Shown one piece after another: positions 1 to 64,000 of a stretch of 64,000 nt of DNA. The notes below the pieces were generated by a model. That model was given only the letters and a program-made list of their open reading frames with translations. It searched no databases and had not been told where the DNA came from. Source of the stretch: Desulfobacteraceae bacterium UBA5616. Lineage in GTDB: Bacteria > Desulfobacterota > Desulfobacteria > Desulfobacterales > UBA5616. The stretch is from contig DIKO01000092.1 in NCBI GenBank assembly GCA_002423615.1, forward strand, positions 33,367-97,366, read 5' to 3'. How positions within the stretch are numbered: position 1 is the stretch's first letter; each line of letters starts with the position of its first letter. The position numbers were made by a program, and so were the translations under genes.

Positions 1-1598
1 TCCCCCTGTCTACCGGACCGCCCCCTCAACTGGTTGTCGATGCGTCTGGATTCATGGCGTTCGGTGCCGATGATATGAAGCCCGCCCAGTTCTCTCACCC
101 CTTCACCCAGTACGATGTCCGTTCCTCTGCCGGCCATGTTGGTGGAAATGGTTACCATCCCTTTCTGGCCGGCCATGGAAACGATCTCCGCTTCCTTCTG
201 ATGATTTTTGGCATTCAGTATCGAATGGGGGACCCCCCTTTTTTTCAGTTTTTCACTAAGGCTTTCCGAAACGTCGATGGAGATGGTCCCCACCAGCACG
301 GGCTGCCCCTTTTGGTGCAGTTCCCCGATTTCATCCAGTACCGCTTCATATTTTTCCCGTTTGGATTTATATATGACATCGGCATGGTCTATACGGATCA
401 TGGGCATATTCGTGGGGATCACGGCGACGTCCAGCCCGTAAATTTTCTTGAATTCCGCGGCTTCCGTATCCGCAGTGCCGGTCATTCCGGCAAGCTTCTC
501 GTACATTCTGAAATAATTTTGGAACGTGATGGTGGCCAGGGTCTGGTTCTCGTTTTCGATTTTAACGTTTTCCTTGGCTTCCAGGGCCTGATGCAATCCT
601 TCGCTGTACCGCCTTCCGGGCATCAACCGTCCGGTGAATTCATCTACGATGACCACTTCCCCCTCATTTACGATATAATCCACATCCCGTTTGAACAGGG
701 TGTGCGCTTTCAGCGCCTGGTTGATATGGTGCAGCACTTCGATATGCTGGGGGTCATAGAGGTTCTCCACATGAAGAAGATTTTCGCAGCGGGCAACGCC
801 GTCCTCGGTCAGTGCCACGGTCCTGGCCTTTTCATCGATCGCATAGTGCTGGTCCCGTTTTAAAGCGGGAATAATGGTATTGACCTGGTAATACAAATGG
901 GTGGATTTTTCAGCGGGACCGGATATGATCAAGGGGGTCCTGGCCTCGTCAATCAGGATACTGTCCACTTCGTCCACGATGGCGTAATGAAGATCACCCT
1001 GAACAATGGACTCGGCTTCGAATTTCATGTTGTCCCGGAGATAGTCGAAACCGAATTCATTGTTGGTGCCGTAAGCGATATCCGATCCATAGGCAATTTT
1101 TCGTTCCTTGTCATCCATCCCGTGCTTGATGGTGCCGACGGACAACCCCAGGAAATTAAAAATCTGGCCCATCCAGTTCGTGTCACGGGTGGCCAGATAA
1201 TCGTTGACCGTAACGATGTGGCACCCTTTTCCGGTTAAGGCGTTTAAATAAGCCGGCAGCGTGGCCACGAGTGTTTTGCCTTCTCCGGTTTTCATTTCGG
1301 CGATCTGACCCCGATGAAGAACGATGCCGCCGATCAACTGAACGTCAAAATGCCGCATCTTTAAAGTCCTGACGGACGCTTCCCGAACGGTTGCAAAGGC
1401 CTCCGGAAGCAATTCATCCAGGGATTCTCCCTGTTGAAGTCGATCCTTGTAAACAGCCGTCAGTGATTTTAACGCCTCATCGGTAAGTCCTTTCATTTTG
1501 GGTTCCAGATCATTGATGGCCTGAATGACGGGTTGAAGCTTTTTAAGTTCTCTTTCATTTTTGCTGCCGAAAATTTTGGTCAATAAGGAGCTTATCAT
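1..1598 (-). CDS. secA: Preprotein translocase ATPase SecA, N-terminal ~532 codons (gene runs off the left window edge)
   Basis: Absent from the ORF track because no stop lies in the window. Manual minus-strand translation from the ATG at 1598-1596 gives [33 protein letters not shown]...[35 protein letters not shown]...[19 protein letters not shown], the SecA DEAD motor. Plus-strand ORFs 54-863 and 897-1238 are antisense shadows. Confidence 0.9.
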
Positions 1599-1813
1599 TA
1601 AATTCCATTTCCTCCGTTAATTGCGGTAAAAATCAGCATACCAATACCATTATCTTCCGGGATGAATCAACCTCATAGTGAAGATTGCAGTCTAAGGGAA
1701 AAGAGAACAAACCGGTTTTGATAATTGAAAAGCAGGTTCGACAGGCCTTGAATTTCAGGGGGAATAAATAACAAGGGGGAATAAATCCCCCCTGTTGCTA
1801 TTAATATTGCGGG

Positions 1814-2722
1814 TTAGTTGATGCCCAGCTTGAACTTCAGGGAGTTCAGCGTATTTTTCATCAGCATGGTAATGGTCATGGGTCCGACGCCGCCGGGAAC
1901 CGGCGTAATGAAGCCCGCGATTTCCTTGGCTTTGTCGAAATCAACGTCGCCTCTTAAAATCGCCACCTTCTTTCCGGTTTTTTCGCTGACTTTTTCACCG
2001 ATCCGGTTTACCCCCACATCGATAACACAGGCTCCCGGTTTGATCCATTCTGGCTTGACCAGATTGGGAACCCCGGCGGCCACGATGAGGATATCGGCCC
2101 GTTTGCAATGGGCTTCCATGTTTTTGGTCCGGGTATGGACGATGGTTACCGTGGAATTGGCACCCGGTCCTTTCTGAAGCATCATGTTGGCAATGGGTTT
2201 TCCAACGATATTGGACCGTCCCACGACGACGGTCTCGGCGCCCGAAGTTTCAACCCCGGACCGGACGATCAATTCCTGGATTCCGGCCGGCGTACAGGGC
2301 GGAAATTTGACTTCCTTGCCGCCGATCATCAGACGACCGACATTCACCGGGTGAAACCCATCCACATCCTTGTCCGGATCGATGGCGTTCAGGACCTTTT
2401 TTTCATCAATATGTTTGGGCAGGGGAAGCTGGACCAGAATACCGTTGATGGAATCATCCTTGTTGTATTTTTCGATCAGGGCCAGAAGATCCGCTTCCGA
2501 GATATCAGGAGACTGGTTGTCCTGAATCTCTTTGAAGCCGACCCGGTGGGCCGTCTGAATTTTCAGGGTCACATAGGAAATCGATGCCGGATTTTCACCC
2601 ACGAGGATTGTGACCAACCCGGGAACGACTCCGTGCTTCGCCTTGATTTGCGCCACCTCCGCGGTAATTTCATTGAGAATCTCTTCCCGAATGTCCGTGC
2701 CTTTGATTAACTTCGCCGTCAT
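1814..2722 (-). CDS. folD: Bifunctional methylenetetrahydrofolate dehydrogenase/cyclohydrolase
   Basis: 302 aa. LIKGTDIREEIL..., PGLVTILVGENPASISYV, GILVQLPLPKHID, DVDGFHPVNVGRL, VVGRSNIVGKP, TPVPGGVGPMT are classic FolD blocks. Confidence 0.92.
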   Translation of the reverse strand: MTAKLIKGTDIREEILNEITAEVAQIKAKHGVVPGLVTILVGENPASISYVTLKIQTAHRVGFKEIQDNQSPDISEADLLALIEKYNKDDSINGILVQLPLPKHIDEKKVLNAIDPDKDVDGFHPVNVGRLMIGGKEVKFPPCTPAGIQELIVRSGVETSGAETVVVGRSNIVGKPIANMMLQKGPGANSTVTIVHTRTKNMEAHCKRADILIVAAGVPNLVKPEWIKPGACVIDVGVNRIGEKVSEKTGKKVAILRGDVDFDKAKEIAGFITPVPGGVGPMTITMLMKNTLNSLKFKLGIN

Positions 2723-2846
2723 GTTGAACTCCTTTCGATTTTATAGGATCATTATTTGTTCCAGTTTTTTAATCAGGCGTCAGGATTGATACCAACCCCT
2801 TGTAGTTGAATGAATTACCCGTGTCAAGGGTTCAGATACGGCCCTG

Positions 2847-3884
2847 TCAGAGCGGGTACGGAACGTTTCGCAATCCTTTTGTCTGGTCCATTCCCAGCAT
2901 GATGTTCATGTTCTGAACGGCCTGACCCGCCGCCCCCTTGACCAGGTTGTCGATGGCCGATATCAGAACAAGTCGTCGGGATGAGCCGTCTATTCTGAAA
3001 CCGATATCACAAAAATTGGTTCCCCTGACATTCAAGGTATCGGGCAGCAGTTCTTCCCGGCATAGTCTGACAAAGGGGCTGCCTTTGTAATGGGCGGCCA
3101 GACAAGCATCAATGTCCCCGGAAATGACATTTTTGTTCAATGTCGCGTATATCGTGGTCAGCATGCCACGGGTCATCGGCACCAGGTGGGGTGTAAAGGT
3201 GATGTGAACCGGTTCTCCCGATTCCCGGCTCAATACCTCGTCCATTTCAGGGTTGTGACGGTGATTGGCCACTTTATAGGCCTTGAAGGATTCATGCACT
3301 TCGCAAAAAAGGGAGGTCAGGGCCGGTGAACGGCCCGCACCGCTGACCCCGGATTTGGAATCCGCGATGAGGGTTTCGGTCCTGATCAGTTTATTTTTCA
3401 ACAGGGGAACCAGGGGCAAAAGAACACTTGTGGGGTAACACCCGGGGTTTCCGATCAATTGGGCGTGCCTGATCCTGTCTTGGTAAACTTCGCAAAGCCC
3501 GTAGACGGCCTTTTCCAAAAGGTGGGCGCACGCATGGGGCTGATAAAAAGTCTCGTATCGCGAAACATCCGAAAACCTGAAATCAGCGGAAAGGTCGATG
3601 ACTTTTTTCCCTTTTTCCAGTAATTCAGGAACGATTTCCATGGGCAAGGTATGGGGAAGCGCCGTGAAAACCACGTCCGTCTGATCGCACAAACGCTCCA
3701 TGACCAGTTCATCGCAGACCAGATCCACCACCCCTGCCATGGCGGGATAAATTTTGCTGAACCGGATTCCGGCATATTGGCGGGACGTTATCGTGGTGAG
3801 TACCGTTTCCGGATGACCGGCCAGAATCCGGACCAGTTCCGCTCCCGCATATCCTGTGGCGCCGATCACTCCTGCTCGGATCAT
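2847..3884 (-). CDS. argC: N-acetyl-gamma-glutamyl-phosphate reductase
   Basis: MIRAGVIGATGYAGAELVRIL Rossmann N-terminus; GNPGCYPTS active-site Cys block; C-terminal DNLVKGAAGQAVQNMN. The track ORF extends to 3965, but the 27 extra residues have no ArgC counterpart, so the start was moved to the internal Met. Confidence 0.88.
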   Translation of the reverse strand: MIRAGVIGATGYAGAELVRILAGHPETVLTTITSRQYAGIRFSKIYPAMAGVVDLVCDELVMERLCDQTDVVFTALPHTLPMEIVPELLEKGKKVIDLSADFRFSDVSRYETFYQPHACAHLLEKAVYGLCEVYQDRIRHAQLIGNPGCYPTSVLLPLVPLLKNKLIRTETLIADSKSGVSGAGRSPALTSLFCEVHESFKAYKVANHRHNPEMDEVLSRESGEPVHITFTPHLVPMTRGMLTTIYATLNKNVISGDIDACLAAHYKGSPFVRLCREELLPDTLNVRGTNFCDIGFRIDGSSRRLVLISAIDNLVKGAAGQAVQNMNIMLGMDQTKGLRNVPYPL

Positions 3885-4055
3885 AGGTCCCCCTTGATTT
3901 TTATCGTTATTTGTAAGTTTTTGTGAAGAGTCGTGATTATCAAAAGTCATCGCAATTTTCAACAAGATTAGAAATGCCGCTGAAAATCTTGACAGTTGGT
4001 GATAAACAGTAATAAGGAAAACATTCCGTTCACCTACCCCACAAAAGGAGATAAA

Positions 4056-5078
4056 ATGAAAAAAAATATGATCTCAATGCTTGTTTTGATTCCATGTTTC
4101 ATTTTTTTCGCAGCGGCACCCATTCCTGCCATGGCGGAAACCATCGATCTGACCTACAGCATTTTTTTTCCTTCCACCCACGGCCAGTGTGAAGTCGGAA
4201 CGGCGTGGGCAAAAGAAATTGAAAAACGAACCGGAGGCGACGTTAAAATCACCGTATTTCCGGGAGGGACGCTGACCAAGGCCAACCAGACGTTCGACGG
4301 CGTCGTAAACGGCATTTCAGATATCGGCATGTCCTGTTTTGCCTATACGCTCGGTCGATTTCCGGTCATGGAATCACTCGACCTGCCATTGGGATATCCC
4401 AATGGGACGGTGGCCACGAACGTCGTCAACGATTTTTACAAAAAAAACGATCCCCAGGAATTGAAAAGCGTTAAAGTCCTCTATCTCCATGCCCATGGTC
4501 CGGGCCTTCTGCATACCAAAAAACCGGTTAAAACCCTTGAGGACATGAAAAAAATGAAAATCCGTTCAACGGGTTTGAGCGCAAAAGTCGTGGAGGCGCT
4601 CGGGGGCGTTCCCGTGGCCATGGCTCAGGGTGAAACTTACGAAGCCCTTCAGAAGGGGGTCGCCGAAGGCACCATCGGCCCCATCGAGGTTCTCAAGGGT
4701 TGGCGGCAGGCTGAGGTGATCAAGCATACCACGGATTGTGCGAATGTGGGGTATACCACCACCATGTTCGTGGTGATGAATCTGAACAAATGGAACCAGC
4801 TCCCTGAAAATATCAAAAACATATTCACCGATGTCAGCCGGGAGTATATCGCAATCCATGGAAAAACATGGGATGAAGTCGACAAGGCCGGAAGGGATTA
4901 TACGACAAGCCTCGGCAATGATTTCATTTCACTGGATGACAATGAAAAAGAGCGATGGAAAAAAGCCGTAGAACCGGTTATCGCGGAATATGTCGCCGGT
5001 GTTGATAAAAAAGGACTCCCGGGCAATCAGTACATCGAAAACATCAATGCTTTGATCCGTCAGTACGGAAGCAAATAA
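4056..5078 (+). CDS. TRAP transporter periplasmic solute-binding protein (DctP-type)
   Basis: MKKNMISMLVLIPCFIFFAAAPIPAMA signal peptide, then a DctP-like fold. It is followed directly by small and large TRAP permease genes. The GGAG at 4046-4049 favours the Met at 4056 over the upstream track start. Confidence 0.8.
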   Translation: MKKNMISMLVLIPCFIFFAAAPIPAMAETIDLTYSIFFPSTHGQCEVGTAWAKEIEKRTGGDVKITVFPGGTLTKANQTFDGVVNGISDIGMSCFAYTLGRFPVMESLDLPLGYPNGTVATNVVNDFYKKNDPQELKSVKVLYLHAHGPGLLHTKKPVKTLEDMKKMKIRSTGLSAKVVEALGGVPVAMAQGETYEALQKGVAEGTIGPIEVLKGWRQAEVIKHTTDCANVGYTTTMFVVMNLNKWNQLPENIKNIFTDVSREYIAIHGKTWDEVDKAGRDYTTSLGNDFISLDDNEKERWKKAVEPVIAEYVAGVDKKGLPGNQYIENINALIRQYGSK

Positions 5079-5093
5079 AAGAAAGGACCGCCA

Positions 5094-5585
5094 TTGATCC
5101 TGAGACTGGAAAAATGGATGGCTTCAATGTGCTCGGCCTTTAATATGATCGGCGCATTGTCCATTATGGCCATGATGCTCCTGACCTGTGCGGATATTCT
5201 GTTCAGGACTTTCAGGGTGCCGATTCCCGGAGCCTATGAGCTGGTGGGAATGCTGGGCGCCCTTTTTGTTTCTTTTTCCCTGGCCCAGACATCCCTTCAG
5301 AAAGGTCACATTGCAGTAGATTTTCTGATTCAGAAATTTTCTCAAAAGACCCGGGACATCGTTGCGATCGTCACGGAATCGGCAAGCGCCTGTTTGTTCG
5401 GAATCATCACCTGGGAATCGGTGGCTCATGCCGGCAGACTGAAAACAGCGGGAGATGTGTCCATGACCCTGCATATCCCGACTTTTCCGATTGTTTATGG
5501 TATGGCCGCCGGATGCGCGCTCCTGACGCTTTTGCTCGTTTTTTCGGTAATCGCCCTGATGATCAAAGTACTCCAATCCAGATAA
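5094..5585 (+). CDS. TRAP transporter small permease (DctQ-type)
   Basis: 163 aa with four hydrophobic spans, located between the SBP and the large permease. The track start is TTG. An ATG at 5118 (MASMCS...) is an alternative start. Confidence 0.75.
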   Translation: MILRLEKWMASMCSAFNMIGALSIMAMMLLTCADILFRTFRVPIPGAYELVGMLGALFVSFSLAQTSLQKGHIAVDFLIQKFSQKTRDIVAIVTESASACLFGIITWESVAHAGRLKTAGDVSMTLHIPTFPIVYGMAAGCALLTLLLVFSVIALMIKVLQSR

Positions 5586-5600
5586 GAGGTTTTTCATATC

Positions 5601-6902
5601 ATGTCGCCAACGATTGTCGGCATTCTCGGGCTCCTGGCCCTGGTTGTCGTTATTTTTTCAAGGATGCCCGTGGGTTTTGTCATGGCCGTCATCGGTTTTA
5701 TCGGATTCGCAAATCTGGTGTCCTTTGATGCGGCCATGAATCTCATGGCGGTGGATCTTGTCGAAGTCTTCGGTTCGTACAACCTTACCGTAATCCCGCT
5801 GTTTATTCTCATGGGGCAAATCGCATTTCATGCCGGGATCAGCAGCCGGCTTTTTGAAACCGCCTACAAATTTATCGGGCACTGGCCGGGGGGCCTGGCC
5901 ATCGCCACCATCGGCGCCTGCACCGGATTTTCGGCCATCTGCGGATCCACCAATGCCACCGCAGCCACTATGGCCGCCGTTGCCCTGCCGGAAATGAAGA
6001 AATATCATTATCGCGATAAACTGGCCACCGCAGTGGTGGCCGCCGGCGGAACCATGGGCATTCTGATTCCGCCTTCGGTCATTTTCATAATTTACGGCAT
6101 TATGACCGAGCAATCCATCGGGGAGCTCTTCATCTCGGGCATTCTACCCGGGTTGCTTCTGACGGCGCTCTTTATGATCACCATCGTCATCTGGACAAAG
6201 TTAAACCCATCTCTCGCCCCCCGCGGTCCGAAATTCGGGTTGAGGGAAAAATGCAGATCACTTTTAGGCCTCACGGAAACCATTCTTCTCGTCATCATCG
6301 TACTGGGCGGCCTGTTTATGGGCTTTTTCACGCCCACCGAAGCCGGCGCCGTCGGGGCCTTCGGCGCCTTGGCCATCGCCCTTGTCAGACGAAACCTGTC
6401 ACTATCCCAGATCAGGCAGGCGCTATTCGAAACCACTAAAATCTCCTGTATGATCATGGTGATTGTCGCCGGAGCAACGGTTTTCGGACATTTCCTCGCG
6501 GTTACCCGAATCCCCTTTGACATTGCGAATTGGATTGTTGGATTTAACCTTCCGCCATGGGCCATCATGGCCCTCATTATCCTCGTCTATTTCATCGGAG
6601 GGTGTTTCATCGACGCACTTGCCCTGATCATGCTTACCGTTCCCATTTTCTATCCCGTGGTCATGACTCTGGGATATGACCCCATCTGGTTCGGCGTCAT
6701 CACCGTTCTCATCACCCAGATCGGCGTCATCACCCCGCCGGTAGGCATAAATGTTTATGTGGTGAGCGGCGTTGCCCAGGAAGTGCCGCTGGGCACCATA
6801 TTCAAAGGCGTTTTCCCGTTTCTGATAGCCCTGATCATCGGGACCCTCTTACTGATCCCCTTCCCGGAGATCGCACTTTTTCTGCCAGGATTGATTCATT
6901 AA
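5601..6902 (+). CDS. TRAP transporter large permease (DctM-type)
   Basis: 433 aa polytopic membrane protein. GQIAFHAGISSRLF, GSTNATAATMAAVALPEM and GILIPPS blocks are typical of DctM. Confidence 0.85.
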   Translation: MSPTIVGILGLLALVVVIFSRMPVGFVMAVIGFIGFANLVSFDAAMNLMAVDLVEVFGSYNLTVIPLFILMGQIAFHAGISSRLFETAYKFIGHWPGGLAIATIGACTGFSAICGSTNATAATMAAVALPEMKKYHYRDKLATAVVAAGGTMGILIPPSVIFIIYGIMTEQSIGELFISGILPGLLLTALFMITIVIWTKLNPSLAPRGPKFGLREKCRSLLGLTETILLVIIVLGGLFMGFFTPTEAGAVGAFGALAIALVRRNLSLSQIRQALFETTKISCMIMVIVAGATVFGHFLAVTRIPFDIANWIVGFNLPPWAIMALIILVYFIGGCFIDALALIMLTVPIFYPVVMTLGYDPIWFGVITVLITQIGVITPPVGINVYVVSGVAQEVPLGTIFKGVFPFLIALIIGTLLLIPFPEIALFLPGLIH

Positions 6903-6940
6903 ACCCTTTTAATCAACACCCAACCAAGGAGGTCGCCCCT

Positions 6941-7750
6941 ATGCCCGAACTCGTCACCATCAACATCGAAAACCATGTCGCGGATGTTCGATTCAACCGT
7001 CCTGAAAAATACAATGCCTTGAGCCATGAAATGATGAGGGCCATGGCCGCAGCCATCGAACGGATTGCCGAAGAAAAAACCGTGCGGGCCGTTGTGGTGT
7101 CCGGAGAAGGTAGAGGATTCTGCGCAGGGCTCGATTTCGAGAATTTTTCCGCAATGGAAACCGGTCAGCAAAATCATTTAAGCGACCTGGTTGAGCGATA
7201 TGGCGATAACATCGGCAACCTCGCACAGTTCATCGCTTATGGATGGAAACAGCTTCCCATGCCCGTCATTGCCGCAATTCACGGGGTGGCTTTCGGCGGA
7301 GGCTGCCAGATCGCCTTGGGAGCCGACATACGTCTGTGCAGGCCCGATGCCAAATTGTCCATCATGGAAATGAAGTGGGGACTTATTCCGGATATGTCCG
7401 CCTCCCAGACCATCAGGGACCTGATTTCCATCGATGTGGCCAAAGAATTGTATTTCACGGCCAAAATCATTTCCGGAGAGGAAGCCGCCCGCTTACGGCT
7501 CGTGACGCGCACCTGTGAAAAACCCTACGACGAGGCCATGGTTCTGGCTGCGGAAATCGCCGGAAAATCCCCCACGGCCGTTCGGGCCGCCAAAAAGCTG
7601 CTTAACGAGGTCTGGCACGGCCGCGACGACGGCAGGGGGTTACTGAGGGAGTCGGAGCTCGAGATGACCCTCATCAGCAGAAAAAACCAGATTGAAGCCG
7701 TCAAGGCCAATTTTGAAAACCGGAAGCCCGTATTCACAGATCCGGAATGA
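6941..7750 (+). CDS. Enoyl-CoA hydratase/isomerase (crotonase) family protein
   Basis: 269 aa. FNRPEKYNAL, VVVSGEGRGFCAGLDF, AAIHGVAFGGGCQIALGADIR and E..G.IPD blocks form the crotonase oxyanion-hole signature. Confidence 0.85.
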   Translation: MPELVTINIENHVADVRFNRPEKYNALSHEMMRAMAAAIERIAEEKTVRAVVVSGEGRGFCAGLDFENFSAMETGQQNHLSDLVERYGDNIGNLAQFIAYGWKQLPMPVIAAIHGVAFGGGCQIALGADIRLCRPDAKLSIMEMKWGLIPDMSASQTIRDLISIDVAKELYFTAKIISGEEAARLRLVTRTCEKPYDEAMVLAAEIAGKSPTAVRAAKKLLNEVWHGRDDGRGLLRESELEMTLISRKNQIEAVKANFENRKPVFTDPE

Positions 7751-7771
7751 TTCAGAGGATATGGGGGACGG

Positions 7772-9181
7772 CTAGACGGTTCTGACCTGAATCATATTGG
7801 TCGTCCCGGTGACCCACAGGGGCCATCCCGCTGTGATCACGACATTGTCCCCTTTTGAAACCATGCCGGTCTCAAGTGCTGTTGAAGCGGCTTCATGGAT
7901 CATTGCATCGGTGCTCTCCCGTTTGTCCGCCAAAGTGGGGATGCACCCCCAGCAGAGGGCAAGACGACGGAGCGTGACCGGATCGGGCGATACGGCCAGA
8001 AGGCGTACTTTGGGCCTGAATTTGGAAATTTGTTGGGCAGTGAATCCCGACTGAGTGGCCGCGATGATGGCCCCGGCATCGAGATGATCCGCCAGAACGC
8101 AGGCCGCATAGGCAACGGATTCTGAAATTTCGGGATTCGGCCGGATTTTTAAATATTTGTCATGGGGGAATCCCTGTTCCGCATGGCGGGCGATTCGAAC
8201 CATGTACTGCAGCGCCTCAAGCGGGTATGACCCCATGGCGGTTTCTTCGCTCAGCATGACGGCATCGGCACCGTCCAGAACCGCATTGGCCACATCCGAG
8301 GCCTCAGCCCGGGTGGGGCGGGGTGAATCCACCATGGATCTCAGCATCTGAGTGGCGATGATGACCGGCTTTCCCCATGAATTTGATTTCTCGATGAGCT
8401 GTTTCTGAATCCCGGGAACCTGCTCCAGAGGAATTTCAACTCCCAGATCGCCTCTCGCCACCATGATGGCTTCTGATACCGCCATAATTTCATCAATATG
8501 GTCCAGGGCTTCGTGCTTTTCGATTTTAGCTATGACCGGCGTGGTTTTTCCTTTTTCCGCAATGACCTGTTTAATGGACAGGATGTCCTCCGCGGTCCTC
8601 ACAAATGAAAGTGCCACATAATCCACGTCCTGCGCGAGGCCGAATTCAAGGTCCTCCAGATCCTTATCCGTCATGGAACTCGTCTGGACGGAACTCGTCG
8701 GCAGGTTGATCCCCTTGTGGGAAGTCAGAATGCCGCCGGTGATCACCGTACAGCGGATCGTGCTGAATTCAATCCGGTTTACAGCGAGTTCCAGCAACCC
8801 GTCGGCCATAAGAATGCGATCTCCGGGCTTTACTTCCTGCGGCAGATTTTTGTGGGAAACCCCGACGGTATCGGTTCCCGCGGGGATATCATCAACCGTC
8901 AAACTGAAGGTTTGCCCGGATTTCAGCAGGATTCCCGGTGACGGAATGTCCCCCACCCTGATTTTCGGACCCTGCAGATCCTGTAAAATGGCAACCGGTT
9001 TGTTGAGTTTTCCCGAAATTTCCCGGATGAGATTGATTTTTTCAAGGTGCTCATCGTGCCGACCATGGGAAAAATTCAACCTCGCCACATTCATCCCGTT
9101 TAATATCAGCTTTCTGATGATGTCTGCGGTTCCGCTCGCAGGGCCGATAGTACAGATGATTTTGGTTTTCAGGTCATTCAT
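7772..9181 (-). CDS. pyk: Pyruvate kinase
   Basis: 469 aa. KTKIICTIGPAS, MNVARLNFSHG, ILQDLQGPKIRVG, MVARGDLGVEIP, ATQMLRSM are Pyk signatures. The start overlaps the holA stop (ATGA). Confidence 0.92.
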   Translation of the reverse strand: MNDLKTKIICTIGPASGTADIIRKLILNGMNVARLNFSHGRHDEHLEKINLIREISGKLNKPVAILQDLQGPKIRVGDIPSPGILLKSGQTFSLTVDDIPAGTDTVGVSHKNLPQEVKPGDRILMADGLLELAVNRIEFSTIRCTVITGGILTSHKGINLPTSSVQTSSMTDKDLEDLEFGLAQDVDYVALSFVRTAEDILSIKQVIAEKGKTTPVIAKIEKHEALDHIDEIMAVSEAIMVARGDLGVEIPLEQVPGIQKQLIEKSNSWGKPVIIATQMLRSMVDSPRPTRAEASDVANAVLDGADAVMLSEETAMGSYPLEALQYMVRIARHAEQGFPHDKYLKIRPNPEISESVAYAACVLADHLDAGAIIAATQSGFTAQQISKFRPKVRLLAVSPDPVTLRRLALCWGCIPTLADKRESTDAMIHEAASTALETGMVSKGDNVVITAGWPLWVTGTTNMIQVRTV

Positions 9182-10677
9182 GTCCGTCTCCGGTGAGAAA
9201 ATTTTGCATGTATTTGCGAACAGATCGCTACAACGGTTTTTTCAAGCATGGTTTTTGGATCGGTCCCGGATGTTTTCAACATGCGGTCCGCCCTGCCAAG
9301 AAGCTCCATGGCGTCTGTCAGTTCCCTGATGGAAAAAAGAGCCGATTTCAGCATCAATTGATAAATGGGGTAGGCATTTTGAGGATTTTTGGCCATAAGA
9401 ATGTCGGATGATATGGATTTTTCACTTTTTCTGGATTTTTTAGGTTTCCCATCCTTCGGGGACTCGTCTTCCGGGTTCAAAAGCTTATCCCAGCGGGCCA
9501 ATTCTTCAAGTAACAACTTATCCCGGTCTACCAGCAGGGGAATGATTTTCGACTTGAATTCGTTAAAGGAAATATTGGAACGCCAGGTTGAGGAGTCCAG
9601 GTTTTCAATGAATTCACGGCACAACAGAAGTTTTCGCACCTGGTTGACCATGGCCGCAATGATTTGTAACGGGTGGAGATCGGCTGACAAGAGAGATTCA
9701 ACATAAAAAAGCGATTTTTCAGGATTCCGATCCGAAAGGGCGTTGGTCAGTTCAAATATGGGATCTATTTTGGTACGGTCGAGCACAGAAGCCACATCTT
9801 GTTCCCTTATCCGGCTTCCGGCACCCACAAAATCCACCAGCTTTTCAATATTTCCGGTAAAAGTCCGGAGATCGAAGCCTGTTTTGGCGACGAGGGCCTC
9901 ATATGCAGCGGGTTCCATGGTCTTGCCGTGTCGTGACAGAATTTTGCGCAGGTTTTCCGTTAAAACGGCATTTTGCTGATCCGTATCGGCCTTGCGTTGG
10001 CCTTTGGGCACTGAGCAGTCGACAATCAACCCGATTTCCCGGATGGTTTTATAGAGAAGCCGTCTTTTATCCACCAGTTCGGTTGTGATGATCAGACGGT
10101 TTTTTCCCGGAAAACCCTTTTCAATCGCCTTTGCGAGACGTTCTCCATAATCGCCCGAAGAAGATACGGTATACCGGTTCGACACACAATGATCGATAAC
10201 AGCCCTGATCCATTCATTATCATCTAAATCTGAAAGATCCGGGATTAAAAGTCCGTCTCGATTTCCCTGCGACAGATCTTCCGGTTTAAGATTCAATAGG
10301 TCGAGATAATTTAGAAAATATCTTGCAGACCCATCAATATTTTCTTCATCATAGGCCTGCCTGGCCTTCTGCAACAGCAGGTCACCATCCTGTTTTGAAT
10401 AAAAAATTCGGGAATCCTGTATGATTACTATTTTTTCATCAGAAAAAAGGGAAAAGGTGGAAATCGCTTCGAGGGCAAGGGGAACATTGTCGTTGGACCC
10501 ATCAAAAATCTCATGATTCAGGCCGGATCTGGCCTCAGGAACCTGAGTTCCACACAAGGTTTTAAACGCCGTTTTATAGAGAAATTCCTCTCCATAAAGC
10601 AGCGCCACCGGAGGAAAGCCGTTCTCCCCTGTTTCCTTTAAAAATTTTTCCAGATCCTGGTAGTTAATTTCTGGCAT
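9178..10677 (-). CDS. holA: DNA polymerase III delta subunit-like protein, unusually long
   Basis: N-terminus PVALLYGEEFLYK...FSDEKIVIIQD and C-terminal helical blocks (IFELTNALSDRN..., LHPLQIIAAMVNQVRKLL, NAYPIYQLMLKSALFS..L..A...L..AD..LK) follow the HolA pattern. At 499 aa it is about 150 aa longer than typical HolA. Confidence 0.55.
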   Translation of the reverse strand: MPEINYQDLEKFLKETGENGFPPVALLYGEEFLYKTAFKTLCGTQVPEARSGLNHEIFDGSNDNVPLALEAISTFSLFSDEKIVIIQDSRIFYSKQDGDLLLQKARQAYDEENIDGSARYFLNYLDLLNLKPEDLSQGNRDGLLIPDLSDLDDNEWIRAVIDHCVSNRYTVSSSGDYGERLAKAIEKGFPGKNRLIITTELVDKRRLLYKTIREIGLIVDCSVPKGQRKADTDQQNAVLTENLRKILSRHGKTMEPAAYEALVAKTGFDLRTFTGNIEKLVDFVGAGSRIREQDVASVLDRTKIDPIFELTNALSDRNPEKSLFYVESLLSADLHPLQIIAAMVNQVRKLLLCREFIENLDSSTWRSNISFNEFKSKIIPLLVDRDKLLLEELARWDKLLNPEDESPKDGKPKKSRKSEKSISSDILMAKNPQNAYPIYQLMLKSALFSIRELTDAMELLGRADRMLKTSGTDPKTMLEKTVVAICSQIHAKFSHRRRT

Positions 10678-11431
10678 ATTTACGGTGAAGAAAAGCGAGC
10701 ATGCAAATTCCGGAAATGGCCATAAAAGCGCCGATCACCTGGGATATGGAAAAAAGGCCGAAAAATACATGGCCCCTGAAGTCGTCCCGGAAAATTTCCA
10801 CAATGATCCGGGCGATCCCATAAAGCGGCACATAGGTCCAGAATATCTGACCTGAAAACCGCTTGTTTTTTCTTAAACGCCACAAAAGGAAAAAGATGAT
10901 CAGGTTTGCGAATGCATCATAAAGCTGGGTAGGATGAAGCAGGACTCCTACGGGCGCAAGGGAATCAGGGTCGCGAAATGTCACCGCCCAGGGAAGGTCG
11001 CATTTTTTTCCAAAACAGCACCCGGCGGAAAAACACCCCAATCTTCCGAAAAATTGGCCAAGAGCAACGGAAGGGGCGAAAATATCGGTAGTTTCCCAGA
11101 CAGGCAATCCTTTTAGCTTCATGCAGATGAGAGCCGTCGCAACCGCGAATATAAATCCGCCGTAGAATACGAGGCCACCGTTCCAGATCTTGAAAATTTC
11201 CAGGGGATGGGCCAGGTAAAGGTCCGGAGTCGTGATCACGTAAAAAAGCCGGGACCCCACAATTGCCGCGATGATAATATAAAAGGAAAGATCCATAATG
11301 GCGTCCGGATCAATCCCGACTCGAAGGGCCTCCCTTTTGGCAAGAAGAATGCCGACGATAAATCCCACGGCGATGAGAAATCCGTAAGTATATACGGTCA
11401 GACTTCCGAAGTGGAATAAAACAGGATGCAT
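10664..11431 (-). CDS. lgt: Prolipoprotein diacylglyceryl transferase
   Basis: 255 aa polytopic protein. YGFLIAVGF, WNGGLVFYGG, GRLGCFSAGCCFGK, HPTQLYDA are Lgt blocks. Confidence 0.9.
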   Translation of the reverse strand: MHPVLFHFGSLTVYTYGFLIAVGFIVGILLAKREALRVGIDPDAIMDLSFYIIIAAIVGSRLFYVITTPDLYLAHPLEIFKIWNGGLVFYGGFIFAVATALICMKLKGLPVWETTDIFAPSVALGQFFGRLGCFSAGCCFGKKCDLPWAVTFRDPDSLAPVGVLLHPTQLYDAFANLIIFFLLWRLRKNKRFSGQIFWTYVPLYGIARIIVEIFRDDFRGHVFFGLFSISQVIGAFMAISGICMLAFLHRKYARN

Positions 11432-11961
11432 CAGGATTTCATCCTTTTTTCCGAAGGCTCGTCAAGACGATGAAAAACATCCGGCTTTTTGAAAATCAGA
11501 TGATAAATAAAGATGACAATACCGATGGAAATGGCGCTGTCGGCGATATTAAACATCGGCCAATGAAGATCGCCGACATAAATGTCGATAAAATCGACCA
11601 CCTGGCCGAAGCGAACCCGATCAATGAAGTTCCCCACCGCGCCGCCTAATATCAGGGCGAAACCCGTCAGCATGGTGCGGTATCGGCTTGATGTCTGGTT
11701 ATAAAAATAAAACAACACGCAAACCGCAACAAGGGATGCACACATCAGTACAAGCTGTTGAATATTCGACTTGTTCTGTGAAAAAAGCCCAAAGGCAACG
11801 CCTGGATTTTCGACATGCGAAATATCGAGGAAACCCGGAATAAGGGAAAAAGCCTCATGAAGCTTCAGATGTTCCAGTATCAGGTATTTGGATGCCTGAT
11901 CCAGGACGATTACCAAAGCGGCGATCACCAAAAGTGCCGTATACTTTTGTCTGATGGTCAT
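11431..11961 (-). CDS. lspA: Lipoprotein signal peptidase II
   Basis: 176 aa. NPGVAFG, GGAVGNFIDR, VVDFIDI and FNIADSAI are LspA catalytic Asp blocks. It sits directly downstream of ileS, the conserved ileS-lspA arrangement. Confidence 0.9.
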   Translation of the reverse strand: MTIRQKYTALLVIAALVIVLDQASKYLILEHLKLHEAFSLIPGFLDISHVENPGVAFGLFSQNKSNIQQLVLMCASLVAVCVLFYFYNQTSSRYRTMLTGFALILGGAVGNFIDRVRFGQVVDFIDIYVGDLHWPMFNIADSAISIGIVIFIYHLIFKKPDVFHRLDEPSEKRMKS

Positions 11962-11986
11962 GGTTCACTATTTTTCCGGAAAGGGT

Positions 11987-14794
11987 TCATGGAACCTGCC
12001 CGATGATGGATAGGGACTTTTTACATCGACTGCACAAGGTTGGCTGTTCCGGATCAATACCCACTGAAAGGTCATGAATCCAGCATCTCTCGCATTTTTC
12101 CCCCTCAGCCCGCGAAACGCGGACATGCAATCCCTCGATGGCCGTTGGGCTGAAATCATCGGTTCGTTGTTCCCCCCTGATGAGAGAAACATTGGAAACG
12201 ATAAAAATCGTATTCAAATCCCCGGCGTAGGGGGTCAGTTGTTCGAACAAGGGTTCCTCCGCCGCCAGCGTAACCCCGGCATCCAGGGAGTGGCCAAACA
12301 TTTTCCGGACCCTGGCCGCTTCAAGGACCTTGGTTATTTCGCCTCGAACCATCACCAAGCGGTCCCACTTTTCCTCAACCTCCCTGTTTTGCCACTGGTC
12401 TTCAATGAGGGGCATGTTCATCAGATGAACACTGGGCGCCTTTTTATCCGTTTCCGGCATATGTCGCCATATTTCCTCTGCGGTAAAGCAAAGAATGGGC
12501 GCCATGATTTTCGCCAGGGCATCCACAATCCGGTTCATAGTCGTCTGGGCGCTTCTTCTTTCCGGAGAACCGGGAGGAGATGTATAAAGCCTGTCCTTGA
12601 TGATGTCCAGGTAAAATGCGGACAGATCCAGGGTGCAGTAGTTATGCAGGGCATGATAAATCACATGGAAATCATAATTTTCATAGGCGAATTGTGCTTT
12701 TCGGATGATTTTCAACAACTTGCAAAGAGCGTAGTGGTCGATTTCCATCAGGGACGCATAGGCCACGGTATCGGTTTCAGGATTAAAATCATTCAGATTC
12801 CCCAGCATGAACCTGCAGGTGTTCCGAATGCGACGGTAGGCATCGGAAAGTTGCTGCAAAATATTGTCCGATATCCTGATGTCATCCCGATAGTCCGAGG
12901 CCGATACCCAGAGTCGCAGGATTTCCGCCCCATGTTTTTGAATCACTTTATCCGGTTCAATGGTATTGCCAACGGATTTGGACATTTTTTTCCCTTCGGC
13001 ATCCACAACAAACCCGTGGGTCAAAACCGATTTGTACGGCGCGGCACCCCGGGTTCCGACGGCTGTTAAAAGGGAGCTGTGGAACCATCCCCGATGCTGA
13101 TCGCTGCCTTCAAGATAGAGATCCGCCGGCCATTTCAAATAATCCCGTTCTTCGAGTACCGCAGCATGGCTGACCCCGCTGTCAAACCAGACGTCAAGGA
13201 TGTCCGTTTCCTTGGAAAATTCACCGTTTCCGCATTCGGAACAGGCGTATCCCGGCGGCAGAAGTTCTTTTACCTCTTTTTCAAACCATGCGTCGGCCCC
13301 TTCTTTTTCAAAGAGACCGCAGACATGATCGACAATTTCCTTATTGACGAGTACGGTTCCGCAGCTTGTACAGGTGAACAGTGCTATGGGAACGCCCCAG
13401 GCCCGCTGCCGGGAAACGCACCAGTCCGGACGATTTTCAATCATCCCGTAAATCCGTTCTCTTCCCCAGTGCGGGACCCATTTCACCTTATCAATTTCAG
13501 CCAGGGCTTTTTTTCTCAGACCTGTTTTCTCCATGGAAATGAACCACTGAGGGGTTGCTCTGAAAATAACGGGTTTTTTACACCGCCAGCAATGGGGATA
13601 GGAGTGGGAAATGAACTCATGGCCCAGAAGCGCATTCTCTTCCTTCAATTTTGCTGTAATGCTTTCATTGGCCTTGAACACGAACTGCCCGCTGAAATAT
13701 TTAACATCCTCGGTAAAACATCCATTGTCGTTCACCGGAGAGTAAACGTCCAGGCCGTACTTCAGGCCGACTTCATGGTCCTCCCGGCCGTGACCCGGGG
13801 CCGTGTGAACGCAGCCGGTCCCCGCATCCAGGGTAACGTGGTCTCCCAGGATCAGCAAAGAGTCTCTTCCATAAAGGGGGTGGATACAAATTTTTCCCTC
13901 AAGTTCGGATGCCTTGACATCGGCGATCCTTTTAAATGTTTCCATTCCAAAGGATTTCATGCAGGGTTCCACAAGCTCGCTGGCCAGAATCAAGACTTCC
14001 CCTGTGGAAGTTTCTACGGCGGTATAGTCAAAGTCCGGGTGCAGTGCCACCGCCAGGTTTGCCGGTATGGTCCAGGGCGTGGTGGTCCAGATCACGACGT
14101 AAACCTTTTTACCGGTCAGTTCGGGAAAGCTTTCACCCAAATCACTTTTCAGCGGAAATTTTACGAAAATGGAGGGGGACTTTTCGTCCTGATATTCGAT
14201 CTCCGCTTCAGCCAGCGCGGTCTTGCAGTGACAGCACCAGTAAATAGGCTTTTTGCTCTTAAACAGACTGCCGTTCATGGCGAATTTGGCGCATTCCCTG
14301 GCTATGACGGCCTCGTATTTGTAGTTCATGGTCAGGTAGGGATTGTCCCATTCTCCCATTACGCCCAGGCGCTTGAATTCCTCCCGCTGAATATCGATGT
14401 ATTTTTCAGCGTAGCTTCTGCACTTTTTCCGAATATCCACGAGGGAAAGATCGCGCTTCCGATCTCCGAGCATTTTATCGACGTTGTGCTCGATGGGAAG
14501 CCCGTGACAATCCCACCCGGGAACATACACCGCATTAAATCCCGCCATTTGGCGCGACCGAACGATGATGTCCTTTAATATCTTGTTTAAGGCCGTACCA
14601 ATATGGATATTGCCGTTGGCATAAGGAGGTCCGTCATGAAGGATGAACAGATCGCGATCGGCTGATGCCTTCCGGATGAGCTCGTATAAGTGGATTCCCT
14701 CCCAATTCTTCAACTGCTCCGGCTCCCTGTGGGCGAGGTTGGCTTTCATGGGGAATTGGGTTTCGGGAAGGTTTAGCGTTTTCTTAAAATCCAT
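11987..14794 (-). CDS. ileS: Isoleucyl-tRNA synthetase
   Basis: [16 protein letters not shown] (HIGH), KMSKSVGN (KMSKS), CP1 editing domain and C-terminal zinc-finger CxxC pairs. The start was moved to [20 protein letters not shown], since the 17 upstream residues in the track ORF are not IleS-like. Confidence 0.93.
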
Positions 14795-14857
14795 TGAATC
14801 CTCCGTAACGATGAATAGTAATTTAAATAGGTAACCTACGATCAAACAGGAAATGTG

Positions 14858-15769
14858 TCAAGGAATTTGATCGGCATTGAATTCCCCGAGAAGCTTGCGA
14901 ACAACCCGGGACAGGCTGATTTCAAAAGGTTGTGTCTCAACCCCGAACGCCTTTCCGATCTTTGTGCAATCCAGGGCGGAAAACGAAGGTCTTCCGGCTT
15001 TTGCCGGGTATTCCGCAGTTGTTATCGGCTCTAATCCAGGTGATTTTCTCCGCCCTTCCCTTGCGACGATATCGAGGATTTCTCCAGCAAATTGAAACCA
15101 GCTCACAATGCCCCGGCCGCAATAATGATAGGTGCCCCAGGTATCGTCGTTATACGCATCCTTCCGGAGAACCATGCGCAAGATGGCGCCGGCAAGATCT
15201 TCGGCGGATGTGGGGCACCCGAACTGGTCGTTCACCACTTTTAACGGATGATTTTTCATAGCGAGGGCAAGAATGGTTTTGACGAAATTCCGGCCCCGTG
15301 TACCATAAAGCCAGGATGTCCGGATGATGAGATGTTCCTTCAGGCGCTTTCTGATTTCCTTTTCACCCAATTCTTTACTTTTACCATAAACGCTCAACGG
15401 ATGAACCGGATCCGTCTCCAGATACGGTTCGGTTTTTAGGCCATCGAAAACAAAGTCCGTGGACAGATGTATCATCGCTGCGTGATGATTGCGACACCAG
15501 TCGGCGATGATGCCGGGACCACGGACATTTGCGGAATATGCTGCCGAGGGTTCGGACTCCGCATCATCGACTCTGGCATAGGCCGCACAATTAATCACGA
15601 GATTCGGAGCCTGCCGGGCAAAACACCGGTCGACTTCAACTTCGTCGGTGATATCCAATTCCCCATGGGAAAACCCGGACACCCTCAAGCCCGATCTCTC
15701 AAGTTGATTCAAAAGTTCTCCACCCAGCTGGCCTGTTGCGCCGGTAAGTAAAATTTTCGTCTCCCGCAT
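14858..15769 (-). CDS. rfbD: dTDP-4-dehydrorhamnose reductase
   Basis: 303 aa. ILLTGATGQLG, INCAAYARVDDAE, STDFVFDG and YGKSKELGE (YxxxK) give the RmlD pattern. Confidence 0.85.
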   Translation of the reverse strand: MRETKILLTGATGQLGGELLNQLERSGLRVSGFSHGELDITDEVEVDRCFARQAPNLVINCAAYARVDDAESEPSAAYSANVRGPGIIADWCRNHHAAMIHLSTDFVFDGLKTEPYLETDPVHPLSVYGKSKELGEKEIRKRLKEHLIIRTSWLYGTRGRNFVKTILALAMKNHPLKVVNDQFGCPTSAEDLAGAILRMVLRKDAYNDDTWGTYHYCGRGIVSWFQFAGEILDIVAREGRRKSPGLEPITTAEYPAKAGRPSFSALDCTKIGKAFGVETQPFEISLSRVVRKLLGEFNADQIP

Positions 15770-16132
15770 ATTCCCTCGTAAAAAATCTTAAATTGCTAAT
15801 AATTGAATACGTTGCATGAACTTATAAGTCAGCCTTCATCATTGATTGAATATCGCTTTTTCAACGACTTCCCTCTGACAACTCATCCTGTCGGGGATGC
15901 AAGCTCTATGGATGGGTCTTCAATTTGATAATAATTTCAAATTATAATATTGACTTGGATCCATAGGTAATGATAAGAAAAAATATGAACAAGGCCGGTC
16001 AAGTAAAATTCAAACGCCTCATCCGGGACCTTAATAAAACAATGCCGCTTTTAAATTGTCTCCATCTCGAGGGAATATTTCTTTTTGAATAAATTTTCGC
16101 TGAAAGAGTCCGGCCGGATATTCGGTTTATGC

Positions 16133-16174
16133 ATAAAAACACAAAAGGGAACGGTATGGGATTCCGAACCCTTT
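16133..16174 (-). terminator. Putative intrinsic terminator downstream of tRNA-Leu
   Basis: Minus strand reads AAAGGG-TT-CGG [AATCCCATA] CCG-TT-CCCTTT followed by TGTGTTTTT. The stem is interrupted by a 2x2 mismatch. Confidence 0.45.
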
Positions 16175-16181
16175 GCAATCA

Positions 16182-16269
16182 TGGTGCCTAGGGCGAGAAT
16201 CGAACTCGCACAGGGCTAAGCCCCGAGGGATTTTAAGTCCCTTGCGTCTACCAGTTCCGCCACCCAGGC
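16182..16269 (-). tRNA. tRNA-Leu (anticodon UAA), encoded CCA
   Basis: The reverse complement reads GCCTGGGTGGCGGAACTGGTAGACGCAAGGGACTTAAAATCCCTCGGGGCTTAGCCCTGTGCGAGTTCGATTCTCGCCCTAGGCACCA. It has a 7-bp acceptor stem (one G-U), anticodon loop CTTAAAA, a long variable arm (type II tRNA) and T-arm GCGAG/TTCGATT/CTCGC. Confidence 0.9.
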
Positions 16270-16442
16270 CCTTAAATTTGGGAGTCTCTCTAACTTAAAT
16301 TAAAAATAATTGCAAGGGAAATTGCGAATAGAGAATTCCTCCGGCCTTTTGGAATAGACGATGTCTGTATTTGATTGGATTGGGGAAAATAGTATAAATT
16401 CATTGTCTTTTAACAACCAACCACATTCAAAAGGGTTTTGCG

Positions 16443-16949
16443 ATGACAACACCAGTGCAGTCTCAAAAACGATACGACGATATTGCCCGCACCTTCGAAC
16501 TGATCGACACCCTTTCCGAGGATGGTAAAAAGGAATTGCTGAAAAAAATTTCAGCTTCCAAACTGAGCGAAATTTTACAGAAACTGGTTATTGAAATGCC
16601 GGACAACCAAAGAGCGGTTCTACTTGAAGACCTCAAGGAATTAAGCCTGGGAAAGAGAAATCACCCGAGAAAAGAATGCCAGATGACAACGGATTTCGTC
16701 CATAACGATCGTGCATATCGTAATTTTGTAAAAGATATCAGTGAAAGCGGCGCATTTATTCAAACCAAGGTAATATTTGAAATCGGTGAGGAGATCGTTC
16801 AGAGCTTTTCTCTCTCCGATAAGCAGATCCCCTTTAAATTCACGGGCGAGGTCGTCCGCAGCAACGAAAACGGTATCGGTATAAAATTCAAAAACCTCAG
16901 CAGCTATCAAAAAGACATCATTAAGTCCCTCCTGACCAATTTTGATTAG
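16443..16949 (+). CDS. PilZ domain protein (putative c-di-GMP receptor)
   Basis: 168 aa. The C-terminal half carries RNHPR (RxxxR) followed by DISESGAFI (DxSxxG), the two PilZ binding motifs. The N-terminal ~70 aa is helical with unknown function. Confidence 0.65.
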   Translation: MTTPVQSQKRYDDIARTFELIDTLSEDGKKELLKKISASKLSEILQKLVIEMPDNQRAVLLEDLKELSLGKRNHPRKECQMTTDFVHNDRAYRNFVKDISESGAFIQTKVIFEIGEEIVQSFSLSDKQIPFKFTGEVVRSNENGIGIKFKNLSSYQKDIIKSLLTNFD

Positions 16950-17004
16950 GCAAGGTTATTCAACAAAATACCGCGTTTCCCGGGGCAATATAATTTAACA
17001 TGAT

Positions 17005-18432
17005 TTAATTCATTGTCTTATATTCGCTGTAATCCAAAAGCCGTTTCATCACCCCGGCGGCAATTTCAAAGGATGGAAAAACTGCGGTCTTGTGAGCCAC
17101 CAGGGTTTCCTCTACTTCCCTTCTCAGCGCGAAGAGCTGGGCATCGCCGAATGTTTCGAGAATCAGGTAGATTGGTTTTTCCAGCCACTCCTGTAATTTG
17201 GTCATGATGCGGACAAAATAATTCACCCCGACGCGTCCGGCATCCCTGTAGATAAAGCCCAGATGAAGCGCAAAAAACAAGGCGTCGATATGGGGATCTT
17301 CTTTCAAAAGTTCCATGAGTTTCTGGAAATTTTCCCTGCTTCTCAAGTGGGGTAAAATATCCAGCGGATTTCTGACGCTGCTTCCTTCCAAAGGAATGAC
17401 TTCCTGAAGTTTGGCAATGGATTTTTCCGACAGGTGCGGCACATGAAGCCCTGCTTTCTCGGCATGGTCCGTCATGGTAACCCCTCCTCCGCCTGCCCCT
17501 CCGAGCACTGCGATATTCGATCCCCTGGGAAGGGAGAGCCGTTTAACGGCGGAAATCGTGTAAATCATTTCTTCCATGGAATTGACCGGGATAATACCCG
17601 CCTGGCGGCACATGGACTGCCAGACATGAAAAGACCCTGCCATGGCCGCGGTGTGGGATTGGGTGGCCCTTGCGCCTCCTTCGGTCTGGCCTCCTTTCCA
17701 AACAACCAGAGGCTTAAGTGCGGATATTTTTTTTGCAGCGTCAAAGAATGCCCTGCCCTCGGTCAATCCTTCAAGGTAGGCAACGATGATTTCGATTTTA
17801 GGGTCTTCGGCCATGTAATTCAGATAATCATGGGCTTTTAGATCGCTGGCGTTTCCGAAGCTCACCACCTTGCTGAAAAACAACCCCTCTGAAGCACCCG
17901 ATGCAACCGACATCGTGGCCAGTTGGCCGCTTTGGGAAAACATGCCGATTTTGCCGATTTTATCGGGCATCTCGCTGTTCCAGGACAGTCCCCCTTCCGG
18001 ACAATACAGGCCCATACAATTCGGGCCGACGATCCGGATGCCGGCCATGCGGGCTTTTTCAACCAGTTTTTTTTCAACCTCCGCATCGGATGCTCTGCCG
18101 GTTTCGGTGAATCCGGCCGTAAGCAGATGGACGAATTTGACTTTTTTTTCCGCACAGGCGTCCATTACATCCAGGACCGCTGAAGCCGGCACGCAAAAAA
18201 TGACCAGATCGATGTCTCCGCGAATATCGCGGATCGTCCGATAGCATTTGTAACCGAGGATGTAATCCGCCGAGGGATGGACGGGGAAGATTTTTCCGTG
18301 AAAACTCTGTTTGATGCAGCCGTTGATGTAAGCGTTGCCGCTGGACCATACAAACCCGCGTTTCGTAGAAGACCCGACGACGGCTATGGACCTGGGATAA
18401 AACAAGTTATGTAAATCAGGCGCTGAAGTCAT
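17005..18432 (-). CDS. ADP-forming acyl-CoA synthetase alpha-type subunit (CoA-binding plus CoA-ligase flavodoxin domains)
   Basis: 475 aa. LFYPRSIAVVGSS CoA-binding N-terminus, RIVGPNCMG, FSQSGQL, and GGARATQSHTAAMAGS containing the phosphohistidine-loop His. Confidence 0.8.
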   Translation of the reverse strand: MTSAPDLHNLFYPRSIAVVGSSTKRGFVWSSGNAYINGCIKQSFHGKIFPVHPSADYILGYKCYRTIRDIRGDIDLVIFCVPASAVLDVMDACAEKKVKFVHLLTAGFTETGRASDAEVEKKLVEKARMAGIRIVGPNCMGLYCPEGGLSWNSEMPDKIGKIGMFSQSGQLATMSVASGASEGLFFSKVVSFGNASDLKAHDYLNYMAEDPKIEIIVAYLEGLTEGRAFFDAAKKISALKPLVVWKGGQTEGGARATQSHTAAMAGSFHVWQSMCRQAGIIPVNSMEEMIYTISAVKRLSLPRGSNIAVLGGAGGGGVTMTDHAEKAGLHVPHLSEKSIAKLQEVIPLEGSSVRNPLDILPHLRSRENFQKLMELLKEDPHIDALFFALHLGFIYRDAGRVGVNYFVRIMTKLQEWLEKPIYLILETFGDAQLFALRREVEETLVAHKTAVFPSFEIAAGVMKRLLDYSEYKTMN

Positions 18433-18706
18433 GTATCGTTCCTTTTTTTATGCATCTGCATCCGTTGGAAAGGTAATTGTTCCGTTGTTGTTGAACGCAA
18501 TCGATCCGAAATCGACCAGTCGGTAACATTTGTTCACATTCATTAAATTGTCAATCATAAATAAGCTGCGGCGTATAACATTATTCGGCTGTATTTTGTT
18601 TATTTGCATTCAGTGTTCAAATATATTATTAAATATGTGTAACCTACGCCCTTTCAAACCCCGGCGATGATTTCGATTGATTCTGATAAATCAAGGAGGT
18701 ACGCTG

Positions 18707-19507
18707 ATGTCGTTCGAGGAAATTATTTTTGAAAAGAAAAACCACGTTGCTTACATTACGCTGAATCGCCCCCAGGCCCGGAATGCCCTGACCATGAACA
18801 CCTATCGGGAACTTGAAACGGCATTAATGGATATCGATGCGGACCATGAGGTCCGGGTTGTGGTCATTACAGGGGCTGGTAAGGGATTCTGTTCCGGCGA
18901 CGACGTCAAACAGGTCATGCTGGATCCGGACCGCATTCGGGAACGGGAGGTACATGCCAGGCAGCAGGTCAGGGCCAAACCCACTCCGGCGGCAGCCCTT
19001 CTGATGAACATCAACAGGCCGGTCATCGCTGCGGTCAACGGCCCGGCCGTGGGATGGGGCATGGATCTTGCCCTGATGTGCGACATCCGCATCGCATCGG
19101 AAAACGCTTTTTTCGGAGAGATCTTCGTTCTTCGGGGCCTTGTTCCCGATATCGGGGGAATCCTTTGCCTGCCGCGGATCGTCGGACCTTCCAAGGCTTA
19201 CGAACTATTGTTTACGGGAGATGTGATCAATGCGGCCCAGGCCCTGGAAATTGGGCTGGTCAGCCGTGTCGTTCCCCATGAGGAGCTTATGGCCGCCGCT
19301 TCGGCGCTGGCCGAAAAAATAGCCGCAAATCCGCCCCTTGCAGTCAGAAGGATAAAGGAAGGCGTCAGAAGGAGCCTGGGATACAATGTAGACGCCATTG
19401 GCGAGTACATTACTTCATCTCTTGGGGTGCTGTTCCAGACCGATGACCATAAGGAAGGTGCGACCGCATTTATTGAAAAACGGTCTCCCGTATTCAAAGG
19501 CAAATAA
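18707..19507 (+). CDS. Enoyl-CoA hydratase/isomerase family protein
   Basis: MSFEEIIFEKKNHVAYITLNRPQARNAL, VITGAGKGFCSGDD, AAVNGPAVGWGMDLALMCDIR, EGATAFIEKRSPVFKGK. The AGGAGG before the Met at 18707 supports this start over the track start at 18677. Confidence 0.85.
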   Translation: MSFEEIIFEKKNHVAYITLNRPQARNALTMNTYRELETALMDIDADHEVRVVVITGAGKGFCSGDDVKQVMLDPDRIREREVHARQQVRAKPTPAAALLMNINRPVIAAVNGPAVGWGMDLALMCDIRIASENAFFGEIFVLRGLVPDIGGILCLPRIVGPSKAYELLFTGDVINAAQALEIGLVSRVVPHEELMAAASALAEKIAANPPLAVRRIKEGVRRSLGYNVDAIGEYITSSLGVLFQTDDHKEGATAFIEKRSPVFKGK

Positions 19508-19559
19508 AAAAGAAAAATCCAGAAATGCGGATCCGGAAGGTAAGCGCTCCTGATCCGCA

Positions 19560-21491
19560 TTATCCGATGATGTTCTCGATGTCCTCTTCTATTCTTTTTT
19601 CCCGGGGATGATCTTTGAAGTCCATGAAAATTTCCAGCTCCGTCCCACTGATGGAGGTGATTTTCAGGAAGGGATATTTTTTCCTGAACACATGCACCAT
19701 GGCCTCATTTTCCTTCAACACGGTTGCTTTAAACCCGATGTAATGGTTTTCCTTGGCGATGTTTTCAAGCTGATCGATCAGGTATGAGGCTATGCCCATA
19801 TTCTGGTACGCTTCGCTCACCACAAAGGCAATTTCCGCCCTGCCCTCATCTGATTCGGCGTATGACCCGATGGCCATGATCTCTTTGTGCCCCCCCTGCA
19901 GGACCAGTCCGATAAGAGACATATTTTTCCGATAGTCCACACTGGCCCAGTGTTTCTGCACCACTTCATGGGAAAAAGTCTTCATCCTGTAAAAGAATCT
20001 GAAATAAATGGTTTTATCCTGAAGTGAGTAAAAGAAATTCCGGTACCCGAATTCATCGGAAGGCAGCAACGGGCGGAACCCGACGGTTTTTCCGTTTTTC
20101 AGCGTATAGCTGGTTTTATAGTTTTCCAGGAATAACAGATCGTCCTGGGAAGGGGGAAGCTGGTCTCCGAAAATATAATGACGCTTTTTGGCAAACTGGA
20201 TCAGTTCATCCCTGAATTTGGGATGGGCGATCTGGGCGAGTTCCATCACCCGCTGATAGATGCTCTTTCCCTGAAGTTCGGCAATGCCGTACTCGGTAAC
20301 GACGAAATTGACATCGCCCCTGGTGGTGGCCACCCCTGCTCCCTCGCTCAAGTGGGAAACGATCCTGGATACCGTTCCGTTCTGGGCCGTTGAAGGAAGG
20401 GCGACAATGGAAAACCCTCCCTTGGACATGGCACTTCCCCGGAGATAATCCACCTGATCGCCGATACCGCTGTAAAACAGATATCCGACGGAGTCCGTGC
20501 AGATCTGTCCTGTCAGGTCGACCTCGAGAGCGGAGCTGATGGAAATAAGATTGTCATTCTGGGCGATAACATTGGGATTGTTCACATATTCCGAAGATCT
20601 GAAATAAAAAATGGGGTTATTATCCACATATCGATAGAGTGCTTCAGATCCCATGCAAAGGGATGCCACCACCCGCCCCGGAATATGATTTTTTTTCTTG
20701 TTGGTGATAACCTTTTTTTCCAGCAGAGGGACCATGGCATCGGTGATCAGCTGGGTATGGATACCTAGATTTTTCTTGTTGTCAAGGTGCTGGAGGATGA
20801 TATTGGGCAGGGTCCCGAAGCCGATCTGCAGGGTGGCGCCGTCGTCCACAAGCTGGGATACATAATGTCCGATTCGTCTGGCGACAACATTGTATTTGGT
20901 CAAGGTGGGCAAAGATTCCACGAGGGGTTCCTCATGGAGAACAAAGTAATCGATGTCATCCACATGCACGAAACTATCCCCCCAGGTTCTCGGAACCCTC
21001 GAGTTCACCTGGGCGATGACCATTTTGGCATTGGACATGCCGGCGCGGGTGATATCGATGGATACCCCCAGGCTGCAGTAACCGAATTTATCCGGAGGGC
21101 TCACCTGAATCAGAGCGACATCAATGCCGATGCGGTGGCTGTAGAATATTCTGGGAATCTGAGACAAATATGCGGGGATATAGTCTATCTTTCCTTCAAA
21201 GGCGGCCTTTCGCATTTCACGGCTGATAAAAAAAAGCTTCAAGGAAAAACGACGCAGAAAGGATGGTTCATCCACATATTTTGCAAGGGTAAACGACAGC
21301 ATCTGATAAACCATGATATCCTGCAGAGCCGGATCATTCACCATCGCATGGATCAATTGCTGGGGTTCACCGCAGCCGGTGCCGATAAAAACACGGCTGC
21401 CCCGGTTTATTTTTGAAACCGCCGCTTCAGGGCTCATGATTTTTTGGGGACAGTATTCATGCAAATTCATCTCGCTCTTCTCCACATCCAT
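19560..21491 (-). CDS. Fusion protein: acetyl-CoA hydrolase/transferase (4-hydroxybutyrate CoA-transferase-like) domain plus C-terminal Pat-type GNAT acetyltransferase domain
   Basis: 643 aa. The N-terminal ~440 aa (SPEAAVSKINRGSRVFIGTGCGEPQQL..., ISSALEVDLTGQ) match the CoA-transferase family I/AcH fold. The C-terminal ~170 aa (FRPLLPSDEFGYRNFFYSL...YFRFF...SH...DYRKNMSLIGL...AEIAFVVSEAYQNMGIASYL...) match the GNAT domain of Pat/Pka-type protein acetyltransferases. Confidence 0.75.
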   Translation of the reverse strand: MDVEKSEMNLHEYCPQKIMSPEAAVSKINRGSRVFIGTGCGEPQQLIHAMVNDPALQDIMVYQMLSFTLAKYVDEPSFLRRFSLKLFFISREMRKAAFEGKIDYIPAYLSQIPRIFYSHRIGIDVALIQVSPPDKFGYCSLGVSIDITRAGMSNAKMVIAQVNSRVPRTWGDSFVHVDDIDYFVLHEEPLVESLPTLTKYNVVARRIGHYVSQLVDDGATLQIGFGTLPNIILQHLDNKKNLGIHTQLITDAMVPLLEKKVITNKKKNHIPGRVVASLCMGSEALYRYVDNNPIFYFRSSEYVNNPNVIAQNDNLISISSALEVDLTGQICTDSVGYLFYSGIGDQVDYLRGSAMSKGGFSIVALPSTAQNGTVSRIVSHLSEGAGVATTRGDVNFVVTEYGIAELQGKSIYQRVMELAQIAHPKFRDELIQFAKKRHYIFGDQLPPSQDDLLFLENYKTSYTLKNGKTVGFRPLLPSDEFGYRNFFYSLQDKTIYFRFFYRMKTFSHEVVQKHWASVDYRKNMSLIGLVLQGGHKEIMAIGSYAESDEGRAEIAFVVSEAYQNMGIASYLIDQLENIAKENHYIGFKATVLKENEAMVHVFRKKYPFLKITSISGTELEIFMDFKDHPREKRIEEDIENIIG

Positions 21492-21665
21492 TTTTGTTCA
21501 CCAATATCACTCAAATACGTTGTTTAGTCAAGTCGACATTCCGGTTTAATAAAGATCAGGCGTGATCCCGGGATGTTAAGGCACTGCAGGCTGCGTTCAT
21601 CATTTTGTCCGGCCGACGCGTTGATTTTATCCCTTTACATTGTTAATATATTAAAAACGATAGAA

Positions 21666-22172
21666 ATGAAATGGATGGGGGAAGGCTGCGGCAGGTGCCC
21701 GCCCCGTGTGAGTGTAAAATATGGATTCGAAATGAACGGCGGTTACCGGAACCCACTGATCACAGTGGACATCATCATCGAAATGAAGGGGGGTATTGTT
21801 CTGATCCAAAGGAAAAATCCTCCCCCGGGCTGGGCTCTTCCCGGCGGCTTTGTGGATTACGGAGAATCTCTGGAAGTAAGCGCCGGAAGGGAAGCCAAAG
21901 AGGAAACCTCCCTGGATGTGGTCCTCTTGGAACAGTTCCATACCTATTCTTCTCCGGACCGGGACCCTCGGCAGCATACCATTTCAACAGTTTATATCGC
22001 CCGCGGGGAAGGGGAACTCAAGGCGTCGGACGACGCTCTGAATGCAGCCGTTTTTACGCCCGAGGTTCTGCCGGACACGATCGCATTCGATCACAGGCAA
22101 ATTCTCATCGATTATTTTCATTATCGACAGGGAAAATCAAAAACTGAAATTTTTTGTGTGCAAAATGAATAA
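21666..22172 (+). CDS. NUDIX hydrolase
   Basis: Nudix box [24 protein letters not shown] (GX5EX7REUXEEXGU). The start is uncertain: the Met at 21666 or the Met at 21732. Confidence 0.75.
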
Positions 22173-22869
22173 TCCTTTTAAAAATCTGAAATCCTTATTG
22201 AGGTATCATGAACTGCCCATTCGAGATGGGGAAAAAGATCATGGTCGACCTGTTCCTCCGGCCTGCGCTCCGCCCTTCACCGGGGAAAAGGACGATAAGG
22301 TCATATTTCAGGAAGCCATGGCAGGGGTTAAACCCATTTCCAGTCGCACCATAATTAAGGTCAATCCCGAAGCCGTTAAAAATGAGTCCGATATCGATGA
22401 AGATAAAGAAGGGCGTAATTGCCTGATGCGCCTTGTCCGCCATGGAGAAGGGTTTGATGTTGCCGGCACCCCCGAATATATGGAAGGGGCCAATTACAAA
22501 GTGCACCCGGAGCTGATAAAACGTTTACATAACGGGGCATTTTCCATTCAGGCCCATATTGATCTCCACGGAATGACCGTCGCCCAGGCCGCCCTGACTT
22601 TCGATGCTTTTTTTAAAAGGGCCACTTCAACCGGATTGCGCGGTCTTTTGATCATCCACGGCCGGGGGCTTTCCTCTCCGGACAAACCGGTATTAAAGCT
22701 TAAGGTGCGCGAATGGCTCACCTACGGTTCATGGCGAAAATGGGTCATCGCCTTTTCCAGCGCAAGGCCGTGTGACGGCGGCGCGGGGGCGACATATGTG
22801 CTTTTGCGAAAAAGTCCGGCCACCAAACGAGATCGAAAAAAATTGCTGAAAAGGTCAAATAACTCTTGA
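22165..22869 (+). CDS. Smr domain protein (MutS2-related endonuclease domain)
   Basis: C-terminal [11 protein letters not shown]...[12 protein letters not shown]...LKLKVREWL is an Smr domain. The start was chosen at MNNPFKNL and overlaps the NUDIX stop by 8 nt. Confidence 0.75.
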
Positions 22870-23104
22870 CTTTGGGTTAATTTTAATATTTAAATAAAAG
22901 GCTTTAAAAGCCATATGAGTCGACTCCGCAATGCTTTTCAGGACTTTTCGGTCATATTGCGTTTTCAAGGAAATTCCCCCATCCGGATACGAGCCGATGA
23001 GGGAATTTTATTTTTAGGAAGCCAGACCCGCTGATCCTTGTGCGGTATCCGGGGTATGGTCCGGACCCCATTATTTATTGTTTACGTAGAAGAAAAGAAA
23101 TATC

Positions 23105-25180
23105 ATGGAAACCAAAATAGAAAAAATTCGAAACATCGGCATCAGCGCCCATATTGACGCCGGGAAAACCACGCTTACCGAAAGAATCCTCTTTTACACC
23201 CAGAAAATTCACTCTATTCATGATGTTAAGGGTAAAGACGGTGTCGGCGCGACCATGGATTTCATGGAGCTTGAAAAAGAGCGGGGTATTACCATCACTT
23301 CGGCGGCCACGAATATCAACTGGGACGGGTATGAGATCAACATCATCGATACGCCGGGGCATGTGGATTTCACCATTGAGGTCGAACGTTCCTTGAGGGT
23401 TCTGGACGGAGCAGTGCTGGTGCTGTGCTCCGTGGGCGGGGTTCAGTCCCAATCCATCACCGTGGACCACCAGATGGCCCGTTACGAAGTGCCTTGCCTG
23501 GCCTTTATCAATAAGTGCGACCGAAGCGGCGCCAATCCTTTCCGGGTGATTGATCAACTCAGAGAAAAGCTGGGTCATAATGCCGTCGCCCTGCAGCTGC
23601 CCATCGGACTGGAGGCGGATTTAACCGGTCTGGTGGATCTGGTGTCCATGAAAGCGATTTATTTTGACGGGGATAGCGGCGAAATTCTCCGTTGGGCGGA
23701 AATCCCCGAATCCATGATGCCTGAGGTTCGGGAAAGACGGGAGGCACTGGTTGATGCCGCCTCAATGTTTTCGGATGAGCTCATGGAAGCGGCCCTTGAA
23801 GGCGATATCCCCGAAGACCTGCTGATCGAGGGTATACGCAGGGGTGTTCTGAAGCGGGAACTGACTCCGGTTTTGATGGGTTCCGCCTATAAAAACAAAG
23901 GCGTTCAACCTCTCCTGAACGCCGTGACCAGTTACCTGCCCAATCCGTCCGAAGTAAAAAACCAGGCCCTGGATATGGACAACAACAAAGAAAATGTCAC
24001 ACTTTCCAGCAAGGCTGATGATCCTCTGGTGGCCCTGGCATTCAAACTCGAGGATGGTCAGTATGGACAGCTCACCTATATACGGGTTTATCAGGGGACT
24101 CTATTTCGAGGAGCTGCAGCCAAAAATGTCAGAACCGGCCAGAAATTTAAAATCGGCCGGGTGGTTCGCATGCATGCCGATATCATGGAAGAGATCCAAA
24201 CCATCCCTGCCGGTCAGATCGGGGCGCTTTTCGGAATCGACTGCGCATCCGGCGATACTTTTGCAAGCCCCGAGCTTAATTTGAGCATGATCTCCATGTT
24301 TGTCCCGGATCCCGTCATCTCACTGGCCATTATTCCCAAAGACAACAAGTCACAGATCAATATGTCCAAGGCATTGAACCGCTTCACCAAGGAGGACCCG
24401 ACCTTTAAAAGCTTCACCAACGAAGAGACCGGGGATACCATTATTTCCGGTATGGGTGAACTCCACCTTGAGGTTTATGTCGAACGCATGAGACGGGAAT
24501 ACAATGCTTCCGTTGAAACCGGTGCTCCAAGAGTGGCCTATCGTGAAACCATATCCAAACGCTCCGAATTTGATTACATCCATAAAAAGCAGACCGGCGG
24601 ATCGGGTCAGTACGCCCGTGTGGCCGGGTATATCGAACCCGTCGTGGGTGAAGAGTTCATTTTCGAAAACGAAGTAAAGGGGGGATCCGTTCCCACCCAG
24701 TATATTCCCGCCTGCGAAAAAGGATTCAGAAACTGCATGGTCAAGGGGCCCAAAATGGGGTTCCCTGTTTTCGGCGTCAAAGTTGTTTTAAACGATGGGG
24801 CATCACATGCCGTCGATTCTTCGGATATGGCGTTTCAGACGGCATCCCGCGCCGCATTTGTTGAAGCTTACGGAAAGGCCAAACCCGTCATTCACGAACC
24901 TATCATGAAGGTCGTCATTGAAACCCCGACGGAGTTTCAAGGTGCGGTCATGGGTTCTTTAAACCAGCGGCGGGGACTAATCGTTGGCTCCCAGGATGAA
25001 GGTACGTTCTCAATTATTGAAGCCCAGGTCCCCCTTTCAGAAATGTTCGGCTATTCGACCGTATTAAGATCGTTAACCCAGGGGCAGGCCCAGTTTACAA
25101 TGGAGTTCTTCATTTACAAACAAGCGCCCCAGTCCATCGTGGATGAATTGGCAAAAAACGCGATGAAAGAAAAAAAATAG
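23105..25180 (+). CDS. fusA: Elongation factor G paralog, mitochondrial/spirochaete-delta (spdEFG1/mtEFG1-like) type
   Basis: 691 aa. [97 protein letters not shown]. The [15 protein letters not shown] insert matches what I recall of mtEFG1. The gene is not in an rpsL-rpsG-fusA-tuf context. Confidence 0.85.
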
Positions 25181-25225
25181 CGCCTCCGGTGCGTAAAGGA
25201 ATCAATCCGACAAAGGAGAATATAA

Positions 25226-25921
25226 ATGTCAAGCCAAACCGTTATCATTGCGAACCCGTTTGCCCGACTTGGAAACAATGTTGAAGACATCATTGAAAAA
25301 GGAGGATTCGGTGCGGTTCTGGCCAGGGCCGGTGTTGGAAAAACAGCCCTTCTGGTCCAGTTGGCGCTGAATCACATGCTTAGAAACCGGAACGTTCTTC
25401 ACATCAGTTTAAAAGATCCCGTTGCCAAGATCAGCCTGTGGTACAAGGAAATATTCAACAACCTGGCCGAGCAGAACAAAGTGGGCAACGCCCAGGAGAT
25501 CTGGGAATCCCTGCTTCCCCATCGGTTTATCATGACCTTCAAGGTCGAAGGGTTCAGCGTGCCGAAACTGGAAGAGCGATTGACCGATCTTACGGAACAA
25601 AATGTCTTTTGTCCCGATCTGGTGATTATTGATGGACTTCCCTTTGATGAGAATGTGTCTGCCGTTTTGAACGATTTAAAGAAACTGCCGTGCCAAAAGA
25701 TGAGTTTCTGGTTCGCCGTCACCACCCATCGTCATGAAGCACCGGAAACATCGGCCATGCCGCCCCAGATGGTGCCCGTCGCGAACCTTTTCGACATCAT
25801 TATCCAGCTCCGTCCCCATGAAAGGATGATCCATGTGATATCGCTGAAAGGAAACACCTCGACGGACGAATCCCCGCTGATATTTGATCCCGCCGCCATG
25901 ATCCTCAAAGAAAAAAGCTGA
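25226..25921 (+). CDS. Small RecA/KaiC-superfamily P-loop ATPase-like protein, function unknown
   Basis: 231 aa. Walker A is LARAGVGKTALLVQLAL and Walker B-like is PDLVIIDGLPFD. It lies 45 nt downstream of the EF-G paralog on the same strand, preceded by AAAGGAG. Confidence 0.5.
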   Translation: MSSQTVIIANPFARLGNNVEDIIEKGGFGAVLARAGVGKTALLVQLALNHMLRNRNVLHISLKDPVAKISLWYKEIFNNLAEQNKVGNAQEIWESLLPHRFIMTFKVEGFSVPKLEERLTDLTEQNVFCPDLVIIDGLPFDENVSAVLNDLKKLPCQKMSFWFAVTTHRHEAPETSAMPPQMVPVANLFDIIIQLRPHERMIHVISLKGNTSTDESPLIFDPAAMILKEKS

Positions 25922-26095
25922 TGAGAATTACCCTGAATAGGGTGAAAGGCTGACGGCGGTTTTTCGGTTCCTGAAACCTTTTTAGCTCTTGAATCTCGGG
26001 TCATTCCATCGTATGTCTTTCTTCGGATATAACCCTGACGATCTGTTTTTTCGGGTTATCAGAACAACCTTAGGCAATTCAACAGGAGAGTTTAA

Positions 26096-27382
26096 ATGAC
26101 CGGACAGGAGTCATTGCTGGGAGATATTCGCATCCTTGATCTCACCGGCGAATCAGGTGTTTACTGTACAAAGCTTCTTGCGGATCTCGGAGCCGATGTA
26201 CTTCGCATCGAACCGCCCGGGGGGCACCCCATGAGAAACAAAGGGCCTTTTGTCCATGACGCGGTCGATCCGGAAAAGAGCCTTTACTGGTTTCACTTCA
26301 ACACCAGCAAGCGAGGCATCACACTGGATCTGGAAAATGCCGACGGTCGTGAAATTTTTAAAAAACTGGTCAAAACCGCGGATGTGCTCGTGGAAACCTT
26401 CCACCCCGGCTATCTGGATAAAATCGGTATCGGCTATTCCGTATTGAAAACAATCAACCCGAATCTGGTCCATACGGCCATCACCCCCTTTGGTCAAACC
26501 GGGCCCTATCGTGATTTTTTGGGACCCGATATTGTGGCCCAGGCCATGGGCGGGTTGATGTTCCTTGCCGGTTTTCCCGAAGACCCGCCTTACAAACTGG
26601 GTTGCTCGCAGGCGTATCACAGCGCTTCGGTTCATGCCGCTGCGGGAACCATGATCGCGCTGTATGCCAGGGATGATATCGGAATGGGCCAGTTTGTGGA
26701 TGTTTCACTTCAGGAATCCGTTCTCATGTCCCTGGAAACCGCCATGCAGCACTATGACATGAGAAAGGAAATCCGCCAGCGAATCGGCCGCGAAGAACCG
26801 GTAGTACCCGGAATCGGGCTTTATCCCTGCAAGGACGGATACGTATTTTCCTATGTCGTTGCCGGATTCGGTGCGGGCTGGGATGAAATCATCCGATGGC
26901 TGGACAATGAAGGGATGGCGGGTGACCTGAAAGATGAAAAATGGAACGAGGTGTGGGAAACCATCACCAATTACAAACAACTGGTCGCATTAGGCAACAA
27001 TCCCGCCAAACTGATGGCCATGCTGGAACAGTTTTACCACATCAGCGGCATTTTGAAAGCGTTTCTGGCCACCAGGACAAAGCAGCAGATATTCGACGAA
27101 GCGGCGGAAAGAAGAATCATGATCAACCCCGTCCAGAATGCAAAGGACCTTGTGGAAAGCCCGCAACTCAATGCCCTGGAATTTTTCAGCACTGTGGAAC
27201 ATCCGGAACTGGGCATGACCCTGAAATATCCCGGAGCGCCCTATTATCACATATCGGACACCCCATGGCGGATATCGCGACGCGCTCCTCTTTCAGGGGA
27301 GCACAATACCGAAATTTATGAAAAAGAACTGGGATTGACCCGGGAAGAGCTGCTGATTCTGAAAAACGAAGGGGCCATTTAG
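26096..27382 (+). CDS. Family III CoA-transferase (CaiB/BaiF/Frc family), 428 aa
   Basis: IRILDLTGESGVYCTKLLADLGADVLRIEPPGG N-terminal Rossmann-like block and GMGQFVDVSLQES central block. Confidence 0.85.
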   Translation: MTGQESLLGDIRILDLTGESGVYCTKLLADLGADVLRIEPPGGHPMRNKGPFVHDAVDPEKSLYWFHFNTSKRGITLDLENADGREIFKKLVKTADVLVETFHPGYLDKIGIGYSVLKTINPNLVHTAITPFGQTGPYRDFLGPDIVAQAMGGLMFLAGFPEDPPYKLGCSQAYHSASVHAAAGTMIALYARDDIGMGQFVDVSLQESVLMSLETAMQHYDMRKEIRQRIGREEPVVPGIGLYPCKDGYVFSYVVAGFGAGWDEIIRWLDNEGMAGDLKDEKWNEVWETITNYKQLVALGNNPAKLMAMLEQFYHISGILKAFLATRTKQQIFDEAAERRIMINPVQNAKDLVESPQLNALEFFSTVEHPELGMTLKYPGAPYYHISDTPWRISRRAPLSGEHNTEIYEKELGLTREELLILKNEGAI

Positions 27383-27393
27383 GAGGGGAAAAA

Positions 27394-28686
27394 ATGACGG
27401 ACAGGAAACTGCCTTTTGCGGGCATCAGGGTATGTGACTTCTCGTGGTTCGCCGCATCTCCGGTGGCGACCAAGCTGCTGGCCGACCATGGCGCCGAGGT
27501 GATCAAAATGGAATCGTCCTCTCATCCCGACGGCATCCGGTTGTCCAATCCCAAAACGCCGGGACTGGAGGACGTCAGTTTTAATGCCAGCGGATGGTTT
27601 AACAACATGAACACATCCAAATTGTGCATGGGGCTGAACCTGGCAAACCCCAGGGCCAGGGAAGTCTACGACCGCCTCATCATGGTGAGCGATATTGTAA
27701 TCGAGAATTTCTCCCCCCGGGTTAAAGACCGGATGGGGCTCAATTATGAGGATTATGCCAAAATCAAACCGGATTTAATATGGATCGATCAGCCCATGCA
27801 GGGGCTGAAAGGCCCGCACCGGAACCGTGCCGGGTTCGGTGCCGTCATAACGCCTCTCGGCGGCTTGAGCCACTTGTCCGGTTATCCCCATCGCCATCCC
27901 ATCGGCACGGGCACCAACTATACCGATTATGTCATAAACCCGGGGCATCTGGCCATAGCCATCATCGGCGCGTTGAGACGCCGACGTAAAACCGGGAAAG
28001 GCCAGCACATCGTCATGGCCCAGGTGGCCTCGGCGGCGGCCATTCTCGAGACTGCCGTTCTGGATTACACGGTCAACGATCGAATTCAGGAAAGAACGGG
28101 CAACCGTACTTCCGATGCCGCGCCCCATGGCTGTTACCCCTGCAAGGGCGAGGACAGGGAATGCACCGTAATGACAAGCCTCGGACCTGCAGCGTCCAAA
28201 AAAAATAACCGCTGGTGTGTCATCGCCGTAACCACCGATGAACAATGGAATTCCTTTTGTCATGTATTGGGAAATCCCCCTTGGACAAAAGAGGATAAAT
28301 TTTCAACGCTTTTAGCCAGAAAACAAAATGAAGACGAACTGGACGCAATGGTGGGGGATTGGACAAAATCCAGAACGCCGGAAGATATCATGATGACCCT
28401 CCAGCACGCAGGAGTCCCGGCAGGGGTGGTACAGGACGCTGAAGACATTCTGGTCCATGACCCCCAGCTAAGATCCAGGGGTTACTATGTTTATCTGGAT
28501 CACTGCGAAACCGGGAACAGCGCTTACGACGGCTTTGCTTTTAAATTGTCCGAGACCCCGGGTGTACTTTCCCGTCCCGCGCCCAGGATCGGTGAGCACA
28601 CGGAGCACGTGTGCAAAAACATTCTCGGAATGACGGAGGATGAAATCGACATGCTGGTGGTCGAGGAAGTGCTGGAAATCGGCTGA
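27394..28686 (+). CDS. Family III CoA-transferase, 430 aa (second of an adjacent pair)
   Basis: GIRVCDFSWFAASPVATKLLADHGAEVIKMES, TDYVINPGHLAIAIIGAL..KTGKGQHIVMAQ. It starts 11 nt after the stop of the previous CoA-transferase, preceded by GGAGG. Confidence 0.85.
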   Translation: MTDRKLPFAGIRVCDFSWFAASPVATKLLADHGAEVIKMESSSHPDGIRLSNPKTPGLEDVSFNASGWFNNMNTSKLCMGLNLANPRAREVYDRLIMVSDIVIENFSPRVKDRMGLNYEDYAKIKPDLIWIDQPMQGLKGPHRNRAGFGAVITPLGGLSHLSGYPHRHPIGTGTNYTDYVINPGHLAIAIIGALRRRRKTGKGQHIVMAQVASAAAILETAVLDYTVNDRIQERTGNRTSDAAPHGCYPCKGEDRECTVMTSLGPAASKKNNRWCVIAVTTDEQWNSFCHVLGNPPWTKEDKFSTLLARKQNEDELDAMVGDWTKSRTPEDIMMTLQHAGVPAGVVQDAEDILVHDPQLRSRGYYVYLDHCETGNSAYDGFAFKLSETPGVLSRPAPRIGEHTEHVCKNILGMTEDEIDMLVVEEVLEIG

Positions 28687-28690
28687 GCCG

Positions 28691-28726
28691 AAAACCGGGA
28701 ATCGGCAACGGCTTTTTCCCGGTTTT
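28691..28726. terminator. Bidirectional intrinsic terminator between convergent CoA-transferase and xth genes
   Basis: Perfect 11-bp stem AAAACCGGGAA / TTCCCGGTTTT (28691-28701 and 28716-28726). It is A-rich on the 5' side and T-rich on the 3' side, so it can act on both strands. Confidence 0.7.
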
Positions 28727-28747
28727 GTTAAAAATGCTTGAACCGAC

Positions 28748-29542
28748 CTAATTTTCAGGCGCCAGAACCACTTCTATGGGGCAATGGTCGGAACCCGTCA
28801 CGGAATCGTGAATCCGTGAATCCCGTATCCGTTCCCGCTGAATCAAATCCCTGGTAACGAAGAAGTAGTCGATGCGCCACCCGACATTTTTCGCCCTTGC
28901 ATTGAACCGGTATGTCCACCATGAATATTTGACCGTATCCGGGTAAAGATGCCTGAAAACGTCGACATATCCCTCCGATACAATCCTGTCGAGCCAATCC
29001 CGCTCGACCCTCAAAAACCCCGAATACTTTTCATTGGCCTTGGGATTTTTAAGATCGATCTCATTGTGCGCCGTATTGTAATCACCGCAAATGATCAGGC
29101 TTTTTCCGTTGTTTTTGTATTGTTCGACGTATGAGAAAAAGTCCCTGTAAAAATCGAGTTTATACTGGAGCCGTTCATCACTCATCTGGCCATTCGGGAA
29201 ATACACATTAAAAAAGATGAAATCCTCAAATTCCAGCTCGAGTATTCGTCCTTCATCATCGTATTTCGGAACGCCGATCCCGTACCGGATGCGATTAGGT
29301 CTGATTTTTGTGTAAACGCCGACGCCGCTGTATCCTTTTTTAAGTATGGAATGTGACCAGAAGGATTCATACCCCTCAATGGTATTCATTTCCGGAGTGA
29401 GTTTGGAAGACTGAAGCTTGGTTTCCTGAACAGCGAAAATATCGGCGTTCAGTTTTTTAAAAGCATCCAGAAATCCTTTCTTCATGACCCCGGTCATTCC
29501 ATTGACGTTCCAGGAAACCAGTTTTATATCGTCATTTTTCAT
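28748..29542 (-). CDS. xth: Exodeoxyribonuclease III
   Basis: 264 aa. LVSWNVNG, IFAVQETK, ICGDYNTAH and GSDHCPI are the ExoIII/AP endonuclease catalytic blocks. Confidence 0.9.
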   Translation of the reverse strand: MKNDDIKLVSWNVNGMTGVMKKGFLDAFKKLNADIFAVQETKLQSSKLTPEMNTIEGYESFWSHSILKKGYSGVGVYTKIRPNRIRYGIGVPKYDDEGRILELEFEDFIFFNVYFPNGQMSDERLQYKLDFYRDFFSYVEQYKNNGKSLIICGDYNTAHNEIDLKNPKANEKYSGFLRVERDWLDRIVSEGYVDVFRHLYPDTVKYSWWTYRFNARAKNVGWRIDYFFVTRDLIQRERIRDSRIHDSVTGSDHCPIEVVLAPEN

Positions 29543-29581
29543 CTTTCCTCAATTTCTCGATGCCGGTCATCCGGTTTATGG

Positions 29582-30238
29582 CTATCTGGAACGGATGACG
29601 CCGATTTTTGGGCATATATCCGCTACCGTACAGGTGCTGCAGAAAGGGGAAACAGGCCTGCACACGGTCTGACCGAATGACACCAGCAGTTCATTATATT
29701 TGATCCAGTATTTTCGGGGAAGTTTTTCCCGCAGGGCGAATTCCGTTTTTTCGGGAGTTTTGGTGTTCACATAGCCGATCCGGTTGCTGATGCGGTGGAC
29801 ATGCGTGTCCACGCAGACCGCAGGGACCTTGAATCCCTCGGTCATGACCAGGTTGGCGGTTTTTCTGCCCACCCCCGGCAGGGTCAGAAGTTCATCCAGA
29901 CTGTCGGGGACCCGGCCGCCGTATTGTTCAATGAGAATCCGGCTGATGGAAAGAAGCCGTTTGGCCTTGGTCGGGTAAAACCCTACAGGATAAATCAATT
30001 TTTTCAGGATCGCTTCATCGAGGTTGACCAGATCCTCCGGAGTTTTGGCAACCTGAAACAGCCTGTGGGCGGCCTCGGCGGTAACTTCATCTTTGGTCCT
30101 TAAGGAGAGCACGGTTGAAACGAGAATTTCAAATGGGGTGGCCCCTCTTTCAGAGATGAAGGTTATAACCGGGGCTTTGGATTTTTTTCTGCTTTGGGTA
30201 AGTTTTTTGATAAACAGCTCGATATCGATCGGCTTCAA
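29582..30238 (-). CDS. nth: Endonuclease III
   Basis: 218 aa. LSLRTKDEVT, the HhH motif LPGVGRKTANLV, VDTHVHRI, and the [4Fe-4S] loop CRPVSPFCSTCTVADIC. Confidence 0.9.
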   Translation of the reverse strand: MKPIDIELFIKKLTQSRKKSKAPVITFISERGATPFEILVSTVLSLRTKDEVTAEAAHRLFQVAKTPEDLVNLDEAILKKLIYPVGFYPTKAKRLLSISRILIEQYGGRVPDSLDELLTLPGVGRKTANLVMTEGFKVPAVCVDTHVHRISNRIGYVNTKTPEKTEFALREKLPRKYWIKYNELLVSFGQTVCRPVSPFCSTCTVADICPKIGVIRSR

Positions 30239-30387
30239 ATCAAAATTCCTCTTGGAAACTGAGTAGACAGATAAATGCGCCTGCGACGGAAGTTCGGCTT
30301 AAAGCCCGATTGTTCGGCAGGTGCATTTCACCAATGATGCCGGATGAACAATCGGGATGGACAACAAAAAGGAATTCCCCGCTCAAG

Positions 30388-30846
30388 CTAATTTTTCGGA
30401 TGACATTCAACACAACCGGTGGGACCGGTTTTGGGCAGACTTTCCTTAAGATTTTGTTTGGACATTTCGAGCTTTTCGTTGGCTTCCTTAATATCCTTGT
30501 GGCAAACGATACACAGGTTGTGGTAGGCGATTTTAAAATAGCGGTAGGCTTCGTCCTTATTCGTCTTCAAAAGTGAAGTTGAGGAATCGTGGCAACCCGA
30601 TGCCCTGCAGCCGAGGTCTTCGGAATTCCCATTCCATTCATGGTGACATTCCTTGCAATTGAAATTAAAATGGACCGCATGGGGGAATTCCACGGGTGAC
30701 CTCTGGGCATCCACATCCTCGGGCGGAGACAGCGTCAGGGTCCCCAAAGGGATGCATAATTGGTCCTCACCCTCCTCGGCATTCACCGTTCCAAAGTAAA
30801 ATCCGATTGCGACGACACATAATAAGGCAATTAAAAGCTTCTTCAT
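30388..30846 (-). CDS. Small periplasmic tetraheme cytochrome c (cytochrome c3 / class III family)
   Basis: MKKLLIALLCVVAIGFYFGTVNA signal peptide. There are four heme sites: CKECH, CRASGCH (CxxxxCH), CIVCH and CVECH. VEFPHAVH is typical of c3. The track ORF start at 30954 was rejected in favour of the signal-peptide Met. Confidence 0.8.
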   Translation of the reverse strand: MKKLLIALLCVVAIGFYFGTVNAEEGEDQLCIPLGTLTLSPPEDVDAQRSPVEFPHAVHFNFNCKECHHEWNGNSEDLGCRASGCHDSSTSLLKTNKDEAYRYFKIAYHNLCIVCHKDIKEANEKLEMSKQNLKESLPKTGPTGCVECHPKN

Positions 30847-31217
30847 CCGATCCATCCTCCTGCTCGTCAAGAAAGAATATAATGATGGCAATATCATCAG
30901 GCCTGTAGATCCATAAAAACCCGTTCTCGACCGCAAACCCCATTGAATCGCCACATAATTTTGAAAGTAAACCCTATATATTCTAAATTCTCAGTTGTCA
31001 ACCTGTTATGGAATCCCTTCGAAAATTCATTCAAGGATAAAGGCTGAAATTTGTTTTTTCCGGAAATTGCCCTGAAAATGAGTCCGAAAAGGAACACGGG
31101 TCTATAAGGTACCCGAAATAACAGAACACCGAACTAACGGAAATGATGATAAAATTCAAGAAGTACGCAGACGGATCTTTATCCATTATTTCCCTCACTA
31201 CTCGTTTTTAAAAGGCA

Positions 31218-31246
31218 TTGACGTTTTGTATTGACAAATGTATAGT
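31218..31246 (+). promoter_or_regulatory. Sigma70-like promoter upstream of the ACS beta (ATP-grasp) gene
   Basis: TTGACG (31218-31223), 17-nt spacer, TATAGT (31241-31246), about 135 nt upstream of the ATG at 31384. Confidence 0.5.
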
Positions 31247-31383
31247 CTTCGAACTTTATCAACGGAAATAAGATTGATCTTTTTATTGAATGGATTTCAA
31301 TTCATTCCATAAAATGACGTTCAGGCAATCTTGCCAAATTTTAATCCCCATAATGCTTTCGATGGAAAAGGAGGTTTACCGGC

Positions 31384-32061
31384 ATGAAAATCATTGAAGA
31401 TGCTAAAAAAAGAGGTGCCACAACATTATCTGAAAATGAATCCAAAAAATTGCTCGCCGAATACGGTATCCCCGTCACCCAGGAAGAAGTCGTGACCACT
31501 GAAGATGAGGCCGTGGCGGTTGCTTCGAAAATCGGTTACCCGGTGGTGTTGAAAGGCTCAGGAGAAGAATTAAGCCATAAAACGGAACTGAACCTCATTG
31601 CATTAGACCTGAGAAAAGAAGAAGAAGTGCGGGAGGCATTTCGGAAGCTGACCTCCAATCCTGCCGCCGCCGTCAAGCAGGTTCTGGTGCAGCAGATGAT
31701 CAAAGGCGACCGGGAACTCGTTGTGGGGTTGACCCGGGACGCCCAGTTCGGCCCCTGTGTCATGTTCGGCATCGGCGGTATCTTTACCGAGATTCTAAAG
31801 GACACTTCCTTCAGAGTTGCCCCGTTGACCCGGTGGGACGCCATGGACATGATGAACGATATCCGTGGGAAGAAAATACTGGACGCTTTTCGTGGAAAAC
31901 CCGCCGTGGACCGGGAAGTCCTGGCTGACATTCTCATGGCGGTAGGGCAAATCGGGATGGAACACGACGGGGTTAAGGAAATCGACATCAACCCATTAAA
32001 ACTGGTCAAGGGAAAGCCCGTGGCCGTCGACGCTCTGGTGGTTTTGGGCGAGGATTCATAA
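31384..32061 (+). CDS. ADP-forming acyl-CoA synthetase beta-type subunit (ATP-grasp domain)
   Basis: 225 aa. LSENESKKLLAEYGIPV, IGYPVVLKGSGEELSHKTE, VLVQQM, NPL are ATP-grasp blocks as in archaeal ACD beta. A strong AAGGAGG precedes the start. Confidence 0.8.
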   Translation: MKIIEDAKKRGATTLSENESKKLLAEYGIPVTQEEVVTTEDEAVAVASKIGYPVVLKGSGEELSHKTELNLIALDLRKEEEVREAFRKLTSNPAAAVKQVLVQQMIKGDRELVVGLTRDAQFGPCVMFGIGGIFTEILKDTSFRVAPLTRWDAMDMMNDIRGKKILDAFRGKPAVDREVLADILMAVGQIGMEHDGVKEIDINPLKLVKGKPVAVDALVVLGEDS

Positions 32062-32149
32062 CGGTATTGCCGGGTATTGATTCTCAGCATTTGGTGCAAC
32101 ACGGATTTTAAACAAAATGTCGCCGTTCAGGCGGTAAACAAGGTACAGA

Positions 32150-32824
32150 ATGGATATTGCAGAAGCCATTAACCGCAGAAAAAGCATTCGTTCATTTAAA
32201 CCGGATCCGATTCCAAAAAAGGTCATCGCAGAAATTCTCACCCTTGCATGCCGTGCGCCCTCCTCGGTCAACCAACAACCATGGGAGTTTGCCGTTGTTT
32301 CAGGTCCCCTGCTTGAAATAATAAAACAGAAAAACATCGAAAACCTGTCGGCCGGTATCGCCTCCCAGAGGGATTACCTGGTTGAGGATCGTCCCAAAGA
32401 CAGCGTGTACCGCAAACGGCAGGTGGACCTGGCCGTACAGTTGTTCCAGATCATGGATATCAACCGGGATGACCGCGAAAAACGGTGGGACTGGTTGATC
32501 CGGGGTTTCAGATATTTTGACGCGCCCTGCGCGATTTTTATATTTTCGGACAAATGCCTGTCGGAGGCCGGTTCCGTACTGGACATCGGCGCCGCCATGC
32601 AGAATATCTGCCTGTCCGCCCTCCAGTTCGGCCTGGGCACCTGCATCGAAAATCAGGGGATTCAATACTCGAACATGTTGCGTGATCTCATCGGTATTCC
32701 CGAATCCAAACGGATCGCCGTTTCCATCGCCATTGGATACCCGGATTGGGATTTCCCCGCCAACCGCATTGTCACCGACAGGGAATCAATCGACACTATC
32801 ACCATCTGGAAAGGTTTTGAGTAA
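32150..32824 (+). CDS. Nitroreductase family (FMN-dependent) protein
   Basis: 224 aa. AINRRKSIRSFKPDPIP and APSSVNQQPWEF give the nitroreductase N-terminal signature. Confidence 0.8.
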   Translation: MDIAEAINRRKSIRSFKPDPIPKKVIAEILTLACRAPSSVNQQPWEFAVVSGPLLEIIKQKNIENLSAGIASQRDYLVEDRPKDSVYRKRQVDLAVQLFQIMDINRDDREKRWDWLIRGFRYFDAPCAIFIFSDKCLSEAGSVLDIGAAMQNICLSALQFGLGTCIENQGIQYSNMLRDLIGIPESKRIAVSIAIGYPDWDFPANRIVTDRESIDTITIWKGFE

Positions 32825-32919
32825 TTTTTGATGTCTTCATCGGATATATCGTTTTAGGGTATTTCTTTAATCGGTGATTGTTATGGTCACGTTTTATTTT
32901 TTTCCAAAGGAGGTATTTT

Positions 32920-34119
32920 ATGGACTTTGAATTTACCAAAGAGCAGGAAGCATTACGGGAAGAATTTGATGAGTTTTTCAGAAAAGAGATGAAGCATGCT
33001 CCCAAGGAATGGGCGGAAGGCGGCCTCGAGGCGATGTATCACACCGATGAGGGATTTGCCTTTCACGATCAGATGAAAAAAAAGCTCGGCAAAAAAGGAT
33101 GGCTTTCCAGAGCCTGGCCCAAGGAGTACGGTGGACAGGACGCTCCACTGATCGAACAATTGATTTTCAACGAGGTTCACGCCTTTCACCGTGCACCGGG
33201 GGTTGACAATTTCGGTGTCGGCATGTTTGCTCCCACGCTGATGGTTGGGGGCACCGAGGAACAGAAGAAAAGGCTTCTGCCGCCTATTGCCAGGGGCGAA
33301 GTCCAGTACTGCCAGGGATGGAGCGAGCCTGATGCGGGTTCCGACCTGGCCAATCTGTCCACCCAGGCGGTAAGAGAAGGCGATTATTATATCGTCAACG
33401 GGCAGAAAACCTGGACCACCGGCGGTCACAGGGCGGATCATATGTTCCTCCTGGCCCGGACCGATCCCAATTCCACTCGAAGCCGCGGACTTTCCATTTT
33501 CAACGTCAAAATGGACCTCCCGGGAATTGAAGTTCGTCCAATTCTCTATATGGACAAGGGTCACATCACCAATGACGTCTATTTCAAGGATGTAAAAATT
33601 CACGCCTCCGAACTGGTGGGCAAGGAAAATGAGGGATGGGAGCTGACCCGGCAGACCATGAATTTTGAAAGATCGGGCGTAGCAGGTTTTGTTGAAGGCA
33701 AGCGAACAATAGCCGAACTCATCGATTATGCCAAGGCTCACAAACGCAACGGCAAAAAAATTTCCGAGGACCCGGTTACCCGGCAGAAAATTGCCAAACT
33801 GTTCATCGGTCTCGAAGTCGGACAGACGCTGGCTTACAGAATCAACTGGGAACAACAGAAAGGCGGACTCATCTTTGCCGCTTCGGCAGCCTCCGAAAGC
33901 AAGGTGTTCGGTTCGGAATTAAGCCAGCAGGTGGCTAACGTCTCCACGGAAGTTTTAGGCATGTACGGACAGCTGGAAAACTCCAAATGGGCCCCCATGG
34001 ACGGCAAGGCGGCAACCCACTATCAATTCTGTGTGGCTGCCAATATTTTTGCCGGCTCCAGTGAAGTGCAGAGAAACCTTATCGCCTGGGTCGGGCTGGG
34101 CTTGCCGAGAACGAAATAA
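32920..34119 (+). CDS. Acyl-CoA dehydrogenase family protein, class with C-terminal ...FAGSSEVQRNLIAWVGLGLPR
   Basis: MDFEFTKEQEALREE; QGWSEPDAGSDLANLST.A...GDYYIVNGQKTWTT. The position equivalent to the MCAD YEG catalytic Glu reads FAG. GGAGG precedes the Met at 32920. Confidence 0.85.
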   Translation: MDFEFTKEQEALREEFDEFFRKEMKHAPKEWAEGGLEAMYHTDEGFAFHDQMKKKLGKKGWLSRAWPKEYGGQDAPLIEQLIFNEVHAFHRAPGVDNFGVGMFAPTLMVGGTEEQKKRLLPPIARGEVQYCQGWSEPDAGSDLANLSTQAVREGDYYIVNGQKTWTTGGHRADHMFLLARTDPNSTRSRGLSIFNVKMDLPGIEVRPILYMDKGHITNDVYFKDVKIHASELVGKENEGWELTRQTMNFERSGVAGFVEGKRTIAELIDYAKAHKRNGKKISEDPVTRQKIAKLFIGLEVGQTLAYRINWEQQKGGLIFAASAASESKVFGSELSQQVANVSTEVLGMYGQLENSKWAPMDGKAATHYQFCVAANIFAGSSEVQRNLIAWVGLGLPRTK

Positions 34120-34195
34120 TGCCCCGCTTTTAAGCCCGTTTGAAATCAACATAGCGATCGAATTTCACGATGTTTTTTTATTCTGGGAGGATAAC

Positions 34196-35314
34196 ATGAA
34201 TCTTGATTTTACCAAGGAACAGGACATGCTTCGCAAATCCGTTGCGGAATTCCTGGCAAAAGAATGCCCTTTTGAAACCGTGAAGGAACTTGAAGAAAGC
34301 GAAGAGGGGTATAACAAAAAACAATGGAAAAAAATGGCCGAACTGGGATGGATGGAACTCTATTTTCCCGAAGAGTACGGCGGAATGGGCGACCCCATCA
34401 TGAACGTCATGATAATCATGGAAGAAATGGGGAAAAAAGCCTTTCCCAGCCCTTATTTTTCCACAGTGGTTCAATGCGGGCTTGTTCTTCTTGAAGGGGG
34501 ATCGGAAGATCAGAAAAAATCACTGCTGCCCAAAATCGCCGGTGGTAAGCTCCTGATGTCGCTCGCACAGTATGAGGAAGATGCCAGTTATGAACAAGCG
34601 GGAATCAATATGCCCGCCGAACCTGCAGGAGACCACTATGTTTTAAATGGAACGAAAATGTTTGCCCTGGATGCCAATGTTGCCGACAAACTGATTGTCG
34701 CCGCCAGGGTGAAGGACTCGGGAGTAACCTTGTTTCTGGTGGATGCCAAGGCACCCGGAATCACCACCACAAAAATGCCCACCATCGGCATGGACAATAC
34801 CTGTGAAATCATATTTAAGAATGTCAAGGTACCCAAAGAAGATGTAGTGGGTGGCCCTGGAAAAGGCTGGGAAATTCTGCAAAAAATGTTCCCCAAGGCC
34901 GTCATTCTGAAATGTGCGGAAATGGTGGGCGGTTGCAGGGAGACCGTTGACATGACAGCGGACTACGCCAAAAAACGTATCCAGTACGGTAAGCCCATCG
35001 GCTCGTTCCAGGCCATTCAGCATTATATGGCCAACATGCTGCTCGGATACGACACCAGCAGCAATTATCTGTACAAAGTCTGCTGGATGGTGCAGGAGGG
35101 AATGGATGTTTCAAAGGAAATCCATGCCCTGAAGGCCCATGTCAACGAGCAGTACAAATATATTACGGAAAGAGGCGTCCAGATCCATGGCGGCGTCGGC
35201 ACCACCCGTGAATTCAACATGGGTTTATTCTATCGTCGAGCCAAGGCCTATGAGTATGTCCTGGGAGATACGCAGTATCATTATGAAAAACTGGCGGACG
35301 CTTTGAACATGTAG
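34196..35314 (+). CDS. Acyl-CoA dehydrogenase family protein, second class (...RRAKAYEYVLGDTQYHYEKLA)
   Basis: MNLDFTKEQDMLRKSVAEFLAKE; YVLNGTKMF; IHGGVGTTREF. GGGAGG precedes the ATG at 34196. The upstream extension of the track ORF overlaps the previous gene and was rejected. Confidence 0.85.
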   Translation: MNLDFTKEQDMLRKSVAEFLAKECPFETVKELEESEEGYNKKQWKKMAELGWMELYFPEEYGGMGDPIMNVMIIMEEMGKKAFPSPYFSTVVQCGLVLLEGGSEDQKKSLLPKIAGGKLLMSLAQYEEDASYEQAGINMPAEPAGDHYVLNGTKMFALDANVADKLIVAARVKDSGVTLFLVDAKAPGITTTKMPTIGMDNTCEIIFKNVKVPKEDVVGGPGKGWEILQKMFPKAVILKCAEMVGGCRETVDMTADYAKKRIQYGKPIGSFQAIQHYMANMLLGYDTSSNYLYKVCWMVQEGMDVSKEIHALKAHVNEQYKYITERGVQIHGGVGTTREFNMGLFYRRAKAYEYVLGDTQYHYEKLADALNM

Positions 35315-35319
35315 GTAAA

Positions 35320-35352
35320 AGGTCCGGCCGGTCCAAAGGGCCGGCCGGACCT
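35320..35352. terminator. Bidirectional GC-rich terminator between convergent ACAD and hypB
   Basis: 12-bp stem AGGTCCGGCCGG / CCGGCCGGACCT with a 9-nt loop, followed by GATTTT on the plus strand and preceded by AAAA. Confidence 0.7.
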
Positions 35353-35370
35353 GATTTTCGACTCGGGGAA

Positions 35371-36042
35371 TTAAGCCTGGTATTCCCTGACCTTATTTTT
35401 GAGCCAGTTCGACCATTCTTCAACGCCCTGACCGGTTCTGCTGGACACCTCGAAGATGGCAATGCCCGGGTTCAGGGCTCTCACCCTTTCTTTCATGGCT
35501 TCTAGGTTGAAATCGCAGAGTTCCATGAAATCCATTTTGTTCACCACCAGCACGTCCACCGCCGCAAAGATGACGGGATATTTGAGGGGCTTGTCATCAC
35601 CCTCGGGGACGCTCAGAATCACCGCGTCAAGTGCAGCCCCGGTATCGACTTCGGCAGGGCAGACCAGGTTTCCCACATTTTCGATGAAAATCAGATCAAA
35701 ACCATCGGGGTTCATCGCATCCAGGCCTTTTGCCACCATCGTGGCATCCACATGACAAAATCCGCCTGTCTTAAGCTGAACGGCTTTTATACCCTGTGCC
35801 GCTATTTTTTCGGAGTCTACTTTGGAATCCAGATCCGCCTCAATGACGCCGATGGTCAAATCCTTTCTCAAGGCTTCGATGGTCTTTAAAATAAGACTTG
35901 TTTTACCGGACCCGGGGGACGCCATGAGGTTGACCATAAAGACTTTTTTAGACTTCAGGGATTGCTTCAACGCTTCAGCAGTCTTTTTATTATCCGCCAG
36001 TATCCCTTCCTTGACCTCGATCAGCCTGACCTCATCCATCAC
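35371..36042 (-). CDS. hypB: Hydrogenase nickel-incorporation GTPase HypB
   Basis: 223 aa. The P-loop is LMASPGSGKTSL; ENVGNLVCP and NKMD are G-domain motifs. The start (GTG at 36042 or ATG at 36039) overlaps the hypA stop. Confidence 0.9.
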   Translation of the reverse strand: MMDEVRLIEVKEGILADNKKTAEALKQSLKSKKVFMVNLMASPGSGKTSLILKTIEALRKDLTIGVIEADLDSKVDSEKIAAQGIKAVQLKTGGFCHVDATMVAKGLDAMNPDGFDLIFIENVGNLVCPAEVDTGAALDAVILSVPEGDDKPLKYPVIFAAVDVLVVNKMDFMELCDFNLEAMKERVRALNPGIAIFEVSSRTGQGVEEWSNWLKNKVREYQA

Positions 36043-36389
36043 AACACCTCCATGCTTTTAATAAAATATTCTCTCCCGGATATGAGTTTGTTGTTTTTTC
36101 CCTGGCATAAGGGGCAAACAATATCCTTCACATTTTTGATATCCACTTGAAAAGATTCCCGGCAGTCTTCACAATTCATCACCACCGGCATTCTCTCGAT
36201 TTTCAAAACAGCGCCGGCGGCTATGGAATCCTTGCTTAGATGATCGAAATACCGCTGCATCCACTCGTCTTCCAGATCGCTGAGTTCGCCGACCTGAAGA
36301 TGAATAGCCATAATTTTTTGAACATTGTTTTTGGCCCCATGGGACAAAGATACTTTTAAAATACTCTCTATTACCGGAAGCTCGTGCAT
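36039..36389 (-). CDS. hypA: Hydrogenase maturation nickel metallochaperone HypA
   Basis: 116 aa. MHELPV N-terminal Ni site (MHE) and zinc-ribbon cysteines CEDC...CPLC. Confidence 0.9.
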   Translation of the reverse strand: MHELPVIESILKVSLSHGAKNNVQKIMAIHLQVGELSDLEDEWMQRYFDHLSKDSIAAGAVLKIERMPVVMNCEDCRESFQVDIKNVKDIVCPLCQGKNNKLISGREYFIKSMEVL

Positions 36390-36750
36390 GTAAGACTTCT
36401 TTCATGGTGATGGGAAGGGTTGATTGCTGTATCATCGATCTTAAAAAATTGATATCAAAATAAAATCTGCATGGCAATGAAATTTTGTCCGTAAATCTTG
36501 ACACGCCGACAGGTTAAGGCTGAAGGGTTTTTTCTTTTCGTTCAGCCGCCCATGCCCGGTGAAGGTGAAGGAAAAGAGGGATCCGGATGCCGTGGCGGCA
36601 TACCCCATGACGAATTCGGAGAAGAGGTCAGGGCGGTGGTGCAGCCGTCAAACATGACTGAAGCAGGACCATAACTCGAAGACGAACTGCTAATGTCCGG
36701 GAAGTATGGATTCAGGAAAGGGGGACGCTTCACGGACCAGGGGCGGCACC

Positions 36751-37631
36751 TTATGCCCTCACATAACAGCCGTTTTGATGCAGGATAACCCCTTTTCGAA
36801 TGTTGCGTTCCAGGTGTTTGGCCATGATCGCCGCTTCACCGAAACGAAAAAAGGGTTCCCTTGCCCCCGGCCGGTTATATACGATGCCTGCATCAATAAT
36901 CTGTTCCAAATCCTTGGGCGAGTCCAGAAGCTCCAGAAGACGTTGTTCCCGCCGGCTGACAACCCCGATATAATCGTCCCATAAATCCCCGGGTTCTTTC
37001 TCGAAAACCCCGGTCTCATGGCAGGCGAGCCATACCTCAGCAGACATCTGCTTCAAAATTTCCACGGATGCCATTACCTCGTCAAGGTTCGAATCCCGGT
37101 CACCATACCAGGGGCCGAAACGGGTCAAATCATAGTCTCCCAGAAACAGCACATTGGGTTCCCTGAAGAAAAACGACAGATGTCCCGGTGTGTGACCGGG
37201 AGTGGATATCACGTCTACCGTTACGTTGCCGAGGTCGAGGGTTTCTCCGGGTTTTAAAAAACGCTCGGGGGTCCGGGGCTTGAAATGGAATTGGTGTTTC
37301 ATCGTGTTTCGCCATTCATCCCGAAAGTCGCCACCCATTCCATAGGCATCCAGAAACAACTCTATATCGGACAGGGGCGCCGCATCTGCTTCAGACACCC
37401 ACAGGGGCACATCATCGAACAGATCCAGGTCCGCAATATGGTCCTCGTGCCAATGGGACAGCCATACCCGATCAACACCGGATTCCTCCTTCAAACGGAT
37501 CAGCCTCTCCCGGTCGGATGCCGGGTCGATCAATATTTTCGAGCCTTCAATATACAGCGAGTGGCAGTATGGATATTTGCCGTTTTTTTTCCGGGTATGA
37601 ACCGTATCGGGCCGAATGTTCTTTCTTCCAT
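36751..37631 (-). pseudogene. MBL-fold metallo-hydrolase with the reading frame broken at an A8 run (frameshift, assembly error or -1 recoding)
   Basis: The downstream frame holds the HxHxDH motif (LSHWHEDH), TPGHTPGH and LACHE. Manual translation from the ATG at 37631 (TAAATG junction with the upstream CoA-transferase stop) gives MEERTFGPIRFIPGKK, then hits the A8 run (plus-strand T8 at 37583-37590). A shift to the -1 frame continues NGKYPYCHSLYIEGSKILIDPASD..., a typical MBL N-terminus. Confidence 0.7.
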
Positions 37632-38849
37632 TTAATAAATCACCTTTTCCGTTCTCAATCGTTCAATTTCCTCCGGAGCCATCCCCAGGTAATTTTGAAA
37701 GACGTCGTCGGTATGCTGACCGAGCATCGGGCCGGGAGAGCGGAATTGGGCGGGTGTCTCGGTAAGCCGCCAGGGAGGGCCGATAACCCAGTTTTTACCG
37801 ATGACCGGATGGTCCACCTGGCGGAAAACACCTCTCTCTTTCAAGTGGGGGTCTTCAAAAAGCGCTTCGCTGGACAATGACGGCGACGCAGCGACCCCGA
37901 CTGCCTGGAGTCGGTTCATGACATCATAATAATCCTGATCCTGCGTCCATTCGGTGATAATCCTGTCCATCTCCTCTTCATTGGCTTTTCTGGCAGGCAT
38001 GTCCTTGAACCGTTCATCTCCGGCGAGTTCGGGTTTCCCCATCGCATTGCAGAGGCTTACCCATTCTTCCTCGGATGCCGTGACGATGCTGATCCATTTG
38101 TCATCGCCCTTGCAGCGATAGCAGTTATGCGGCGCCATCACGTCATCCTTGTTCCCTTTTCTCACCTGGATTCTGCCATTCATGACATAATCCATGAAGA
38201 TGTCTCCGGCAAAAACCGCGATGGCTTCCTGGGATGCCAGATCGATATATTGGCCCTCCCCGGTCTGTCGGAGATGATACAGAGCCGCCAGAATAGCAAA
38301 GGCGGATGTACACGCGCTTCTTAAATCAATGGATCCCATGAAATTGCTGGGAGGCCAATCCGGATATCCCGTGATATGGGGGAGGCCTGAAAGGGCTGCA
38401 AATGTGGGGGCATACCCCACATATTCCCGGTCCGGACCTGTCTGACCGCAGGCCGACGAGGAAAGATAAATAATGTCGGGTTTCAATTCTCTGACGACAT
38501 CGTATCCCAGTCCCAACCTGGGGATGACGCCGGGACGCATGTTTTCCATCACCACATCGCTTATTGCGATGAGTTTCTTGGCGATCTCCACGGCCTGGGG
38601 CTTCTTGAGGTTTAAACTGACACTCAATTTGTTGAGATTGAGATTGTTGAACACCTCGGATTCATCCAGGGTTTCAAATTTTCTGCCGGTGGTAAAGGAA
38701 AGATTTCGGGAGTGGTCCGGCCGTTGACGGCTTTCCACCTTTATGACTTCGGCGCCTAAAAATCCCAACAGACAGGTTGCATAGGGGCCTGCCCAGGCGG
38801 AAGTAAATTCAACAACTCTGATGGTTTTCAGGGGTCCTAAATTCTCCAT
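37632..38849 (-). CDS. Family III CoA-transferase, 405 aa
   Basis: IRVVEFTSAWAGPYATCLLGFLGAEVIKVES, SIDLRSACTSAFAILAALYHLRQTGEGQYIDLASQEA. Confidence 0.85.
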   Translation of the reverse strand: MENLGPLKTIRVVEFTSAWAGPYATCLLGFLGAEVIKVESRQRPDHSRNLSFTTGRKFETLDESEVFNNLNLNKLSVSLNLKKPQAVEIAKKLIAISDVVMENMRPGVIPRLGLGYDVVRELKPDIIYLSSSACGQTGPDREYVGYAPTFAALSGLPHITGYPDWPPSNFMGSIDLRSACTSAFAILAALYHLRQTGEGQYIDLASQEAIAVFAGDIFMDYVMNGRIQVRKGNKDDVMAPHNCYRCKGDDKWISIVTASEEEWVSLCNAMGKPELAGDERFKDMPARKANEEEMDRIITEWTQDQDYYDVMNRLQAVGVAASPSLSSEALFEDPHLKERGVFRQVDHPVIGKNWVIGPPWRLTETPAQFRSPGPMLGQHTDDVFQNYLGMAPEEIERLRTEKVIY

Positions 38850-38861
38850 GTCGCCTCCTGT

Positions 38862-40082
38862 TCAAATAACCGCGGATTCTTTAAGCCGTTTAATATCATC
38901 CCGGCTGATTTTTAATTCTTCAAGATAGATCTGTTCATTATGCTCCCCCAAAGCGGGTGCAGGTCTATGAATCTGCCAGGGTGTTTTTGAAAACCGGTAT
39001 GGGGACGACGGAAATTTCGAAATATGGCCCAGTGCCGGGTGATCCATGGGAATAAAAAATTCCCGCGCGTTGAACTGGGGAGAGTTTACGATATCCTCCG
39101 CGGTATTGGTCGGGGCGATGGGAACACTCAAAGCCTGCCCCTTTCTGAAAATTTCCTCTTTTGTCTTGTCTTTTGCCCATTTCAGAATTTCGGTCTGAAT
39201 CCTTTCCACATTTTCCATCCGCTCAATTTTGTCCAGGCACCAGTCTTCCCTGGACCATGCCGGATCCCCCATCAATTTAAGAAAATTTTTCCACTGATGT
39301 TCCTCGGGCGTGATCAGAACCACATAGCCGTCTTTACAGGGGATCACCCCGCCCGGATTTTTATTTTGGACGGAACCCAGCCGGGTCATGTTTACACCGC
39401 TGTTGGGAAAACATACACTCTCCACCCTCTGCATGGACATCAGCGCTTCGAGTTTCGACATGCCGATATACTGCCCTTTTCCGGACAGAGTACGCCAGAA
39501 AAGAGCCGCCATAACGGCAATGGAGGCAACCAGCCCCGGATCGAAATTCCCGTTGTTCCCCCCGACCTTGACCGGCGGCCGGGTATCGTCCAGCGATACC
39601 AGCGGCAGCATATAGCCCTGCCCGCTCATCTGGGAAATATTCAACTGATAGGCCTTGTGATTTCTGTAGGGACCGGTTTGCCCGAAAGGGGTGATGGCGG
39701 CCATGATCAGACCCGGATGAATCTTCTTTAATTCATCATATCCCAGCCCCATTTTCTCCATTTCACCCGGTTGGTGATCTTCGATCAGGATATCAGCCCG
39801 TTGAACGAGTTTCCTGAAAATTTCCGCGCCTTGTTTTTTTTCGGGGTCAAGTGTAATCCCCAGCTTGTTGGTATTGATATAGATGAACAACCCGGATTTT
39901 TCAGGATCGGGCTGATCGTTTTGAAATGGGGGCTTTCTTCTTGCGCCGTCCCCGGTTCCCGGCGGTTCGATTTTGATGACTTCCGCACCCAGATCCGCCA
40001 TGAGTTTGGTGCAGTAAGCGCCGCTGACGGTGGTGCAGTATTCAAGGATTTTTACACCTTTAAGAGCTGTTGGAGGTTTCAT
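38862..40082 (-). CDS. Family III CoA-transferase, 406 aa (first of an adjacent pair in transcription order)
   Basis: VKILEYCTTVSGAYCTKLMADLGAEVIKIEPPGTGD, NFDPGLVASIAVMAALFWRTLSGKGQYIGMSKLEA. It lies 12 nt upstream of the next CoA-transferase. Confidence 0.85.
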   Translation of the reverse strand: MKPPTALKGVKILEYCTTVSGAYCTKLMADLGAEVIKIEPPGTGDGARRKPPFQNDQPDPEKSGLFIYINTNKLGITLDPEKKQGAEIFRKLVQRADILIEDHQPGEMEKMGLGYDELKKIHPGLIMAAITPFGQTGPYRNHKAYQLNISQMSGQGYMLPLVSLDDTRPPVKVGGNNGNFDPGLVASIAVMAALFWRTLSGKGQYIGMSKLEALMSMQRVESVCFPNSGVNMTRLGSVQNKNPGGVIPCKDGYVVLITPEEHQWKNFLKLMGDPAWSREDWCLDKIERMENVERIQTEILKWAKDKTKEEIFRKGQALSVPIAPTNTAEDIVNSPQFNAREFFIPMDHPALGHISKFPSSPYRFSKTPWQIHRPAPALGEHNEQIYLEELKISRDDIKRLKESAVI

Positions 40083-40185
40083 TGACTCACTTCTCCTATA
40101 TCCATGACAGATGAAGCGTCATTACGAGGTAAGATAAATACAAAAACCGAAAGAACCATCTATCATCAATCGGTGTTTTGAACGG

Positions 40186-41349
40186 TTAGGCTCTCATGGA
40201 AAGAAACAAGGGCTCATAGCGATCAAGCTCCATGGCAATGCGTTCCTTGTGCACACCGTTTGCGCCGCAATCGTTTTCATTGGCTTTGGACCTCAGCAAA
40301 TACAGGCTGATATCCATCTCTTCGGTCCATCCGATGGCGCCATGGATATACACTGCATCGTAGCAGACCCGGTGATAGACATTATTGGCCTTGACCTTGA
40401 CCATGGAGTTCAGCATCGTGTCCGGCTTTCCCTGGTCCATGTACCAGGCCGCTTCATAAACCAGGTTTTTCAGGCCATCGACCTCGGTCAGCATATTCAC
40501 CAGGCGGTGTTGAAGCGATTGAAAGGATCCGATGGGCTTGCCGAATTGATACCTTTCCTTGGCATAACGGGTGGCGATATCCAGAGCCGCCTGAACCCCG
40601 CCGGACATCTCGGCGGATTTTAATACCGCACCATACTGCAGAACATAATCCACGATCTGCCATCCTTTATCAATTTCACCGACGACATTTTCCTTGGATA
40701 CGCCGACATTGGCGAACCGCACTTCGCATTTCATATCCCTGGCGGCAGTGGGAATTTCTTCGATTTCGATTCCTTTTGATTTTGCATCCACCAGAAAAAG
40801 GGTGACGCCCTCTTCAGGGTTTTCGCTTTTTTTTGTCCGACCCGCCACCAGAAGATGGGTCGCGGAATTGGCATAGGGGACGAAAAGTTTAACGCCGTTC
40901 AGTACAAATCCGTCGCCCTGAGGGGTTGCGGCAAGCTGAATATCGGCTGCGCTGTAGTCCGCCTTTGCTTCGTTAACGGCATAGCTCGTAATTTCGCCTT
41001 TTTCCGCTATTTTTTTCAGAAGGTTTTTTTTCTGAACCGGGGTGCCGAATTTCTCAATGGCCGGTGCCGACTGACAGACCGTGGTAAAAAAAGGCCCGGG
41101 GACGATGTTTCGTCCTATTTCTTCCATCACGATCATCAGGTCCAGGAAACTGCCTTCGGCTCCGCTGTATTCCTCGGGGATGACCAGTCCCATGTAACCC
41201 AGATCCGCCAGTTTTTTCCACATTTTGGGATCATATCCCTTTTTATCGGTTTTCAGTTCCCTGATTTTCTCCTTGGGGCATTCTTTTTCAAAGAATTCCC
41301 TGATCGATTTTCTAATAAGTTCCTGATCTTTAGTAAGTCCGAAATCCAT
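40186..41349 (-). CDS. Acyl-CoA dehydrogenase family protein, second class
   Basis: MDFGLTKDQELIRKSIREFFEKE; FVLNGVKLFV; IHGAIGWTEEMD. The start was moved to the Met preceded by AAAGGAGAA, 16 codons inside the track ORF. Confidence 0.85.
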   Translation of the reverse strand: MDFGLTKDQELIRKSIREFFEKECPKEKIRELKTDKKGYDPKMWKKLADLGYMGLVIPEEYSGAEGSFLDLMIVMEEIGRNIVPGPFFTTVCQSAPAIEKFGTPVQKKNLLKKIAEKGEITSYAVNEAKADYSAADIQLAATPQGDGFVLNGVKLFVPYANSATHLLVAGRTKKSENPEEGVTLFLVDAKSKGIEIEEIPTAARDMKCEVRFANVGVSKENVVGEIDKGWQIVDYVLQYGAVLKSAEMSGGVQAALDIATRYAKERYQFGKPIGSFQSLQHRLVNMLTEVDGLKNLVYEAAWYMDQGKPDTMLNSMVKVKANNVYHRVCYDAVYIHGAIGWTEEMDISLYLLRSKANENDCGANGVHKERIAMELDRYEPLFLSMRA

Positions 41350-41479
41350 GGTTTTCTCCTTTATGCGTAAGGGGCGAGAAGCATTCCGATACGGCAATCA
41401 CATACCGGTTGCACGAGCCCTTGTTTTTTTGTATCGGAAGTTCCGATGTAAACGCAAACCCATTTTCAACCTGACCGTA

Positions 41480-42676
41480 TCAATAACCCCTTGGTAGCCC
41501 CAGACCGAACTGAGCCACAATGTTACGGTTGGTGTCCGTCGTGCCTGCGGCGGCCCACATTCCGGGTGTTGAAAAATAGATCCATTCCATCAGGCCTCTG
41601 AGGCGCTGAAGACCGGCATTTTTTTCCAACGGATCGACCTGGGCGAAAGCGCCGATGATTTCGGTTCCAATCTGCCCTACTTTTTCAAGAATCAGGTCGT
41701 TTAAGGCCTTGTCCCGGGAAGGTTCGTGAATGACCATTTCACCCTTCGCCACTTTCCATGCGGCTTCCATGGCGAGGATTCTTAAGGTTTTAATATCAAT
41801 GGCAAGGTCCACAAGCTTATGACGAATTTCCGGTTTGGCAAACGCGCCTGTTTCCTTGGCGTAATGAATCAATTCATCCAGCATCCTTCGGGTCATGGCG
41901 CTGCTGCTGATGGCGACCCCCCGTTCAAAGGCCAGGGCCTGCATTAACTGAGCCCACCCGTTGTTCTCCTTGCCGACCAGATTTTCAGCCGGAACATGGA
42001 CGTCTTTAAAAAAAAGCTCATTGAAAACATGGGCACCGATAATATTGGGAATGGGTCGTATGGTGACTCCGGGGCTTTGCAGGTCCACGATGATCAGGCT
42101 GATACCGTCATGTTTGCGTTTGGCATTGGGATCCGTCCGGCAAGCCAGCCAGCACCATCTTGCCCGGTGCCCGGCACTGTTCCAGACTTTCTGGCCGTTG
42201 ATGATATATTCATCTCCGACCCGTTTGGCGGAACATTGAAGGCTGGCCAGATCGCTGCCGGAATCCGGTTCGCTGTACCCCGTACACCAAACCCCGTCAT
42301 CTTCTCCGGAAGCGATCTTGGGCAGGTATTTTTTCTTCTGCTCCTCAGTACCGAAAAGCATCAGGGAAGGTCCTACCCAGGCGGTACCGCTCACGCCCAT
42401 TCCCATTCCCGGAATACCCCAGTACCCGGATTCTTCGCCCATGACGACACGTTCCCATACCGAGGCCCCCATGCCGCAATGCTCCTTGGGCCATGACATG
42501 GTCAACCATCCGATATCGGACAGCTTTTTGGCCGTTTCCATGGCAAACGCCCAGTCTTCATCGTAGTGTTCATCCACGAACAATCCCATCTTGATGTCGG
42601 TGGGGATGTTGTCCTTGACGAATTCCCTGATTTTTTTCCTCAGCTCTTCCGCTTTATCATCGAATTTAAAATCCAT
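41480..42676 (-). CDS. Acyl-CoA dehydrogenase family protein, class ending ...AAAGTTDTNRNIVAQFGLGLPRGY
   Basis: 398 aa. TGYSEPDSGSDLASLQC.A...GDEYIINGQKVWNS. It has the same architecture and C-terminal GLGLPR tail as the 32920-34119 product. Confidence 0.85.
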   Translation of the reverse strand: MDFKFDDKAEELRKKIREFVKDNIPTDIKMGLFVDEHYDEDWAFAMETAKKLSDIGWLTMSWPKEHCGMGASVWERVVMGEESGYWGIPGMGMGVSGTAWVGPSLMLFGTEEQKKKYLPKIASGEDDGVWCTGYSEPDSGSDLASLQCSAKRVGDEYIINGQKVWNSAGHRARWCWLACRTDPNAKRKHDGISLIIVDLQSPGVTIRPIPNIIGAHVFNELFFKDVHVPAENLVGKENNGWAQLMQALAFERGVAISSSAMTRRMLDELIHYAKETGAFAKPEIRHKLVDLAIDIKTLRILAMEAAWKVAKGEMVIHEPSRDKALNDLILEKVGQIGTEIIGAFAQVDPLEKNAGLQRLRGLMEWIYFSTPGMWAAAGTTDTNRNIVAQFGLGLPRGY

Positions 42677-42770
42677 GCACCTATAACCTCCTCTGTCCTG
42701 GAAAAATGTTATGTTTAGTCCAACCTAAGTTCGGGGTTTTCATCTGAAGGTATCCAATATTTGCTGGAGA

Positions 42771-42799
42771 AATATTGAACAATCGCTCAGGGTTGTCAA
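42771..42799 (-). promoter_or_regulatory. Sigma70-like promoter of the ACAD-ACAD-CoAT-CoAT-MBL operon with an overlapping inverted repeat
   Basis: Minus strand: TTGACA (42799-42794), 17 nt, AATATT (42776-42771). The inverted repeat CAATATTT-N7-AAATATTG (42755-42762 / 42770-42777) overlaps the -10 element. Confidence 0.5.
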
Positions 42800-43035
42800 G
42801 ATGTTTTTTAGTTCTTTCTTGATCGGCATCAATGGGGATTTCGGGTGTCTTTTTTTCGGGCCTCGAGGTTTTTCTTCATGCCTCATAAAATTTAAAGAAG
42901 CGAAGAAATCCCCTTCGCAGGATTTCCACTACAGCCCAATATTAAGACTTGACATAATTGAAAATAAAATTAAGGTTCGTTACACATAATTTAACTCCAC
43001 CCCTACGTTTACCCCAAAAGGAGTCCCATGTGAGC

Positions 43036-44148
43036 ATGCGTTATCTGGCGACAGCCTTCTTAATAAGCATTTCCTGCCTGGCCTGCCTGGATAAAGAAAG
43101 CGATAACAAGGCTGGAAAAACGAAAACCGTTCGAATTCTCGAACACGCTCCAGCGGAGGTTGTGGTTTCCGAGGTTAAAACCGGACCCATCTACAAGATC
43201 TATACCTCGGTTGGAAACGTCACTCCGAAAGATACATCGAGGATCTTTCCCAAAGTGGGGGGAAAAATATCCGAGGTTTTCGTTGAAGAAGGCGATCTTG
43301 TCAAAAAAGGACAATTGCTGCTTCAGATCGACACCTTTGATTATACACGGGTTGTCGAGAATGCGACAGCGGTCATGAACCAGGCCGGATCCAATCTGGA
43401 TAAAGCGAACCGGGACTATGACCGGATTGAAAAACTCTATTCGGACAAGGCCGTCTCAAAACAACAGCTGCAGGACATGAAAACCGCCCTGGATCTGGCC
43501 CGCTTCGCCTATGATCAGGCCCTGACCGCCCTAAAAAAGGCCAATGACGATCTTAAAGAATGCGGCGTGAGAGCCCCTATCGACGGCATGGTGACCACCA
43601 AGATGGTGAATCCGGGAGAACTCACCAGCCCCCAGGCAATGGTATTTGTCATCATGCAAATGGGAACCGTTGAAATCGAAGTCAATCTTCCTGAAGAAGC
43701 CTTCGGTTATGTCAGAGAGGGTGAAAATGCCTTTGCATCCTTCGACGCCATACCGGATACCGCCATGAAGGGCGTCATCACAAAAATGTACCCCACCATT
43801 GATCCCTTGAGCAGAACCATTAAAATCGTCATTACTGTGGACAATCCGAACCTCGAAATACGGTCCGGCATGACGGCTAGGACAAAAATAATTGAAATTG
43901 CAAGGGAAAATTCAATTTTTGCCCCCAAGGCGGCATTGATACCCGTTGAAGACCAATATATTTGCTATCGCATTAATTCTGGAAAAGTGGAAAAAACAAC
44001 TGTGGATGTGGGCATAATCGGAGATGAGGTTTTTGAAGTCAAAAAAGGCCTTGCCCTCGGCGATAAGGTCGTGGTGCAAGGCGTCACCGGTTTGAGGGAC
44101 GGCATGAGCGTCAAGGTGGTTCCCCTGAATCCTAAAGGCAACCCATAG
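43036..44148 (+). CDS. RND efflux periplasmic adaptor (membrane fusion protein), lipoprotein-type
   Basis: MRYLATAFLISISCLAC lipobox-like N-terminus and a biotinyl-lipoyl-like hairpin (GGKISEVFVEEGDLVKKGQLLLQID ... VRAPIDGMVT). AAAGGAG lies upstream. Confidence 0.85.
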   Translation: MRYLATAFLISISCLACLDKESDNKAGKTKTVRILEHAPAEVVVSEVKTGPIYKIYTSVGNVTPKDTSRIFPKVGGKISEVFVEEGDLVKKGQLLLQIDTFDYTRVVENATAVMNQAGSNLDKANRDYDRIEKLYSDKAVSKQQLQDMKTALDLARFAYDQALTALKKANDDLKECGVRAPIDGMVTTKMVNPGELTSPQAMVFVIMQMGTVEIEVNLPEEAFGYVREGENAFASFDAIPDTAMKGVITKMYPTIDPLSRTIKIVITVDNPNLEIRSGMTARTKIIEIARENSIFAPKAALIPVEDQYICYRINSGKVEKTTVDVGIIGDEVFEVKKGLALGDKVVVQGVTGLRDGMSVKVVPLNPKGNP

Positions 44149-44158
44149 AGGAATACCC

Positions 44159-47100
44159 ATGTCCATACCGGAATTTTCAGTAAATCGCCGGATTACGGTC
44201 ACCATGCTGATCATGATCATCACCCTTTTCGGGTTCCTGTCTTTTACCAACCTCGGCCTGGACATGCTTCCCGAGCTCGAGTTTCCCTTCGTTTCCGTTG
44301 TAACCGGGTATGAGGGGGTCGCTTCCGAGGAAATAGAAACGCTGATCACCAAGCCCATTGAAGAATCCGTCGGCATGGTAAAAGGCATCAAAAATATCAA
44401 TTCCGTATCTTCTGAAGGACTTTCAGGCGTATACATCGAATTTGAATGGGGAACCGATCTGGATGTCGCCGCACAGGATGTCAGGGATTCGTTAAGCTGG
44501 GTCGTTGATTTTCTACCCGAAGATGCCGACACCTCCATGGTATTGAAATTCAATTCTGCCAGCATGCCCGTCATCGAGTACGGGGTCACCGGCATCGACG
44601 ATACCATCCGGATGCGGGAATACCTCGATAAAACCGTCAAACCCCGGCTGGAAAGGCTCAATGGCGTTGCCGCCGCCTTTATCTTCGGGGGAAAGGAACG
44701 TGAAATTCAGGTACTGGCCGATCCCGACAAACTAAAGGCCACCGGCCTTTCCCTCAATGACGTCGCCCTGGCCGTTCAGGCAGGAAACCTCAATGTCTCC
44801 GGCGGCCATGTGGAAACCCTGAAAAAAGAATATCTCGTCAGGACACAAGGGTATTTCGAAGACATCAAACAAATTGAAAACAGCGTCGTAACGGTGACGG
44901 ACAAGGGAAAGACCGTTTACGTCAGGGATGTGGCGATTGTTCAGGATACGTACAAGGAAAAAAGAGGGTTTGAAAATACGAACGGCAGTCCTTCGGTCTT
45001 GATCGATATCTTCAAGCAATCGGGATTCAATACGCTTGAAGCGGTCAATAACGTCAAGGCCGAGCTGAAAAAATTGGAAAAAGATCTCCCGAAAGAACTG
45101 GAATTTCATTTGACATTCGATCAGGGAGATTTTATCGAACGTTCCATCTCGTCAACGGGAAATTCAGCCCTGCAGGGAGGGCTGATCGCCGTTGCCGTGG
45201 TATTTGTATTCCTCAGAGCCATCCGTCCGACCCTCGTCATTGGTCTTGCGATTCCCCTCTCCATCATAACCACCTTTATCGGGATGAAGGCATTCGATTA
45301 TACATTCAATATCATGACACTCGGGGGCATTGCACTGGGGGTCGGCATGCTGGTGGACAACGCCGTGGTGGTCATTGAAAATACCTTCCGGCATCTTGAA
45401 AAAGGCGACCACAGGGAAAAGGCCGCAGTCCTGGGTACAAATGAGGTGGGGCTTGCCATCACCGCCAGCACGTTGACAACCATGGCGGTATTTGTGCCGT
45501 TGAGCCTGTCCCAGAGCATCGCCGGGAAATTAGCGCGTCCGCTGTCCCTCACGGTCTGTATCTCCCTGCTGGCCTCTCTTTTTGTGGCGATCACCATCAT
45601 TCCGGCGATTTCCGCCACTATTTTTAAAAAAGACAAGTCCTTTTACGCGAACATTCAGGGAAAGGGATGGGTCAGCTACGTCGAAAAGGGATATGCCGGG
45701 TTGTTAACCCGATGCATTAAAATTCGCTGGATCGTCCTGCCGGCGGCTTTTGGAGCCCTTGCGGTGAGCATTTTTTTAACCCCTTTTCTCGGCACCGAGT
45801 TCATGCCCCGTGAGGACGTATCCATCGGCAGACTCAACATCACGCTGCCCGAAGGCGCCGTTCTTGCCGAAACAATTCATATCAGTCAACAGATTGAAAG
45901 ACTCTTCCGGGATGAAAAGGATATTGAAACCTGTTTAAGCTTCGGCGGTATCACTGCCGGGGCCAAATTCCAGGCCGCCATGGGAGACAGGCTGGATGCG
46001 GTAAACAATGCCACTGTATTCGCCCGGTTTAAGGAACGGGAGTTCAGGGAAAGCTCAACGGATGAAATATTGAATAGAATAAGGGAAAAGCTTCCAGATC
46101 TGAAGGGCGTGGAGTATAATTTTGTCGACATGGCCGGGATGTTTTTCGGGACCGGAGAATCTCCCGTGGAAATCAATCTCTATGGACCGGACCTTGTCGT
46201 GCTGGATCAAATCAGTTCTCAAATAATGGATAAAATATCGAAAATCTAAGGATTGAAAGATATTGAAAAATCACTGAAAAAACGGCAGCCGGAGGTTCAT
46301 ATCGTTGTTGACCGTGAAAAAGCGGCCAAATTGGGATTGACCGTTTATCAAATTGCATCAACCGTAGAAACCGCAGTCCTGGGTAAAGTGATCAGCAGGT
46401 ACCATGAAGGCGGAGATGAATACGATATCCGGGTACGCCTGCAGGCGCCTTATCGCAGGAGCTTTGACAATATCATGAATCTGACGGTTCGATCTCCACT
46501 GGGATTCACCCTTCCCCTTTATCAGGTCACGCGCATGGATAAGGAATTCGGTCCAACGGCCATTAAGAGAAAAAATCAGGATCGTCTCGTTTCCATCACC
46601 GGAAACAATTTTCATCGGGATCTGGGAACTATTGTGAAGGAAATCCAGTCCGCCATCGACGAAATAGAGATGCCTGAAAGATATTCATGCGAAATCGGAG
46701 GCACTTATGAGGACATGCAAACTTCTTTTCAGGATCTCAGCAAGGCTTTCATCGTTGCCGTTATCCTGATTTACATGATTATGGCAGCCCAATTTGAATC
46801 TTTGGCCCAGCCCCTCATTGTTATGTTTACCATTCCCCTATCTTACATCGGCGTGATCCTCGGTCTGGGAATCACGGGGAAAACCCTTTCAGTACCGTCC
46901 TTCATGGGTCTGATTATTTTAATGGGCATCGTGGTGAACAACGGAATCGTCATGATTGACTACATCAACCGCCTGAGGAAAGGCGGCATGATAAAAATCG
47001 ACGCCATCGTTCAGGGGGCATCTGTCCGGTTGCGCCCCATCCTGATCACATCCATTACGACCATATGCGGTGTTCTACCCATGGCATTTTCCACAGGAGA

Positions 47101-47269
47101 TGGTTCCGCCATGAGATCGCCGCTGGCTGTTGCCGTGGGATTCCGACTTGCGGTCTCCACGGTCCTGACCCTTTTTGTGGTGCCTTCCGCTTATTTTATC
47201 GTGGATACCCTTTCTTCGAAGATTCGTCGAAAGGCGGATAAGCTTGTTATCGGAGCCGAAGAGAGTTGA
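44159..47269 (+). pseudogene. RND (AcrB/HAE-type) efflux permease interrupted by one in-frame TAA at 46247-46249
   Basis: The track ORFs 44159-46249 (696 aa) and 46253-47269 (338 aa, TTG start) are in the same frame (both coordinates are 2 mod 3). Together they make one ~1036-codon AcrB-like protein (...IMDKISKI*GLKDIEKSLKK...). Confidence 0.8.
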
Positions 47270-47291
47270 TACAGCCTTTTAAGTTCAGCAC

Positions 47292-47338
47292 TTAAACGGA
47301 AAAGGGCTTCCGCACTGCGAAAGCCCTTTTCCGTTTAA
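47292..47338. terminator. Strong bidirectional terminator between the RND gene and a convergent secreted-protein gene
   Basis: Perfect 18-bp stem TTAAACGGAAAAGGGCTT / AAGCCCTTTTCCGTTTAA with an 11-nt loop. Confidence 0.8.
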
Positions 47339-47357
47339 AGATTTTCAATAACCATCG

Positions 47358-47789
47358 TTATTCGACGATAATTTTACCTTTTGCCTTAATACCGCTTTTG
47401 GTATAGACAGTATATTCATAAACGCCATGATCCGTAAACTGCAGGCTGGAGGTTGATGCAAACGGAACAAAACTCGTTACATAGCACCATCTCTCCTGAT
47501 CCAGCTCAAAATCCTCGTTATGGGCGATTACGCTCTTGCATTTTTTTCCATCGGCGAATTCGATCTTAACTTCATTATCGACAACGCCGCTCAGCCAGAC
47601 GACTATGGTGTCCTTTTTAACATAGGCGTCTGCCGGGTCAATAAATATGCCGGTAAGCGCTTCTTCACCGACGGAGTGAAGTTTGATGAGTTTTGCATCC
47701 TGCGCCAAGGCGACTCCCTGAATTCCCATGATCAACGCGAGAGCAAATACCAAGGCAATTCCAGTGAAAAAAACTTTACCTTTGTTCAT
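47358..47789 (-). CDS. Small secreted protein of unknown function
   Basis: 143 aa. MNKGKVFFTGIALVFALALIMGIQGVALA|QD is a signal peptide (AxA site), followed by a predicted beta-rich body. GGAGGG lies upstream. No family recognised. Confidence 0.55.
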   Translation of the reverse strand: MNKGKVFFTGIALVFALALIMGIQGVALAQDAKLIKLHSVGEEALTGIFIDPADAYVKKDTIVVWLSGVVDNEVKIEFADGKKCKSVIAHNEDFELDQERWCYVTSFVPFASTSSLQFTDHGVYEYTVYTKSGIKAKGKIIVE

Positions 47790-48023
47790 GACCGTACCCT
47801 CCTTATTCGTTTTTTAGGTTCAAAACTCGATTCACAACCCCTACATCGCCAAGTGAAACAAGGTTTTACGGTACTATTCATCAAACCATCAAAGCGCGAT
47901 TAAATTCTTAGTGATAAATATAAAGCTTGCCAGGGATTAAGTCAAACGAAATGCTGTCTTTCCTTTCCGCCGGCAAGATCCCCGGGTTCAATTGAACCCT
48001 TTGACGAGGGTGGTGGGTATCGT

Positions 48024-49064
48024 CTATGAAAACGTTTCCCCAACAGGTTTCCCATCGACGATCTGGTCCAGGAATTCCGACATGCCGTAACCTACGAGGC
48101 CATCGCATTTGTATTGGGTCATGGCTTCGGTGATTCTCGTGTTCATCCACTGCCCATCCGGATTCTGACGCCTGTTCCGGAGAGGTATCAACGACAGGAC
48201 CTTTCCGTCAATATGATACTCCCTTTCATCGGTTTTCGCCCAGACTTTAAATTCCGTCTGATAGTCTTTTTCATCGTACTGGGATTTTACGGACGCTTCC
48301 TTGATGTTTAAATATTCGTTGTCCCTGAGAACCATACCGCCGACCCGTTGTTCACCACTGGCCATGGTGATGATGGAGACCATCATGGCAAAGTCCTTTG
48401 AGAAATTCATGGGGAGCCAGCGGTACCAGTAAATGTTCTGCCAGAAGCGGGGACCCCAGGAATGATCCCGAAGGCCGTATCCATCGATGATGTCGAATGT
48501 TTCATCCCCGATACGGAATTTACCCTTTCCCGTCAGGTGCTGTTCATAATGCCCTCTGGCAAAGGCCTCTTCGGCTTTTTCCTGGATCCGGCTGCCGTCT
48601 ACATTCACCGGTTCACCGCCATACATGGGCGAAGCGCCCGTATAGTCGATATCAACCTCGCATTGGACCATGGGGTTTTCGGTAAAAGCCTTTTTAGGGT
48701 CCGCCATGTCATGCGGGTTTTTCATTAAGCACAATTTTCCCTGGTAGGTGACTTTCAGATGTTTGAAGGGCTCTATCACCTCGAATTTCATGCCGCCGGC
48801 ATCAAGGGCGTGGTTATTCGAAATTTCGGGCTTTTTGTACATAAATCCCACCCTTCCATCCGGCAGGTAGAGGCAGCAGGACATTTCGGCGTATTTCTCA
48901 TTTGCGCGATTACCGACCCTGAACCATCCACCAAAAGGTTTTGTGGATGGAACAAAAATATTGGAATACATGCTTTCATTGAAATTGACCGCTTCTTCCA
49001 GAGGATGCATGTATTCATCCTGGGGTTCCAGACGTATTCTGATCCCTTTTTTTCCCGTATCCAT
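48024..49064 (-). CDS. Conserved hypothetical protein; possibly an AttH/CrtC-like beta-barrel (hydratase-like) domain
   Basis: 346 aa, last gene of the ACAD-TetR operon. The only motif I half-recognise is GYGLRDHSWGPRFW, reminiscent of the D..WG..W block of the AttH/CrtC lipocalin-like family. This assignment is weak. Confidence 0.4.
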   Translation of the reverse strand: MDTGKKGIRIRLEPQDEYMHPLEEAVNFNESMYSNIFVPSTKPFGGWFRVGNRANEKYAEMSCCLYLPDGRVGFMYKKPEISNNHALDAGGMKFEVIEPFKHLKVTYQGKLCLMKNPHDMADPKKAFTENPMVQCEVDIDYTGASPMYGGEPVNVDGSRIQEKAEEAFARGHYEQHLTGKGKFRIGDETFDIIDGYGLRDHSWGPRFWQNIYWYRWLPMNFSKDFAMMVSIITMASGEQRVGGMVLRDNEYLNIKEASVKSQYDEKDYQTEFKVWAKTDEREYHIDGKVLSLIPLRNRRQNPDGQWMNTRITEAMTQYKCDGLVGYGMSEFLDQIVDGKPVGETFS

Positions 49065-49092
49065 TTTGATCTCCTTTATTCTACGGTAAATT

Positions 49093-49785
49093 TTAATTCG
49101 GTCCAGTCAGCAGCAGGAAAGACTTTACCGTTTCAACAATAAAGTCCGCATATTCATCCACCGATATTTTTCTCGCTCTGTATTTCCATCGCTTGAGATA
49201 CCAGTCCTGCAACAGGGCTTTCAACAAACTCGCAATCATCTGATGGTTTTTATCCCTGAATACCTTCTTCTCGAAACCTTCCAGCAGAATATCATAAAAT
49301 ATTTTTTCCGATGCAAGCTCCCCAGCCATGGATTTTTCCTGTTTTGCCCGGGGCATGTTTTTAACTTCCATGTAGGCAAAATAAAACCACGGCTGCATGG
49401 CTTCGCTCAAGTAAATATGGGTGCGGATGGCTGTTTCAAGCTTCTCCGCAGCGTCCATATTGTTTTTTAGCCGGTCTTCAAAGATCCGGGACATGATATT
49501 GGAATGCTGGCGCTGAAGCATTTCAAGAAGTTCTTCCTTGCCGGGAAAATAAGCATAGAGAGCGCCCATGCTTAAGCCGCTCTCCTGGCTTAAATTTCTC
49601 ATGCTCATGGCCTGGAATCCTTTTTTATTGCTGATTTTGAGAGTTGCCTCAAAAATCTTTTCCAGATTCCTGACCACGGTGTTTTCTTTCTTAACCCTTA
49701 TGATATCCCGGTTTTCAGAATATATTTCCTGATAAATCGCATCCTTATAGTCCATAAAAATTTTTTTGAATTCAATGTAGCGCAT
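49093..49785 (-). CDS. TetR/AcrR family transcriptional regulator
   Basis: 230 aa. The N-terminal HTH reads LEKIFEATLKISNKKGFQAMSMRNLSQESGLSMGALYAYFPGKEELL. Confidence 0.85.
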   Translation of the reverse strand: MRYIEFKKIFMDYKDAIYQEIYSENRDIIRVKKENTVVRNLEKIFEATLKISNKKGFQAMSMRNLSQESGLSMGALYAYFPGKEELLEMLQRQHSNIMSRIFEDRLKNNMDAAEKLETAIRTHIYLSEAMQPWFYFAYMEVKNMPRAKQEKSMAGELASEKIFYDILLEGFEKKVFRDKNHQMIASLLKALLQDWYLKRWKYRARKISVDEYADFIVETVKSFLLLTGPN

Positions 49786-49818
49786 CAGTCTGAAACCAAA
49801 GATGGATAGGATTGAGGA

Positions 49819-51009
49819 TTATCGGTAATTTTTTAAAATCTGCCGGCTGACTGCGGATTTATGGGCCTCATCAGGTCCGTCGAATATTCTGGATGCCCTT
49901 TCATGGCGATACCAGTAGGACAATATGGTATCATCGGTCATACCCAAAGCGCCGTGAACCTGAATGGCTCTGTCAATGACCTTCATCATCACATTGGCGA
50001 CAAAATATTTGATATACGCGATTTCCTTCCTGGCATTTTTCACGCCGACATTCTGGATCATCCATGCCGCATGGAGCACCATGAGCTTAGCGGCATGAAT
50101 ATCGGCGGCGCATTCGGCTATCCATCCCTGAATGATCTGTTTGTCGGCCAGGACCTGGCCCGGGGCAATAGGACGCTGCACCGCCCGTTTGCACATCATG
50201 TCCAGTGCCCGCTTTGATATGGCGATAAACCGCATGCAATGATGAATTCTACCCGGTCCCAGCCTCTTCTGGGCCAGGATGAAACCGTGGCCTTCGGGCC
50301 CCAGAAGGTTTTTCCGGGGAACGCGGCAATTCTGGTATAAAATCTCCGCATGCGTGCCGAAGCCCTTGCCGGAGTGGCCCATCACCGAAACATTCCGGAC
50401 AAGATTAAAACCCGGGGTGTTTGTGGGGACGATGATCATGCTGGCTCTTTTGTGGGGTTCCGCTTCGGGGTTGGTGACCGCCATGAGTATGGCGAACGCG
50501 GAACCATCCGCACCCGATGTAAACCATTTGTGGCCGTTGATGACATAATCATCACCATCCTTGACCGCCATGGTGTCCATCATCACCGGGTTTGAACCGG
50601 GGAGGTCCACCTCGGTCATCGAGAAACAGCTTCTGATTTTTCCGGCAACCAGAGGGAGGAGGAATTCTTCTTTTTGTTCCGGCGTTGCGTATTCATGGAG
50701 GATTTCAATATTCCCGGCATCGGGCGCCTGGCATCCGAATACGGTTAATCCCAGAGGCGTCTTGGCGATGACTTCAAATACAAGGGCGCTTTCCATCAGT
50801 TGAAGACCCATCCCTCCGACGTCTTTGGGATGGAGGGGCGCCCAAAGTTCCATTTCTTTTACTTTCTGCTGTTTTTCAAACAATTTTTTATCGATGCCTT
50901 CGGAACCCTGGAGTAGAAACTGTTGTTCCAGGGGAATAACTTCTTTTTCGATAAATTCATTCATCAGATCCAACATGGTTTGTGTTTTTTCAGAGACGGT
51001 AAAATCCAT
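49819..51009 (-). CDS. Acyl-CoA dehydrogenase (ACAD10/11/FadE-like, ...RIFDGPDEAHK tail)
   Basis: 396 aa. CFSMTEVDLPGSNP, YVINGHKWFTSG, IHGALGMTDD, RIFDGPDEAH. Confidence 0.85.
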   Translation of the reverse strand: MDFTVSEKTQTMLDLMNEFIEKEVIPLEQQFLLQGSEGIDKKLFEKQQKVKEMELWAPLHPKDVGGMGLQLMESALVFEVIAKTPLGLTVFGCQAPDAGNIEILHEYATPEQKEEFLLPLVAGKIRSCFSMTEVDLPGSNPVMMDTMAVKDGDDYVINGHKWFTSGADGSAFAILMAVTNPEAEPHKRASMIIVPTNTPGFNLVRNVSVMGHSGKGFGTHAEILYQNCRVPRKNLLGPEGHGFILAQKRLGPGRIHHCMRFIAISKRALDMMCKRAVQRPIAPGQVLADKQIIQGWIAECAADIHAAKLMVLHAAWMIQNVGVKNARKEIAYIKYFVANVMMKVIDRAIQVHGALGMTDDTILSYWYRHERASRIFDGPDEAHKSAVSRQILKNYR

Positions 51010-51136
51010 AAAACCCCCTTTTTTTGAGATGAGATTCCCGCCGGCGAGTGTCGGGGAATCCGATGTTGATATTTTTTAAAACAACGCCGATAAAATATGC
51101 CGGCTATAATACACTTTTATTCGACTGCACTTCGTC

Positions 51137-51844
51137 TCAAACATAGGTCAGTAAATCCTGCCGAGAAGGACCGTTCAGGTGGGTGACGGAATTCTTAAGC
51201 TTCAGTTCCATAACCCCTTCCGCGGCATAAAATATCGTAACGGAAGTGTTGTAAAAACTCCATACGTGATCAATGGCCTGTCGATCGGAGAGTCCCTGAT
51301 TCATCTGCATCAACAATGCCAGAACACCGCCGGATGTCACCGCGGCCACCTTTTTGTAAGCCCTGCTCTCATTTACAATAGTTTCGACCGCGGTACGGAC
51401 TCTGTGTTTGAATTGATAAAAGGATTCAATATTCGGATCGGTTATTTTCTGCGAAAGACTCCAGAGCATAACCTTCGTAAATGTCCTTTGGAAACAGCGA
51501 AAATCCGAAAAGCAATGTTTCAGATCTCCTGCTAAAGAAGGATCACCCTGCAGCATGTCTTCCCTGCAATGATGAAGCAGCGGGGAAATGTCAAATTCAT
51601 CCAAACCCGGGAAAATAAGGAGTCGGGTCCCCACGTCGTTTTCTTTCAGACGTGATACGATGGGCGTGGCCGTTTCCATCTGGCGCCTTTTCGAACCGCT
51701 GAATACAACCGGAAAATAGGCCTCCATGTCGATTAAATAATCCGCCAGAAGAAAGGCCTGATCACGTCCCCTTTCAGAAAGCTGGTCGTAGTTTCTTTCG
51801 CCGAATGAAGCCTGACCGTGCCGAATGAAATAAATGTCGGTCAT
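51137..51844 (-). CDS. Histidine phosphatase (phosphoglycerate mutase-like) family protein
   Basis: 235 aa. The N-terminal IYFIRHGQASFG is the RHG catalytic motif. Confidence 0.8.
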   Translation of the reverse strand: MTDIYFIRHGQASFGERNYDQLSERGRDQAFLLADYLIDMEAYFPVVFSGSKRRQMETATPIVSRLKENDVGTRLLIFPGLDEFDISPLLHHCREDMLQGDPSLAGDLKHCFSDFRCFQRTFTKVMLWSLSQKITDPNIESFYQFKHRVRTAVETIVNESRAYKKVAAVTSGGVLALLMQMNQGLSDRQAIDHVWSFYNTSVTIFYAAEGVMELKLKNSVTHLNGPSRQDLLTYV

Positions 51845-51991
51845 ATGCTGAAAGTCCTGAAGCCCGGAATGATCCGCAACCCGAAGTTCGAATATGGTTG
51901 TCTCTGACCTGTTGAGAATCTGAATTCAACTATGCATGAAGTATTTGCTCCTGCTTTTTACAGGGATAAAAAAAGGTTGTCAAGAGAAATA

Positions 51992-52003
51992 GAACGATCG
52001 TTC
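51992..52003. promoter_or_regulatory. Perfect 12-bp palindrome GAACGATCGTTC abutting the etfBA promoter (candidate operator)
   Basis: Read directly from the sequence. It ends 9 nt upstream of the -35 TTGACA at 52013. It lies between divergent promoters: a minus-strand TTGACA at 51984-51979 serves the phosphatase gene. Confidence 0.4.
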
Positions 52004-52012
52004 GCTTTTCGG

Positions 52013-52041
52013 TTGACAGTGCTCTCAATTCTGTTTATAGT
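52013..52041 (+). promoter_or_regulatory. Near-consensus sigma70 promoter of etfBA
   Basis: TTGACA (52013-52018), 17-nt spacer, TATAGT (52036-52041), 84 nt upstream of the etfB ATG. Confidence 0.6.
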
Positions 52042-52124
52042 GCGGACATTTATTGGATAGGGAATTGCACTGATAATGTCCTCGAACCTTAATGGAAGCA
52101 TATGAGCTATTCTATTTTATTGAA

Positions 52125-52910
52125 ATGAAAATTCTCGTCTGCATAAAACAGATCTTCAATCTCGAAACGGATATTTTTGTTGATTCAGACTCCAGATGGG
52201 TCAAAATCAGGCCCCAAACGGAATTTACGTTCAACCGGTTTGATGAATACGCCGTCGAAGAGGCTGTGAGAATCAAGGAGAAGTTTCCCGGAACAACCAT
52301 TGACATCATCAGCGCCGGGCCGGAAAGAGTCATAACGGCCATCAAGCGGCTTCAGGGGATGGGCGCCGACCACGGTATTCATATCAAATGCGATATGCAG
52401 GGATATCTGAGTCCGTTTGAAATTGCCGGCTGGATCGCCAGTGTTGCTGAAAAAAACCAGTATGACCTCATTCTTGCGGGTGTGATGTCCGAAGACGAGA
52501 TGCAGGGACAGGTGGGCCCGACCCTTGCGGCGATTCTGAACCGGCCGTGCGCAACAGCAGTCATCCATCAGAAAATATCCTCCGAAGGGAAATCGGTTTA
52601 TGTGGAAAGGGAAATTGAAAACGGATACAGGGACACGCTGGAAATCCGACTGCCGGCGGTTCTGACCATCCAGTCGGGCATCAACGAGCCCCGCTACCCT
52701 ACCCTTACCCATATGCTCCGTGCGAAGCGCGAACAAATCGAGGTGATCGATAGTGAAAAACTTGAACGCCGGGATCCCCGTCAGATTCTGATGGATATTT
52801 CCTACCCGCAAAAAGTCCGGCCGGCGATTTTTCTTGACGGTTCCGCCCAGGAAAAGGCGAATCGATTGATAACCATTCTAAATGAAAGAAATATTATTTC
52901 ATCCTCTTAA
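52125..52910 (+). CDS. etfB: Electron transfer flavoprotein beta subunit
   Basis: MKILVCIKQ start, FDEYAVEEAVRIKE, LILAGVMSEDEMQGQVGPTLAAIL. The Met at 52125 was chosen over the track start. Confidence 0.88.
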   Translation: MKILVCIKQIFNLETDIFVDSDSRWVKIRPQTEFTFNRFDEYAVEEAVRIKEKFPGTTIDIISAGPERVITAIKRLQGMGADHGIHIKCDMQGYLSPFEIAGWIASVAEKNQYDLILAGVMSEDEMQGQVGPTLAAILNRPCATAVIHQKISSEGKSVYVEREIENGYRDTLEIRLPAVLTIQSGINEPRYPTLTHMLRAKREQIEVIDSEKLERRDPRQILMDISYPQKVRPAIFLDGSAQEKANRLITILNERNIISSS

Positions 52911-52914
52911 AATT

Positions 52915-53895
52915 ATGGCATCATCCGTCTATATCATTGCGGAACATTTCGATGGAAAGACCAGGCCGGTCACCTATGAACTGGCGTCTTTCGGCATAAA
53001 ACTTCAGAAATCCTTAAAAGACGCGGTTTCTTTCCTTGTTCTGGGGGATGATCCGGAAATTATTTCCAGGGAAATCGCCGAAAACACGGGCCTCGATGTG
53101 CTGGCATTTTCGGTTCCTGCCCTGAAATCCTACCATCAGGAGATTTACATCCGCATATTATCCAACTGGCTGAAGGAAAACCCTTTTTCATATGTATTAA
53201 CGGCCCACACCACCCAGGGAATGGACTTTGCGCCGGGTCTTTCAATTGCGACCAACGCGGGATGTATCACCGGTGTTGAAGGTTTTTCTGAAAAAGAGGG
53301 TCGGATATCCTTTCAACGATCTCTATTCAATGGAAAGATCAGCTCGGATATATCTCCGATAACGGAACGAACGATTCTTTCCGTGTTACCCGGAACCCAT
53401 AAACCAATGGATTTCAATCCCCGTGCGCCGGGTAAAGTGGAAGTCCGAGCCATCGATTTTTCCCCCGAACTTATCCGCAATAAAGGACTTGTCCGCTCGA
53501 GGACCGGGAGTCAGGCCCTGGGGGAAGCGGAAATTATCATCTCGGCCGGAAGGGGTATCGGGAAACAAGAGAATCTGCCGTTGATTTACCAACTTGCCGA
53601 ACGATTTTCAAAGTCCGCCGTAGGGGGTTCAAGGCCCCTTTGCGATCTGGGATGGCTGGGGTATCAACAGCAGGTCGGCGTTACCGGCCTGAGCGTTTCT
53701 CCCCGCCTTTATTTCGCCTGCGGCATATCCGGGGCCATCCAGCATCTATCAGGGATCCGGGGTGCTGATTTTATTGTGGCGGTGAATACAGATCCCACCG
53801 CCGCCATTTTCAACATGGCGGATGTCTGCATTGTCGAGGACGTTCTTTCCTTTATCCCGGTGTTGATTGAAGCTCTGGACAAAGCAGCGCGATAG
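52915..53895 (+). CDS. etfA: Electron transfer flavoprotein alpha subunit
   Basis: The C-terminal FAD-binding blocks are IIISAGRGIG, AVGGSRPLCDLGW, QVGVTGLSVSPRLYFACGISGAIQHLSG and IVAVNTDPTAAIF. Confidence 0.88.
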   Translation: MASSVYIIAEHFDGKTRPVTYELASFGIKLQKSLKDAVSFLVLGDDPEIISREIAENTGLDVLAFSVPALKSYHQEIYIRILSNWLKENPFSYVLTAHTTQGMDFAPGLSIATNAGCITGVEGFSEKEGRISFQRSLFNGKISSDISPITERTILSVLPGTHKPMDFNPRAPGKVEVRAIDFSPELIRNKGLVRSRTGSQALGEAEIIISAGRGIGKQENLPLIYQLAERFSKSAVGGSRPLCDLGWLGYQQQVGVTGLSVSPRLYFACGISGAIQHLSGIRGADFIVAVNTDPTAAIFNMADVCIVEDVLSFIPVLIEALDKAAR

Positions 53896-53929
53896 CCGGT
53901 ACCGCAACTTTTAGTGGCCCCTGCCGTCT

Positions 53930-54709
53930 TTATGATTTCGCCATGTTTTCCGCCTGCAGGGCTGCTCCGAAGGCCGTAACGGCCTGGGGATCTTCCGGGG
54001 CTTCCAATTTGATGCCCAGGGTTGTTTCAATCCTTTTTACGAGTCCGATATCCAATGCGCCTCCACCCGTGAGGGCGCAGGGCGGTTCCATGCCGATGCG
54101 GTCGGCCAGGGTCGCTATTTTGGTCGCCAGGGCCTGGTGTACCCCGGCAATGATATCTTCCTTCGGGGTGCCTTCTGCAATTCTCGATACGGCTTCGGAT
54201 TCGCCGAATACGGCGCAGCTCGTTGTAAAGCCGACCGGATTTTTGGATTTCAGGGACAATGGACCGATTTCATCCATACTGACCTGCAGGACCCGGGCGA
54301 TCACCTGCAGGAATCTCCCGCTCCCGGAAGCGCATTTTTCACTGACCACAAAATTGATGATCTTTCCCTCGTCATTTATACGAATCACCTTGGACGACTG
54401 GCCCCCGATCTCGATCAGGGTTTTGGCATGGGGGAACAATTGATGGATACCCATGGCGCTGCAGGTCAGGTCGCTTACCTTGGAATCGGCGAACTTCACC
54501 CGATCCGAACCGCAACCCGTGGCAAATACGGAGGCGATGTCCGATCTTTTGAGATTCGACAGTTTCAAAATTTCGCCAAAAACCGTATCGGCGGCATTCT
54601 GAAAATTCGAGCCTGAAGCGGTCTTGTAAAAAAATAAAAGTTTTTCGCCCCTGCTGATCGCCATTTTGGTTGTAACCGAGCCCACGTCGATGCCGCCGTA
54701 CCAATCCAT
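53930..54709 (-). CDS. BadF/BadG/BcrA/BcrD-type ATPase subunit (259 aa) of a class-I benzoyl-CoA-reductase-like enzyme
   Basis: ASKHA fold: GGIDVGSVTTKMAI, IEIGGQSSKVI, LTGGGA. The cluster-ligating cysteines lie in SEKCASGSGRFLQ and TSCAVFGESE. Confidence 0.8.
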   Translation of the reverse strand: MDWYGGIDVGSVTTKMAISRGEKLLFFYKTASGSNFQNAADTVFGEILKLSNLKRSDIASVFATGCGSDRVKFADSKVSDLTCSAMGIHQLFPHAKTLIEIGGQSSKVIRINDEGKIINFVVSEKCASGSGRFLQVIARVLQVSMDEIGPLSLKSKNPVGFTTSCAVFGESEAVSRIAEGTPKEDIIAGVHQALATKIATLADRIGMEPPCALTGGGALDIGLVKRIETTLGIKLEAPEDPQAVTAFGAALQAENMAKS

Positions 54710-54737
54710 TGCGTTTCCGCCTTTCCGTTATCGCCGC

Positions 54738-55580
54738 TTAAAAGACCCTCGCAGTTGTCAGTTTCCGTTCTTTTATCTTTATCGCCTTACCGCTTTCCAT
54801 AGCCTTCTCAACCAGTTCCTTTCCAAGAAGAGCCGCTCCCATGGCGCCGGTAATCAGGGGCTCCCGACAGATATAAACCGGCCTGCCCAGGTGGCTTTCA
54901 AGCGCTTTCACCATCCCGGTATTTTTTGCCACCCCTCCTGTGAACACGACGTCACCCTCGATTTTGAGCTTGGATGCCATCCGGAAAGCCCTTCCAGCAA
55001 TGGCCTCATGCAGACCTGCTATGATATCTTCGACGGGAATTCCTTCCGACAACTGAGAGACGACTTCCTGTTCAGCAAAAATGGTGCAGATACTGCTGAT
55101 TTTGACTTTGTTTCGGGCTTTTAAAGACAAAGGCCCCATGTCTTTGATATTGACGCCCAGTGTTTCGGCAATGACTTCCAGAAACCTTCCCGTGCCGGCG
55201 GCGCACTTATCGTTCATCACAAAATCCACAACCCTGTTGTTTGCGATTTTGATGCCCTTGGCATCCTGACCGCCGATATCAATCACCGTGCCGGCATTTG
55301 GAAAAAAATGCAGTACCCCTCTGGCATGGCATGAAATCTCCGTAATCTGTTTGTCCGCAAAGGGGACATTGATCCGTCCATAACCCGTTGCGACGACATA
55401 ATCCACTGCTTCAAATGGGATCCGGGCCTGCGCCAGGGCGTCTTCCATGACGATGTTGGCCAGATGTCGATGTTCGGGTCCGGTGGGCCCGATAACCTGG
55501 CCTCTTATTCCCTCGCTGTAGATAATCACCTTGGTCATGGTAGAGCCGATATCGATTCCGGCAAAATACTTCCCCTTCAC
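54738..55580 (-). CDS. BadF/BadG/BcrA/BcrD-type ATPase subunit (280 aa), a distinct paralog of the previous gene
   Basis: AGIDIGSTMTKVII, IDIGGQDAKGI, NDKCAAGTGRFLE, SSICTIFAEQE, FTGGVAKN. Confidence 0.8.
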   Translation of the reverse strand: MKGKYFAGIDIGSTMTKVIIYSEGIRGQVIGPTGPEHRHLANIVMEDALAQARIPFEAVDYVVATGYGRINVPFADKQITEISCHARGVLHFFPNAGTVIDIGGQDAKGIKIANNRVVDFVMNDKCAAGTGRFLEVIAETLGVNIKDMGPLSLKARNKVKISSICTIFAEQEVVSQLSEGIPVEDIIAGLHEAIAGRAFRMASKLKIEGDVVFTGGVAKNTGMVKALESHLGRPVYICREPLITGAMGAALLGKELVEKAMESGKAIKIKERKLTTARVF

Positions 55581-55646
55581 GAAACATTCTCCAATGCGAT
55601 GGCGTATTGATTTCGGGTTTCCGGATAGCCGCTCTGACGGCGGACC

Positions 55647-56804
55647 TTACGCGATAATTTCCAGAAACGCTTCCACTCTGTTTTTCAGCTGAGCTTCGGC
55701 GGCCATGGTGTATTCATGTTCCAGATACATGGCGGGAAGCCCGATTTTCTCAAAATACGCCTTTAAAGCGGGTACCTCATATCCATGGGTGTCACAGTAT
55801 TTGACGGATTGAAGCAAGATCCCGTCCACATGCCAGTCCCTTGCGAAATCTTTCAAATATCCGAATCTGGATTCCATTTCTTCTTCAAAGGTGGAGGAAG
55901 ATTCCCGGAATGTCCGGGGGCATTTAATTTCGGACAAATACCGCTTTACGATGCCGTCCATGGGATCACTCGTTGCTTCGACATCTGCCCAATAGTGGCG
56001 GGTTCCCACACAAATATCATCCATCACCACATGGGCGTTCAGGCTTTCAATCATCTGGATCAGGTTGGTTTCCGTAAGGGGGCTTCCCCACAGCATTAAT
56101 CTTGTATCCTTCTCCCCCGGCCCATTTCCCCTGGAAAGCGCTTCCTGGATGATCTCTTCCAGCATGATGGAGCCCTCCTCTATGGGCATGCACATCAGCG
56201 CAATCATAATTTCAAGGTTTTCGGCGCCGGACAACAGAGGGGGATTTTCTTTTCGGAGATCGTAAAGTTTCCGTACCAGCGCCCGTTGGCGGTTATGAAC
56301 CCTGATCTCTTGTTGAATTCGCTCCCGGTCTAAAGCGCGCCCCGTATACGCTTCCATGGCCTTTTGAAACATGATCAGCTTTTCCTTGAACTGCTCGAAG
56401 GAATTTTCCCGGACCACATGGGGCATATCAATGTAATGATGGAAAGGCAGCTTCAATTCATGTTCCCAGATACGGCAGAATTTTTCCTGGCAGTCACAGG
56501 AATGGGCCGTGACAAAACCTTCCATAAAATCGTATTTCCCCTTCATGGCCATGTCCAGACTCGAACGGATGATAGGGCAGACAATGGTGGGGATGCTGGA
56601 ATCCGCCTTGGTGATGGCCTCATTGATGCTCCCCTGCACCCGGAAGGGGACGAAATCCATGCCGGTTATCAGTTCCAACGGAGGATAGGAGCAATAGTAA
56701 CCCATGATTTTTTTTCCTTCGGCCTTTAATTCCCTGGCTCTTAGCCCCCGGTCTTCATATATTTTCCTTGCTTTGGCAAAGCCGTGTAAACTCGCTGTTG
56801 TCAT
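55647..56804 (-). CDS. BcrC/BzdN/HgdB-like subunit (2-hydroxyacyl-CoA dehydratase/benzoyl-CoA reductase family), 385 aa
   Basis: Family recognised from overall pattern and conserved Cys positions (YCSYPPLELI, CPIIRS, HSCDCQ, DTHGYE). It sits between the large subunit and the ATPase genes. Confidence 0.7.
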   Translation of the reverse strand: MTTASLHGFAKARKIYEDRGLRARELKAEGKKIMGYYCSYPPLELITGMDFVPFRVQGSINEAITKADSSIPTIVCPIIRSSLDMAMKGKYDFMEGFVTAHSCDCQEKFCRIWEHELKLPFHHYIDMPHVVRENSFEQFKEKLIMFQKAMEAYTGRALDRERIQQEIRVHNRQRALVRKLYDLRKENPPLLSGAENLEIMIALMCMPIEEGSIMLEEIIQEALSRGNGPGEKDTRLMLWGSPLTETNLIQMIESLNAHVVMDDICVGTRHYWADVEATSDPMDGIVKRYLSEIKCPRTFRESSSTFEEEMESRFGYLKDFARDWHVDGILLQSVKYCDTHGYEVPALKAYFEKIGLPAMYLEHEYTMAAEAQLKNRVEAFLEIIA

Positions 56805-56835
56805 TGGACGACTCCTTTCCGTTCAGACGATTGAA

Positions 56836-58173
56836 TTACCATTCCAGGCCTTTTCGTTTTCTTTCCCCGCGGTGATAATCCATGGATTCCTCAAACGCCT
56901 CCGCGTTTTTCAGGACCAGATCCGGATCGAAAACCGTAAAATCGACGATATCTCCCTCCATATTCATGCTGGGAACAAGGAGTTCCTCCTTTAAGATGTT
57001 GGCCGCATGCGGAAGCCAGAAGGTCGCGGTCCGGCAGGACAAAAGGGAATGGGTGATGAATCCGTCTACCTGATATTCCCTGGCCCAATTGTAATAATAC
57101 TGAACAGGTCCAAATAGCGGATAATTCTTTTCCTTGGCCTTCCGGATATGTCCAACATTTACCCAGTAAGTCCACCGGGTCAACCGTTCCAGAACGCTGT
57201 CGCCGGTTTTAAGCGACATGGGTTCCGGAGGATGGTACCCCTGGCTTTCCACGACGAAATTCCATCCTCTTTCCGCGAGTTTTTCAAAAAAATCCAGGCT
57301 GTGCCAGGGCGGCAGCTCGGCAAACATCAACCGGTATTTTTCGGGCGTTACGGCTCCGATGCCGGCATCCGTCCTGGCTTTGACCTCTTCATAAACCTGA
57401 TGGTAAAGGTTCAAGGCATCCTTGTCGTAGGTCATGTAATACCCGGGCACCATCAACGTCCAGAAATCCCGGGAATGCATGGGGCAGGGTTTTGCCTTGC
57501 GCAATTCATTAATCTCCCACCACAGCTGAAAAACCTTTTCCTGGTTTTCCAGATAATCTTCCACCAGATCCATATCGATCTTCTTCCCCAGAAGGTTTTC
57601 CAGAAATTCGATAAACCGTTCCAGTTCCTTCACCTTGTGCCGGATATTGTGCTCATGGATGTCCGAATCAATATCCTCCGTGTGGTCGTAGCTGGGCGTG
57701 TCAATGGTCCATACGGGCACATCATAGTATTGCCGCAGGGCTTGAAACCATTTAAAGCGGGTATCACAGGCAATTCCCGACCCCAGCATGAAGGTGGGTT
57801 CCGCCATTCCGCCCAAAGGGGCATCAGGCGGAATTTTCCCCAATTTTTTCATTTCGGCAGCATACCCGATATGGTTTCTGGAATACCCGCAGAGATGCGT
57901 CGGAAATCCTTCGGCATCACAAATGGCCTGGTATTTCTGGGCCATGCCGGTCGACGCACACACGGTTCCGTAATTTTCCGGATAAACGGGCGTTACCCCC
58001 ATGGCCCGCATGACAATGTCGCCTTCCCACCAGTTGACCATGCTCCAGGCCAACGGCCTTCCTTCATTGGCGGCCGTCACGCCTTCGGCGTACATTTTGT
58101 TCACCATGGGGCGAACGATGTTCCTGGATTTCAAACGGTTGATAAACTTTTTGGTTTTTTCTTTATCCGCCAT
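56836..58173 (-). CDS. BcrB/BzdO/HgdA-like large subunit, ~445 aa
   Basis: MADKEKTKKF... The ATG at 58173 is preceded by AAGGAA; the track start at 58191 is TTG. It belongs to the same family as the downstream 385-aa protein (W.EGDIVMRAMGV.PVYPENYG, LCGYSR, IACDTR, HSLLSCR). Confidence 0.7.
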   Translation of the reverse strand: MADKEKTKKFINRLKSRNIVRPMVNKMYAEGVTAANEGRPLAWSMVNWWEGDIVMRAMGVTPVYPENYGTVCASTGMAQKYQAICDAEGFPTHLCGYSRNHIGYAAEMKKLGKIPPDAPLGGMAEPTFMLGSGIACDTRFKWFQALRQYYDVPVWTIDTPSYDHTEDIDSDIHEHNIRHKVKELERFIEFLENLLGKKIDMDLVEDYLENQEKVFQLWWEINELRKAKPCPMHSRDFWTLMVPGYYMTYDKDALNLYHQVYEEVKARTDAGIGAVTPEKYRLMFAELPPWHSLDFFEKLAERGWNFVVESQGYHPPEPMSLKTGDSVLERLTRWTYWVNVGHIRKAKEKNYPLFGPVQYYYNWAREYQVDGFITHSLLSCRTATFWLPHAANILKEELLVPSMNMEGDIVDFTVFDPDLVLKNAEAFEESMDYHRGERKRKGLEW

Positions 58174-58250
58174 TTCAGGGTTCCTTTCCAATGGTTATAA
58201 AAATCGAACTTAAAGTTGATTTTTGGGGAATAATTTCTTTTTATTATTTT

Positions 58251-58279
58251 ATATTACCTTGAAAATAAAAACTGTCAAG
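58251..58279 (-). promoter_or_regulatory. Sigma70-like promoter of the reductase operon
   Basis: Minus strand: TTGACA (58279-58274), 17 nt, TAATAT (58256-58251), about 78 nt upstream of the ATG at 58173. Confidence 0.5.
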
Positions 58280-58280
58280 G

Positions 58281-58302
58281 CATTGTTTCTTCATTGTTTC
58301 TT
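58281..58302. repeat. Perfect tandem 11-mer (CATTGTTTCTT x2) immediately upstream of the reductase -35 box
   Basis: Read directly: 58281-58291 and 58292-58302 are identical. Relative to the minus-strand promoter the repeat occupies roughly -37 to -58, a typical activator position. Confidence 0.6.
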
Positions 58303-58479
58303 CTTTAACATGTAGTACTTGTGGACATTTTTGAAGGGGCTGAAAAAGTGTCGGCAATCTGCCCCGAAACGCCATTCTGGAGGGCTGCCAATATTTTGTT
58401 TACTGAATGAAATTTATATGCTTAAACTTTAACCACCCAATAATTTGGATTTTATTTCAACATCATCAGGAGGTTTCCC

Positions 58480-59808
58480 ATGAGCAAGAATCTGGTATCC
58501 ATCGTCAAATATGAAAAACCCTATGAATCCGTCCGAAAAGCCGTTGAATTGGCCGGGGGTCTGGACCATCTTCCGTCCAAGGCCAAAGTGTTCATCAAAC
58601 CCAATATCGTCTTCTGGACCAAGGCTGTGGTTTTTCCCAAATGGGGCGTCATCACGACATCCAGAGTTATCGAAGATATCGTGGTTATGCTCAAGGAAAG
58701 AGGCATCGATGATATCACCATCGGGGAAGGCATGGTGCTGAGTGAATCCAAGGACAAGGAAACTCCGGCCCACGCATTCGAATACCTGGGTTACAATACA
58801 CTGAAGAAACGGTACGGCGTCAAGGCGATGAATGTTTTTGACGGTGATATGGAAAAGGTGGATCTTGGAGACGGGGTTGAACTGACCTTCGGCGCTGAAA
58901 TTATCCACAGTGATTTTGTGGTGGACATTCCCGCCATGAAAACACACAATCAAACTGTCGTGAGTCTGGGAATTAAGAACCTGAAAGGCATGATCGACTT
59001 AAAATCCCGAAAAATCTGCCATAACGCAGACCCCAGCAGGGATCTGAACTTTCACGTCGCGAGGCTCGCGGACAAAATGCCGCCCATGCTGACCATCATC
59101 GACGGCATCTACACGCTTGAAAAAGGGCCTTCCTTTGACGGACGCATGAAAAGAAGCAATATTCTCATCGCCTCATCGGATGTTCTCTCGGCGGATATGG
59201 TGGGCGCAAAGATCCTCGGATATGAGCCGTCCCAGGTCCCCCATCTGGTCTTTGCGGCGGGAAACCGCAAACGGCCGCATGATTTGTCGGATGTGGAAGT
59301 CGTGGGTGAAAAAATCGAGGACCTTCAGGACTTCCATAAAAGCGATTTCGAGTACATTGAAGACGACAAGGGCTGTATGCCCGCCGCTCTGAAGAAAAGC
59401 GGCATTGAAGGGTTGTACTACCGGAAATTCGACCTGTCACTTTGCACCTACTGTTCCGGAACCAACGGCATGATCCTGACCGCCATCCGCAGCGCCTGGA
59501 AAGGAAACAAATGGGATGACGTCGAGGTTCTGACCGGAAAGCAGAAGAAACCCACCCCGGGTATGTCCAAAACCATCCTGGTGGGAAAATGCATGTATGA
59601 AGCCAACAAGGACCATCCCGACATCAAGGAAATGATCGCCATCAAGGGATGCCCTCCCCAGCCGAAAAACATCATCAAAGCCCTTCAGCAAGCCGGCATC
59701 GAAGTCGATCCCACGATTTTCGACCACGCTGAAATGGCACCCGGCCTTCTCATGAGCCGTTATGCGGGAAACCCCGAATTTGAAGAATCCTTTTTTCAGA
59801 TCGCTTGA
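58480..59808 (+). CDS. DUF362 domain protein with a Cys-rich C-terminal extension
   Basis: 442 aa. The N-terminal VFIKPNIV...TSRVIEDIVVMLKERGIDDITIGEG...MKTHNQTVVSLGIKNLKG is DUF362-like. The C-terminal ~110 aa carry CTYC...GKC...KGCPP. AGGAGG lies upstream. Confidence 0.7.
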   Translation: MSKNLVSIVKYEKPYESVRKAVELAGGLDHLPSKAKVFIKPNIVFWTKAVVFPKWGVITTSRVIEDIVVMLKERGIDDITIGEGMVLSESKDKETPAHAFEYLGYNTLKKRYGVKAMNVFDGDMEKVDLGDGVELTFGAEIIHSDFVVDIPAMKTHNQTVVSLGIKNLKGMIDLKSRKICHNADPSRDLNFHVARLADKMPPMLTIIDGIYTLEKGPSFDGRMKRSNILIASSDVLSADMVGAKILGYEPSQVPHLVFAAGNRKRPHDLSDVEVVGEKIEDLQDFHKSDFEYIEDDKGCMPAALKKSGIEGLYYRKFDLSLCTYCSGTNGMILTAIRSAWKGNKWDDVEVLTGKQKKPTPGMSKTILVGKCMYEANKDHPDIKEMIAIKGCPPQPKNIIKALQQAGIEVDPTIFDHAEMAPGLLMSRYAGNPEFEESFFQIA

Positions 59809-59818
59809 TTTAGAAAAT

Positions 59819-59852
59819 GACGAACAGTTCCTCTCAAAAGGGGCTGTTCGTC
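59819..59852 (+). other. Intercistronic stem-loop between the DUF362 gene and the ACS alpha gene
   Basis: Perfect 9-bp stem GACGAACAG / CTGTTCGTC with a 16-nt loop and no trailing U-run, so it is more likely an mRNA-stability or processing element than a terminator. Confidence 0.35.
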
Positions 59853-59890
59853 CCGATTAACCTCTGCAAGGTTTTAAATCGGAGGTGGAC

Positions 59891-61315
59891 ATGCAAAAGC
59901 CCATCATTGAGGAGCTTAAGCCTCTTTTTCTTCCCGAATCCATCGCCATTATCGGCGCCTCCAACACCGACGGAAAATGGGGAAACATGATGGTCACCCG
60001 TCCGGTTCAATCCGGTTACAGGGGCCGCATTTACCCCATCAACCCCAAGGAAAAAACGATTTACGGCCTTAAGGCCTACCCGAGCATAGGCGATGTACCC
60101 GATGCCGTGGATCTGGCCATTTTCACCATACCCGCTGAAATGGTTCCTTCCGCCATGGAAGCGTGCGTGAAAAAAGGGGTCCGGGCCGGGGTGATTATTT
60201 CCGCGGGTTTTGCCGAAACCGGCCCAAAGGGGGAAAAACTTCAGAACGAAACCGCCCGTATCGCCCGAAACGGCGGGATTCGTTTCATCGGTCCCAACTG
60301 CATGGGGTTCTGGAGTTCCACCATCCGGCTGAACACGGCCTTCCAATTCATGCCCAAACCCGGCGGCATTTCATTCGTGTCCCAGAGCGGCACCATGGGC
60401 GGATATCTCCTTGAAACGGCCAACAACAAGGGATACGGCTTCAATTCATTTTTAAGTGTCGGAAACCAGGCGGATTTGTCCATGGCCGATTATGTCGAAT
60501 ACCTGGGCGAGGACCCCATGACCAAGGTCATCGTGCTCTATATCGAGGGCCTTAAGAATGCCGGCCGTTTTATGGAAAATGCCGCAAAGGTCATCCGGAA
60601 GAAACCCATCATCGTTTACAAGGCCGGACGGACCGAAAGCGGGTCAAGGGCCACCATGAGTCATACCGCTTCCATCGCCGGTTCGGACACGGTATTTGAA
60701 GCGGCCTGCCGGCAGGTGGGAATCATCCGGACCTACGACGTCATTCACGCCTTTGACCTGGCCGAAGCCCTTTCTAAACAACCCCTTCCCGGGGGAAACC
60801 GTGTGGCCATCGTTTCCGGCGGGGGCGGGCACTGCGTGGTGTCCACCGATGCGTGCGGCGTTCTGGGTCTGGAAGTTCCGGAGCTTGATAAAAAAACCAG
60901 TGAAAAGATACACAAACTGCTCCTGCCCCATGCCCCGTTCCCCAAAAACCCCATTGACATGGCCGCCGACCCGAGGCTGGATACGGTCACCAAAATATTG
61001 TCCATTCTGGCGGAAGATCCCCATATCGACATCATCATGGCCACGGCCCCGTTTTTCAGAGATATAACCGAGCCGAAAATTATTCGGAAACTATTGGATA
61101 CGGTTGTGGCCCTGTCGGAAATTCCCCATCAGTTCGGCAAACCCCTGCTTGCCATGACCCACCGAAGCCGGATGCAGGGAATTTTTTTCGAAATCATGAA
61201 AAACAAGGGGATTCCTTTTTATGAATTCCCTGAAGAAGCAGCCCGGGCGGCCTATGGATTGTTCCGGTATTCGGAAATCCGAAAAAGGTTCGCGTCTTCT
61301 CCGGAAGCCTCTTAA
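59891..61315 (+). CDS. ADP-forming acyl-CoA synthetase alpha-type subunit (second paralog)
   Basis: LFLPESIAIIGAS, RFIGPNCMG, VSQSGTM, SGSRATMSHTASIAGS (His loop). The ATG at 59891 lies 5 nt after GGAGG; the track GTG at 59885 overlaps the RBS. Confidence 0.8.
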   Translation: MQKPIIEELKPLFLPESIAIIGASNTDGKWGNMMVTRPVQSGYRGRIYPINPKEKTIYGLKAYPSIGDVPDAVDLAIFTIPAEMVPSAMEACVKKGVRAGVIISAGFAETGPKGEKLQNETARIARNGGIRFIGPNCMGFWSSTIRLNTAFQFMPKPGGISFVSQSGTMGGYLLETANNKGYGFNSFLSVGNQADLSMADYVEYLGEDPMTKVIVLYIEGLKNAGRFMENAAKVIRKKPIIVYKAGRTESGSRATMSHTASIAGSDTVFEAACRQVGIIRTYDVIHAFDLAEALSKQPLPGGNRVAIVSGGGGHCVVSTDACGVLGLEVPELDKKTSEKIHKLLLPHAPFPKNPIDMAADPRLDTVTKILSILAEDPHIDIIMATAPFFRDITEPKIIRKLLDTVVALSEIPHQFGKPLLAMTHRSRMQGIFFEIMKNKGIPFYEFPEEAARAAYGLFRYSEIRKRFASSPEAS

Positions 61316-61325
61316 CCGCCAGTCT

Positions 61326-62804
61326 TCAAGAGTTTCGGCGGTCCCGGGACAGGTAGTAATCCGCAACCCGGCGAAGCACCGAAAATGCCTGCCCTCCGCT
61401 CTCGAAGCAGGGGATGCCGTGGTCCGTGTAAAATTTACGGGCCTTTAATTTGCCTTCTTCGACGGGAAGATGATCCGGATCCGATGAGATTTCCGGGATG
61501 ACCACTACCAGGGGTTTCCGGGTTCGCTGAAAAATTTCCCGGGCCGCGGGTACGATTTTCCTGTGGAACTCGAAATTTTCCGGATTGAAACCCGGATTTT
61601 TCCCCTCTTCACGGGTGAACGTGCTTAAAACATAGAAGAGAAGCTGATACAGAACCAGAAAATCGATGTTATCCTTCCCGGCCATGGCTTCCATGATGGG
61701 GATCATTACCGCAGGCGGCATTCCGGGATTTGCCAGATCCGCCGGATTACCAGCAGCGCCACCGGAAGGGGGCAAGAGTTTTTTCATCATATCAATGGTT
61801 TCAGGGTCCAGCACCGGAATTTCAAATCCGTGGACCGACGCCGCATCAAGCGCCTCAACGCAGCGTAACCCGCCCCCGGCCAGAACACCGGCGCCTTTTC
61901 CACTAAATTCATCCAGAAGACAGAAAGCCATCATACAGTCACTTAAATCCTTAATGTCCCCTGCCGCGGTCGCCCCTGCCGACTTGACCGCCGCTTCCCA
62001 GGTTTTTCTCGATCCTGCCATGGACCCGGTATGGCCGATGGTACCCCGTCTTCCCTGTTCGGTCAGTCCTCCCTTATGAATGACCACGGGTTTTTTTGCC
62101 GCGCAGGCTTTCAGGGCTTTAAAAAAAGAAGCGCCGTCCTTCACCCCCTCCAGGTATGCGCCCACAACCCGGGTGTTTTCATCCTGCTCGAAATATCGCA
62201 GAAGATCGACCACATCGACATCACTCCCATTGCCGTAACTCACCAGAACGGAAAACCTTACACCCCTGCCCTGCCCCATGTTGACGATATCACAGGCGCC
62301 GCCGCCGCTTTGGGAAATAAATCCCGCTGATCCGCTTTCCCGGGAAAAATCAACCCCCGGCAAGAGTGTCAGGCCGCCGGCCGGGCAGTAAATGCCGAAA
62401 CAATTGGGGCCCACGATCCGCATGCCGGTTTTTTGCGCAAGGTCGATCAACTCGGATTCCAGTTTTTCTCCTGATTCTCCGGCTTCCCTGAACCCCGCGG
62501 ACAGGATTTCCACGCCTTTTACTCCCTTTTCAGCGCAAGCCTTTACAGCGGGGAGCACAAAAGCACCGGGGGTTGTAATTATCGCCAGGTCGACGGGATC
62601 CGGTACGGCCGTGATATCCGGGAACGAATACAATCCCTGGATCCGGGTTTCTTTCGGGTTGATGGGAAAAAGTTTCCCTTTAAATCCGAACCGCATTAAA
62701 TTTTCCAGGATTCTTCCGCCGAATTTTGCCGTATCGTTGGATGCACCGATAACAGCGACGCTTTCCGGCATAAAAATGTGATTCAATGGATGATCGTTCA
62801 TCAT
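61326..62804 (-). CDS. ADP-forming acyl-CoA synthetase alpha-type subunit (third paralog)
   Basis: 492 aa. IFMPESVAVIGAS, RIVGPNCFG, ISQSGGG, QGRRGTIGHTGSMAGS. It is convergent with the previous gene, with stops 10 nt apart. AGGAG lies 2 nt before the ATG. Confidence 0.8.
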   Translation of the reverse strand: MMNDHPLNHIFMPESVAVIGASNDTAKFGGRILENLMRFGFKGKLFPINPKETRIQGLYSFPDITAVPDPVDLAIITTPGAFVLPAVKACAEKGVKGVEILSAGFREAGESGEKLESELIDLAQKTGMRIVGPNCFGIYCPAGGLTLLPGVDFSRESGSAGFISQSGGGACDIVNMGQGRGVRFSVLVSYGNGSDVDVVDLLRYFEQDENTRVVGAYLEGVKDGASFFKALKACAAKKPVVIHKGGLTEQGRRGTIGHTGSMAGSRKTWEAAVKSAGATAAGDIKDLSDCMMAFCLLDEFSGKGAGVLAGGGLRCVEALDAASVHGFEIPVLDPETIDMMKKLLPPSGGAAGNPADLANPGMPPAVMIPIMEAMAGKDNIDFLVLYQLLFYVLSTFTREEGKNPGFNPENFEFHRKIVPAAREIFQRTRKPLVVVIPEISSDPDHLPVEEGKLKARKFYTDHGIPCFESGGQAFSVLRRVADYYLSRDRRNS

Positions 62805-62825
62805 GACTCCTGAGGTAAAATGGGT

Positions 62826-63905
62826 CTATATTTTTTTTAAACCCGCGATTAAAGGAAAGTCAGGCAATTTACCGTTAAACAACATCTCCAATGCTTGACT
62901 TGCCTTAACCCCGTGTTTGCTACAAGTTGACAAATAGCTTCGAACTCGGCAAAACATTCTGGCTCCTTCCATGGAGCGGAAACAACCCGATATCTTCTGC
63001 TGAACTTTGGTCATCCGGATATCATTTTCACCCTGGTTGTTCGTAAAGTATGGTTTCCAGTGATCATGGCACAATACCCCGTTGAAATCCGCCAGAATTC
63101 CCATGGCGATCATGGCTTCCATTCCTCTTTTCTCATGGGGATAAAAACAGGTCCAAAGCGCATTGGATACGGAGTGCAGCCAATGTCCCTTTCCGCCCAT
63201 ATTGATACCCGTTTCATCCGCATGGGCATGATCTGAAGCAATCAGTTCGGCTTTAACCCGACTTTCAAATCCGGCTAAAAGCTCATAGGCCTCTTTATTG
63301 AAATTGAAAATAGACCCTTCACAGACCGGTATATGGAACTGATCGGCGAAATGATCCTGTATCCAGTTATACGGTATCATTTGAAATTGCGACATATATA
63401 CCGAATGCGCCTTGATCCCGTTGCCGTATTGTACGGCTTTGGTAACACCCGCCGGAAAAGAGGCCGTAAACCGGTTGCCCTCTTTATCTTCAAGAATCTC
63501 CGCCCGGTATTCCGTGACGACTCTGGAGATGTTAATGTCGAATACCTGACGCTTGTCAAAACCAACCTGCTTGTAAACACCCGGCGGCAGTTGACCCTGA
63601 TCTACTTTGATCACTTCAATTTTATCAGGCTTATCAACCCTTTTAAGGGTCGTGCCAACATGATCATTCTGGCCTCCCGGTTTTTTATCCGTTCGATTCC
63701 GCGGTTCCTTCTTTCTGTTCGGATCGCTTGATGGCGGCTTGCTGCTGTTCCGGCTGTTTAAACCCAAACGATTGGCAAGTAACGTTATGATCAGAATCAA
63801 AAGCTCGAACATTGATTTCGAAGAAGCTGATAGCTGCCTATCCTCACGAATAAGATTCCGCGCATTTTCAACGGCAGCCTCAATATCAATGTTTTCGATC
63901 TTCAT
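62826..63905 (-). mobile_element. IS66-family (single-ORF type) transposase gene remnant with an apparent internal deletion
   Basis: 359 aa. The N-terminus ...LNSRNSSKPPSSDPNRKK... and DETGINMGGKGHWLH...VLCHDHWKPYF are IS66 Tnp blocks. PYF is followed immediately by TNNQGENDIRMTKVQQKISGCFRS...FCRVRSYLSTC, which I recall lying more than 100 aa further downstream in intact IS66 transposases. Confidence 0.65.
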
Positions 63906-64000
63906 CCGGGGTTTCCTGTGTCATTTGTTGAAACCACTATCACACAGGTTTTAAAACCCGATTTTTTCCTCCTGTAGTCAACGACGTCACATTATATTTT

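Follow-up and report, generated by a model that had tools for sequence, protein, structure and literature searches.

The interval at positions 17005-62804, about 45 kb of the 64-kb stretch of DNA that was analysed (the window), comes from an uncultured Desulfobacteraceae-type organism with an oil-sands tailings source. It is probably a chromosomal neighbourhood of separable modules, colinear with that of relatives and passed on by vertical inheritance, and neither a mobile island nor the operon of one pathway. The same contig recurs in metagenomes of oil-sands tailings and hydrocarbon cultures.

Gene content and paired subunits

Pfam recovered every gene class of the earlier note's inventory in its place. 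The lack of thiolase, 3-hydroxyacyl-CoA dehydrogenase and glycyl-radical enzyme reported there likewise held over the whole 64 kb, with 0 thiolase, 3HCDH or glycyl-radical domains in all ORFs of at least 100 aa. CoA-thioester enzymes account for 21 of the 39 interval genes, compared to 1 of the 15 genes of the left flank (Fisher p=0.0013).

Four of these enzymes are family-III CoA-transferases (CoT; Pfam CoA_transf_3), arranged as CoT-alpha2 and CoT-beta2 (26096-27382 and 27394-28686, + strand; 1e-88 and 6e-98) and as CoT-alpha1 and CoT-beta1 (38862-40082 and 37632-38849, - strand). That they come as pairs, as first noted, was confirmed across 57 genome loci spanning four phyla, in nearly all of which both genes are adjacent, and on these grounds they are predicted to be an obligate heteromeric pair. 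BbsEF (9fn0) is among their best PDB relatives. The acyl-CoA dehydrogenases (ACAD) are paired as well (ACAD-alpha2 and ACAD-beta2, 32920-34119 and 34196-35314, +; ACAD-alpha1 and ACAD-beta1, 41480-42676 and 40186-41397, -, with a likely beta1 start at 41349). In family matches the alpha types go with PimC-large and the beta types with PimD-small, the catalytic Glu is confined to the alpha subunits, and among solved structures the alpha2beta2 steroid ACADs Tcur3483 and ChsE4-ChsE5 come closest, all of which bears out the heteromeric assignment made earlier. The duplication of two-gene modules stands too: CoT and ACAD paralogs occur in order and are 36-43% identical between pairs (CoT genes at 26096 and 38862, 36%, and at 27394 and 37632, 36%; ACAD genes at 32920 and 41480, 36%, and at 34196 and 40186, 43%), while members inside one pair are merely 28-30% identical.

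Two operons hold most of these genes. The first (31384-35314, +; gaps of 76-95 nt) runs from ACD-beta (ATP-grasp_5; 31384-32061), the lone beta gene of an ADP-forming acyl-CoA synthetase (ACD), through a nitroreductase-family protein (32150-32824) to ACAD-alpha2 and ACAD-beta2, an order that is identical in loci L009, L011 and L054. The second (36751-42676, -; gaps of 12-103 nt) reads ACAD-alpha1, ACAD-beta1, CoT-alpha1, CoT-beta1 and, last, an MBL hydrolase carrying HWHEDH (36751-37533), and recurs in L009, L012, L017 and L054. Three ACD alpha genes are scattered across the interval: ACD-alpha1 (17005-18432, -; CoA_binding_2 plus Succ_CoA_lig), which shares 31-36% identity with the other two, ACD-alpha2 (59885-61315, +) and ACD-alpha3 (61326-62804, -). 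In distant Desulfobacterota, genes like ACD-alpha1 stand in tandem beside CoT pairs. Twelve of the 26 more distant loci from this phylum have ACD-alpha genes in tandem next to the CoT pair, and a nitroreductase recurs in 6 of these loci.

A crotonase/enoyl-CoA hydratase (ECH1; 18707-19507, +; Pfam ECH_1 9e-64) has PRK09245 and an EchA19-like family as its best NCBIfam matches, both under cut-off; a second crotonase (6941-7750) lies outside the interval, downstream of TRAP dctPQM. Next to ECH1 is a family-I transferase of the Cat1 or butyryl-CoA:acetate type (19560-21491, -; AcetylCoA_hydro, AcetylCoA_hyd_C and Acetyltransf_1), which scores 240 bits against TIGR03948 (cut-off 675) and is fused at its C-terminus to a GNAT domain akin to the Pat acetyltransferase. 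The remaining genes include xth, nth and cytochrome c3 (28748-30954, -; cytochrome c3 at 30388), hypB and hypA for hydrogenase Ni insertion (35371-36389, -), an EF-G paralog and a DUF362 protein (58480-59808, +). Absent from the earlier note were an RND pump, NUDIX, Smr and AAA proteins, a histidine phosphatase, a DUF7064/7065 protein and a small secreted protein. The pump (42958-47269, +) consists of an HlyD-type adaptor (42958) and an AcrB (44159-47269) that is broken by an in-frame TAA at 46247-46249, whereas the AcrB of relatives is intact at 1030-1036 aa. The secreted protein (47358-47789, -; 143 aa) has an N-terminal signal-like helix and 0 Pfam matches.

The BCR-like cassette and the TetR unit

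Four genes (53930-58191, -) form a class-I-BCR-like cassette, identified by Pfam, NCBIfam and PDB comparison: a large HGD-D subunit (56836-58173 or 58191), a small HGD-D subunit (55647-56804), and two BcrAD_BadFG ATPases (ATPase 2, 54738-55580; ATPase 1, 53930-54709). The six BzdN-type Cys of the [8Fe-9S] double cubane are invariant across 29 sequences, and the three BzdO-type Cys are kept together with a Glu and a Trp; judged by these ligands the enzyme is of the predicted reductase type, not the dehydratase type. NCBIfam scores fall far under the Bzd and Bcr equivalog cut-offs, and 60 of 62 members have an Arg at the position of the catalytic His131; the predicted substrate is a CoA thioester other than benzoyl-CoA. 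The gene order is kept as a unit at 80 metagenome loci and the cassette is portable across gene contexts, being joined elsewhere to thiolase–DUF35–MaoC–B12 mutase or to CoA-transferase. A CoT pair 41-44% identical to CoT pair 2 adjoins it in L106, and a 67% homolog of the Cat1-GNAT fusion lies close to a BCR-like pair in L008. Family-III CoA-transferases are found beside such cassettes at ~8 loci and crotonases at ~7, neighbours that would fit a tie to the CoT/ACAD/ACD genes.

To the left of the cassette is a TetR operon (48024-51844, -) comprising a histidine phosphatase (51137-51844), a fifth ACAD of the ACAD10/11/LvaC type (49819-51009), TetR (49093-49785) and a DUF7065/DUF7064 protein (48024-49064); it is kept in L005, L006 and L012. 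The fifth ACAD matches human ACAD11 (2wbi) at 285 bits and carries GRIHHCMR and FDGPDE. Divergent from this operon are etfB and etfA (52092-52910 and 52882-53895, +), EtfB being nearer to non-bifurcating ETFs and EtfA nearer to bifurcating ones. Their shared promoter region contains an operator-like block of inverted repeats, TGTCAA…GAACGATCGTTC…TTGACA (51978-52018). A block of about 45 nt here is kept in L005 and L006, where the remaining spacer has diverged, and it occurs once in the window. The fifth-ACAD operon and etfBA share this conserved putative operator.

Gene order in relatives

Comparison of related loci resolves a backbone (xth-nth-cytochrome c3; ACD-beta–nitroreductase–ACAD-alpha2/beta2; hypBA; CoT-beta1/alpha1; the small secreted protein; and, further on, ACD-alpha2) to which lineage-specific blocks have been added. 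These are the MBL hydrolase; the second ACAD pair with the RND pump; the second CoT pair; a stretch of roughly 12 kb with the TetR operon, etfBA, the BCR-like cassette and DUF362; and, on the left, ACD-alpha1–crotonase–Cat1-GNAT. L012 and L009 keep TetR–DUF7064–hypothetical–AcrB–HlyD–ACAD-alpha1/beta1–CoT-alpha1/beta1–MBL–hypAB–ACAD-beta2/alpha2–nitroreductase–ACD-beta, and L005 and L006 keep the stretch from AcrB to ACD-alpha3. At ~64% identity, L011 and L019 retain a compact core, ACD-alpha2–hypothetical–CoT-alpha1/beta1–hypAB–ACAD-beta2/alpha2–nitroreductase–ACD-beta–cytochrome c3–nth–xth, from which the BCR-like, etf, TetR and RND blocks are all absent. The ACD-alpha2 ortholog and the secreted-protein ortholog, a backbone marker, lie beside the CoT pair in these two loci; in L005, L006 and L012 the latter is beside AcrB. 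Moreover, hypBA always separates the CoT pair from the ACAD-alpha2/beta2 operon (L009, L011, L012, L019 and L054), and xth, nth and cytochrome c3 adjoin the ACD-beta operon in L011 too. Housekeeping genes are present between the modules, as the earlier note had it, and belong to a gene order that is colinear in related uncultured Desulfobacteraceae.

These comparisons bear on the claim that the genes together form a pathway. It is rather unlikely that the blocks make up one coherent, novel, non-thn pathway in which CoT, the alpha2beta2 ACAD and the ATP-dependent reductase would take one alicyclic or dicarboxylic acid (of the naphthenic-acid type, for instance) through consecutive steps of activation, desaturation and reduction, with thiolase and 3-hydroxyacyl-CoA dehydrogenase supplied in trans. 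At least 4 related genomes have all blocks together, CoT-III and ECH genes sit beside BCR-like cassettes in other lineages, the ACADs are of the PimCD-like, dicarboxyl-CoA type, the conserved active-site Arg of the reductase might provide a binding site for a second carboxylate, and oil-sands tailings would suit such a substrate. In relatives of at least 70% identity, however, every block stays together with hypAB, xth and nth equally in place; since these unrelated housekeeping genes are kept in the same genomes, co-conservation of the blocks there is uninformative either way. The modules do co-occur in close relatives, whereas at ~64% identity only the compact core is left, without reductase, etf or TetR blocks. 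DUF362, ACD-alpha2 and ACD-alpha3 adjoin the cassette solely in L005, L006 and L069, and in the JAWODC MAG the CoT/ACAD and BCR blocks are on separate contigs, which may reflect an assembly break. The modules also differ in direction, each with its own promoter region, a search of the window found no regulator site common to the blocks, and the operator of the lone regulator stands at one divergent promoter. Taken together with the quite different contexts of the cassette elsewhere, these findings do not uphold a single pathway.

Nor did the description of the interval as an island ending at IS66 hold: a horizontally acquired island bounded by tRNA-Leu (16182-16269, -; 740 nt left of the interval) and by the IS66-family transposase remnant at the right end (62826-63905, -; 359 aa, profile positions 3-138 of 284) is close to excluded by flank-like codon usage and composition (GC/GC3 0.500/0.582 for the interval and 0.511/0.591 for the housekeeping flank, with a flat GC profile), by 0 flanking direct (att-like) repeats and 0 integrases, by a tRNA-Leu whose 5' end is toward the interval and 3' end away from it, and by interior gene order kept in several related genomes. 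Synteny also continues past the remnant, which is inserted into a conserved ACD-alpha3/radical-SAM junction: the contig goes on with two radical SAM genes, LplA and others (L069), and in L005, which lacks the IS, ACD-alpha3 is directly beside the same two radical SAM genes and LplA.

Proposed functions and comparison with known pathways

Gene content, paralogy, subunit signatures, cluster ligands and the extent of synteny are observed directly. For function, we favor at least three separable units within the colinear neighbourhood, and infer for them the direction of flux, the substrates and any coupling. In the CoT/ACAD/ACD unit, the heteromeric family-III CoT would move CoA from a donor thioester to a carboxylic acid, probably dicarboxylic or bulky. 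The two-subunit ACD, in which several substrate-specific alphas may share the single beta, would either remake the donor thioester with ATP or gain ATP from product thioesters, a cycle resembling one of the ASCT/SCS type. The alpha2beta2 ACAD (catalytic alpha, base-less beta) would then form a 2-enoyl-CoA, and the second CoT and ACAD pairs may be for a different substrate or for an intermediate further along. By family analogy to PimCD, BbsEF and the alpha2beta2 steroid ACADs, a cyclic, branched or dicarboxylic substrate is plausible. The BCR-like cassette would be an ATP-driven, double-cubane, two-electron reductase of a non-benzoyl-CoA thioester, in which the conserved Arg occupies the position of the His acid/base catalyst. 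In the third unit, a TetR repressor would control etfBA, the ACAD10/11/LvaC-type enzyme, the histidine phosphatase and the DUF7064 protein through the shared operator. The local crotonase could serve for hydration, and genes at other sites of the genome would have to supply the 3-hydroxyacyl-CoA dehydrogenase and thiolase steps.

These families, every one of which is present, would also suit a reductive fermentative module of the had/fld/car type, in which family-III CoT works with a 2-hydroxyacyl-CoA dehydratase (the HGD-D pair with an activator) and an enoyl-CoA reductase (ACAD with EtfBA), and ACD gains ATP from the product thioester. The large HGD-D subunit is marginally nearer to HadB (76.8 bits) than to BzdO (73.3 bits) and scores 111 bits against NCBIfam HadB, the best PDB match of EtfA is CarE, and acryloyl-CoA reductase subunits are the best NCBIfam matches of the fifth ACAD and ETF. 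Such a module is nevertheless very unlikely: HADs have lost the six double-cubane cysteines (PMC11971306), all of which the small subunit retains, there are two different BCR-like ATPase genes and not one activator, the ACAD near etfBA is no Bcd/CarC-type reductase but of the ACAD10/11 type, with Asp as its catalytic residue, and EtfB leans to the non-bifurcating side.

The earlier note had read the whole interval as a single route for a cyclic or branched carboxylate and likened it to the thn (tetrahydronaphthoyl-CoA) gene sets for lower naphthalene degradation in sulfate reducers. A class-I-BCR-like reductase, a Cat1-type transferase of the ThnP family, ACADs and a crotonase are indeed present, and the source includes hydrocarbon-degrading cultures. 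The hallmarks of the thn operon (PMC12016498, PMC11659651) are ThnB-E and a ferredoxin, two MaoC dehydratases, two thiolases and an HADH, together with the amidohydrolase ThnN, the AtuA-like lyases ThnQS, ACADs that form homotetramers and a transferase of family I. Most of these defining components lack a counterpart in the 64 kb, which contain 0 ferredoxin, ThnH/I MaoC, thiolase, HADH, ThnN amidohydrolase or ThnQ/S AtuA-like lyase genes, and only in close relatives is the BCR-like cassette linked to the other modules. The thn reading is thus highly improbable: ThnO, moreover, forms a homotetramer, unlike the alpha2beta2-type ACAD pairs of the interval, and the interval's Cat1 homolog, although of the same family as ThnP, is fused to GNAT and encoded 33 kb from the reductase.

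Gene content and chromosomal setting of the interval

We enumerated ORFs of at least 100 aa and compared 57 non-overlapping ORFs with Pfam, and the key ORFs with NCBIfam as well. Every gene class that the earlier note had listed for the interval at 17005-62804 was present in its place. The Pfam assignments comprised 2 adjacent pairs of family III CoA-transferase (CoT) genes (CoT-alpha1, 38862-40082, with CoT-beta1, 37632-38849; CoT-alpha2, 26096-27382, with CoT-beta2, 27394-28686), 2 adjacent pairs of ACAD genes (ACADa1, 41480-42676, with ACADb1, 40186-41397; ACADa2, 32920-34119, with ACADb2, 34196-35314) and a fifth ACAD (49819-51009) beside a TetR gene. Genes for the ADP-forming acyl-CoA synthetase (ACD) encoded 3 alpha subunits (alpha1, 17005-18432; alpha2, 59885-61315; alpha3, 61326-62804) and a single beta subunit (31384-32061). 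One crotonase lay within the interval and a second at 6941, following a TRAP transporter. Also present were etfBA, an AcetylCoA_hydro/transferase-GNAT fusion, an MBL hydrolase, a nitroreductase-family protein (NTR, 32150-32824), a DUF362 protein, cytochrome c3 and a reductase-like operon of 2 HGD-D proteins and 2 BcrAD_BadFG ATPases (53930-58191, minus strand), along with xth, nth, hypBA, an EF-G paralog and a truncated IS66 transposase. CoA-thioester enzymes accounted for 21 of the 39 interval genes compared to 1 of the 15 left-flank genes (p=0.0013). Across the 64 kb, Pfam searches of the ORFs of at least 100 aa detected neither a thiolase nor a 3-hydroxyacyl-CoA dehydrogenase nor a glycyl-radical domain, bearing out what had been claimed for these enzymes. 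The earlier list did not include the RND pump, NUDIX, Smr and AAA proteins, a histidine phosphatase, a DUF7064/7065 protein and a small secreted protein. Interval genes occupy both strands and form at least 8 transcription units, split by xth, nth, hypAB, the RND pump and others.

Some of these genes displayed particular features. The AcrB-type RND transporter (44159-47269) carries one in-frame TAA (46247-46249) that leaves ORFs of 696 and 338 aa; in relatives AcrB is intact, at 1030-1036 aa. The stop codon could mean that acrB is a pseudogene, but an error in sequencing or a nonsense mutation confined to this strain would have the same effect. A near-perfect 23-nt inverted repeat (47292-47338; 96%, 1-nt loop) separates AcrB from the convergent gene for the small secreted protein and is probably a bidirectional terminator. 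The second CoT pair is immediately preceded, on its own strand, by genes for the EF-G paralog (691 aa) and for a small ATPase of AAA_25/KaiC-like type (23105-25921), the gaps measuring 45 and 174 nt; at a comparable position the relative L011 (L-numbers denote fetched genome or metagenome loci) has BipA- and RF3-like GTPases. The Cat1-type CoA-transferase with its fused C-terminal Pat-like GNAT domain (19560-21491) has a 67% homolog at 18014-19903 of L008, a locus of a 7.85-Mb Desulfobacterales-type genome, where 7 kb separate it from a BCR-like core pair. The regulatory domain of Pat is ACD-like, and by analogy the fusion might be an acyl-CoA-sensing protein acyltransferase instead of a catabolic transferase.

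The interval had been described as a mosaic island ending at an IS66 remnant. Its composition was close to that of the housekeeping flank (GC/GC3 of 0.500/0.582 vs 0.511/0.591), no flanking direct (att-like) repeats surrounded it, and no integrase was found in the window by Pfam. A tRNA-Leu gene (anticodon TAA; 16182-16269, minus strand) does lie just to its left, with the 5' end facing the interval, the wrong orientation for an island; besides this tRNA, no riboswitch or other Rfam family was detected in the 64 kb. Gene order also continues past the IS66 remnant: the same contig (L069) goes on with 2 radical-SAM genes, an LplA-type ligase, a glyoxalase, another family III CoT and a molybdopterin oxidoreductase. 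In the relative L005 (GCA_046483495.1), where there is no IS, the gene for ACD-alpha3 lies immediately beside these radical-SAM/LplA genes, indicating that the IS66 remnant is an insertion into conserved synteny rather than a border. Within positions 1-5600 of L069, beyond window position 64000, the further CoT is accompanied by a protein with tandem glyoxalase domains, a Fer4 protein and the molybdopterin oxidoreductase; at a separate locus, L070, a molybdopterin oxidoreductase is likewise found beside a CoT pair.

We then mapped all window proteins against the fetched loci by tblastn. The window contig (~125 kb) was found again in a metagenome from an oil-sands-tailings culture (JGI 3300002220 'MLSBCLC') as well as in JGI 3300000558, an ENA assembly and SRR636569. 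Among genomes, uncultured Desulfobacteraceae/Desulfobacterales MAGs come closest, Desulfatitalea reaching ~69%. Two relatives (L012 and L009) are colinear with the window at 70-85% identity over TetR-DUF7064-hyp-AcrB-HlyD-ACADa1b1-CoTa1b1-MBL-hypAB-ACADb2a2-NTR-ACDb, and 2 more (L005 and L006), at the same identity, over AcrB-hyp-DUF7064-TetR-ACAD5-HisPhos-etfBA-BCR-like cassette (4 genes)-DUF362-ACDa2-ACDa3. Since hypAB, xth, nth and cytochrome c3 keep their places equally well in these close relatives, adjacency at 70-85% identity says little about function. The more distant, ~64% relatives L011 and L019 possess a compact arrangement: ACDa2-(TPR)-hyp-CoTa1b1-hypAB-ACADb2a2-NTR-ACDb-(M48)-cyt c3-nth-xth. 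Relative to this backbone, the window lineage has gained MBL, ACADa1b1 together with the RND pump, and a ~12-kb block (48.0-59.8 kb) that holds the TetR operon, etfBA, the BCR-like cassette and DUF362. L009 additionally carries an AMP-ligase, fragmented supernumerary ACAD pairs and, between the 2 CoT genes, a gene resembling thioesterases. Specifically, an additional ACAD alpha/beta pair is broken into 4 fragments (4364-6793), while a YiiD_C/DUF4442 thioesterase-like gene (11227-11673) sits inside the CoT pair; the broken pair and the inserted gene show that gain and decay of modules are ongoing. In the JAWODC MAG the CoT/ACAD and BCR blocks are on separate contigs.

Taken together, these findings indicate that the interval is a gene-dense, vertically inherited acyl-CoA neighborhood of separable modules. 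A mobile genomic island is contradicted by the flank-like composition, by the lack of att repeats at the tRNA 3' end and of an integrase, and by the presence of the genes at the syntenic site of relatives. The word mosaic was apt for the module content, but the synteny in relatives makes the mosaic chromosomal and vertical, and the proposed end at IS66 falls with the island itself.

Paired transferases and dehydrogenases and their association with ACD

The 2-gene modules proved to be genuine, old and ordered duplications. All-against-all BLASTP of the window proteins paired their members across couples: the CoT at 26096 with that at 38862 and the CoT at 27394 with that at 37632 (36% identity each), the ACAD at 32920 with that at 41480 (36%) and the ACAD at 34196 with that at 40186 (43%). 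Within each adjacent CoT or ACAD pair, identity was just 28-30%. Because the within-pair values fall below the 36-43% between pairs, each pair consists of an alpha and a beta member, and the couples are paralogs of ancient origin. We considered a duplicated 4-gene unit (ACADab with CoTab) and dropped it, since the ancestral arrangement in L011 and L019 pairs CoT-1 with ACAD-2 across hypAB; the 2-gene modules thus have separate histories, as had been proposed.

Best NCBIfam matches were PimC-large for the alpha-type ACADs and PimD-small for the beta-type ACADs, both far under the equivalog cut-offs (252 vs 624 and 237 vs 653, respectively). The closest solved structures were the alpha2beta2 steroid ACADs Tcur3483 and ChsE4-ChsE5 (4X28). 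In alignments, ACADa1 and ACADa2 carry the catalytic Glu in 'FER' at the IVD/LCAD position, while ACADb1 and ACADb2 lack an acidic residue at both known catalytic positions. A catalytic subunit joined to one without the base is the signature of alpha2beta2 ACADs, as described for ChsE4-ChsE5 and FadE28-29; enzymes of this type are heterotetramers that hold 2 FAD. As in the window, large and small ACAD genes are adjacent for ChsE4-ChsE5 of Mtb (4X28), Tcur3481/3483 of T. curvata (6WY8/9) and PimCD of R. palustris; unlike in the ChsE and PimCD systems, the ACAD partners in the window are family III CoTs and ACD subunits.

For the CoT genes, an alignment-based scan limited to one genome per species yielded 57 loci from Desulfobacterota, Binatia, Actinobacteria and Alphaproteobacteria, and the alpha and beta genes were adjacent in nearly all of them. 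With 162 and 156 bits, BbsE and BbsF (9FN0), the likewise paralogous and adjacently encoded subunits of succinyl-CoA:(R)-benzylsuccinate CoA-transferase, ranked among the best matches of known structure. Conserved adjacency, the one-sided catalytic Glu and the PDB and NCBIfam relatives therefore bear out, at the level of sequence, the claim of heteromeric ACADs and transferases, and support the prediction that the ACAD pairs are of the alpha2beta2 type and the CoT pairs of 2 subunits. Alignment without reference numbering revealed that CoT-alpha2 (26096-27382) lacks an acidic residue where CoT-alpha1, CoT-beta1 and CoT-beta2 have a nearby Asp. Each CoT pair may have only one catalytic subunit.

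The most conserved functional association of the CoT pair is with ACD, not with the reductase. Of 26 more distant Desulfobacterota loci, 12 have 1 or 2 ACD-alpha genes flanking the CoT pair; 6 of these also have a (Fer4-)nitroreductase, and one annotated distant locus adds MBL, a MarR regulator and a molybdopterin oxidoreductase. The sole ACD-beta gene of the window belongs to an operon, ACDb-NTR-ACADa2-ACADb2, that is conserved in 3 genomes. In archaeal 2-subunit ACDs, such as the ACS isoenzymes of Pyrococcus furiosus, a small number of beta subunits serves several alpha subunits. The window resembles them in having separate alpha (CoA-binding and ligase-CoA) and beta (ATP-grasp) genes with more alpha than beta paralogs, but differs in its bacterial context and in the embedding of the beta gene in an ACAD operon. 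A CoA-transferase also works with an ADP-forming synthetase in the ASCT/SCS cycle. By analogy, the transferase would load CoA onto an acid, the ACD would regenerate the donor thioester or harvest ATP, and the alpha2beta2 ACAD would desaturate the product. Family resemblances to PimCD, BbsEF, SUGCT and the mesaconate and glutarate transferases point to dicarboxylic or bulky acids as possible substrates, and the recurrent pairing of heteromeric CoT, split ACD and alpha2beta2 ACADs in Desulfobacterota may be a general entry route for such acids. Orthologs of the CoT pair in Alphaproteobacteria and Actinobacteria occur with GntR, thioredoxin-reductase-like, double-hot-dog, ECH, thiolase and FadB genes. 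We did not transfer a substrate from these, as they are too distant (39-46% identity) and their neighbors too different.

The BCR-like cassette and the TetR unit

Within the 4-gene cassette, the small subunit (385 aa) had BzdN (8S02_B) as its closest solved relative (148 bits), followed by DCCP (114 bits) and then HadC, while the large subunit scored 77 bits against HadB vs 73 bits against BzdO. All NCBIfam scores fell far short of the Bzd/Bcr equivalog cut-offs (BzdN, 162 vs 453.8 bits; BzdO, 89.7 vs 448.6; BzdQ, 175 vs 380.2). The 2 ATPase genes encode proteins of 259 and 280 aa that are 37% identical to each other. In BzdN the [8Fe-9S] cluster is bound by Cys36/73/100/263/293/327, a double cubane that HADs have lost; in BzdO the [4Fe-4S]-OH2 ligands are Cys95/128/380 and the catalytic residues Trp46, Glu65 and His131 (PMC11971306). 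All 6 BzdN cysteines align with C37/75/102/264/294/336 of the small subunit, and these are invariant in 29 homologs. Among 62 members of the large-subunit family, the 3 Cys and the Glu are invariant and the Trp is kept in 57; the position of BzdO His131 is Arg in 60 of the 62. The corresponding large-subunit residues are C100/C141/C385, W54, E71 and R144, in the numbering of a 450-residue query that is one less than that of the full ORF.

Double-cubane cysteines, large-subunit ligands and 2 distinct ATPases together argue for a class-I-BCR-type reductase and not a dehydratase. The predicted enzyme belongs to a separate clade, whose changed acid/base site makes benzoyl-CoA an unlikely substrate. 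The Azoarcus/Aromatoleum-type class I benzoyl-CoA reductase BzdNOPQ (8S02) and the 3-methylbenzoyl-CoA reductase MbdONQP (9G87) likewise have 2 HGD-D core subunits and 2 different BcrAD_BadFG ATPases, and MbdO has the same 'SCRT' motif as the large subunit of the window. Measured against the Bzd type, the cassette has the 6 cysteines and the 2 ATPases, but neither His131 nor scores at the equivalog cut-offs. Annotation pipelines routinely name clade members benzoyl-CoA reductase or 2-hydroxyacyl-CoA dehydratase, as the source records show, a mis-naming that inflates estimates of anaerobic aromatic degradation.

A metagenome scan recovered 80 loci with the same order, large-small-ATPase2-ATPase1. 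Among them, etfBA, DUF362 and ACD-alpha adjoin the cassette in the 3 closest relatives only. At least 15 loci of a group with 50-54% identity share a conserved cluster of SDR-SCPx-thiolase-DUF35, the cassette, MaoC, and a B12-binding and MCM-like mutase with ACAD and MeaB. Loci with an SDR-SCPx thiolase-B12 mutase cluster include L093, L099, L105, L109, L111, L112, L115, L131, L142 and L144, among others; a literature search retrieved no described pathway in which a B12 acyl-CoA mutase accompanies an ATP-dependent reductase of the BCR type. A family III CoT precedes the cassette in ~8 loci and a crotonase is nearby in 7. In Desulfocicer niacini the preceding gene is a 3-hydroxyacyl-CoA dehydrogenase, and in L008 the cassette follows SDR-thiolase-DUF35, 7 kb from the Cat1-GNAT homolog. 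The linkage of thiolase and dehydrogenase to the reductase family elsewhere suggests a beta-oxidation-like setting, one that no characterized pathway matches; our literature search likewise retrieved no characterized system equivalent to the BCR-like clade or to the CoT/ACAD/ACD set. Genes for a ferredoxin, a dienoyl-CoA hydratase, Had or Oah are absent from the vicinity of the window cassette. A more specific proposal, to which we give little credence, would have the cassette act as a new kind of ATP-dependent double-cubane aryl-/enoyl-CoA reductase whose Arg binds a second carboxylate or other anionic group of a non-benzoyl substrate. In this oil-sands Desulfobacteraceae lineage it would join the CoTs, alpha2beta2 ACADs and split ACD in a route, not described so far, by which alicyclic or dicarboxylic ('naphthenic-acid-like') acids are processed.

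The fifth ACAD (49819-51009) matched human ACAD11 (2wbi) with 285 bits. It carries a catalytic Asp ('FDGPDE'), an HCMR motif and the upstream Arg ('GRIHHCMR'), features that define ACAD10/11/LvaC enzymes, which catalyze phosphate elimination from 4-phosphoacyl-CoA (PMC12440821). By these motifs, we classify it as a predicted enzyme of the ACAD10/11/LvaC type and not as a generic ACAD. Its operon partners are a histidine phosphatase (51137-51844), TetR and the DUF7064/7065 protein (48024-49064), and Pfam found no APH/LvaA-type kinase in the 64-kb window. The neighbors thus differ from those of ACAD10/11/LvaC systems, being the histidine phosphatase, TetR, the DUF7064 protein and etfBA. Homologs of the DUF7064/7065 protein in Desulfobacterales and Pseudomonadales show 60-77% identity, and on a gammaproteobacterial-type contig (L152) one of them lies near an APH kinase, MBL, an SDR and a crotonase. 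The operon may represent a bacterial variant of the 4-hydroxyacyl-CoA route, either an alternative one or one that works without the kinase.

The TetR operon and etfBA diverge from a 247-nt spacer that contains a ~45-nt block, TGTCAA…GAACGATCGTTC…TTGACA, at 51978-52018. The perfect palindrome GAACGATCGTTC within TGTCAA/TTGACA is kept in L005 and L006, whereas the remaining spacer has diverged. Only one perfect site exists in the window, with none upstream of the other modules, and sites with 2 mismatches occur at chance level. The block is a putative TetR operator that would couple etfBA to the TetR operon only. As to whether the ETF is of the bifurcating type, comparisons of EtfB and EtfA point in opposite directions.

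Comparison with characterized systems

A reductive module of the had/fld/car type is contradicted by the double-cubane ligands, the 2 ATPases and the ACAD10/11-type ACAD; Had, Hgd and Fld dehydratases carry [4Fe-4S]-type clusters alone in both core subunits, with a single activator gene and no double cubane, whereas the window cassette keeps 6 Cys and 2 ATPases. With the ORM2 'Magic' benzene cluster (PMC13101534) the window has only a class III CoA-transferase pair in common, and with the pim operon only the PimCD-like ACADs, below cut-off. A steroid-degradation reading has in its favor the ACAD type and a below-cut-off EchA19-like crotonase, and we rejected it for want of ring-degradation genes; compared to the steroid and pim systems, the window is without such genes and without PimA, PimB and PimF. 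The bbs and bns clusters share the 2-subunit BbsEF-type CoT with the window and nothing else. Their remaining set (BbsAB thiolase/DUF35, BbsCD SDR dehydrogenase and glycyl-radical synthase) was not found in the window by Pfam, and the CoTs are no more similar to BbsEF than to YfdW, SUGCT or the uncharacterized CaiB/BaiF protein 4ED9.

The earlier note had likened the interval to the thn genes of N47 and NaphS2. These constitute one co-transcribed operon of 22 genes that encodes the reductase ThnB-E, ferredoxin ThnF, MaoC dehydratases ThnH/I, thiolases ThnJ/V and HADH ThnK, as well as the crotonases ThnA/L/M/U, amidohydrolase ThnN, homotetrameric ACADs ThnO/T, family I transferase ThnP and AtuA-like lyases ThnQ/S (PMC12016498, PMC11659651). 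The thn operon has a class-I-type ATP-dependent aryl-CoA reductase and the window a BCR-like one; common to both are ACADs, crotonases, a Cat1-type family I transferase and a setting in hydrocarbon-degrading Desulfobacterota. However, the Cat1-type transferase of the window is GNAT-fused and lies 33 kb from the reductase, and its ACADs are of another type. Conversely, family III CoT pairs, alpha2beta2-type ACADs, ACD and etf, all present in the window, are absent from thn. Pfam detected no Fer4 (ferredoxin) gene in the window beside the BCR-like cassette, no MaoC_dehydratas, Thiolase_N/C or 3HCDH in ORFs of at least 100 aa across the 64 kb, and no amidohydrolase or AtuA/DUF1446 protein in the window, where the sole metallohydrolase is the MBL-fold protein. 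Because these components are missing, thn membership fails on the features tested: the interval has neither the beta-oxidation-like set and ring-opening enzymes of a thn-type operon nor its single co-transcription, and the proposed thn-like composition is not upheld. The label of a thn-type island is tempting but wrong, and the interval is unfit as a naphthalene/PAH marker in tailings-pond metagenomes.

A single pathway is not supported either, given that the ~64% relatives (L011 and L019) are without the added blocks, the cassette occurs in other contexts elsewhere and the operator is unique in the window. Of the overall interpretation, support extends to the heteromeric enzymes, to the reductase and to a substrate that may be bulky or dicarboxylic, and not to the island, the thn-like composition or the single pathway; substrates, flux direction and coupling between modules are matters that we infer. 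Beside these characterized systems, the interval offers as testable objects the pairing of CoT, ACD and alpha2beta2 ACADs; a bacterial ACAD10/11-type enzyme under putative TetR control with etfBA and with no kinase partner; and, as the part most worth follow-up, the Arg-type BCR-like clade, a sediment-widespread 4-gene cassette with full double-cubane ligands.

Follow-up and report, generated by a model that had tools for sequence, protein, structure and literature searches.

A probable lineage-specific operon for candidate heteromeric acyl-CoA dehydrogenase and CoA-transferase enzymes in an uncultured Desulfobacteraceae bacterium

What do two acyl-CoA dehydrogenases (ACADs), two class III CoA-transferases and an MBL-fold hydrolase do together, when their genes follow one another in the genome of an uncultured Desulfobacteraceae bacterium, a sulfate-reducer relative for which Desulfatitalea is the nearest named genus among related loci? 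A preliminary description of the window, by which we mean the whole 64,000-nt stretch of DNA analysed here, had presented these genes as one tightly coupled operon under a promoter with an operator-like inverted repeat, and had found the combination not assignable to a described pathway; none could be assigned in our analysis. All five genes lie on the minus strand as described, and the four ORFs preceding the MBL gene were intact at the coordinates given there, with concordant Pfam assignments. The features on which the argument rests are the following.

42749-42800, minus strand: conserved promoter block, with -35 TTGACA, 17-nt spacer, -10 AATATT and about 22 nt downstream
42755-42777, no strand: perfect 8-bp inverted repeat CAATATTT-N7-AAATATTG, overlapping the -10 box
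41480-42676, minus strand: ACAD-L, putative alpha (catalytic) subunit in a heteromeric ACAD, 398 aa, three Pfam ACAD domains
40186-41349, minus strand: ACAD-S, putative beta subunit without a catalytic role, 387 aa, Pfam ACAD domains
38862-40082, minus strand: CoAT1, class III CoA-transferase subunit of the chain-A (E-type) class, 406 aa, PF02515 over the full length
37632-38849, minus strand: CoAT2, class III CoA-transferase subunit of the chain-B (F-type) class, 405 aa, PF02515 over the full length
36751-37631, minus strand: MBL-fold hydrolase gene, frame-interrupted, restored product 293 aa
36597-36692, plus strand: relic of an AMP-forming acyl-CoA ligase gene (tblastn, 69% over 32 aa, residues 435-466 of the L006 ligase)
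26096-28686, plus strand: CoA-transferase pair b (CoAT1_b 26096-27382, CoAT2_b 27394-28686)
32920-35314, plus strand: ACAD pair b (ACAD-L_b 32920-34119, ACAD-S_b 34196-35314)

We regard the locus as a lineage-specific catabolic operon whose enzymes are of known kinds and whose members are new. In our preferred reading, to which we give a probability of roughly 0.55, the operon would act on a carboxylic acid by way of its CoA thioester, using two heteromeric enzymes. CoAT1 and CoAT2 would form an obligate heteromeric CoA-transferase of the benzylsuccinate CoA-transferase type, transferring CoA to the acid from succinyl-CoA or a comparable thioester donor. ACAD-L, as the catalytic alpha subunit with the FAD isoalloxazine, the substrate and the Glu base, and ACAD-S, as the non-catalytic beta subunit, would form an alpha2beta2-type ACAD that introduces an alpha,beta double bond and passes the electrons to ETF, genes for which lie in the window at 52092-53895. 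The MBL-fold protein would be an accessory hydrolase, most plausibly a thioesterase, and the hydration and thiolysis steps would be encoded elsewhere. The five-gene arrangement would have been assembled recently and within this lineage, around a CoAT1-CoAT2 module that is older and autonomous. In the window genome it is partly eroded by the frameshift in the MBL gene and the deletion of the adjacent ligase gene.

The division of labour proposed for the ACAD pair is suggested by residue patterns. The best PDB matches of ACAD-L were Tcur3483 (199 bits) and ChsE4 (172 bits), both alpha subunits of alpha2beta2 ACADs, with which it aligned over the full length, including the C-terminal GLGLPR and a Glu equivalent to ChsE4 E247. 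It carries the SEPDSGSD loop and the helix-G Glu (E251), and has no Glu at the position of E367 in butyryl-CoA dehydrogenase (BCD, 1buc); ACAD-S has Cys at that position, a helix G without Glu and a degenerate loop, NEAKADYS. When the families were jointly aligned, SEPDxGSD and the helix-G Glu were present in 3/3 ACAD-L sequences, and none of the nine ACAD-S-type sequences had Glu at either known catalytic position, all nine showing a degenerate SEPxxGSD loop, a 2-residue deletion at the helix-G Glu site and Cys or Leu at BCD E367. This pattern agrees with the alpha2beta2 ACADs as published (PMC11153573, PMC8399759), and backs the precedent that the preliminary description had named for the pair. 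The two subunits are 29% identical to each other, and the ACAD-S gene follows the ACAD-L gene in all seven relatives with at least 55% ACAD-L identity.

Subunit-specific matches were also obtained for the CoA-transferases. CoAT2 had chain B of benzylsuccinate CoA-transferase (9fn0_B) as its best PDB match, with 219-220 bits compared to only 91-99 bits for chain A. CoAT1 grouped with chain A (162-174 bits against 9fn0_A), and its scores for 9fn0_A, 4ed9 and further members of the family were about the same. The canonical Asp of CoAT2 was invariant across all orthologs, while the canonical nucleophile column of CoAT1 holds Asn, is variable in the CoAT1 clade, and is followed two residues later by an invariant Asp. 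CoAT1 may be catalytic too, since this invariant Asp is kept near the active-site column. In 28/28 orthologous genome loci from four phyla (Desulfobacterota, Chloroflexia, Lachnospiraceae and Amycolatopsis) the CoAT1 gene is followed immediately by the CoAT2 gene, and together with the chain-specific matches this supports the BbsEF precedent suggested earlier. On these sequence grounds, the idea that both the ACADs and the CoA-transferases would work as heteromers holds up well.

The same internal logic recurs on the plus strand, where the order of the two classes is repeated within each pair. Identities between paralogs were 36% (L/L), 43% (S/S), 36% (CoAT1/CoAT1) and 36% (CoAT2/CoAT2), compared to 28-29% within pairs, which bears out the ancient, order-preserving duplication proposed before. 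ACAD pair b, located downstream of ATP-grasp_5 and nitroreductase genes, repeats the alpha and beta residue patterns of pair a in the operon, and pimD_small was the best NCBIfam match of ACAD-S_b. CoA-transferase pair b is closer to the 9fn0 chains than pair a, with 261 bits for CoAT1_b against chain A (127 against chain B), 293 bits for CoAT2_b against chain B (94 against chain A), and identities to the chains of 36-39%, compared to 30-34% for pair a.

A single transcript for the five genes would be supported, indirectly, by a conserved promoter block and by gaps that lack terminator-like sites. Tight coupling was found for CoAT1, CoAT2 and the MBL gene, separated by 12 nt (a spacer containing AGGAGG) and 0 nt, but not for the first two gaps, which measure 130 nt (ACAD-L/ACAD-S) and 103 nt (ACAD-S/CoAT1) and could leave room for internal promoters. 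The ATG start of ACAD-S is preceded by an AAGGAG ribosome-binding site, and no terminator-like sites were found in the intergenic gaps of the operon. The TTGACA-N17-AATATT promoter described at 42799-42771 is present (-35 at 42799-42794, -10 at 42776-42771, with a 17-nt spacer of the TGAGCGATTGTTC type between them), and it is the best sigma-70-like match in 35300-43100 (score 10/12), although the total of such matches in that interval, 12, is not above that of shuffles (8.3 +/- 2.3). The 52-bp promoter block was near-invariant across the orthologous loci L008, L006 and L005, whereas the flanking intergenic DNA was unalignable, and its core, TTGTTCAATATTT, was found solely at the promoter position in the window and in those three loci. 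The inverted repeat over the -10 box, described as operator-like, is perfect in the window but specific to it: in the three orthologous promoters, each with a different local inverted repeat of its own, the downstream arm is AAATGATG (6/8). AATATT is itself self-complementary, and the repeat is largely a second AATATT copy. The operator reading is weakened because the orthologs do not retain the palindrome.

The last gene of the operon had been described as starting directly on the CoAT2 stop codon. The TAAATG junction is there (37634-37629), but the frame that opens at ATG 37631 closes after 34 codons. It is broken 14 codons past the start by an A8 run (37583-37590), where it meets the -1 frame that holds the long MBL ORF (36751-37533 and upstream). 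Orthologs read GGAAAGAAAAAC or similar at this position; therefore, the window gene carries a 1-nt deletion. Four further assemblies have the same A8, among them that of a strain 4 SNPs apart. MBL homologs are intact, with about 294 aa, and their alignment with the window copy spans the restored N-terminus. HWHEDH (HxHxDH), TPGH, D166/D168 and H205, invariant among 33 MBL homologs, are all retained in the window copy. The A8 run contains an in-phase A_AAA_AAA heptamer, and the full protein would be recovered by -1 slippage or by transcription that adds one A. The nearest folds found by Foldseek were TTHA1429 and LACTB2, followed with similar scores by YcbL and PqsE (TM-scores 0.6-0.7); sequence similarity to YcbL had E = 3e-13, and the NCBIfam model GSH_gloB gave 48 bits against a cutoff of 200.8.

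Outside the window, the same five genes in the same order were found in L005, L006, L008 and the P0002 contig. As a unit this order is absent in Desulfatitalea L012-L014, L015-L035 and L090-L092, and beyond the closest relatives the CoA-transferase pair was found without the ACAD pair or the MBL gene. Orthologs of each enzyme pair are adjacent in other genomes; ACAD, CoAT and MBL genes are linked only in the Desulfobacteraceae closest to the window genome. Because the CoA-transferase pair occurs without the ACAD pair or the MBL gene in most related genomes, the modules are only weakly tied in function. The neighbourhood has also changed: the acyl-CoA ligase gene, intact at the corresponding position in L005, L006 and L008, is reduced to the 96-bp relic in the window, and the adjacent, divergently transcribed RND pump gene has an in-frame TAA where its ortholog has Arg. 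Taken together, the frameshifted MBL gene, the ligase relic and the nonsense codon suggest that selection on the region is relaxed.

These findings leave some weight on other explanations. The modules might be independent and merely juxtaposed, with co-orientation an accident of recent rearrangement: an autonomous CoA-transferase pair, an ACAD pair from a beta-oxidation set with ligase, hydratase and thiolase, and an MBL hydrolase of general use. The pair does stand alone in L090 and directly adjoins hypAB in L091, which is syntenic with the window; its commonest neighbours are genes for ADP-forming acyl-CoA synthetase alpha, not ACADs; in Desulfatitalea L014 an ACAD pair similar to pair a sits with ligase, enoyl-CoA hydratase and thiolase genes, 5 kb from the CoA-transferase pair; and the MBL family is large, with homologs of about 60% identity in unrelated contexts. 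We nevertheless consider this explanation unlikely, as at least four relatives that have diverged to 74-85% protein identity retain the five-gene order, the conserved promoter stands solely before ACAD-L, contigs of equal length among the MBL and CoAT2 matches suggest that about seven more contigs hold both genes, and distant ACAD-L homologs (46-47%) again adjoin a CoAT1/CoAT2-like pair in L094 and L095. Still less probable is that the cluster is a decaying remnant, no longer functional in this organism. The lesions in the MBL, ligase and RND pump genes are all three fixed across five near-identical assemblies, but no family-invariant residue is missing from the four upstream genes, all of them intact; the MBL product keeps 106 of 108 conserved columns, its 2 deviations being no more than intact homologs show; and a -1 slip or an added A at the in-phase A8 run would restore it.

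A bbs-like module for a fumarate-addition product (an aryl- or alkylsuccinate) of anaerobic hydrocarbon degradation seems slightly more improbable again. CoAT1/CoAT2 would then be a succinyl-CoA:substituted-succinate CoA-transferase and the ACAD a dehydrogenase of the succinyl-CoA derivative. BbsG is a single-gene homotetrameric ACAD, at odds with the alpha/beta, ChsE4/PimC-type pair in the operon. Benzylsuccinate CoA-transferase is the closest solved relative of CoAT2, 'BbsF subunit' is the automatic JGI name of the protein, samples named MLSB..., which from the name would be hydrocarbon-impacted sites, yielded identical contigs, and in the benzylsuccinate pathway BbsEF is known to be followed by the ACAD BbsG (PMC10818641). 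However, the annotated ORFs of the 64-kb window include no glycyl-radical enzyme, BbsH/CD/AB-type or Zn-finger thiolase genes, and orthologs are present in Lachnospiraceae and Amycolatopsis. Moreover, pair a is only 30-34% identical to the 9fn0 chains, which argues for a substrate other than (R)-benzylsuccinate.

A catabolic operon with two heteromeric enzymes remains our preferred reading, and it could have a wider meaning. CoAT1-CoAT2 might represent a widespread, uncharacterised, obligately heteromeric class III clade outside fumarate addition, recruited here together with an alpha2beta2 ACAD for bulky acids, an extension that we hold as a rather doubtful one. If it were true, the clade would span Desulfobacterota, Chloroflexia, Lachnospiraceae and Amycolatopsis with the canonical nucleophile in the second subunit only, and an ACAD type best known until now from the breakdown of steroids, with their bulky substrates, would have been recruited in a Desulfobacteraceae lineage, for the anoxic activation and oxidation of bulky alicyclic or branched acids, e.g. 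naphthenic-type acids.

Compared with known systems, the set of parts (class III CoA-transferase, ACAD-family flavoenzyme, AMP-forming ligase in the relatives, nearby ETF genes) is one that we take to be akin to caiABCD/fixABCX and carABCDE. Those operons, which work in the reductive direction, have single-gene transferases and ACADs; the present one has a two-gene transferase and ACAD and, in the window, a lost ligase. The MBL protein shares the HxHxDH metal motif, the modelled alpha-beta/beta-alpha core and the C-terminal helical extension with MBL-fold thioester hydrolases (glyoxalase II/YcbL, PqsE) and the TTHA1429/LACTB2 type, but its sequence similarity to them is weak, its top structural matches are of no known function or are RNases, and the window gene is frameshifted. 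With the pimeloyl-CoA dehydrogenase PimC/PimD, the ACAD pair has in common the large-then-small gene order and subunit-specific best or near-best NCBIfam matches, pimC_large (TIGR03204) being the best for ACAD-L at 224 bits (cutoff 623.85) and pimD_small (TIGR03203) giving 177 bits for ACAD-S (cutoff 652.7). These scores are far under the cutoffs, hence the proteins are not equivalogs; all NCBIfam equivalog cutoffs were missed widely by the operon proteins, and there is no surrounding pimA/B/E/F-type operon.

CoAT1-CoAT2 is like BbsEF (9fn0) in being a class III CoA-transferase of two paralogous subunits from adjacent genes, with position 1 matching chain A, position 2 matching chain B, and the canonical Asp always in position-2 subunits and not in position-1 subunits. 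It differs in its identity to the chains (30-34% for pair a, 36-39% for pair b), the absent bss/bbs context, and the variable canonical column of the CoAT1 clade with its Asp two residues on. The steroid enzymes ChsE4-ChsE5 (FadE26-FadE27, 4x28), Tcur3481-Tcur3483 (6wy8) and IpdE1-IpdE2 are only about 30-35% identical to the ACAD pair. The host of that pair belongs to a strictly anaerobic Desulfobacteraceae lineage, steroid-degradation genes are absent from the surroundings, and ACAD-S scores higher with ordinary butyryl-CoA dehydrogenases (166 bits) than with Tcur3481 (137) or ChsE5 (95). A pair of the ChsE4-ChsE5 type would form a heterotetramer with two FAD per tetramer, and its subunits would be inactive on their own. 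The operon pair resembles them in its adjacent genes with the larger first, in the helix-G catalytic Glu and C-terminal GLGLPR-type motif of the larger subunit, and in a smaller subunit without the catalytic Glu.

ORF calling in the window placed five co-oriented genes between 42799 and 36751 on the minus strand, which are, in order of transcription:

41480-42676, minus strand: ACAD-L, the larger acyl-CoA dehydrogenase (ACAD), with all three Pfam ACAD domains
40186-41349, minus strand: ACAD-S, the smaller acyl-CoA dehydrogenase, with all three Pfam ACAD domains
38862-40082, minus strand: CoAT1, class III CoA-transferase, Pfam CoA_transf_3 at full length
37632-38849, minus strand: CoAT2, class III CoA-transferase, Pfam CoA_transf_3 at full length
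ending at 36751, minus strand: MBL, the last operon gene, an MBL-fold hydrolase, Pfam Lactamase_B

Consecutive genes are separated by 130, 103, 12, and 0 nt, and AGGAGG lies inside the 12-nt spacer between CoAT1 and CoAT2. Thus, the tight coupling that the preliminary description had assigned to all five genes applies only to the last three. The sequence represents a near-clonal population found in several public metagenome assemblies, three of which were 100% identical to the window across the shared 4-21 kb, and one further assembly differed by 4 SNPs in 19 kb. The closest genome-resolved relatives were uncultured Desulfobacteraceae and Desulfatitalea MAGs.

The top solved relatives of ACAD-L were Tcur3483 and ChsE4, alpha subunits of alpha2beta2 ACADs, to which it aligned end to end, with the C-terminal GLGLPR motif and a Glu matching E247 of ChsE4. 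ACAD-S aligned best to ordinary butyryl-CoA dehydrogenases, but has Cys at the position of their catalytic Glu367. In a joint alignment, SEPDxGSD and the helix-G Glu were present in 3/3 ACAD-L-type sequences, and in all nine ACAD-S-type sequences the loop was degenerate, two residues were missing at the position of the helix-G Glu, and the C-terminal Glu was replaced by Cys or Leu. The same residue signature has been published for alpha2beta2 ACADs, in which the flavin ring, the substrate, and the catalytic Glu are located in alpha, and beta contacts FAD only through its ADP-ribose part (PMC11153573, PMC8399759). NCBIfam models assigned pimC_large to ACAD-L and to its plus-strand paralog ACAD-L_b, and pimD_small to the paralog ACAD-S_b, with all scores far under the equivalog cutoffs. 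In a metagenome scan anchored on ACAD-L, approximately half of the full-length genes of this class adjoined an ACAD-S-like gene, a rough picture since the matches were mostly distant ACADs.

The CoA-transferases could likewise be assigned to separate subunits. The top solved relative of CoAT2 was chain B of benzylsuccinate CoA-transferase (BbsEF, 9fn0), with 219 bits compared to 91-99 for chain A. Of the plus-strand paralogs, CoAT1_b scored 261 bits against chain A and 127 against chain B, and CoAT2_b scored 293 against chain B and 94 against chain A, so that the subunit-specific pattern appears sharper in the plus-strand pair than in the operon pair. CoAT1 was 36% identical to CoAT1_b and only 28% identical to CoAT2, which indicates that both pairs in the window go back to a two-subunit ancestor whose genes already stood in this order; for the CoA-transferases, the ancient order-preserving duplication proposed earlier was thus borne out. 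The canonical nucleophile Asp was invariant in the position-2 subunits. In the position-1 subunits, the same column contained Tyr (9fn0 chain A and CoAT1_b), His (comparison locus L095), or variable residues (the CoAT1 clade), and the CoAT1 clade had an invariant Asp two residues after it. According to the alignment made here, the canonical Asp would therefore be present in one BbsEF subunit only; we found no literature statement on which BbsEF subunit carries the catalytic Asp.

A genome scan anchored on CoAT2 identified 28 orthologous loci (44-82% identity) from Desulfobacterota, Chloroflexia, one Lachnospiraceae MAG, and Amycolatopsis acidicola. The preliminary description had made its proposal depend on orthologs being adjacent in other genomes, and CoAT1 was found directly upstream of CoAT2 at every one of these loci (28/28). 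There is strong indirect evidence that CoAT1 and CoAT2 form an obligate heteromer, and the logic of the sequences supports the heteromer reading well.

Only the closest relatives (L005, L006, L008, and the contig encoding P0002, an MBL ortholog) had the complete five-gene order, with MBL 68-84% identical, and contigs of matching length in the MBL and CoAT2 match lists suggest a handful of further cases. The CoA-transferase pair occurred without the ACAD pair or MBL in Desulfatitalea (CoAT2 75-77% identical) and, amid housekeeping genes, in L090 (79%). In L091 (71%), the pair directly adjoined hypA, again without the operon's ACAD pair or MBL, and the locus was otherwise syntenic with the window (hypAB, the second ACAD pair, nitroreductase, ATP-grasp, and cytochrome c3). 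Since the CoA-transferase pair often stands without the ACAD and MBL genes elsewhere, the operon was recently put together from an old transferase module and an ACAD module, and is no ancient conserved unit. Homologs of the operon's ACAD pair were found in beta-oxidation-type clusters, in L014 with ligase, hydratase, and thiolase, and in L093 with 3-hydroxyacyl-CoA dehydrogenase and hydratase. In L094 and L095, distant ACAD-L homologs (46-47%) were located beside a pair resembling CoAT1/CoAT2, and neither locus has a detectable partner of the ACAD-S type; these represent an independent ACAD-CoA-transferase association at greater divergence. The ACAD-L homologs are convergent to the pair (L094 1601-5325, L095 2099-5798), and L095 has an acetoacetate-decarboxylase-family gene upstream.

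Across genomes, the commonest neighbor of the CoA-transferase pair was an ADP-forming acyl-CoA synthetase alpha gene, observed in nine loci including a Chloroflexia MAG:

L016-L020, L024, L031, L091, L092: synthetase alpha gene with CoAT1-CoAT2

This suggests a functional partnership of the synthetase alpha genes with the pair. The window itself contains three such alpha genes (17005-18432, 59885-61315, and 61326-62804) and one beta gene (ATP-grasp_5, 31384-32061). An IS66-family transposase ORF of 359 aa (62826-63905, minus strand) lies near the window edge, beside two convergent ACD-alpha genes, and in a 643-aa fusion protein (19560-21491, minus strand) a butyryl-CoA:acetate CoA-transferase-like acetyl-CoA hydrolase/transferase is followed by a GNAT acetyltransferase domain at the C terminus.

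The MBL start codon does abut the CoAT2 stop, as had been described; its frame, however, stops after 34 codons, and the long MBL ORF lies in the -1 frame. Both frames meet at an A8 run (37583-37590, minus strand), and MBL homologs are approximately 294 aa long, including an N-terminus that matches the short-frame product. Three orthologous loci read GGAAAGAAAAAC, GGGAAAGACAAC, and GGCAAAAAGAAC at the A8 position, which shows that one base was lost in the window. An assembly error at the homopolymer was ruled out, because the same A8 was present in all near-identical assemblies, that is, in four others including the 4-SNP strain. Read as an A_AAA_AAA heptamer, the run is in phase, so that the full protein would be recovered by a -1 slip of the ribosome or by insertion of one A during transcription. 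The rest of the gene is free of decay, with 2 conservative deviations in 108 conserved columns, which is in the range that intact homologs show. Programmed -1 frameshifting is nevertheless disfavored, since the orthologs have neither the run nor the frameshift; no unusual RNA structure was found downstream of A8 (z = 0.36). The lesion is more likely a recent plain frameshift mutation, which may be leaky.

Two further lesions occur within the same 11 kb. In L005, L006, and L008, an intact AMP-forming acyl-CoA ligase gene is located between MBL and hypA, which indicates that the gene was deleted in the window lineage, where the following relic was found:

36597-36692, plus strand: relic of the AMP-forming acyl-CoA ligase, 96 bp, 32 codons

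The divergent RND (ACR_tran) pump gene is split into 696-aa and 338-aa ORFs by an in-frame TAA (46247-46249) that all near-identical assemblies share, and the L008 ortholog is intact (1034 aa) with Arg at this position.

The MBL family is large, with more than 2,000 matches at about 55-60% identity and members in unrelated gene contexts. A model of P0002 (pLDDT 94) was closest to TTHA1429, LACTB2, Burkholderia MBL proteins, YcbL, and PqsE, with TM-scores of 0.6-0.7. Of the two roles proposed earlier, thioesterase is plausible for the modeled protein, and ring-opening hydrolase found no support. In L006, a 148-aa hotdog-fold gene (YiiD_C/DUF4442, 6260-6706) separates the orthologs of CoAT1 and CoAT2, which hints weakly that the transferase may be accompanied by thioester hydrolysis.

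TTGACA-N17-AATATT (42799-42771) was the top sigma-70-like match within 7.8 kb, where the total of such matches was at chance level. A block of 52 bp that begins with the -35 hexamer and extends approximately 22 nt beyond the -10 hexamer was near-invariant 5′ of ACAD-L in L008, L006, and L005, and the remaining intergenic DNA did not align among these loci and the window. This conservation is stronger promoter evidence than the sigma-70 match itself. The operator-like inverted repeat reported earlier is present in the window as a perfect 8-bp repeat, but the palindrome is not kept in orthologs, whose downstream arm reads AAATGATG (6/8). Since AATATT is self-complementary, the repeat consists for the most part of another copy of the -10-like hexamer. 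A conserved palindromic operator was ruled out because the local inverted repeat differs from ortholog to ortholog; the conserved element of the block is thus not this specific palindrome. The block is more constrained than a bare promoter requires, compatible with a regulator site. The promoter core had no second copy in the window or in 165 other loci, and a regulon marked by the core or the repeat was rejected, as neither recurred in the window or 5′ of other genes in related loci. A terminator-like hairpin with a T-rich tail (42900-42927, minus strand) lies just 5′ of the operon's promoter, within the intergenic region from which this operon and the RND operon are divergently transcribed.

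A four-gene benzoyl-CoA-reductase/2-hydroxyacyl-CoA-dehydratase-like set, consisting of two HGD-D subunits and two BcrAD-type ATPases, all under NCBIfam cutoffs, was also found (53930-58191, minus strand). It adjoins the following genes:

52092-53895: ETF alpha/beta
49819-51009: single ACAD
49093-49785: TetR regulator
48024-49064: DUF7064/7065 protein

With this set 11 kb away, the thn operon of anaerobic naphthalene degradation was weighed and was rejected on ThnP/ThnO architecture, since ThnP belongs to the family I transferases and ThnO forms a homotetramer (PMC11659651).

The features described earlier proved largely real. The parts of the operon are further members of known enzyme kinds, belonging to ordinary acyl-CoA metabolism, and the linkage of all five genes is specific to the lineage and has partly decayed in the window genome. 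The two enzyme architectures have precedents in a few model pathways, namely steroid and pimelate catabolism for alpha2beta2 ACADs and toluene catabolism for two-subunit CoA-transferases of the BbsEF type. If our reading holds, both would be common building blocks in uncultured anaerobes, and automatic 'BbsF' labels in metagenomes would be no evidence for toluene degradation. The residue patterns provide a simple sequence rule for distinguishing catalytic from auxiliary subunits, with the ACAD Glu and the CoA-transferase canonical Asp each present in one subunit only. Literature searches for PimCD biochemistry, and for a described pathway joining BbsEF-like pairs and heteromeric ACADs, gave nothing useful. 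Neither its context nor its scores against the cutoffs place the operon in the bbs or pim systems, to which it therefore does not belong. It most likely works as they do, in that CoA would be transferred to a (di)carboxylic acid and the product would then undergo flavin-dependent alpha,beta-dehydrogenation.

Follow-up and report, generated by a model that had tools for sequence, protein, structure and literature searches.

A four-gene operon of Desulfobacteraceae bacterium UBA5616 encodes an orphan, predicted ATP-driven iron–sulfur acyl-CoA enzyme of the BCR/HAD superfamily

The analysed window, a 64-kb stretch of a contig from Desulfobacteraceae bacterium UBA5616, contains four co-directional minus-strand genes encoding proteins of 445, 385, 280 and 259 aa, separated by gaps of 31, 66 and 28 nt, as the original prediction had described (Table 1). 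Pfam assigned both large proteins to HGD-D (E-values of 9e-49 and 1e-83) and both small ones to BcrAD_BadFG (9e-65 and 6e-49), which together make up the complete four-subunit system of the BCR/HAD ('archerase') superfamily that had been proposed. The first gene was called at 56836–58191 with a TTG start, and its database form of 445 aa begins with the ATG at 58173, preceded by the Shine–Dalgarno sequence GGAAAGGA. A promoter-like site lies 78 nt 5' of this ATG, inside the 288-nt divergent intergenic region common with the DUF362 gene. Since the module was found again in 50 other loci, the four-gene arrangement is far beyond chance.

Table 1. Features of the operon and its surroundings in the window.
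Feature	Position	Strand	Evidence and remarks
Histidine phosphatase, acyl-CoA dehydrogenase, TetR regulator and DUF7064 protein genes	48024–51844	−	Block syntenic with L006
etfB and etfA, running towards the operon	52092–53895	+	ORF, Pfam, NCBIfam, synteny; beside the module also in the close relative L006
Terminator-like hairpin, directly 3' of the ATPase2 stop codon	53888–53906	−	Weak; consensus match only
ATPase2, BcrAD_BadFG, 259 aa, divergent paralog	53930–54709	−	ORF, Pfam, NCBIfam, alignments
ATPase1, BcrAD_BadFG, 280 aa, GTG start	54738–55580	−	ORF, Pfam, NCBIfam, alignments
C-like electron-relay subunit, HGD-D, 385 aa	55647–56804	−	ORF, Pfam, NCBIfam, PDB matches
B-like catalytic subunit, HGD-D, 445 aa	56836–58173	−	ORF, Pfam, NCBIfam, alignments, AF2 model
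Promoter-like site TTGACA-16-TAATAT (10/12)	58251–58278	−	Counts in the region not above shuffled expectation
Cys-rich DUF362 protein gene, divergent	58480–59808	+	Pfam, NCBIfam, synteny
ADP-forming acyl-CoA synthetase alpha-type gene	59885–61315	+	Conserved in L005, L006
ADP-forming acyl-CoA synthetase alpha-type gene	61326–62804	−	Conserved in L005, L006

The convergent etfBA genes and the divergent Cys-rich DUF362 gene were confirmed as neighbours by ORFs and Pfam. A Bcd/AcrC-like acyl-CoA dehydrogenase (49819–51009) and EtfBA adjoin the module. The flanking gaps of only 34 and 288 nt leave no space for a ferredoxin gene; no CxxCxxCxxxCP ORF occurs anywhere within the 64-kb window, and a relaxed scan for Cys-rich small ORFs found none near the cluster, in agreement with the claim that the cluster has no ferredoxin gene. 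Only the closest relatives (L005 and L006) also have the DUF362 gene next to the module, and ADP-forming acyl-CoA synthetase genes similar to those of the window also flank the module in the Bathyarchaeia locus L076 and the outgroup locus L088. The proposed functional island around the operon did not hold up: housekeeping genes are interleaved, the GC content is flat, and synteny with L006, the closest full-length relative, extends over only about 15 kb.

As had been suggested, the two ATPases are different paralogs; they are ancient and not recent duplicates of an HgdC-type activator: they share 37% identity, and each paralog forms its own clade with 100% bootstrap support. The motifs quoted for their bridging cysteines, NDKCAAGTGRFLE with SSICTIFAEQE and SEKCASGSGRFLQ with TSCAVFGESE, were found verbatim, and both cysteines are 100% conserved within each paralog family. 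ATPase1 is an ASKHA 'archerase' subunit with a canonical DIGGQDAK motif; in ATPase2 the phosphate-2 motif is degenerate (EIGGQS), comparable to GGQT in MbdP and GAEE in BzdP; such a canonical and degenerate pair is also that of MbdQ/P and BzdQ/P. The two cysteines per ATPase fit one predicted [4Fe-4S] cluster bridging an asymmetric heterodimer. At the same time, the nearest outgroup relatives (36–37% identity) are single-activator systems, and ATPase1 is 57% identical by alignment (54% by BLASTP) to the lone ATPase of outgroup locus L087. The rule that a heterodimeric ATPase means a reductase, on which the original prediction relied, is therefore a weaker discriminator than assumed.

All six cysteines predicted to ligate a double-cubane [8Fe-9S] cluster are present in the C-like subunit (C38, C76, C103, C265, C295 and C337), which the tree places, with weak support, as sister of BzdN (48% bootstrap). 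However, one Dehalococcoidia subclade has lost the double cubane while retaining this operon, and single-ATPase relatives possess it, so the feature does not identify a reductase either. The top NCBIfam match of this subunit is a double-cubane reductase model, and its top PDB matches include the double-cubane cluster protein DCCP (5e-32). With no physiological substrate assigned to DCCPs, the window enzyme might work in the manner of DCCP and reduce a small molecule or some other non-CoA-ester compound, with the nearby acyl-CoA genes being coincidental. We consider this very improbable: against a model cutoff of 350 bits the match reaches just 220 bits, the window enzyme is heterodimeric, with a B-like subunit that carries no more than three cluster cysteines and shows a BzdO/HadB-type architecture, two ATPases are present versus the single homodimer of DCCP-R, and the acyl-CoA context is seen repeatedly across phyla and both domains.

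The B-like subunit carries the three cysteines (C95, C136 and C380) and the glutamate (Glu66, within a YPEN motif) of a predicted catalytic [4Fe-4S] site. Its AF2 model (pLDDT 88) has TM-scores of 0.80 to BzdO and MbdO, 0.77 to HadB and 0.64 to DCCP. The sequence identity to BzdO, MbdO and HadB is alike (20–22%). In the tree, the B and C clades each received 100% bootstrap support, and both large subunits fall outside HadBC, the one dehydratase clade included. With such subunits and ancient ATPases, the enzyme does not show the combination of dehydratase-clade large subunits and recently duplicated activators that the original prediction had named as speaking against it. Nor was a clade affinity of the B-like subunit to BzdO or MbdO found (4% bootstrap for grouping with BzdO), and the family profile scores HadB (134 bits) somewhat above BzdO (121 bits). 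All NCBIfam equivalog cutoffs were missed 2- to 7-fold, including those of the eight Bcr/Bzd models (e.g., 90 versus 449 bits for bzdO, 162 versus 454 for bzdN, 175 versus 380 for another BZD-type model and 65 versus 487 for BcrB), and HadB and HadC (111 versus 750 and 124 versus 700 bits). The enzyme resembles class I systems in its ATPase asymmetry and the six BzdN-type cysteines, but it does not belong to any type of class I benzoyl-CoA reductase. Altogether, the enzyme is a deep lineage of its own, apart from the characterised reductases and dehydratases and outside every characterised clade, with the reductase-like traits of two ancient ATPase paralogs, one degenerate, and a putative double-cubane subunit.

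The active site likewise has its own signature. Residues W48, W49, R139, H233, R235, W304 and H314 are family-specific and invariant, and the polar ones among them (Arg139, His233, Arg235 and His314) are missing from BzdO, HadB, MbdO and the outgroups. In the alignments, the positions of BzdO His131 and Gln274 are occupied by an invariant Arg and a Leu, and the BzdO segment Glu381-Gly-Leu is replaced by Arg-Thr-Ala, while a Trp is kept at the position of BzdO Trp46, unlike in HadB, MbdO and the outgroups.

The family was found in 276 species-level genomes, mostly of Dehalococcoidia, with other hosts among Desulfobacterales, Syntrophales and Bathyarchaeia; all 80 loci shown are MAGs. The order large–small–ATPase–ATPase, conserved in 50 of the 66 informative loci, differs from bzdN-O-P-Q, as had been claimed and as comparison with an actual bzd locus showed; it is likewise unlike thnB(C)-C(B)-D(A)-E(D). 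It agrees with the mbdONQP order that this name and the PDB subunit sizes imply.

In Dehalococcoidia loci the module is accompanied by a triad of MaoC, SDR and SCPx-thiolase/DUF35, and in Desulfobacterales-type loci by crotonase, Hbd and thiolase. Since these triads are built from non-orthologous enzymes in different lineages, the product of the module is probably an enoyl-CoA. Other conserved partners are an acyl-CoA mutase, family III CoA-transferases (encoded immediately upstream and co-directionally in the Bathyarchaeia loci L055 and L076) and an oxalyl-CoA-decarboxylase/2-hydroxyacyl-CoA-lyase (OXC/HACL)-like TPP enzyme, located beside the module in five loci from bacteria and archaea.

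The original prediction took the enzyme for an ATP-dependent class-I-like reductase of an aryl- or alicyclic-CoA ester, in which the ATPase heterodimer would send two electrons, at one ATP each, via the double cubane to the ring, giving a dienoyl- or enoyl-CoA for the neighbouring hydratase, dehydrogenase and thiolase. The ATPase pair, the double cubane, for which two-electron storage has been proposed, the Trp46 equivalent, and the subunit sizes and order resembling MbdONQP are consistent with this reading, as is the thn precedent. Moreover, a Phenol_MetA_deg porin is encoded in L086 and L089, the loci L086, L089 and L009 have ECH and Zn-ADH genes immediately upstream in the order of bzdW-bzdX, and a PFOR gene comes after the module in both L086 and L010, which could reflect a stoichiometric ferredoxin demand. 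The source contig comes from the JGI sample 'MLSBCLC' / SRR636569, presumably a hydrocarbon-degrading enrichment. However, the L086 Zn-ADH reaches 49 bits where the cutoff is 339 bits and shares only 22% identity with BzdX, the L086 ECH is of the short-chain crotonase type, and no ring-pathway equivalogs (dch, had, oah) occur among the module neighbours. The partners are instead C4-type enzymes of short-chain beta-oxidation, CoA-transferases, the OXC/HACL-like enzyme and a methylmalonyl-CoA-type mutase, the last without a ring-pathway role. Together with the failed Bcr/Bzd models, the replaced BzdO residues, the catalytic subunit's position in the tree, the non-diagnostic double cubane, the missing ferredoxin gene and the example of DCCP, a reductase with a homodimeric ATPase, this makes an aromatic or alicyclic substrate unlikely.

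The gene context suggests an aliphatic CoA ester as the substrate, with a 2-hydroxyacyl-CoA favoured. Chemistry like that of 2-hydroxyacyl-CoA dehydratases is suggested by the family III CoA-transferases and the OXC/HACL-like enzyme, by the single-activator outgroups, one of which has a CoA-transferase (of the AcetylCoA_hydrolase/transferase family rather than family III) along with an SDR, an ECH and ADP-forming CoA synthetases, by a profile score for HadB not below that for BzdO, and by the YPEN motif in common; nothing ring-specific and no ferredoxin were found, which also favours this reading. We put it forward tentatively, at somewhat less than an even chance. By homology, ATP hydrolysis would push an electron of low potential out of the ATPase cluster, by way of the C-like cluster, to the B-like one and onto the acyl-CoA thioester, forming a ketyl-type radical. 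Judging from the neighbouring genes, alpha-elimination would then convert 2-hydroxyacyl-CoA into 2-enoyl-CoA, which may be hydrated, oxidised and thiolysed in other lineages; in the UBA5616 organism, the neighbouring acyl-CoA dehydrogenase with its ETF would reduce it. In the had and fld operons, the acyl-CoA dehydrogenase and EtfBA genes come after the dehydratase genes.

Several observations speak against the dehydratase-like reading. We know of no 2-hydroxyacyl-CoA dehydratase with two different ATPases, and the ATPase asymmetry is common to both tested reductases, Mbd and Bzd. No 2-hydroxyacid dehydrogenase occurs among 285 neighbours in 56 loci, and the nearest family III CoA-transferases of the window lie about 14 kb from the operon. 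The BzdN-type double cubane with the weak BzdN sisterhood, the Trp46 equivalent, the PFOR genes and the HadB/HadC equivalog failure point the same way. An asymmetric ATPase pair and a two-electron-capable double cubane could be reconciled with the aliphatic beta-oxidation context by a stoichiometric ATP-coupled reductase of a non-aromatic CoA ester, which would be a reaction new to the superfamily; for example, a substituent at the alpha position (OH, NH3+ or halide) could be removed reductively via a ketyl and an enoxy radical, with a second electron quenching the latter. The family-specific Arg139, His233, Arg235 and His314 suggest a different active-site chemistry, and PFOR adjoins the module in two loci. 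Such a reductase has no known precedent, and we consider it improbable: the reduction is thermodynamically undemanding, spending one ATP on each electron would waste energy when a dehydratase and an enoyl-CoA reductase could do the job, the window encodes an acyl-CoA dehydrogenase and ETF next door, and partners of the hydratase, dehydrogenase and thiolase types speak for an enoyl-CoA rather than a saturated product. If the dehydratase-like reading is true, the operon would encode a dehydratase-like catalyst with an acquired BCR-style heterodimeric ATPase, not an aromatic-ring reductase.

Among known systems, BzdNOPQ, the BZD-type class I benzoyl-CoA reductase from Aromatoleum sp. CIB (PDB 8S02; PMC11971306), likewise combines two HGD-D subunits, the smaller with six double-cubane cysteines, and two different ASKHA ATPases, one canonical and one degenerate. 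The B-like subunit shares the BzdO fold (TM 0.80) and has counterparts of its three cysteines, its catalytic glutamate, Tyr97 and Trp46, but His131 and Gln274 are Arg and Leu, and identities are low (O 22–23%, N 27%, Q 39%, P 33–35%). The window order starts with the large subunit, no ferredoxin, NADPH:Fd oxidoreductase or Dch/Had/Oah genes are nearby, and the hosts of the family are strict anaerobes. The 3-methylbenzoyl-CoA reductase MbdONQP of Thauera chlorobenzoica (PDB 9G87/9GAI) resembles the window enzyme in subunit sizes (445/388/269/273 versus 445/385/280/259) and name-implied order, in C-R-T after the third cluster Cys, in the degraded GGQD motif of the second ATPase (GGQT versus GGQS), and in MbdQ being the best PDB match of ATPase1 (1e-73, 49% identity). 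It differs in the other subunits (identities of 20% for O, 24% for N and 30% for P), in MbdN having only three of the six Cys and thus no double cubane, and in a ring-pathway context, which the window enzyme lacks; nor does ATPase2 show a specific relationship to MbdP (3% bootstrap).

DCCP/DCCP-R of Carboxydothermus hydrogenoformans (PDB 6ENO, 7YYL) shares the six double-cubane ligands and the ASKHA ATPase electron donor, and its NCBIfam model, although below cutoff, fits the C-like subunit best; it is a homodimer with a double cubane per subunit and one homodimeric ATPase, whereas the window enzyme is a heterodimer with, as predicted, one double and one single cubane and two ATPases. The thn system, compared by gene content and order, is also a four-subunit class-I-like enzyme of strictly anaerobic sulfate reducers, with MaoC, thiolase and hydroxyacyl-CoA dehydrogenase genes further along the operon, past the ferredoxin and oxidoreductase genes; its subunit genes run C-B-A-D, with the ferredoxin gene thnF and the oxidoreductase gene coming next, and the operon includes ring-opening hydrolases. 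Compared with the (R)-2-hydroxyisocaproyl-CoA dehydratase HadBC with HadI (PDB 3O3M, 4EHT), to which both large subunits are 22% identical, the window enzyme has a pair of different ATPases in place of a single homodimeric activator, six cysteines in the beta-type subunit instead of a [4Fe-4S]-SH site, and no 2-hydroxyacid dehydrogenase nearby. It shares with HadB the three cysteines, the Glu in an identical YPEN motif and the top profile score, and with the HAD group the adjoining acyl-CoA dehydrogenase and EtfBA, the family III CoA-transferase directly upstream in some loci of the family, and the single activator carried by its nearest uncharacterised relatives.

The four-gene module was found where it had been predicted, on the minus strand and with all four genes co-directional; the open reading frames were confirmed, with intergenic gaps of 31, 66 and 28 nt. 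The ATG of the B-like gene is preceded by the ribosome-binding site GGAAAGGA, and public gene calls use the same start. Pfam searches agreed with the predicted composition of two HGD-D-type large and two BadF/BcrA-type small proteins, identifying HGD-D (PF06050) in the B-like and C-like proteins and BcrAD_BadFG (PF01869) in both ATPases with E-values of 9e-49 to 1e-83, and the cysteine motifs quoted for the ATPases were found verbatim. The top sigma-70-like site reads TTGACA-16-TAATAT, a weak terminator-like hairpin directly follows the 3' end of ATPase2, and no riboswitch or other RNA element was detected ahead of the operon. The convergent etfBA genes and the divergent DUF362 gene were also seen. 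The predicted lack of a ferredoxin-type CxxCxxCxxxCP ORF in the cluster extends to the whole window, and a relaxed scan detected no small Cys-rich ORF near the cluster, with a filter imperfect enough to miss bzd orf94, probably through ORF-length calling.

Coordinates of the module and of other features in the window and in related loci (L-numbers)
Feature	Position	Strand	Remark
B-like	56836-58173	-	445 aa counted from ATG
C-like	55647-56804	-	385 aa
ATPase1	54738-55580	-	280 aa
ATPase2	53930-54709	-	259 aa
Sigma-70-like site	58278-58251		
ADP-forming acyl-CoA synthetase, alpha type	17005-18432	-	
ADP-forming acyl-CoA synthetase, alpha type	59885-61315	+	
ADP-forming acyl-CoA synthetase, alpha type	61326-62804	-	
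Stand-alone ATP-grasp_5	31384-32061	+	
Family III CoA-transferases	26096-28686	+	tandem pair
Family III CoA-transferases	37632-40082	-	tandem pair
Class III (c3-type) multihaem cytochrome	30388-30954	-	
Acyl-CoA dehydrogenase ORF	32878-34119	+	
Acyl-CoA dehydrogenase ORF	34031-35314	+	
AcrB/RND efflux pump	44159-47269	+	in-frame TAA at 46247-46249
IS66-family transposase	62826-63905	-	with DUF6444
685-aa TPP enzyme (Desulfobacterales, Dehalococcoidales, Bathyarchaeia)	L011:13359-15416, L025:212-2257, L041:6309-8408, L076:16650-18869, L036:2077-4059		
Paired PAC2-family genes	L015:12497-14145, L018:5670-7364, L020:12275-13980		B+C-only loci
ATPase genes divergent from B/C, with adjoining flavoprotein gene	L085:8112-9746, 6723-8108		65%-identical relative

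The module combines two HGD-D proteins with BcrAD_BadFG ATPases carrying two cluster cysteines per subunit, as expected of the BCR/HAD ('archerase') superfamily. None of the four subunits reached a curated NCBIfam equivalog model. The B-like protein scored (bits versus cutoff) 111 vs 750 for HadB, 90 vs 449 for bzdO and 65 vs 487 for BcrB; the C-like protein 220 vs 350 for the double-cubane reductase model NF040772, 162 vs 454 for bzdN, 126 vs 421 for BcrC and 124 vs 700 for HadC. The ATPases scored 175 and 149 vs 380 for bzdQ, 172 vs 578 for BcrA and 126 vs 313 for BcrD, passing only the generic 'CoA_E_activ' domain model. Among solved structures, the best matches were HadB (1e-20), BzdO (2e-19) and MbdO (1e-10) for B-like; BzdN (4e-42), DCCP (5e-32) and HadC (2e-27) for C-like; MbdQ (1e-73) and HadI (3e-66) for ATPase1; and MbdQ and HadI equally (both about 1e-54) for ATPase2.

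Neighbour-joining trees were built with a small reference set derived from PDB alignments and the bzd locus (the BzdO sequence was checked at 100% identity), without Thauera BcrABCD, HgdAB, FldBC, LcdAB and ThnBCDE. On these references the B-like and C-like proteins each form a clade with 100% bootstrap support. B-like has no partner among the catalytic-type subunits (4% bootstrap for a grouping with BzdO), with 20–22% identity to HadB, BzdO and MbdO, and C-like is a weak sister of BzdN (48% bootstrap, 27% identity) and is not nested within it. The distance between the module and BzdNO is about that between BzdNO and HadBC. Comparison of folds was rejected as a discriminator, since the AF2 model of B-like (pLDDT 88) resembles BzdO, MbdO and HadB indistinguishably (TM 0.80, 0.80 and 0.77). 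The original prediction of a class I BCR-like enzyme is partly supported: the module belongs to the superfamily and has two different ATPases, with an asymmetry like that of class I BCRs, but it misses the bzd and Bcr equivalogs and does not fall inside the BZD clade in these trees.

The defining residues of BzdNO were taken from the structure paper (PMC11971306) and those of the double cubane from a review (PMC7317905). Six cysteines of C-like (C38, C76, C103, C265, C295 and C337) align with the [8Fe-9S] ligands of BzdN and DCCP, whereas HadC lacks two of the six (the first and fourth) and MbdN lacks three. In BzdO the catalytic [4Fe-4S]-OH2 site consists of Cys95, Cys128, Cys380, Glu65 and His131, with Tyr97, Gln274, Tyr298, Trp46, Leu302 and Leu383 contacting the thioester and ring (PMC11971306). 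B-like retains the three cluster cysteines (C95, C136 and C380) and the catalytic Glu (E66), in a YPEN motif identical to that of HadB. Arg139, found without exception in 18 family members, takes the place of His131, so that the BZD catalytic site is not reproduced. The equivalents of Tyr97 and Trp46 are kept, Gln274 and Leu383 are replaced by Leu and Ala, and the changes of Tyr298 to Trp304 and Leu302 to Val308 lie beside an indel where alignments conflict. The Glu-Gly-Leu following the third cysteine is Arg-Thr-Ala in B-like; MbdO likewise has Arg-Thr. Seven residues invariant in the family (W48, W49, R139, H233, R235, W304 and H314) are absent from all references and the nearest outgroups.

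The double cubane was rejected as a reductase marker. The small subunits of two outgroup relatives with a single ATPase have all six cysteines, and three of these were lost in a Dehalococcoidia subclade that shares the operon; here the double cubane thus cannot tell reaction types apart. In this subclade (C-like subunits of L021, L023, L024, L026, L028-L030, L034, L039, L053 and L059) the replaced cysteines leave DCCxSC or DCCFNC patterns, and the four-gene operon and its neighbours are kept. The replacement is a natural transition from a double to a single cubane within one family and parallels the difference between BzdN and MbdN.

The ATPases were predicted to be different paralogs, and they share only 37% identity, are not sisters (13% bootstrap) and fall into separate ortholog clades, each with 100% bootstrap support and members from both bacteria and Bathyarchaeia. 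ATPase1 is 49%, 46% and 44% identical to MbdQ, HgdC and HadI, respectively. Both cluster cysteines are conserved in all sequences of each paralog. ATPase1 carries the canonical DIGGQDxK motif, and ATPase2 has GGQS in 73% of sequences. BzdP and BzdQ from the real bzd locus were added to the comparison, as were the sole ATPases from two outgroup systems: GGQD is present in five of five homodimer-type ATPases, and the pairing of a canonical with a degenerate subunit seen in ATPase1/2 is shared by MbdQ/P (GGQD/GGQT) and BzdQ/P (GGQD/GAEE). ATPase1 clusters with the only ATPase in outgroup locus L087 (96% bootstrap), which identifies ATPase2 as the added paralog; the grouping of ATPase2 with BzdP (52% bootstrap) may be due to long-branch attraction. 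Instead of the single homodimeric activator characteristic of HAD, two deeply diverged ATPase genes occur in 50 of 66 informative loci.

Homologs of B-like are numerous (824 at E<=1e-10 in a 90%-clustered database) and bear generic or conflicting names, several being 'benzoyl-CoA reductase subunit B' for JGI and '2-hydroxyacyl-CoA dehydratase' for NCBI. By a genome scan, at least 276 species-level genomes carry the family; all 80 of those listed are MAGs, mostly from Dehalococcoidia plus Desulfobacterales, Syntrophales, Leptospirales and Bathyarchaeia. The closest genomes are Desulfobacteraceae/Desulfobacterales MAGs with 82–84% identity, and the window sequence matches a 125-kb JGI contig and SRR636569, from a sample which we take to be a hydrocarbon-degrading enrichment. 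A search of 1.84 billion cluster representatives returned 132 clusters at E<=1e-30, with identities declining smoothly from 46% to about 25%; the outgroup clusters looked up were MAG proteins with generic names only, and a search of the accessible literature found no description of the lineage.

Among 82 loci, with genes called in the fetched sequences by a greedy longest-ORF procedure, 50 carry B, C, ATPase1 and ATPase2 in this order and 12 have B and C with no ATPase nearby; two contain B, C and ATPase1 without ATPase2, two lack a C next to B, and 16 are cut off at a contig edge. Several genomes encode multiple B/C copies and fewer ATPase pairs, which suggests that the ATPases are shared. 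Two outgroup relatives (36–37% identity) have the order small-large with one ATPase, and the Bacillota outgroup locus also encodes a CoA-transferase, SDR, ECH and ADP-forming CoA synthetases. In L085, a 65%-identical relative, the divergently oriented ATPase genes adjoin a Pyr_redox_2/Pyr_redox_dim flavoprotein gene, with shikimate-pathway genes downstream. Three Chloroflexota/Dehalococcoidia loci with only B and C carry paired paralogous PAC2-family ('proteasome assembly chaperone') genes directly downstream on the opposite strand, the site of the ATPases elsewhere.

An aromatic 'island' around the module, as originally proposed, was rejected: GC content is flat, and the acyl-CoA genes are interspersed with housekeeping genes (IleRS, EF-G, pyruvate kinase, Lgt/LspA). 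Synteny with the closest full-length relative locus (L006) is limited to 48.0–62.8 kb, from two ADP-forming CoA-synthetase alpha genes through DUF7064. The alpha-type genes in the window lack a fused ATP-grasp beta domain, and the lone ATP-grasp_5 gene is distant from all three. The transposase gene abuts the conserved block; beyond it, the longer public contig carries two radical SAM genes, a geranylgeranyl-reductase-like flavoprotein gene and an LplA/DUF116 gene. Along with the matches to Desulfobacteraceae MAGs, the c3-type cytochrome gene fits a strict anaerobe resembling sulfate reducers. There are six acyl-CoA dehydrogenase paralogs in the window; two adjacent acyl-CoA dehydrogenase ORFs overlap by 89 nt when read from their first possible starts, the true start of the second probably lying further downstream. 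The AcrB/RND pump gene is split into same-frame ORFs of 696 and 338 aa, covering ACR_tran positions 2-698 and 703-1020; either the gene carries a nonsense mutation or is a pseudogene, or the assembly is wrong at this point. Family III CoA-transferase genes form two tandem pairs, an arrangement that recalls heteromeric BbsEF-type enzymes; for the pair on the minus strand, to which the scan was confined, the best NCBIfam models were formyl-CoA, succinate-glutarate and mesaconate transferases, none of which reached its cutoff.

The partners of the module differ between lineages. Dehalococcoidia loci have an SCPx-type thiolase and DUF35 directly upstream and a MaoC hydratase directly downstream, as well as a split methylmalonyl-CoA-type mutase, a Bcd/AcrC-like ACAD, a FabG/PhaB-like SDR and an HdrD/EMO-like CCG protein. 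Desulfococcus/Desulfobacterium-type loci encode a thiolase, Hbd (above the NCBIfam cutoff), a crotonase and a Zn-ADH distinct from Had; two of them have PFOR downstream of the module, and a Phenol_MetA_deg porin is present in L086 and L089. The subclade of the window has an ACAD with EtfBA, which adjoin the module in the window itself, along with DUF362 and ADP-forming CoA synthetases. A family III CoA-transferase gene is directly upstream only in two Bathyarchaeia loci (L055 and L076) and about 14 kb away in the window. A divergent 685-aa TPP enzyme, located by BLAST, is encoded beside the module in five loci from both bacteria and archaea. These proteins share 26–38% mutual identity; among solved structures, the best relatives over the full length are oxalyl-CoA decarboxylase and 2-hydroxyacyl-CoA lyase/synthase, and the scores stay well short of every NCBIfam cutoff. 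The 285 neighbours include no 2-hydroxyacid dehydrogenase, in a census that counts related, non-independent loci. Neither a dienoyl-CoA hydratase nor a 6-hydroxycyclohexenoyl-CoA dehydrogenase was detected in the window, and no ring hydrolase or consistent ferredoxin in the window or the family neighbours; three of 82 family loci have a canonical small ferredoxin gene within 5 kb. In contrast, bzd (orf94) and the tetrahydronaphthoyl-CoA reductase operon thn (thnF) include a ferredoxin gene. A Dch/Had reading of the ECH and Zn-ADH pair (L086, L089 and L009) was rejected: the Zn-ADH of L086 scores 49 bits against the 339-bit TIGR03201 cutoff, with 22% identity to BzdX, and the ECHs are of the short-chain crotonase type.

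Taken together, these data support well an ATP-driven electron-injection enzyme acting on acyl-CoA. The heterodimeric ATPase would transfer an electron first to the C-like cluster and from there to the [4Fe-4S] cluster of B-like, and the acyl-CoA product would enter hydratase/dehydrogenase/thiolase or ACAD/ETF steps. The fact that non-orthologous partners keep this coupling in different lineages is good evidence for a 2-enoyl-CoA as the product. The partner set resembles had and fld operons. We tentatively favour dehydratase-like chemistry on an aliphatic 2-hydroxyacyl-CoA, at somewhat short of an even chance, on account of the partner set, the position of the CoA-transferase, the TPP enzyme resembling OXC/HACL, the single activator in the nearest relatives, the lack of a ring-pathway enzyme or ferredoxin, and the distribution among energy-limited fermenters. 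A reductase is what the asymmetry of the ATPases as in BCR, the subunit resembling BzdN, the retained counterpart of Trp46 and the adjacent PFOR point to; reduction of an aryl or alicyclic substrate appears unlikely, and some other stoichiometric reductase more unlikely still. It is also possible, if less likely than not, that the module represents a fourth functional type in the superfamily, joining a BCR-style asymmetric heterodimeric ATPase and a BzdN-type double cubane to aliphatic acyl-CoA chemistry; the reaction could be a variant of 2-hydroxyacyl-CoA dehydration or a new stoichiometric reductive alpha-elimination.

MAG studies of Dehalococcoidia, Bathyarchaeia and sulfate reducers routinely take BCR-like genes as a sign of anaerobic aromatic degradation (e.g., PMC5736913). 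If the fourth type is real, some or many of the 'class I benzoyl-CoA reductase' calls from which anaerobic aromatic degradation was deduced in these uncultured groups may be misassignments. The lineage occurs widely in subsurface Dehalococcoidia, Desulfobacterota and Bathyarchaeia, with the module set in short-chain acyl-CoA and beta-oxidation neighbourhoods devoid of ring-pathway genes. Should it not be a ring reductase, the potential for aromatic degradation estimated for the deep subsurface would have to be revised. By mixing traits usually taken to mark reductases (heterodimeric ATPase and double cubane) with those taken to mark dehydratases (context and nearest relatives), it offers a natural test case for what decides between recycling and consumption of the energised electron.

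Compared with known systems, a DCCP-like function is very improbable: DCCP/DCCP-R is a homodimer with a double cubane per subunit and a single ATPase, whereas the module has two ATPases, a B-like partner with three cysteines and an NF040772 score below cutoff. HadBC/HadI shares with B-like the YPEN motif and the three cysteines, but not the equivalog scores, the single activator or the three-Cys beta subunit with its [4Fe-4S]-SH site. The gene order and subunit sizes of the module agree with the PDB subunit names and sizes of MbdONQP, which would imply the order beta-gamma-alpha-delta.
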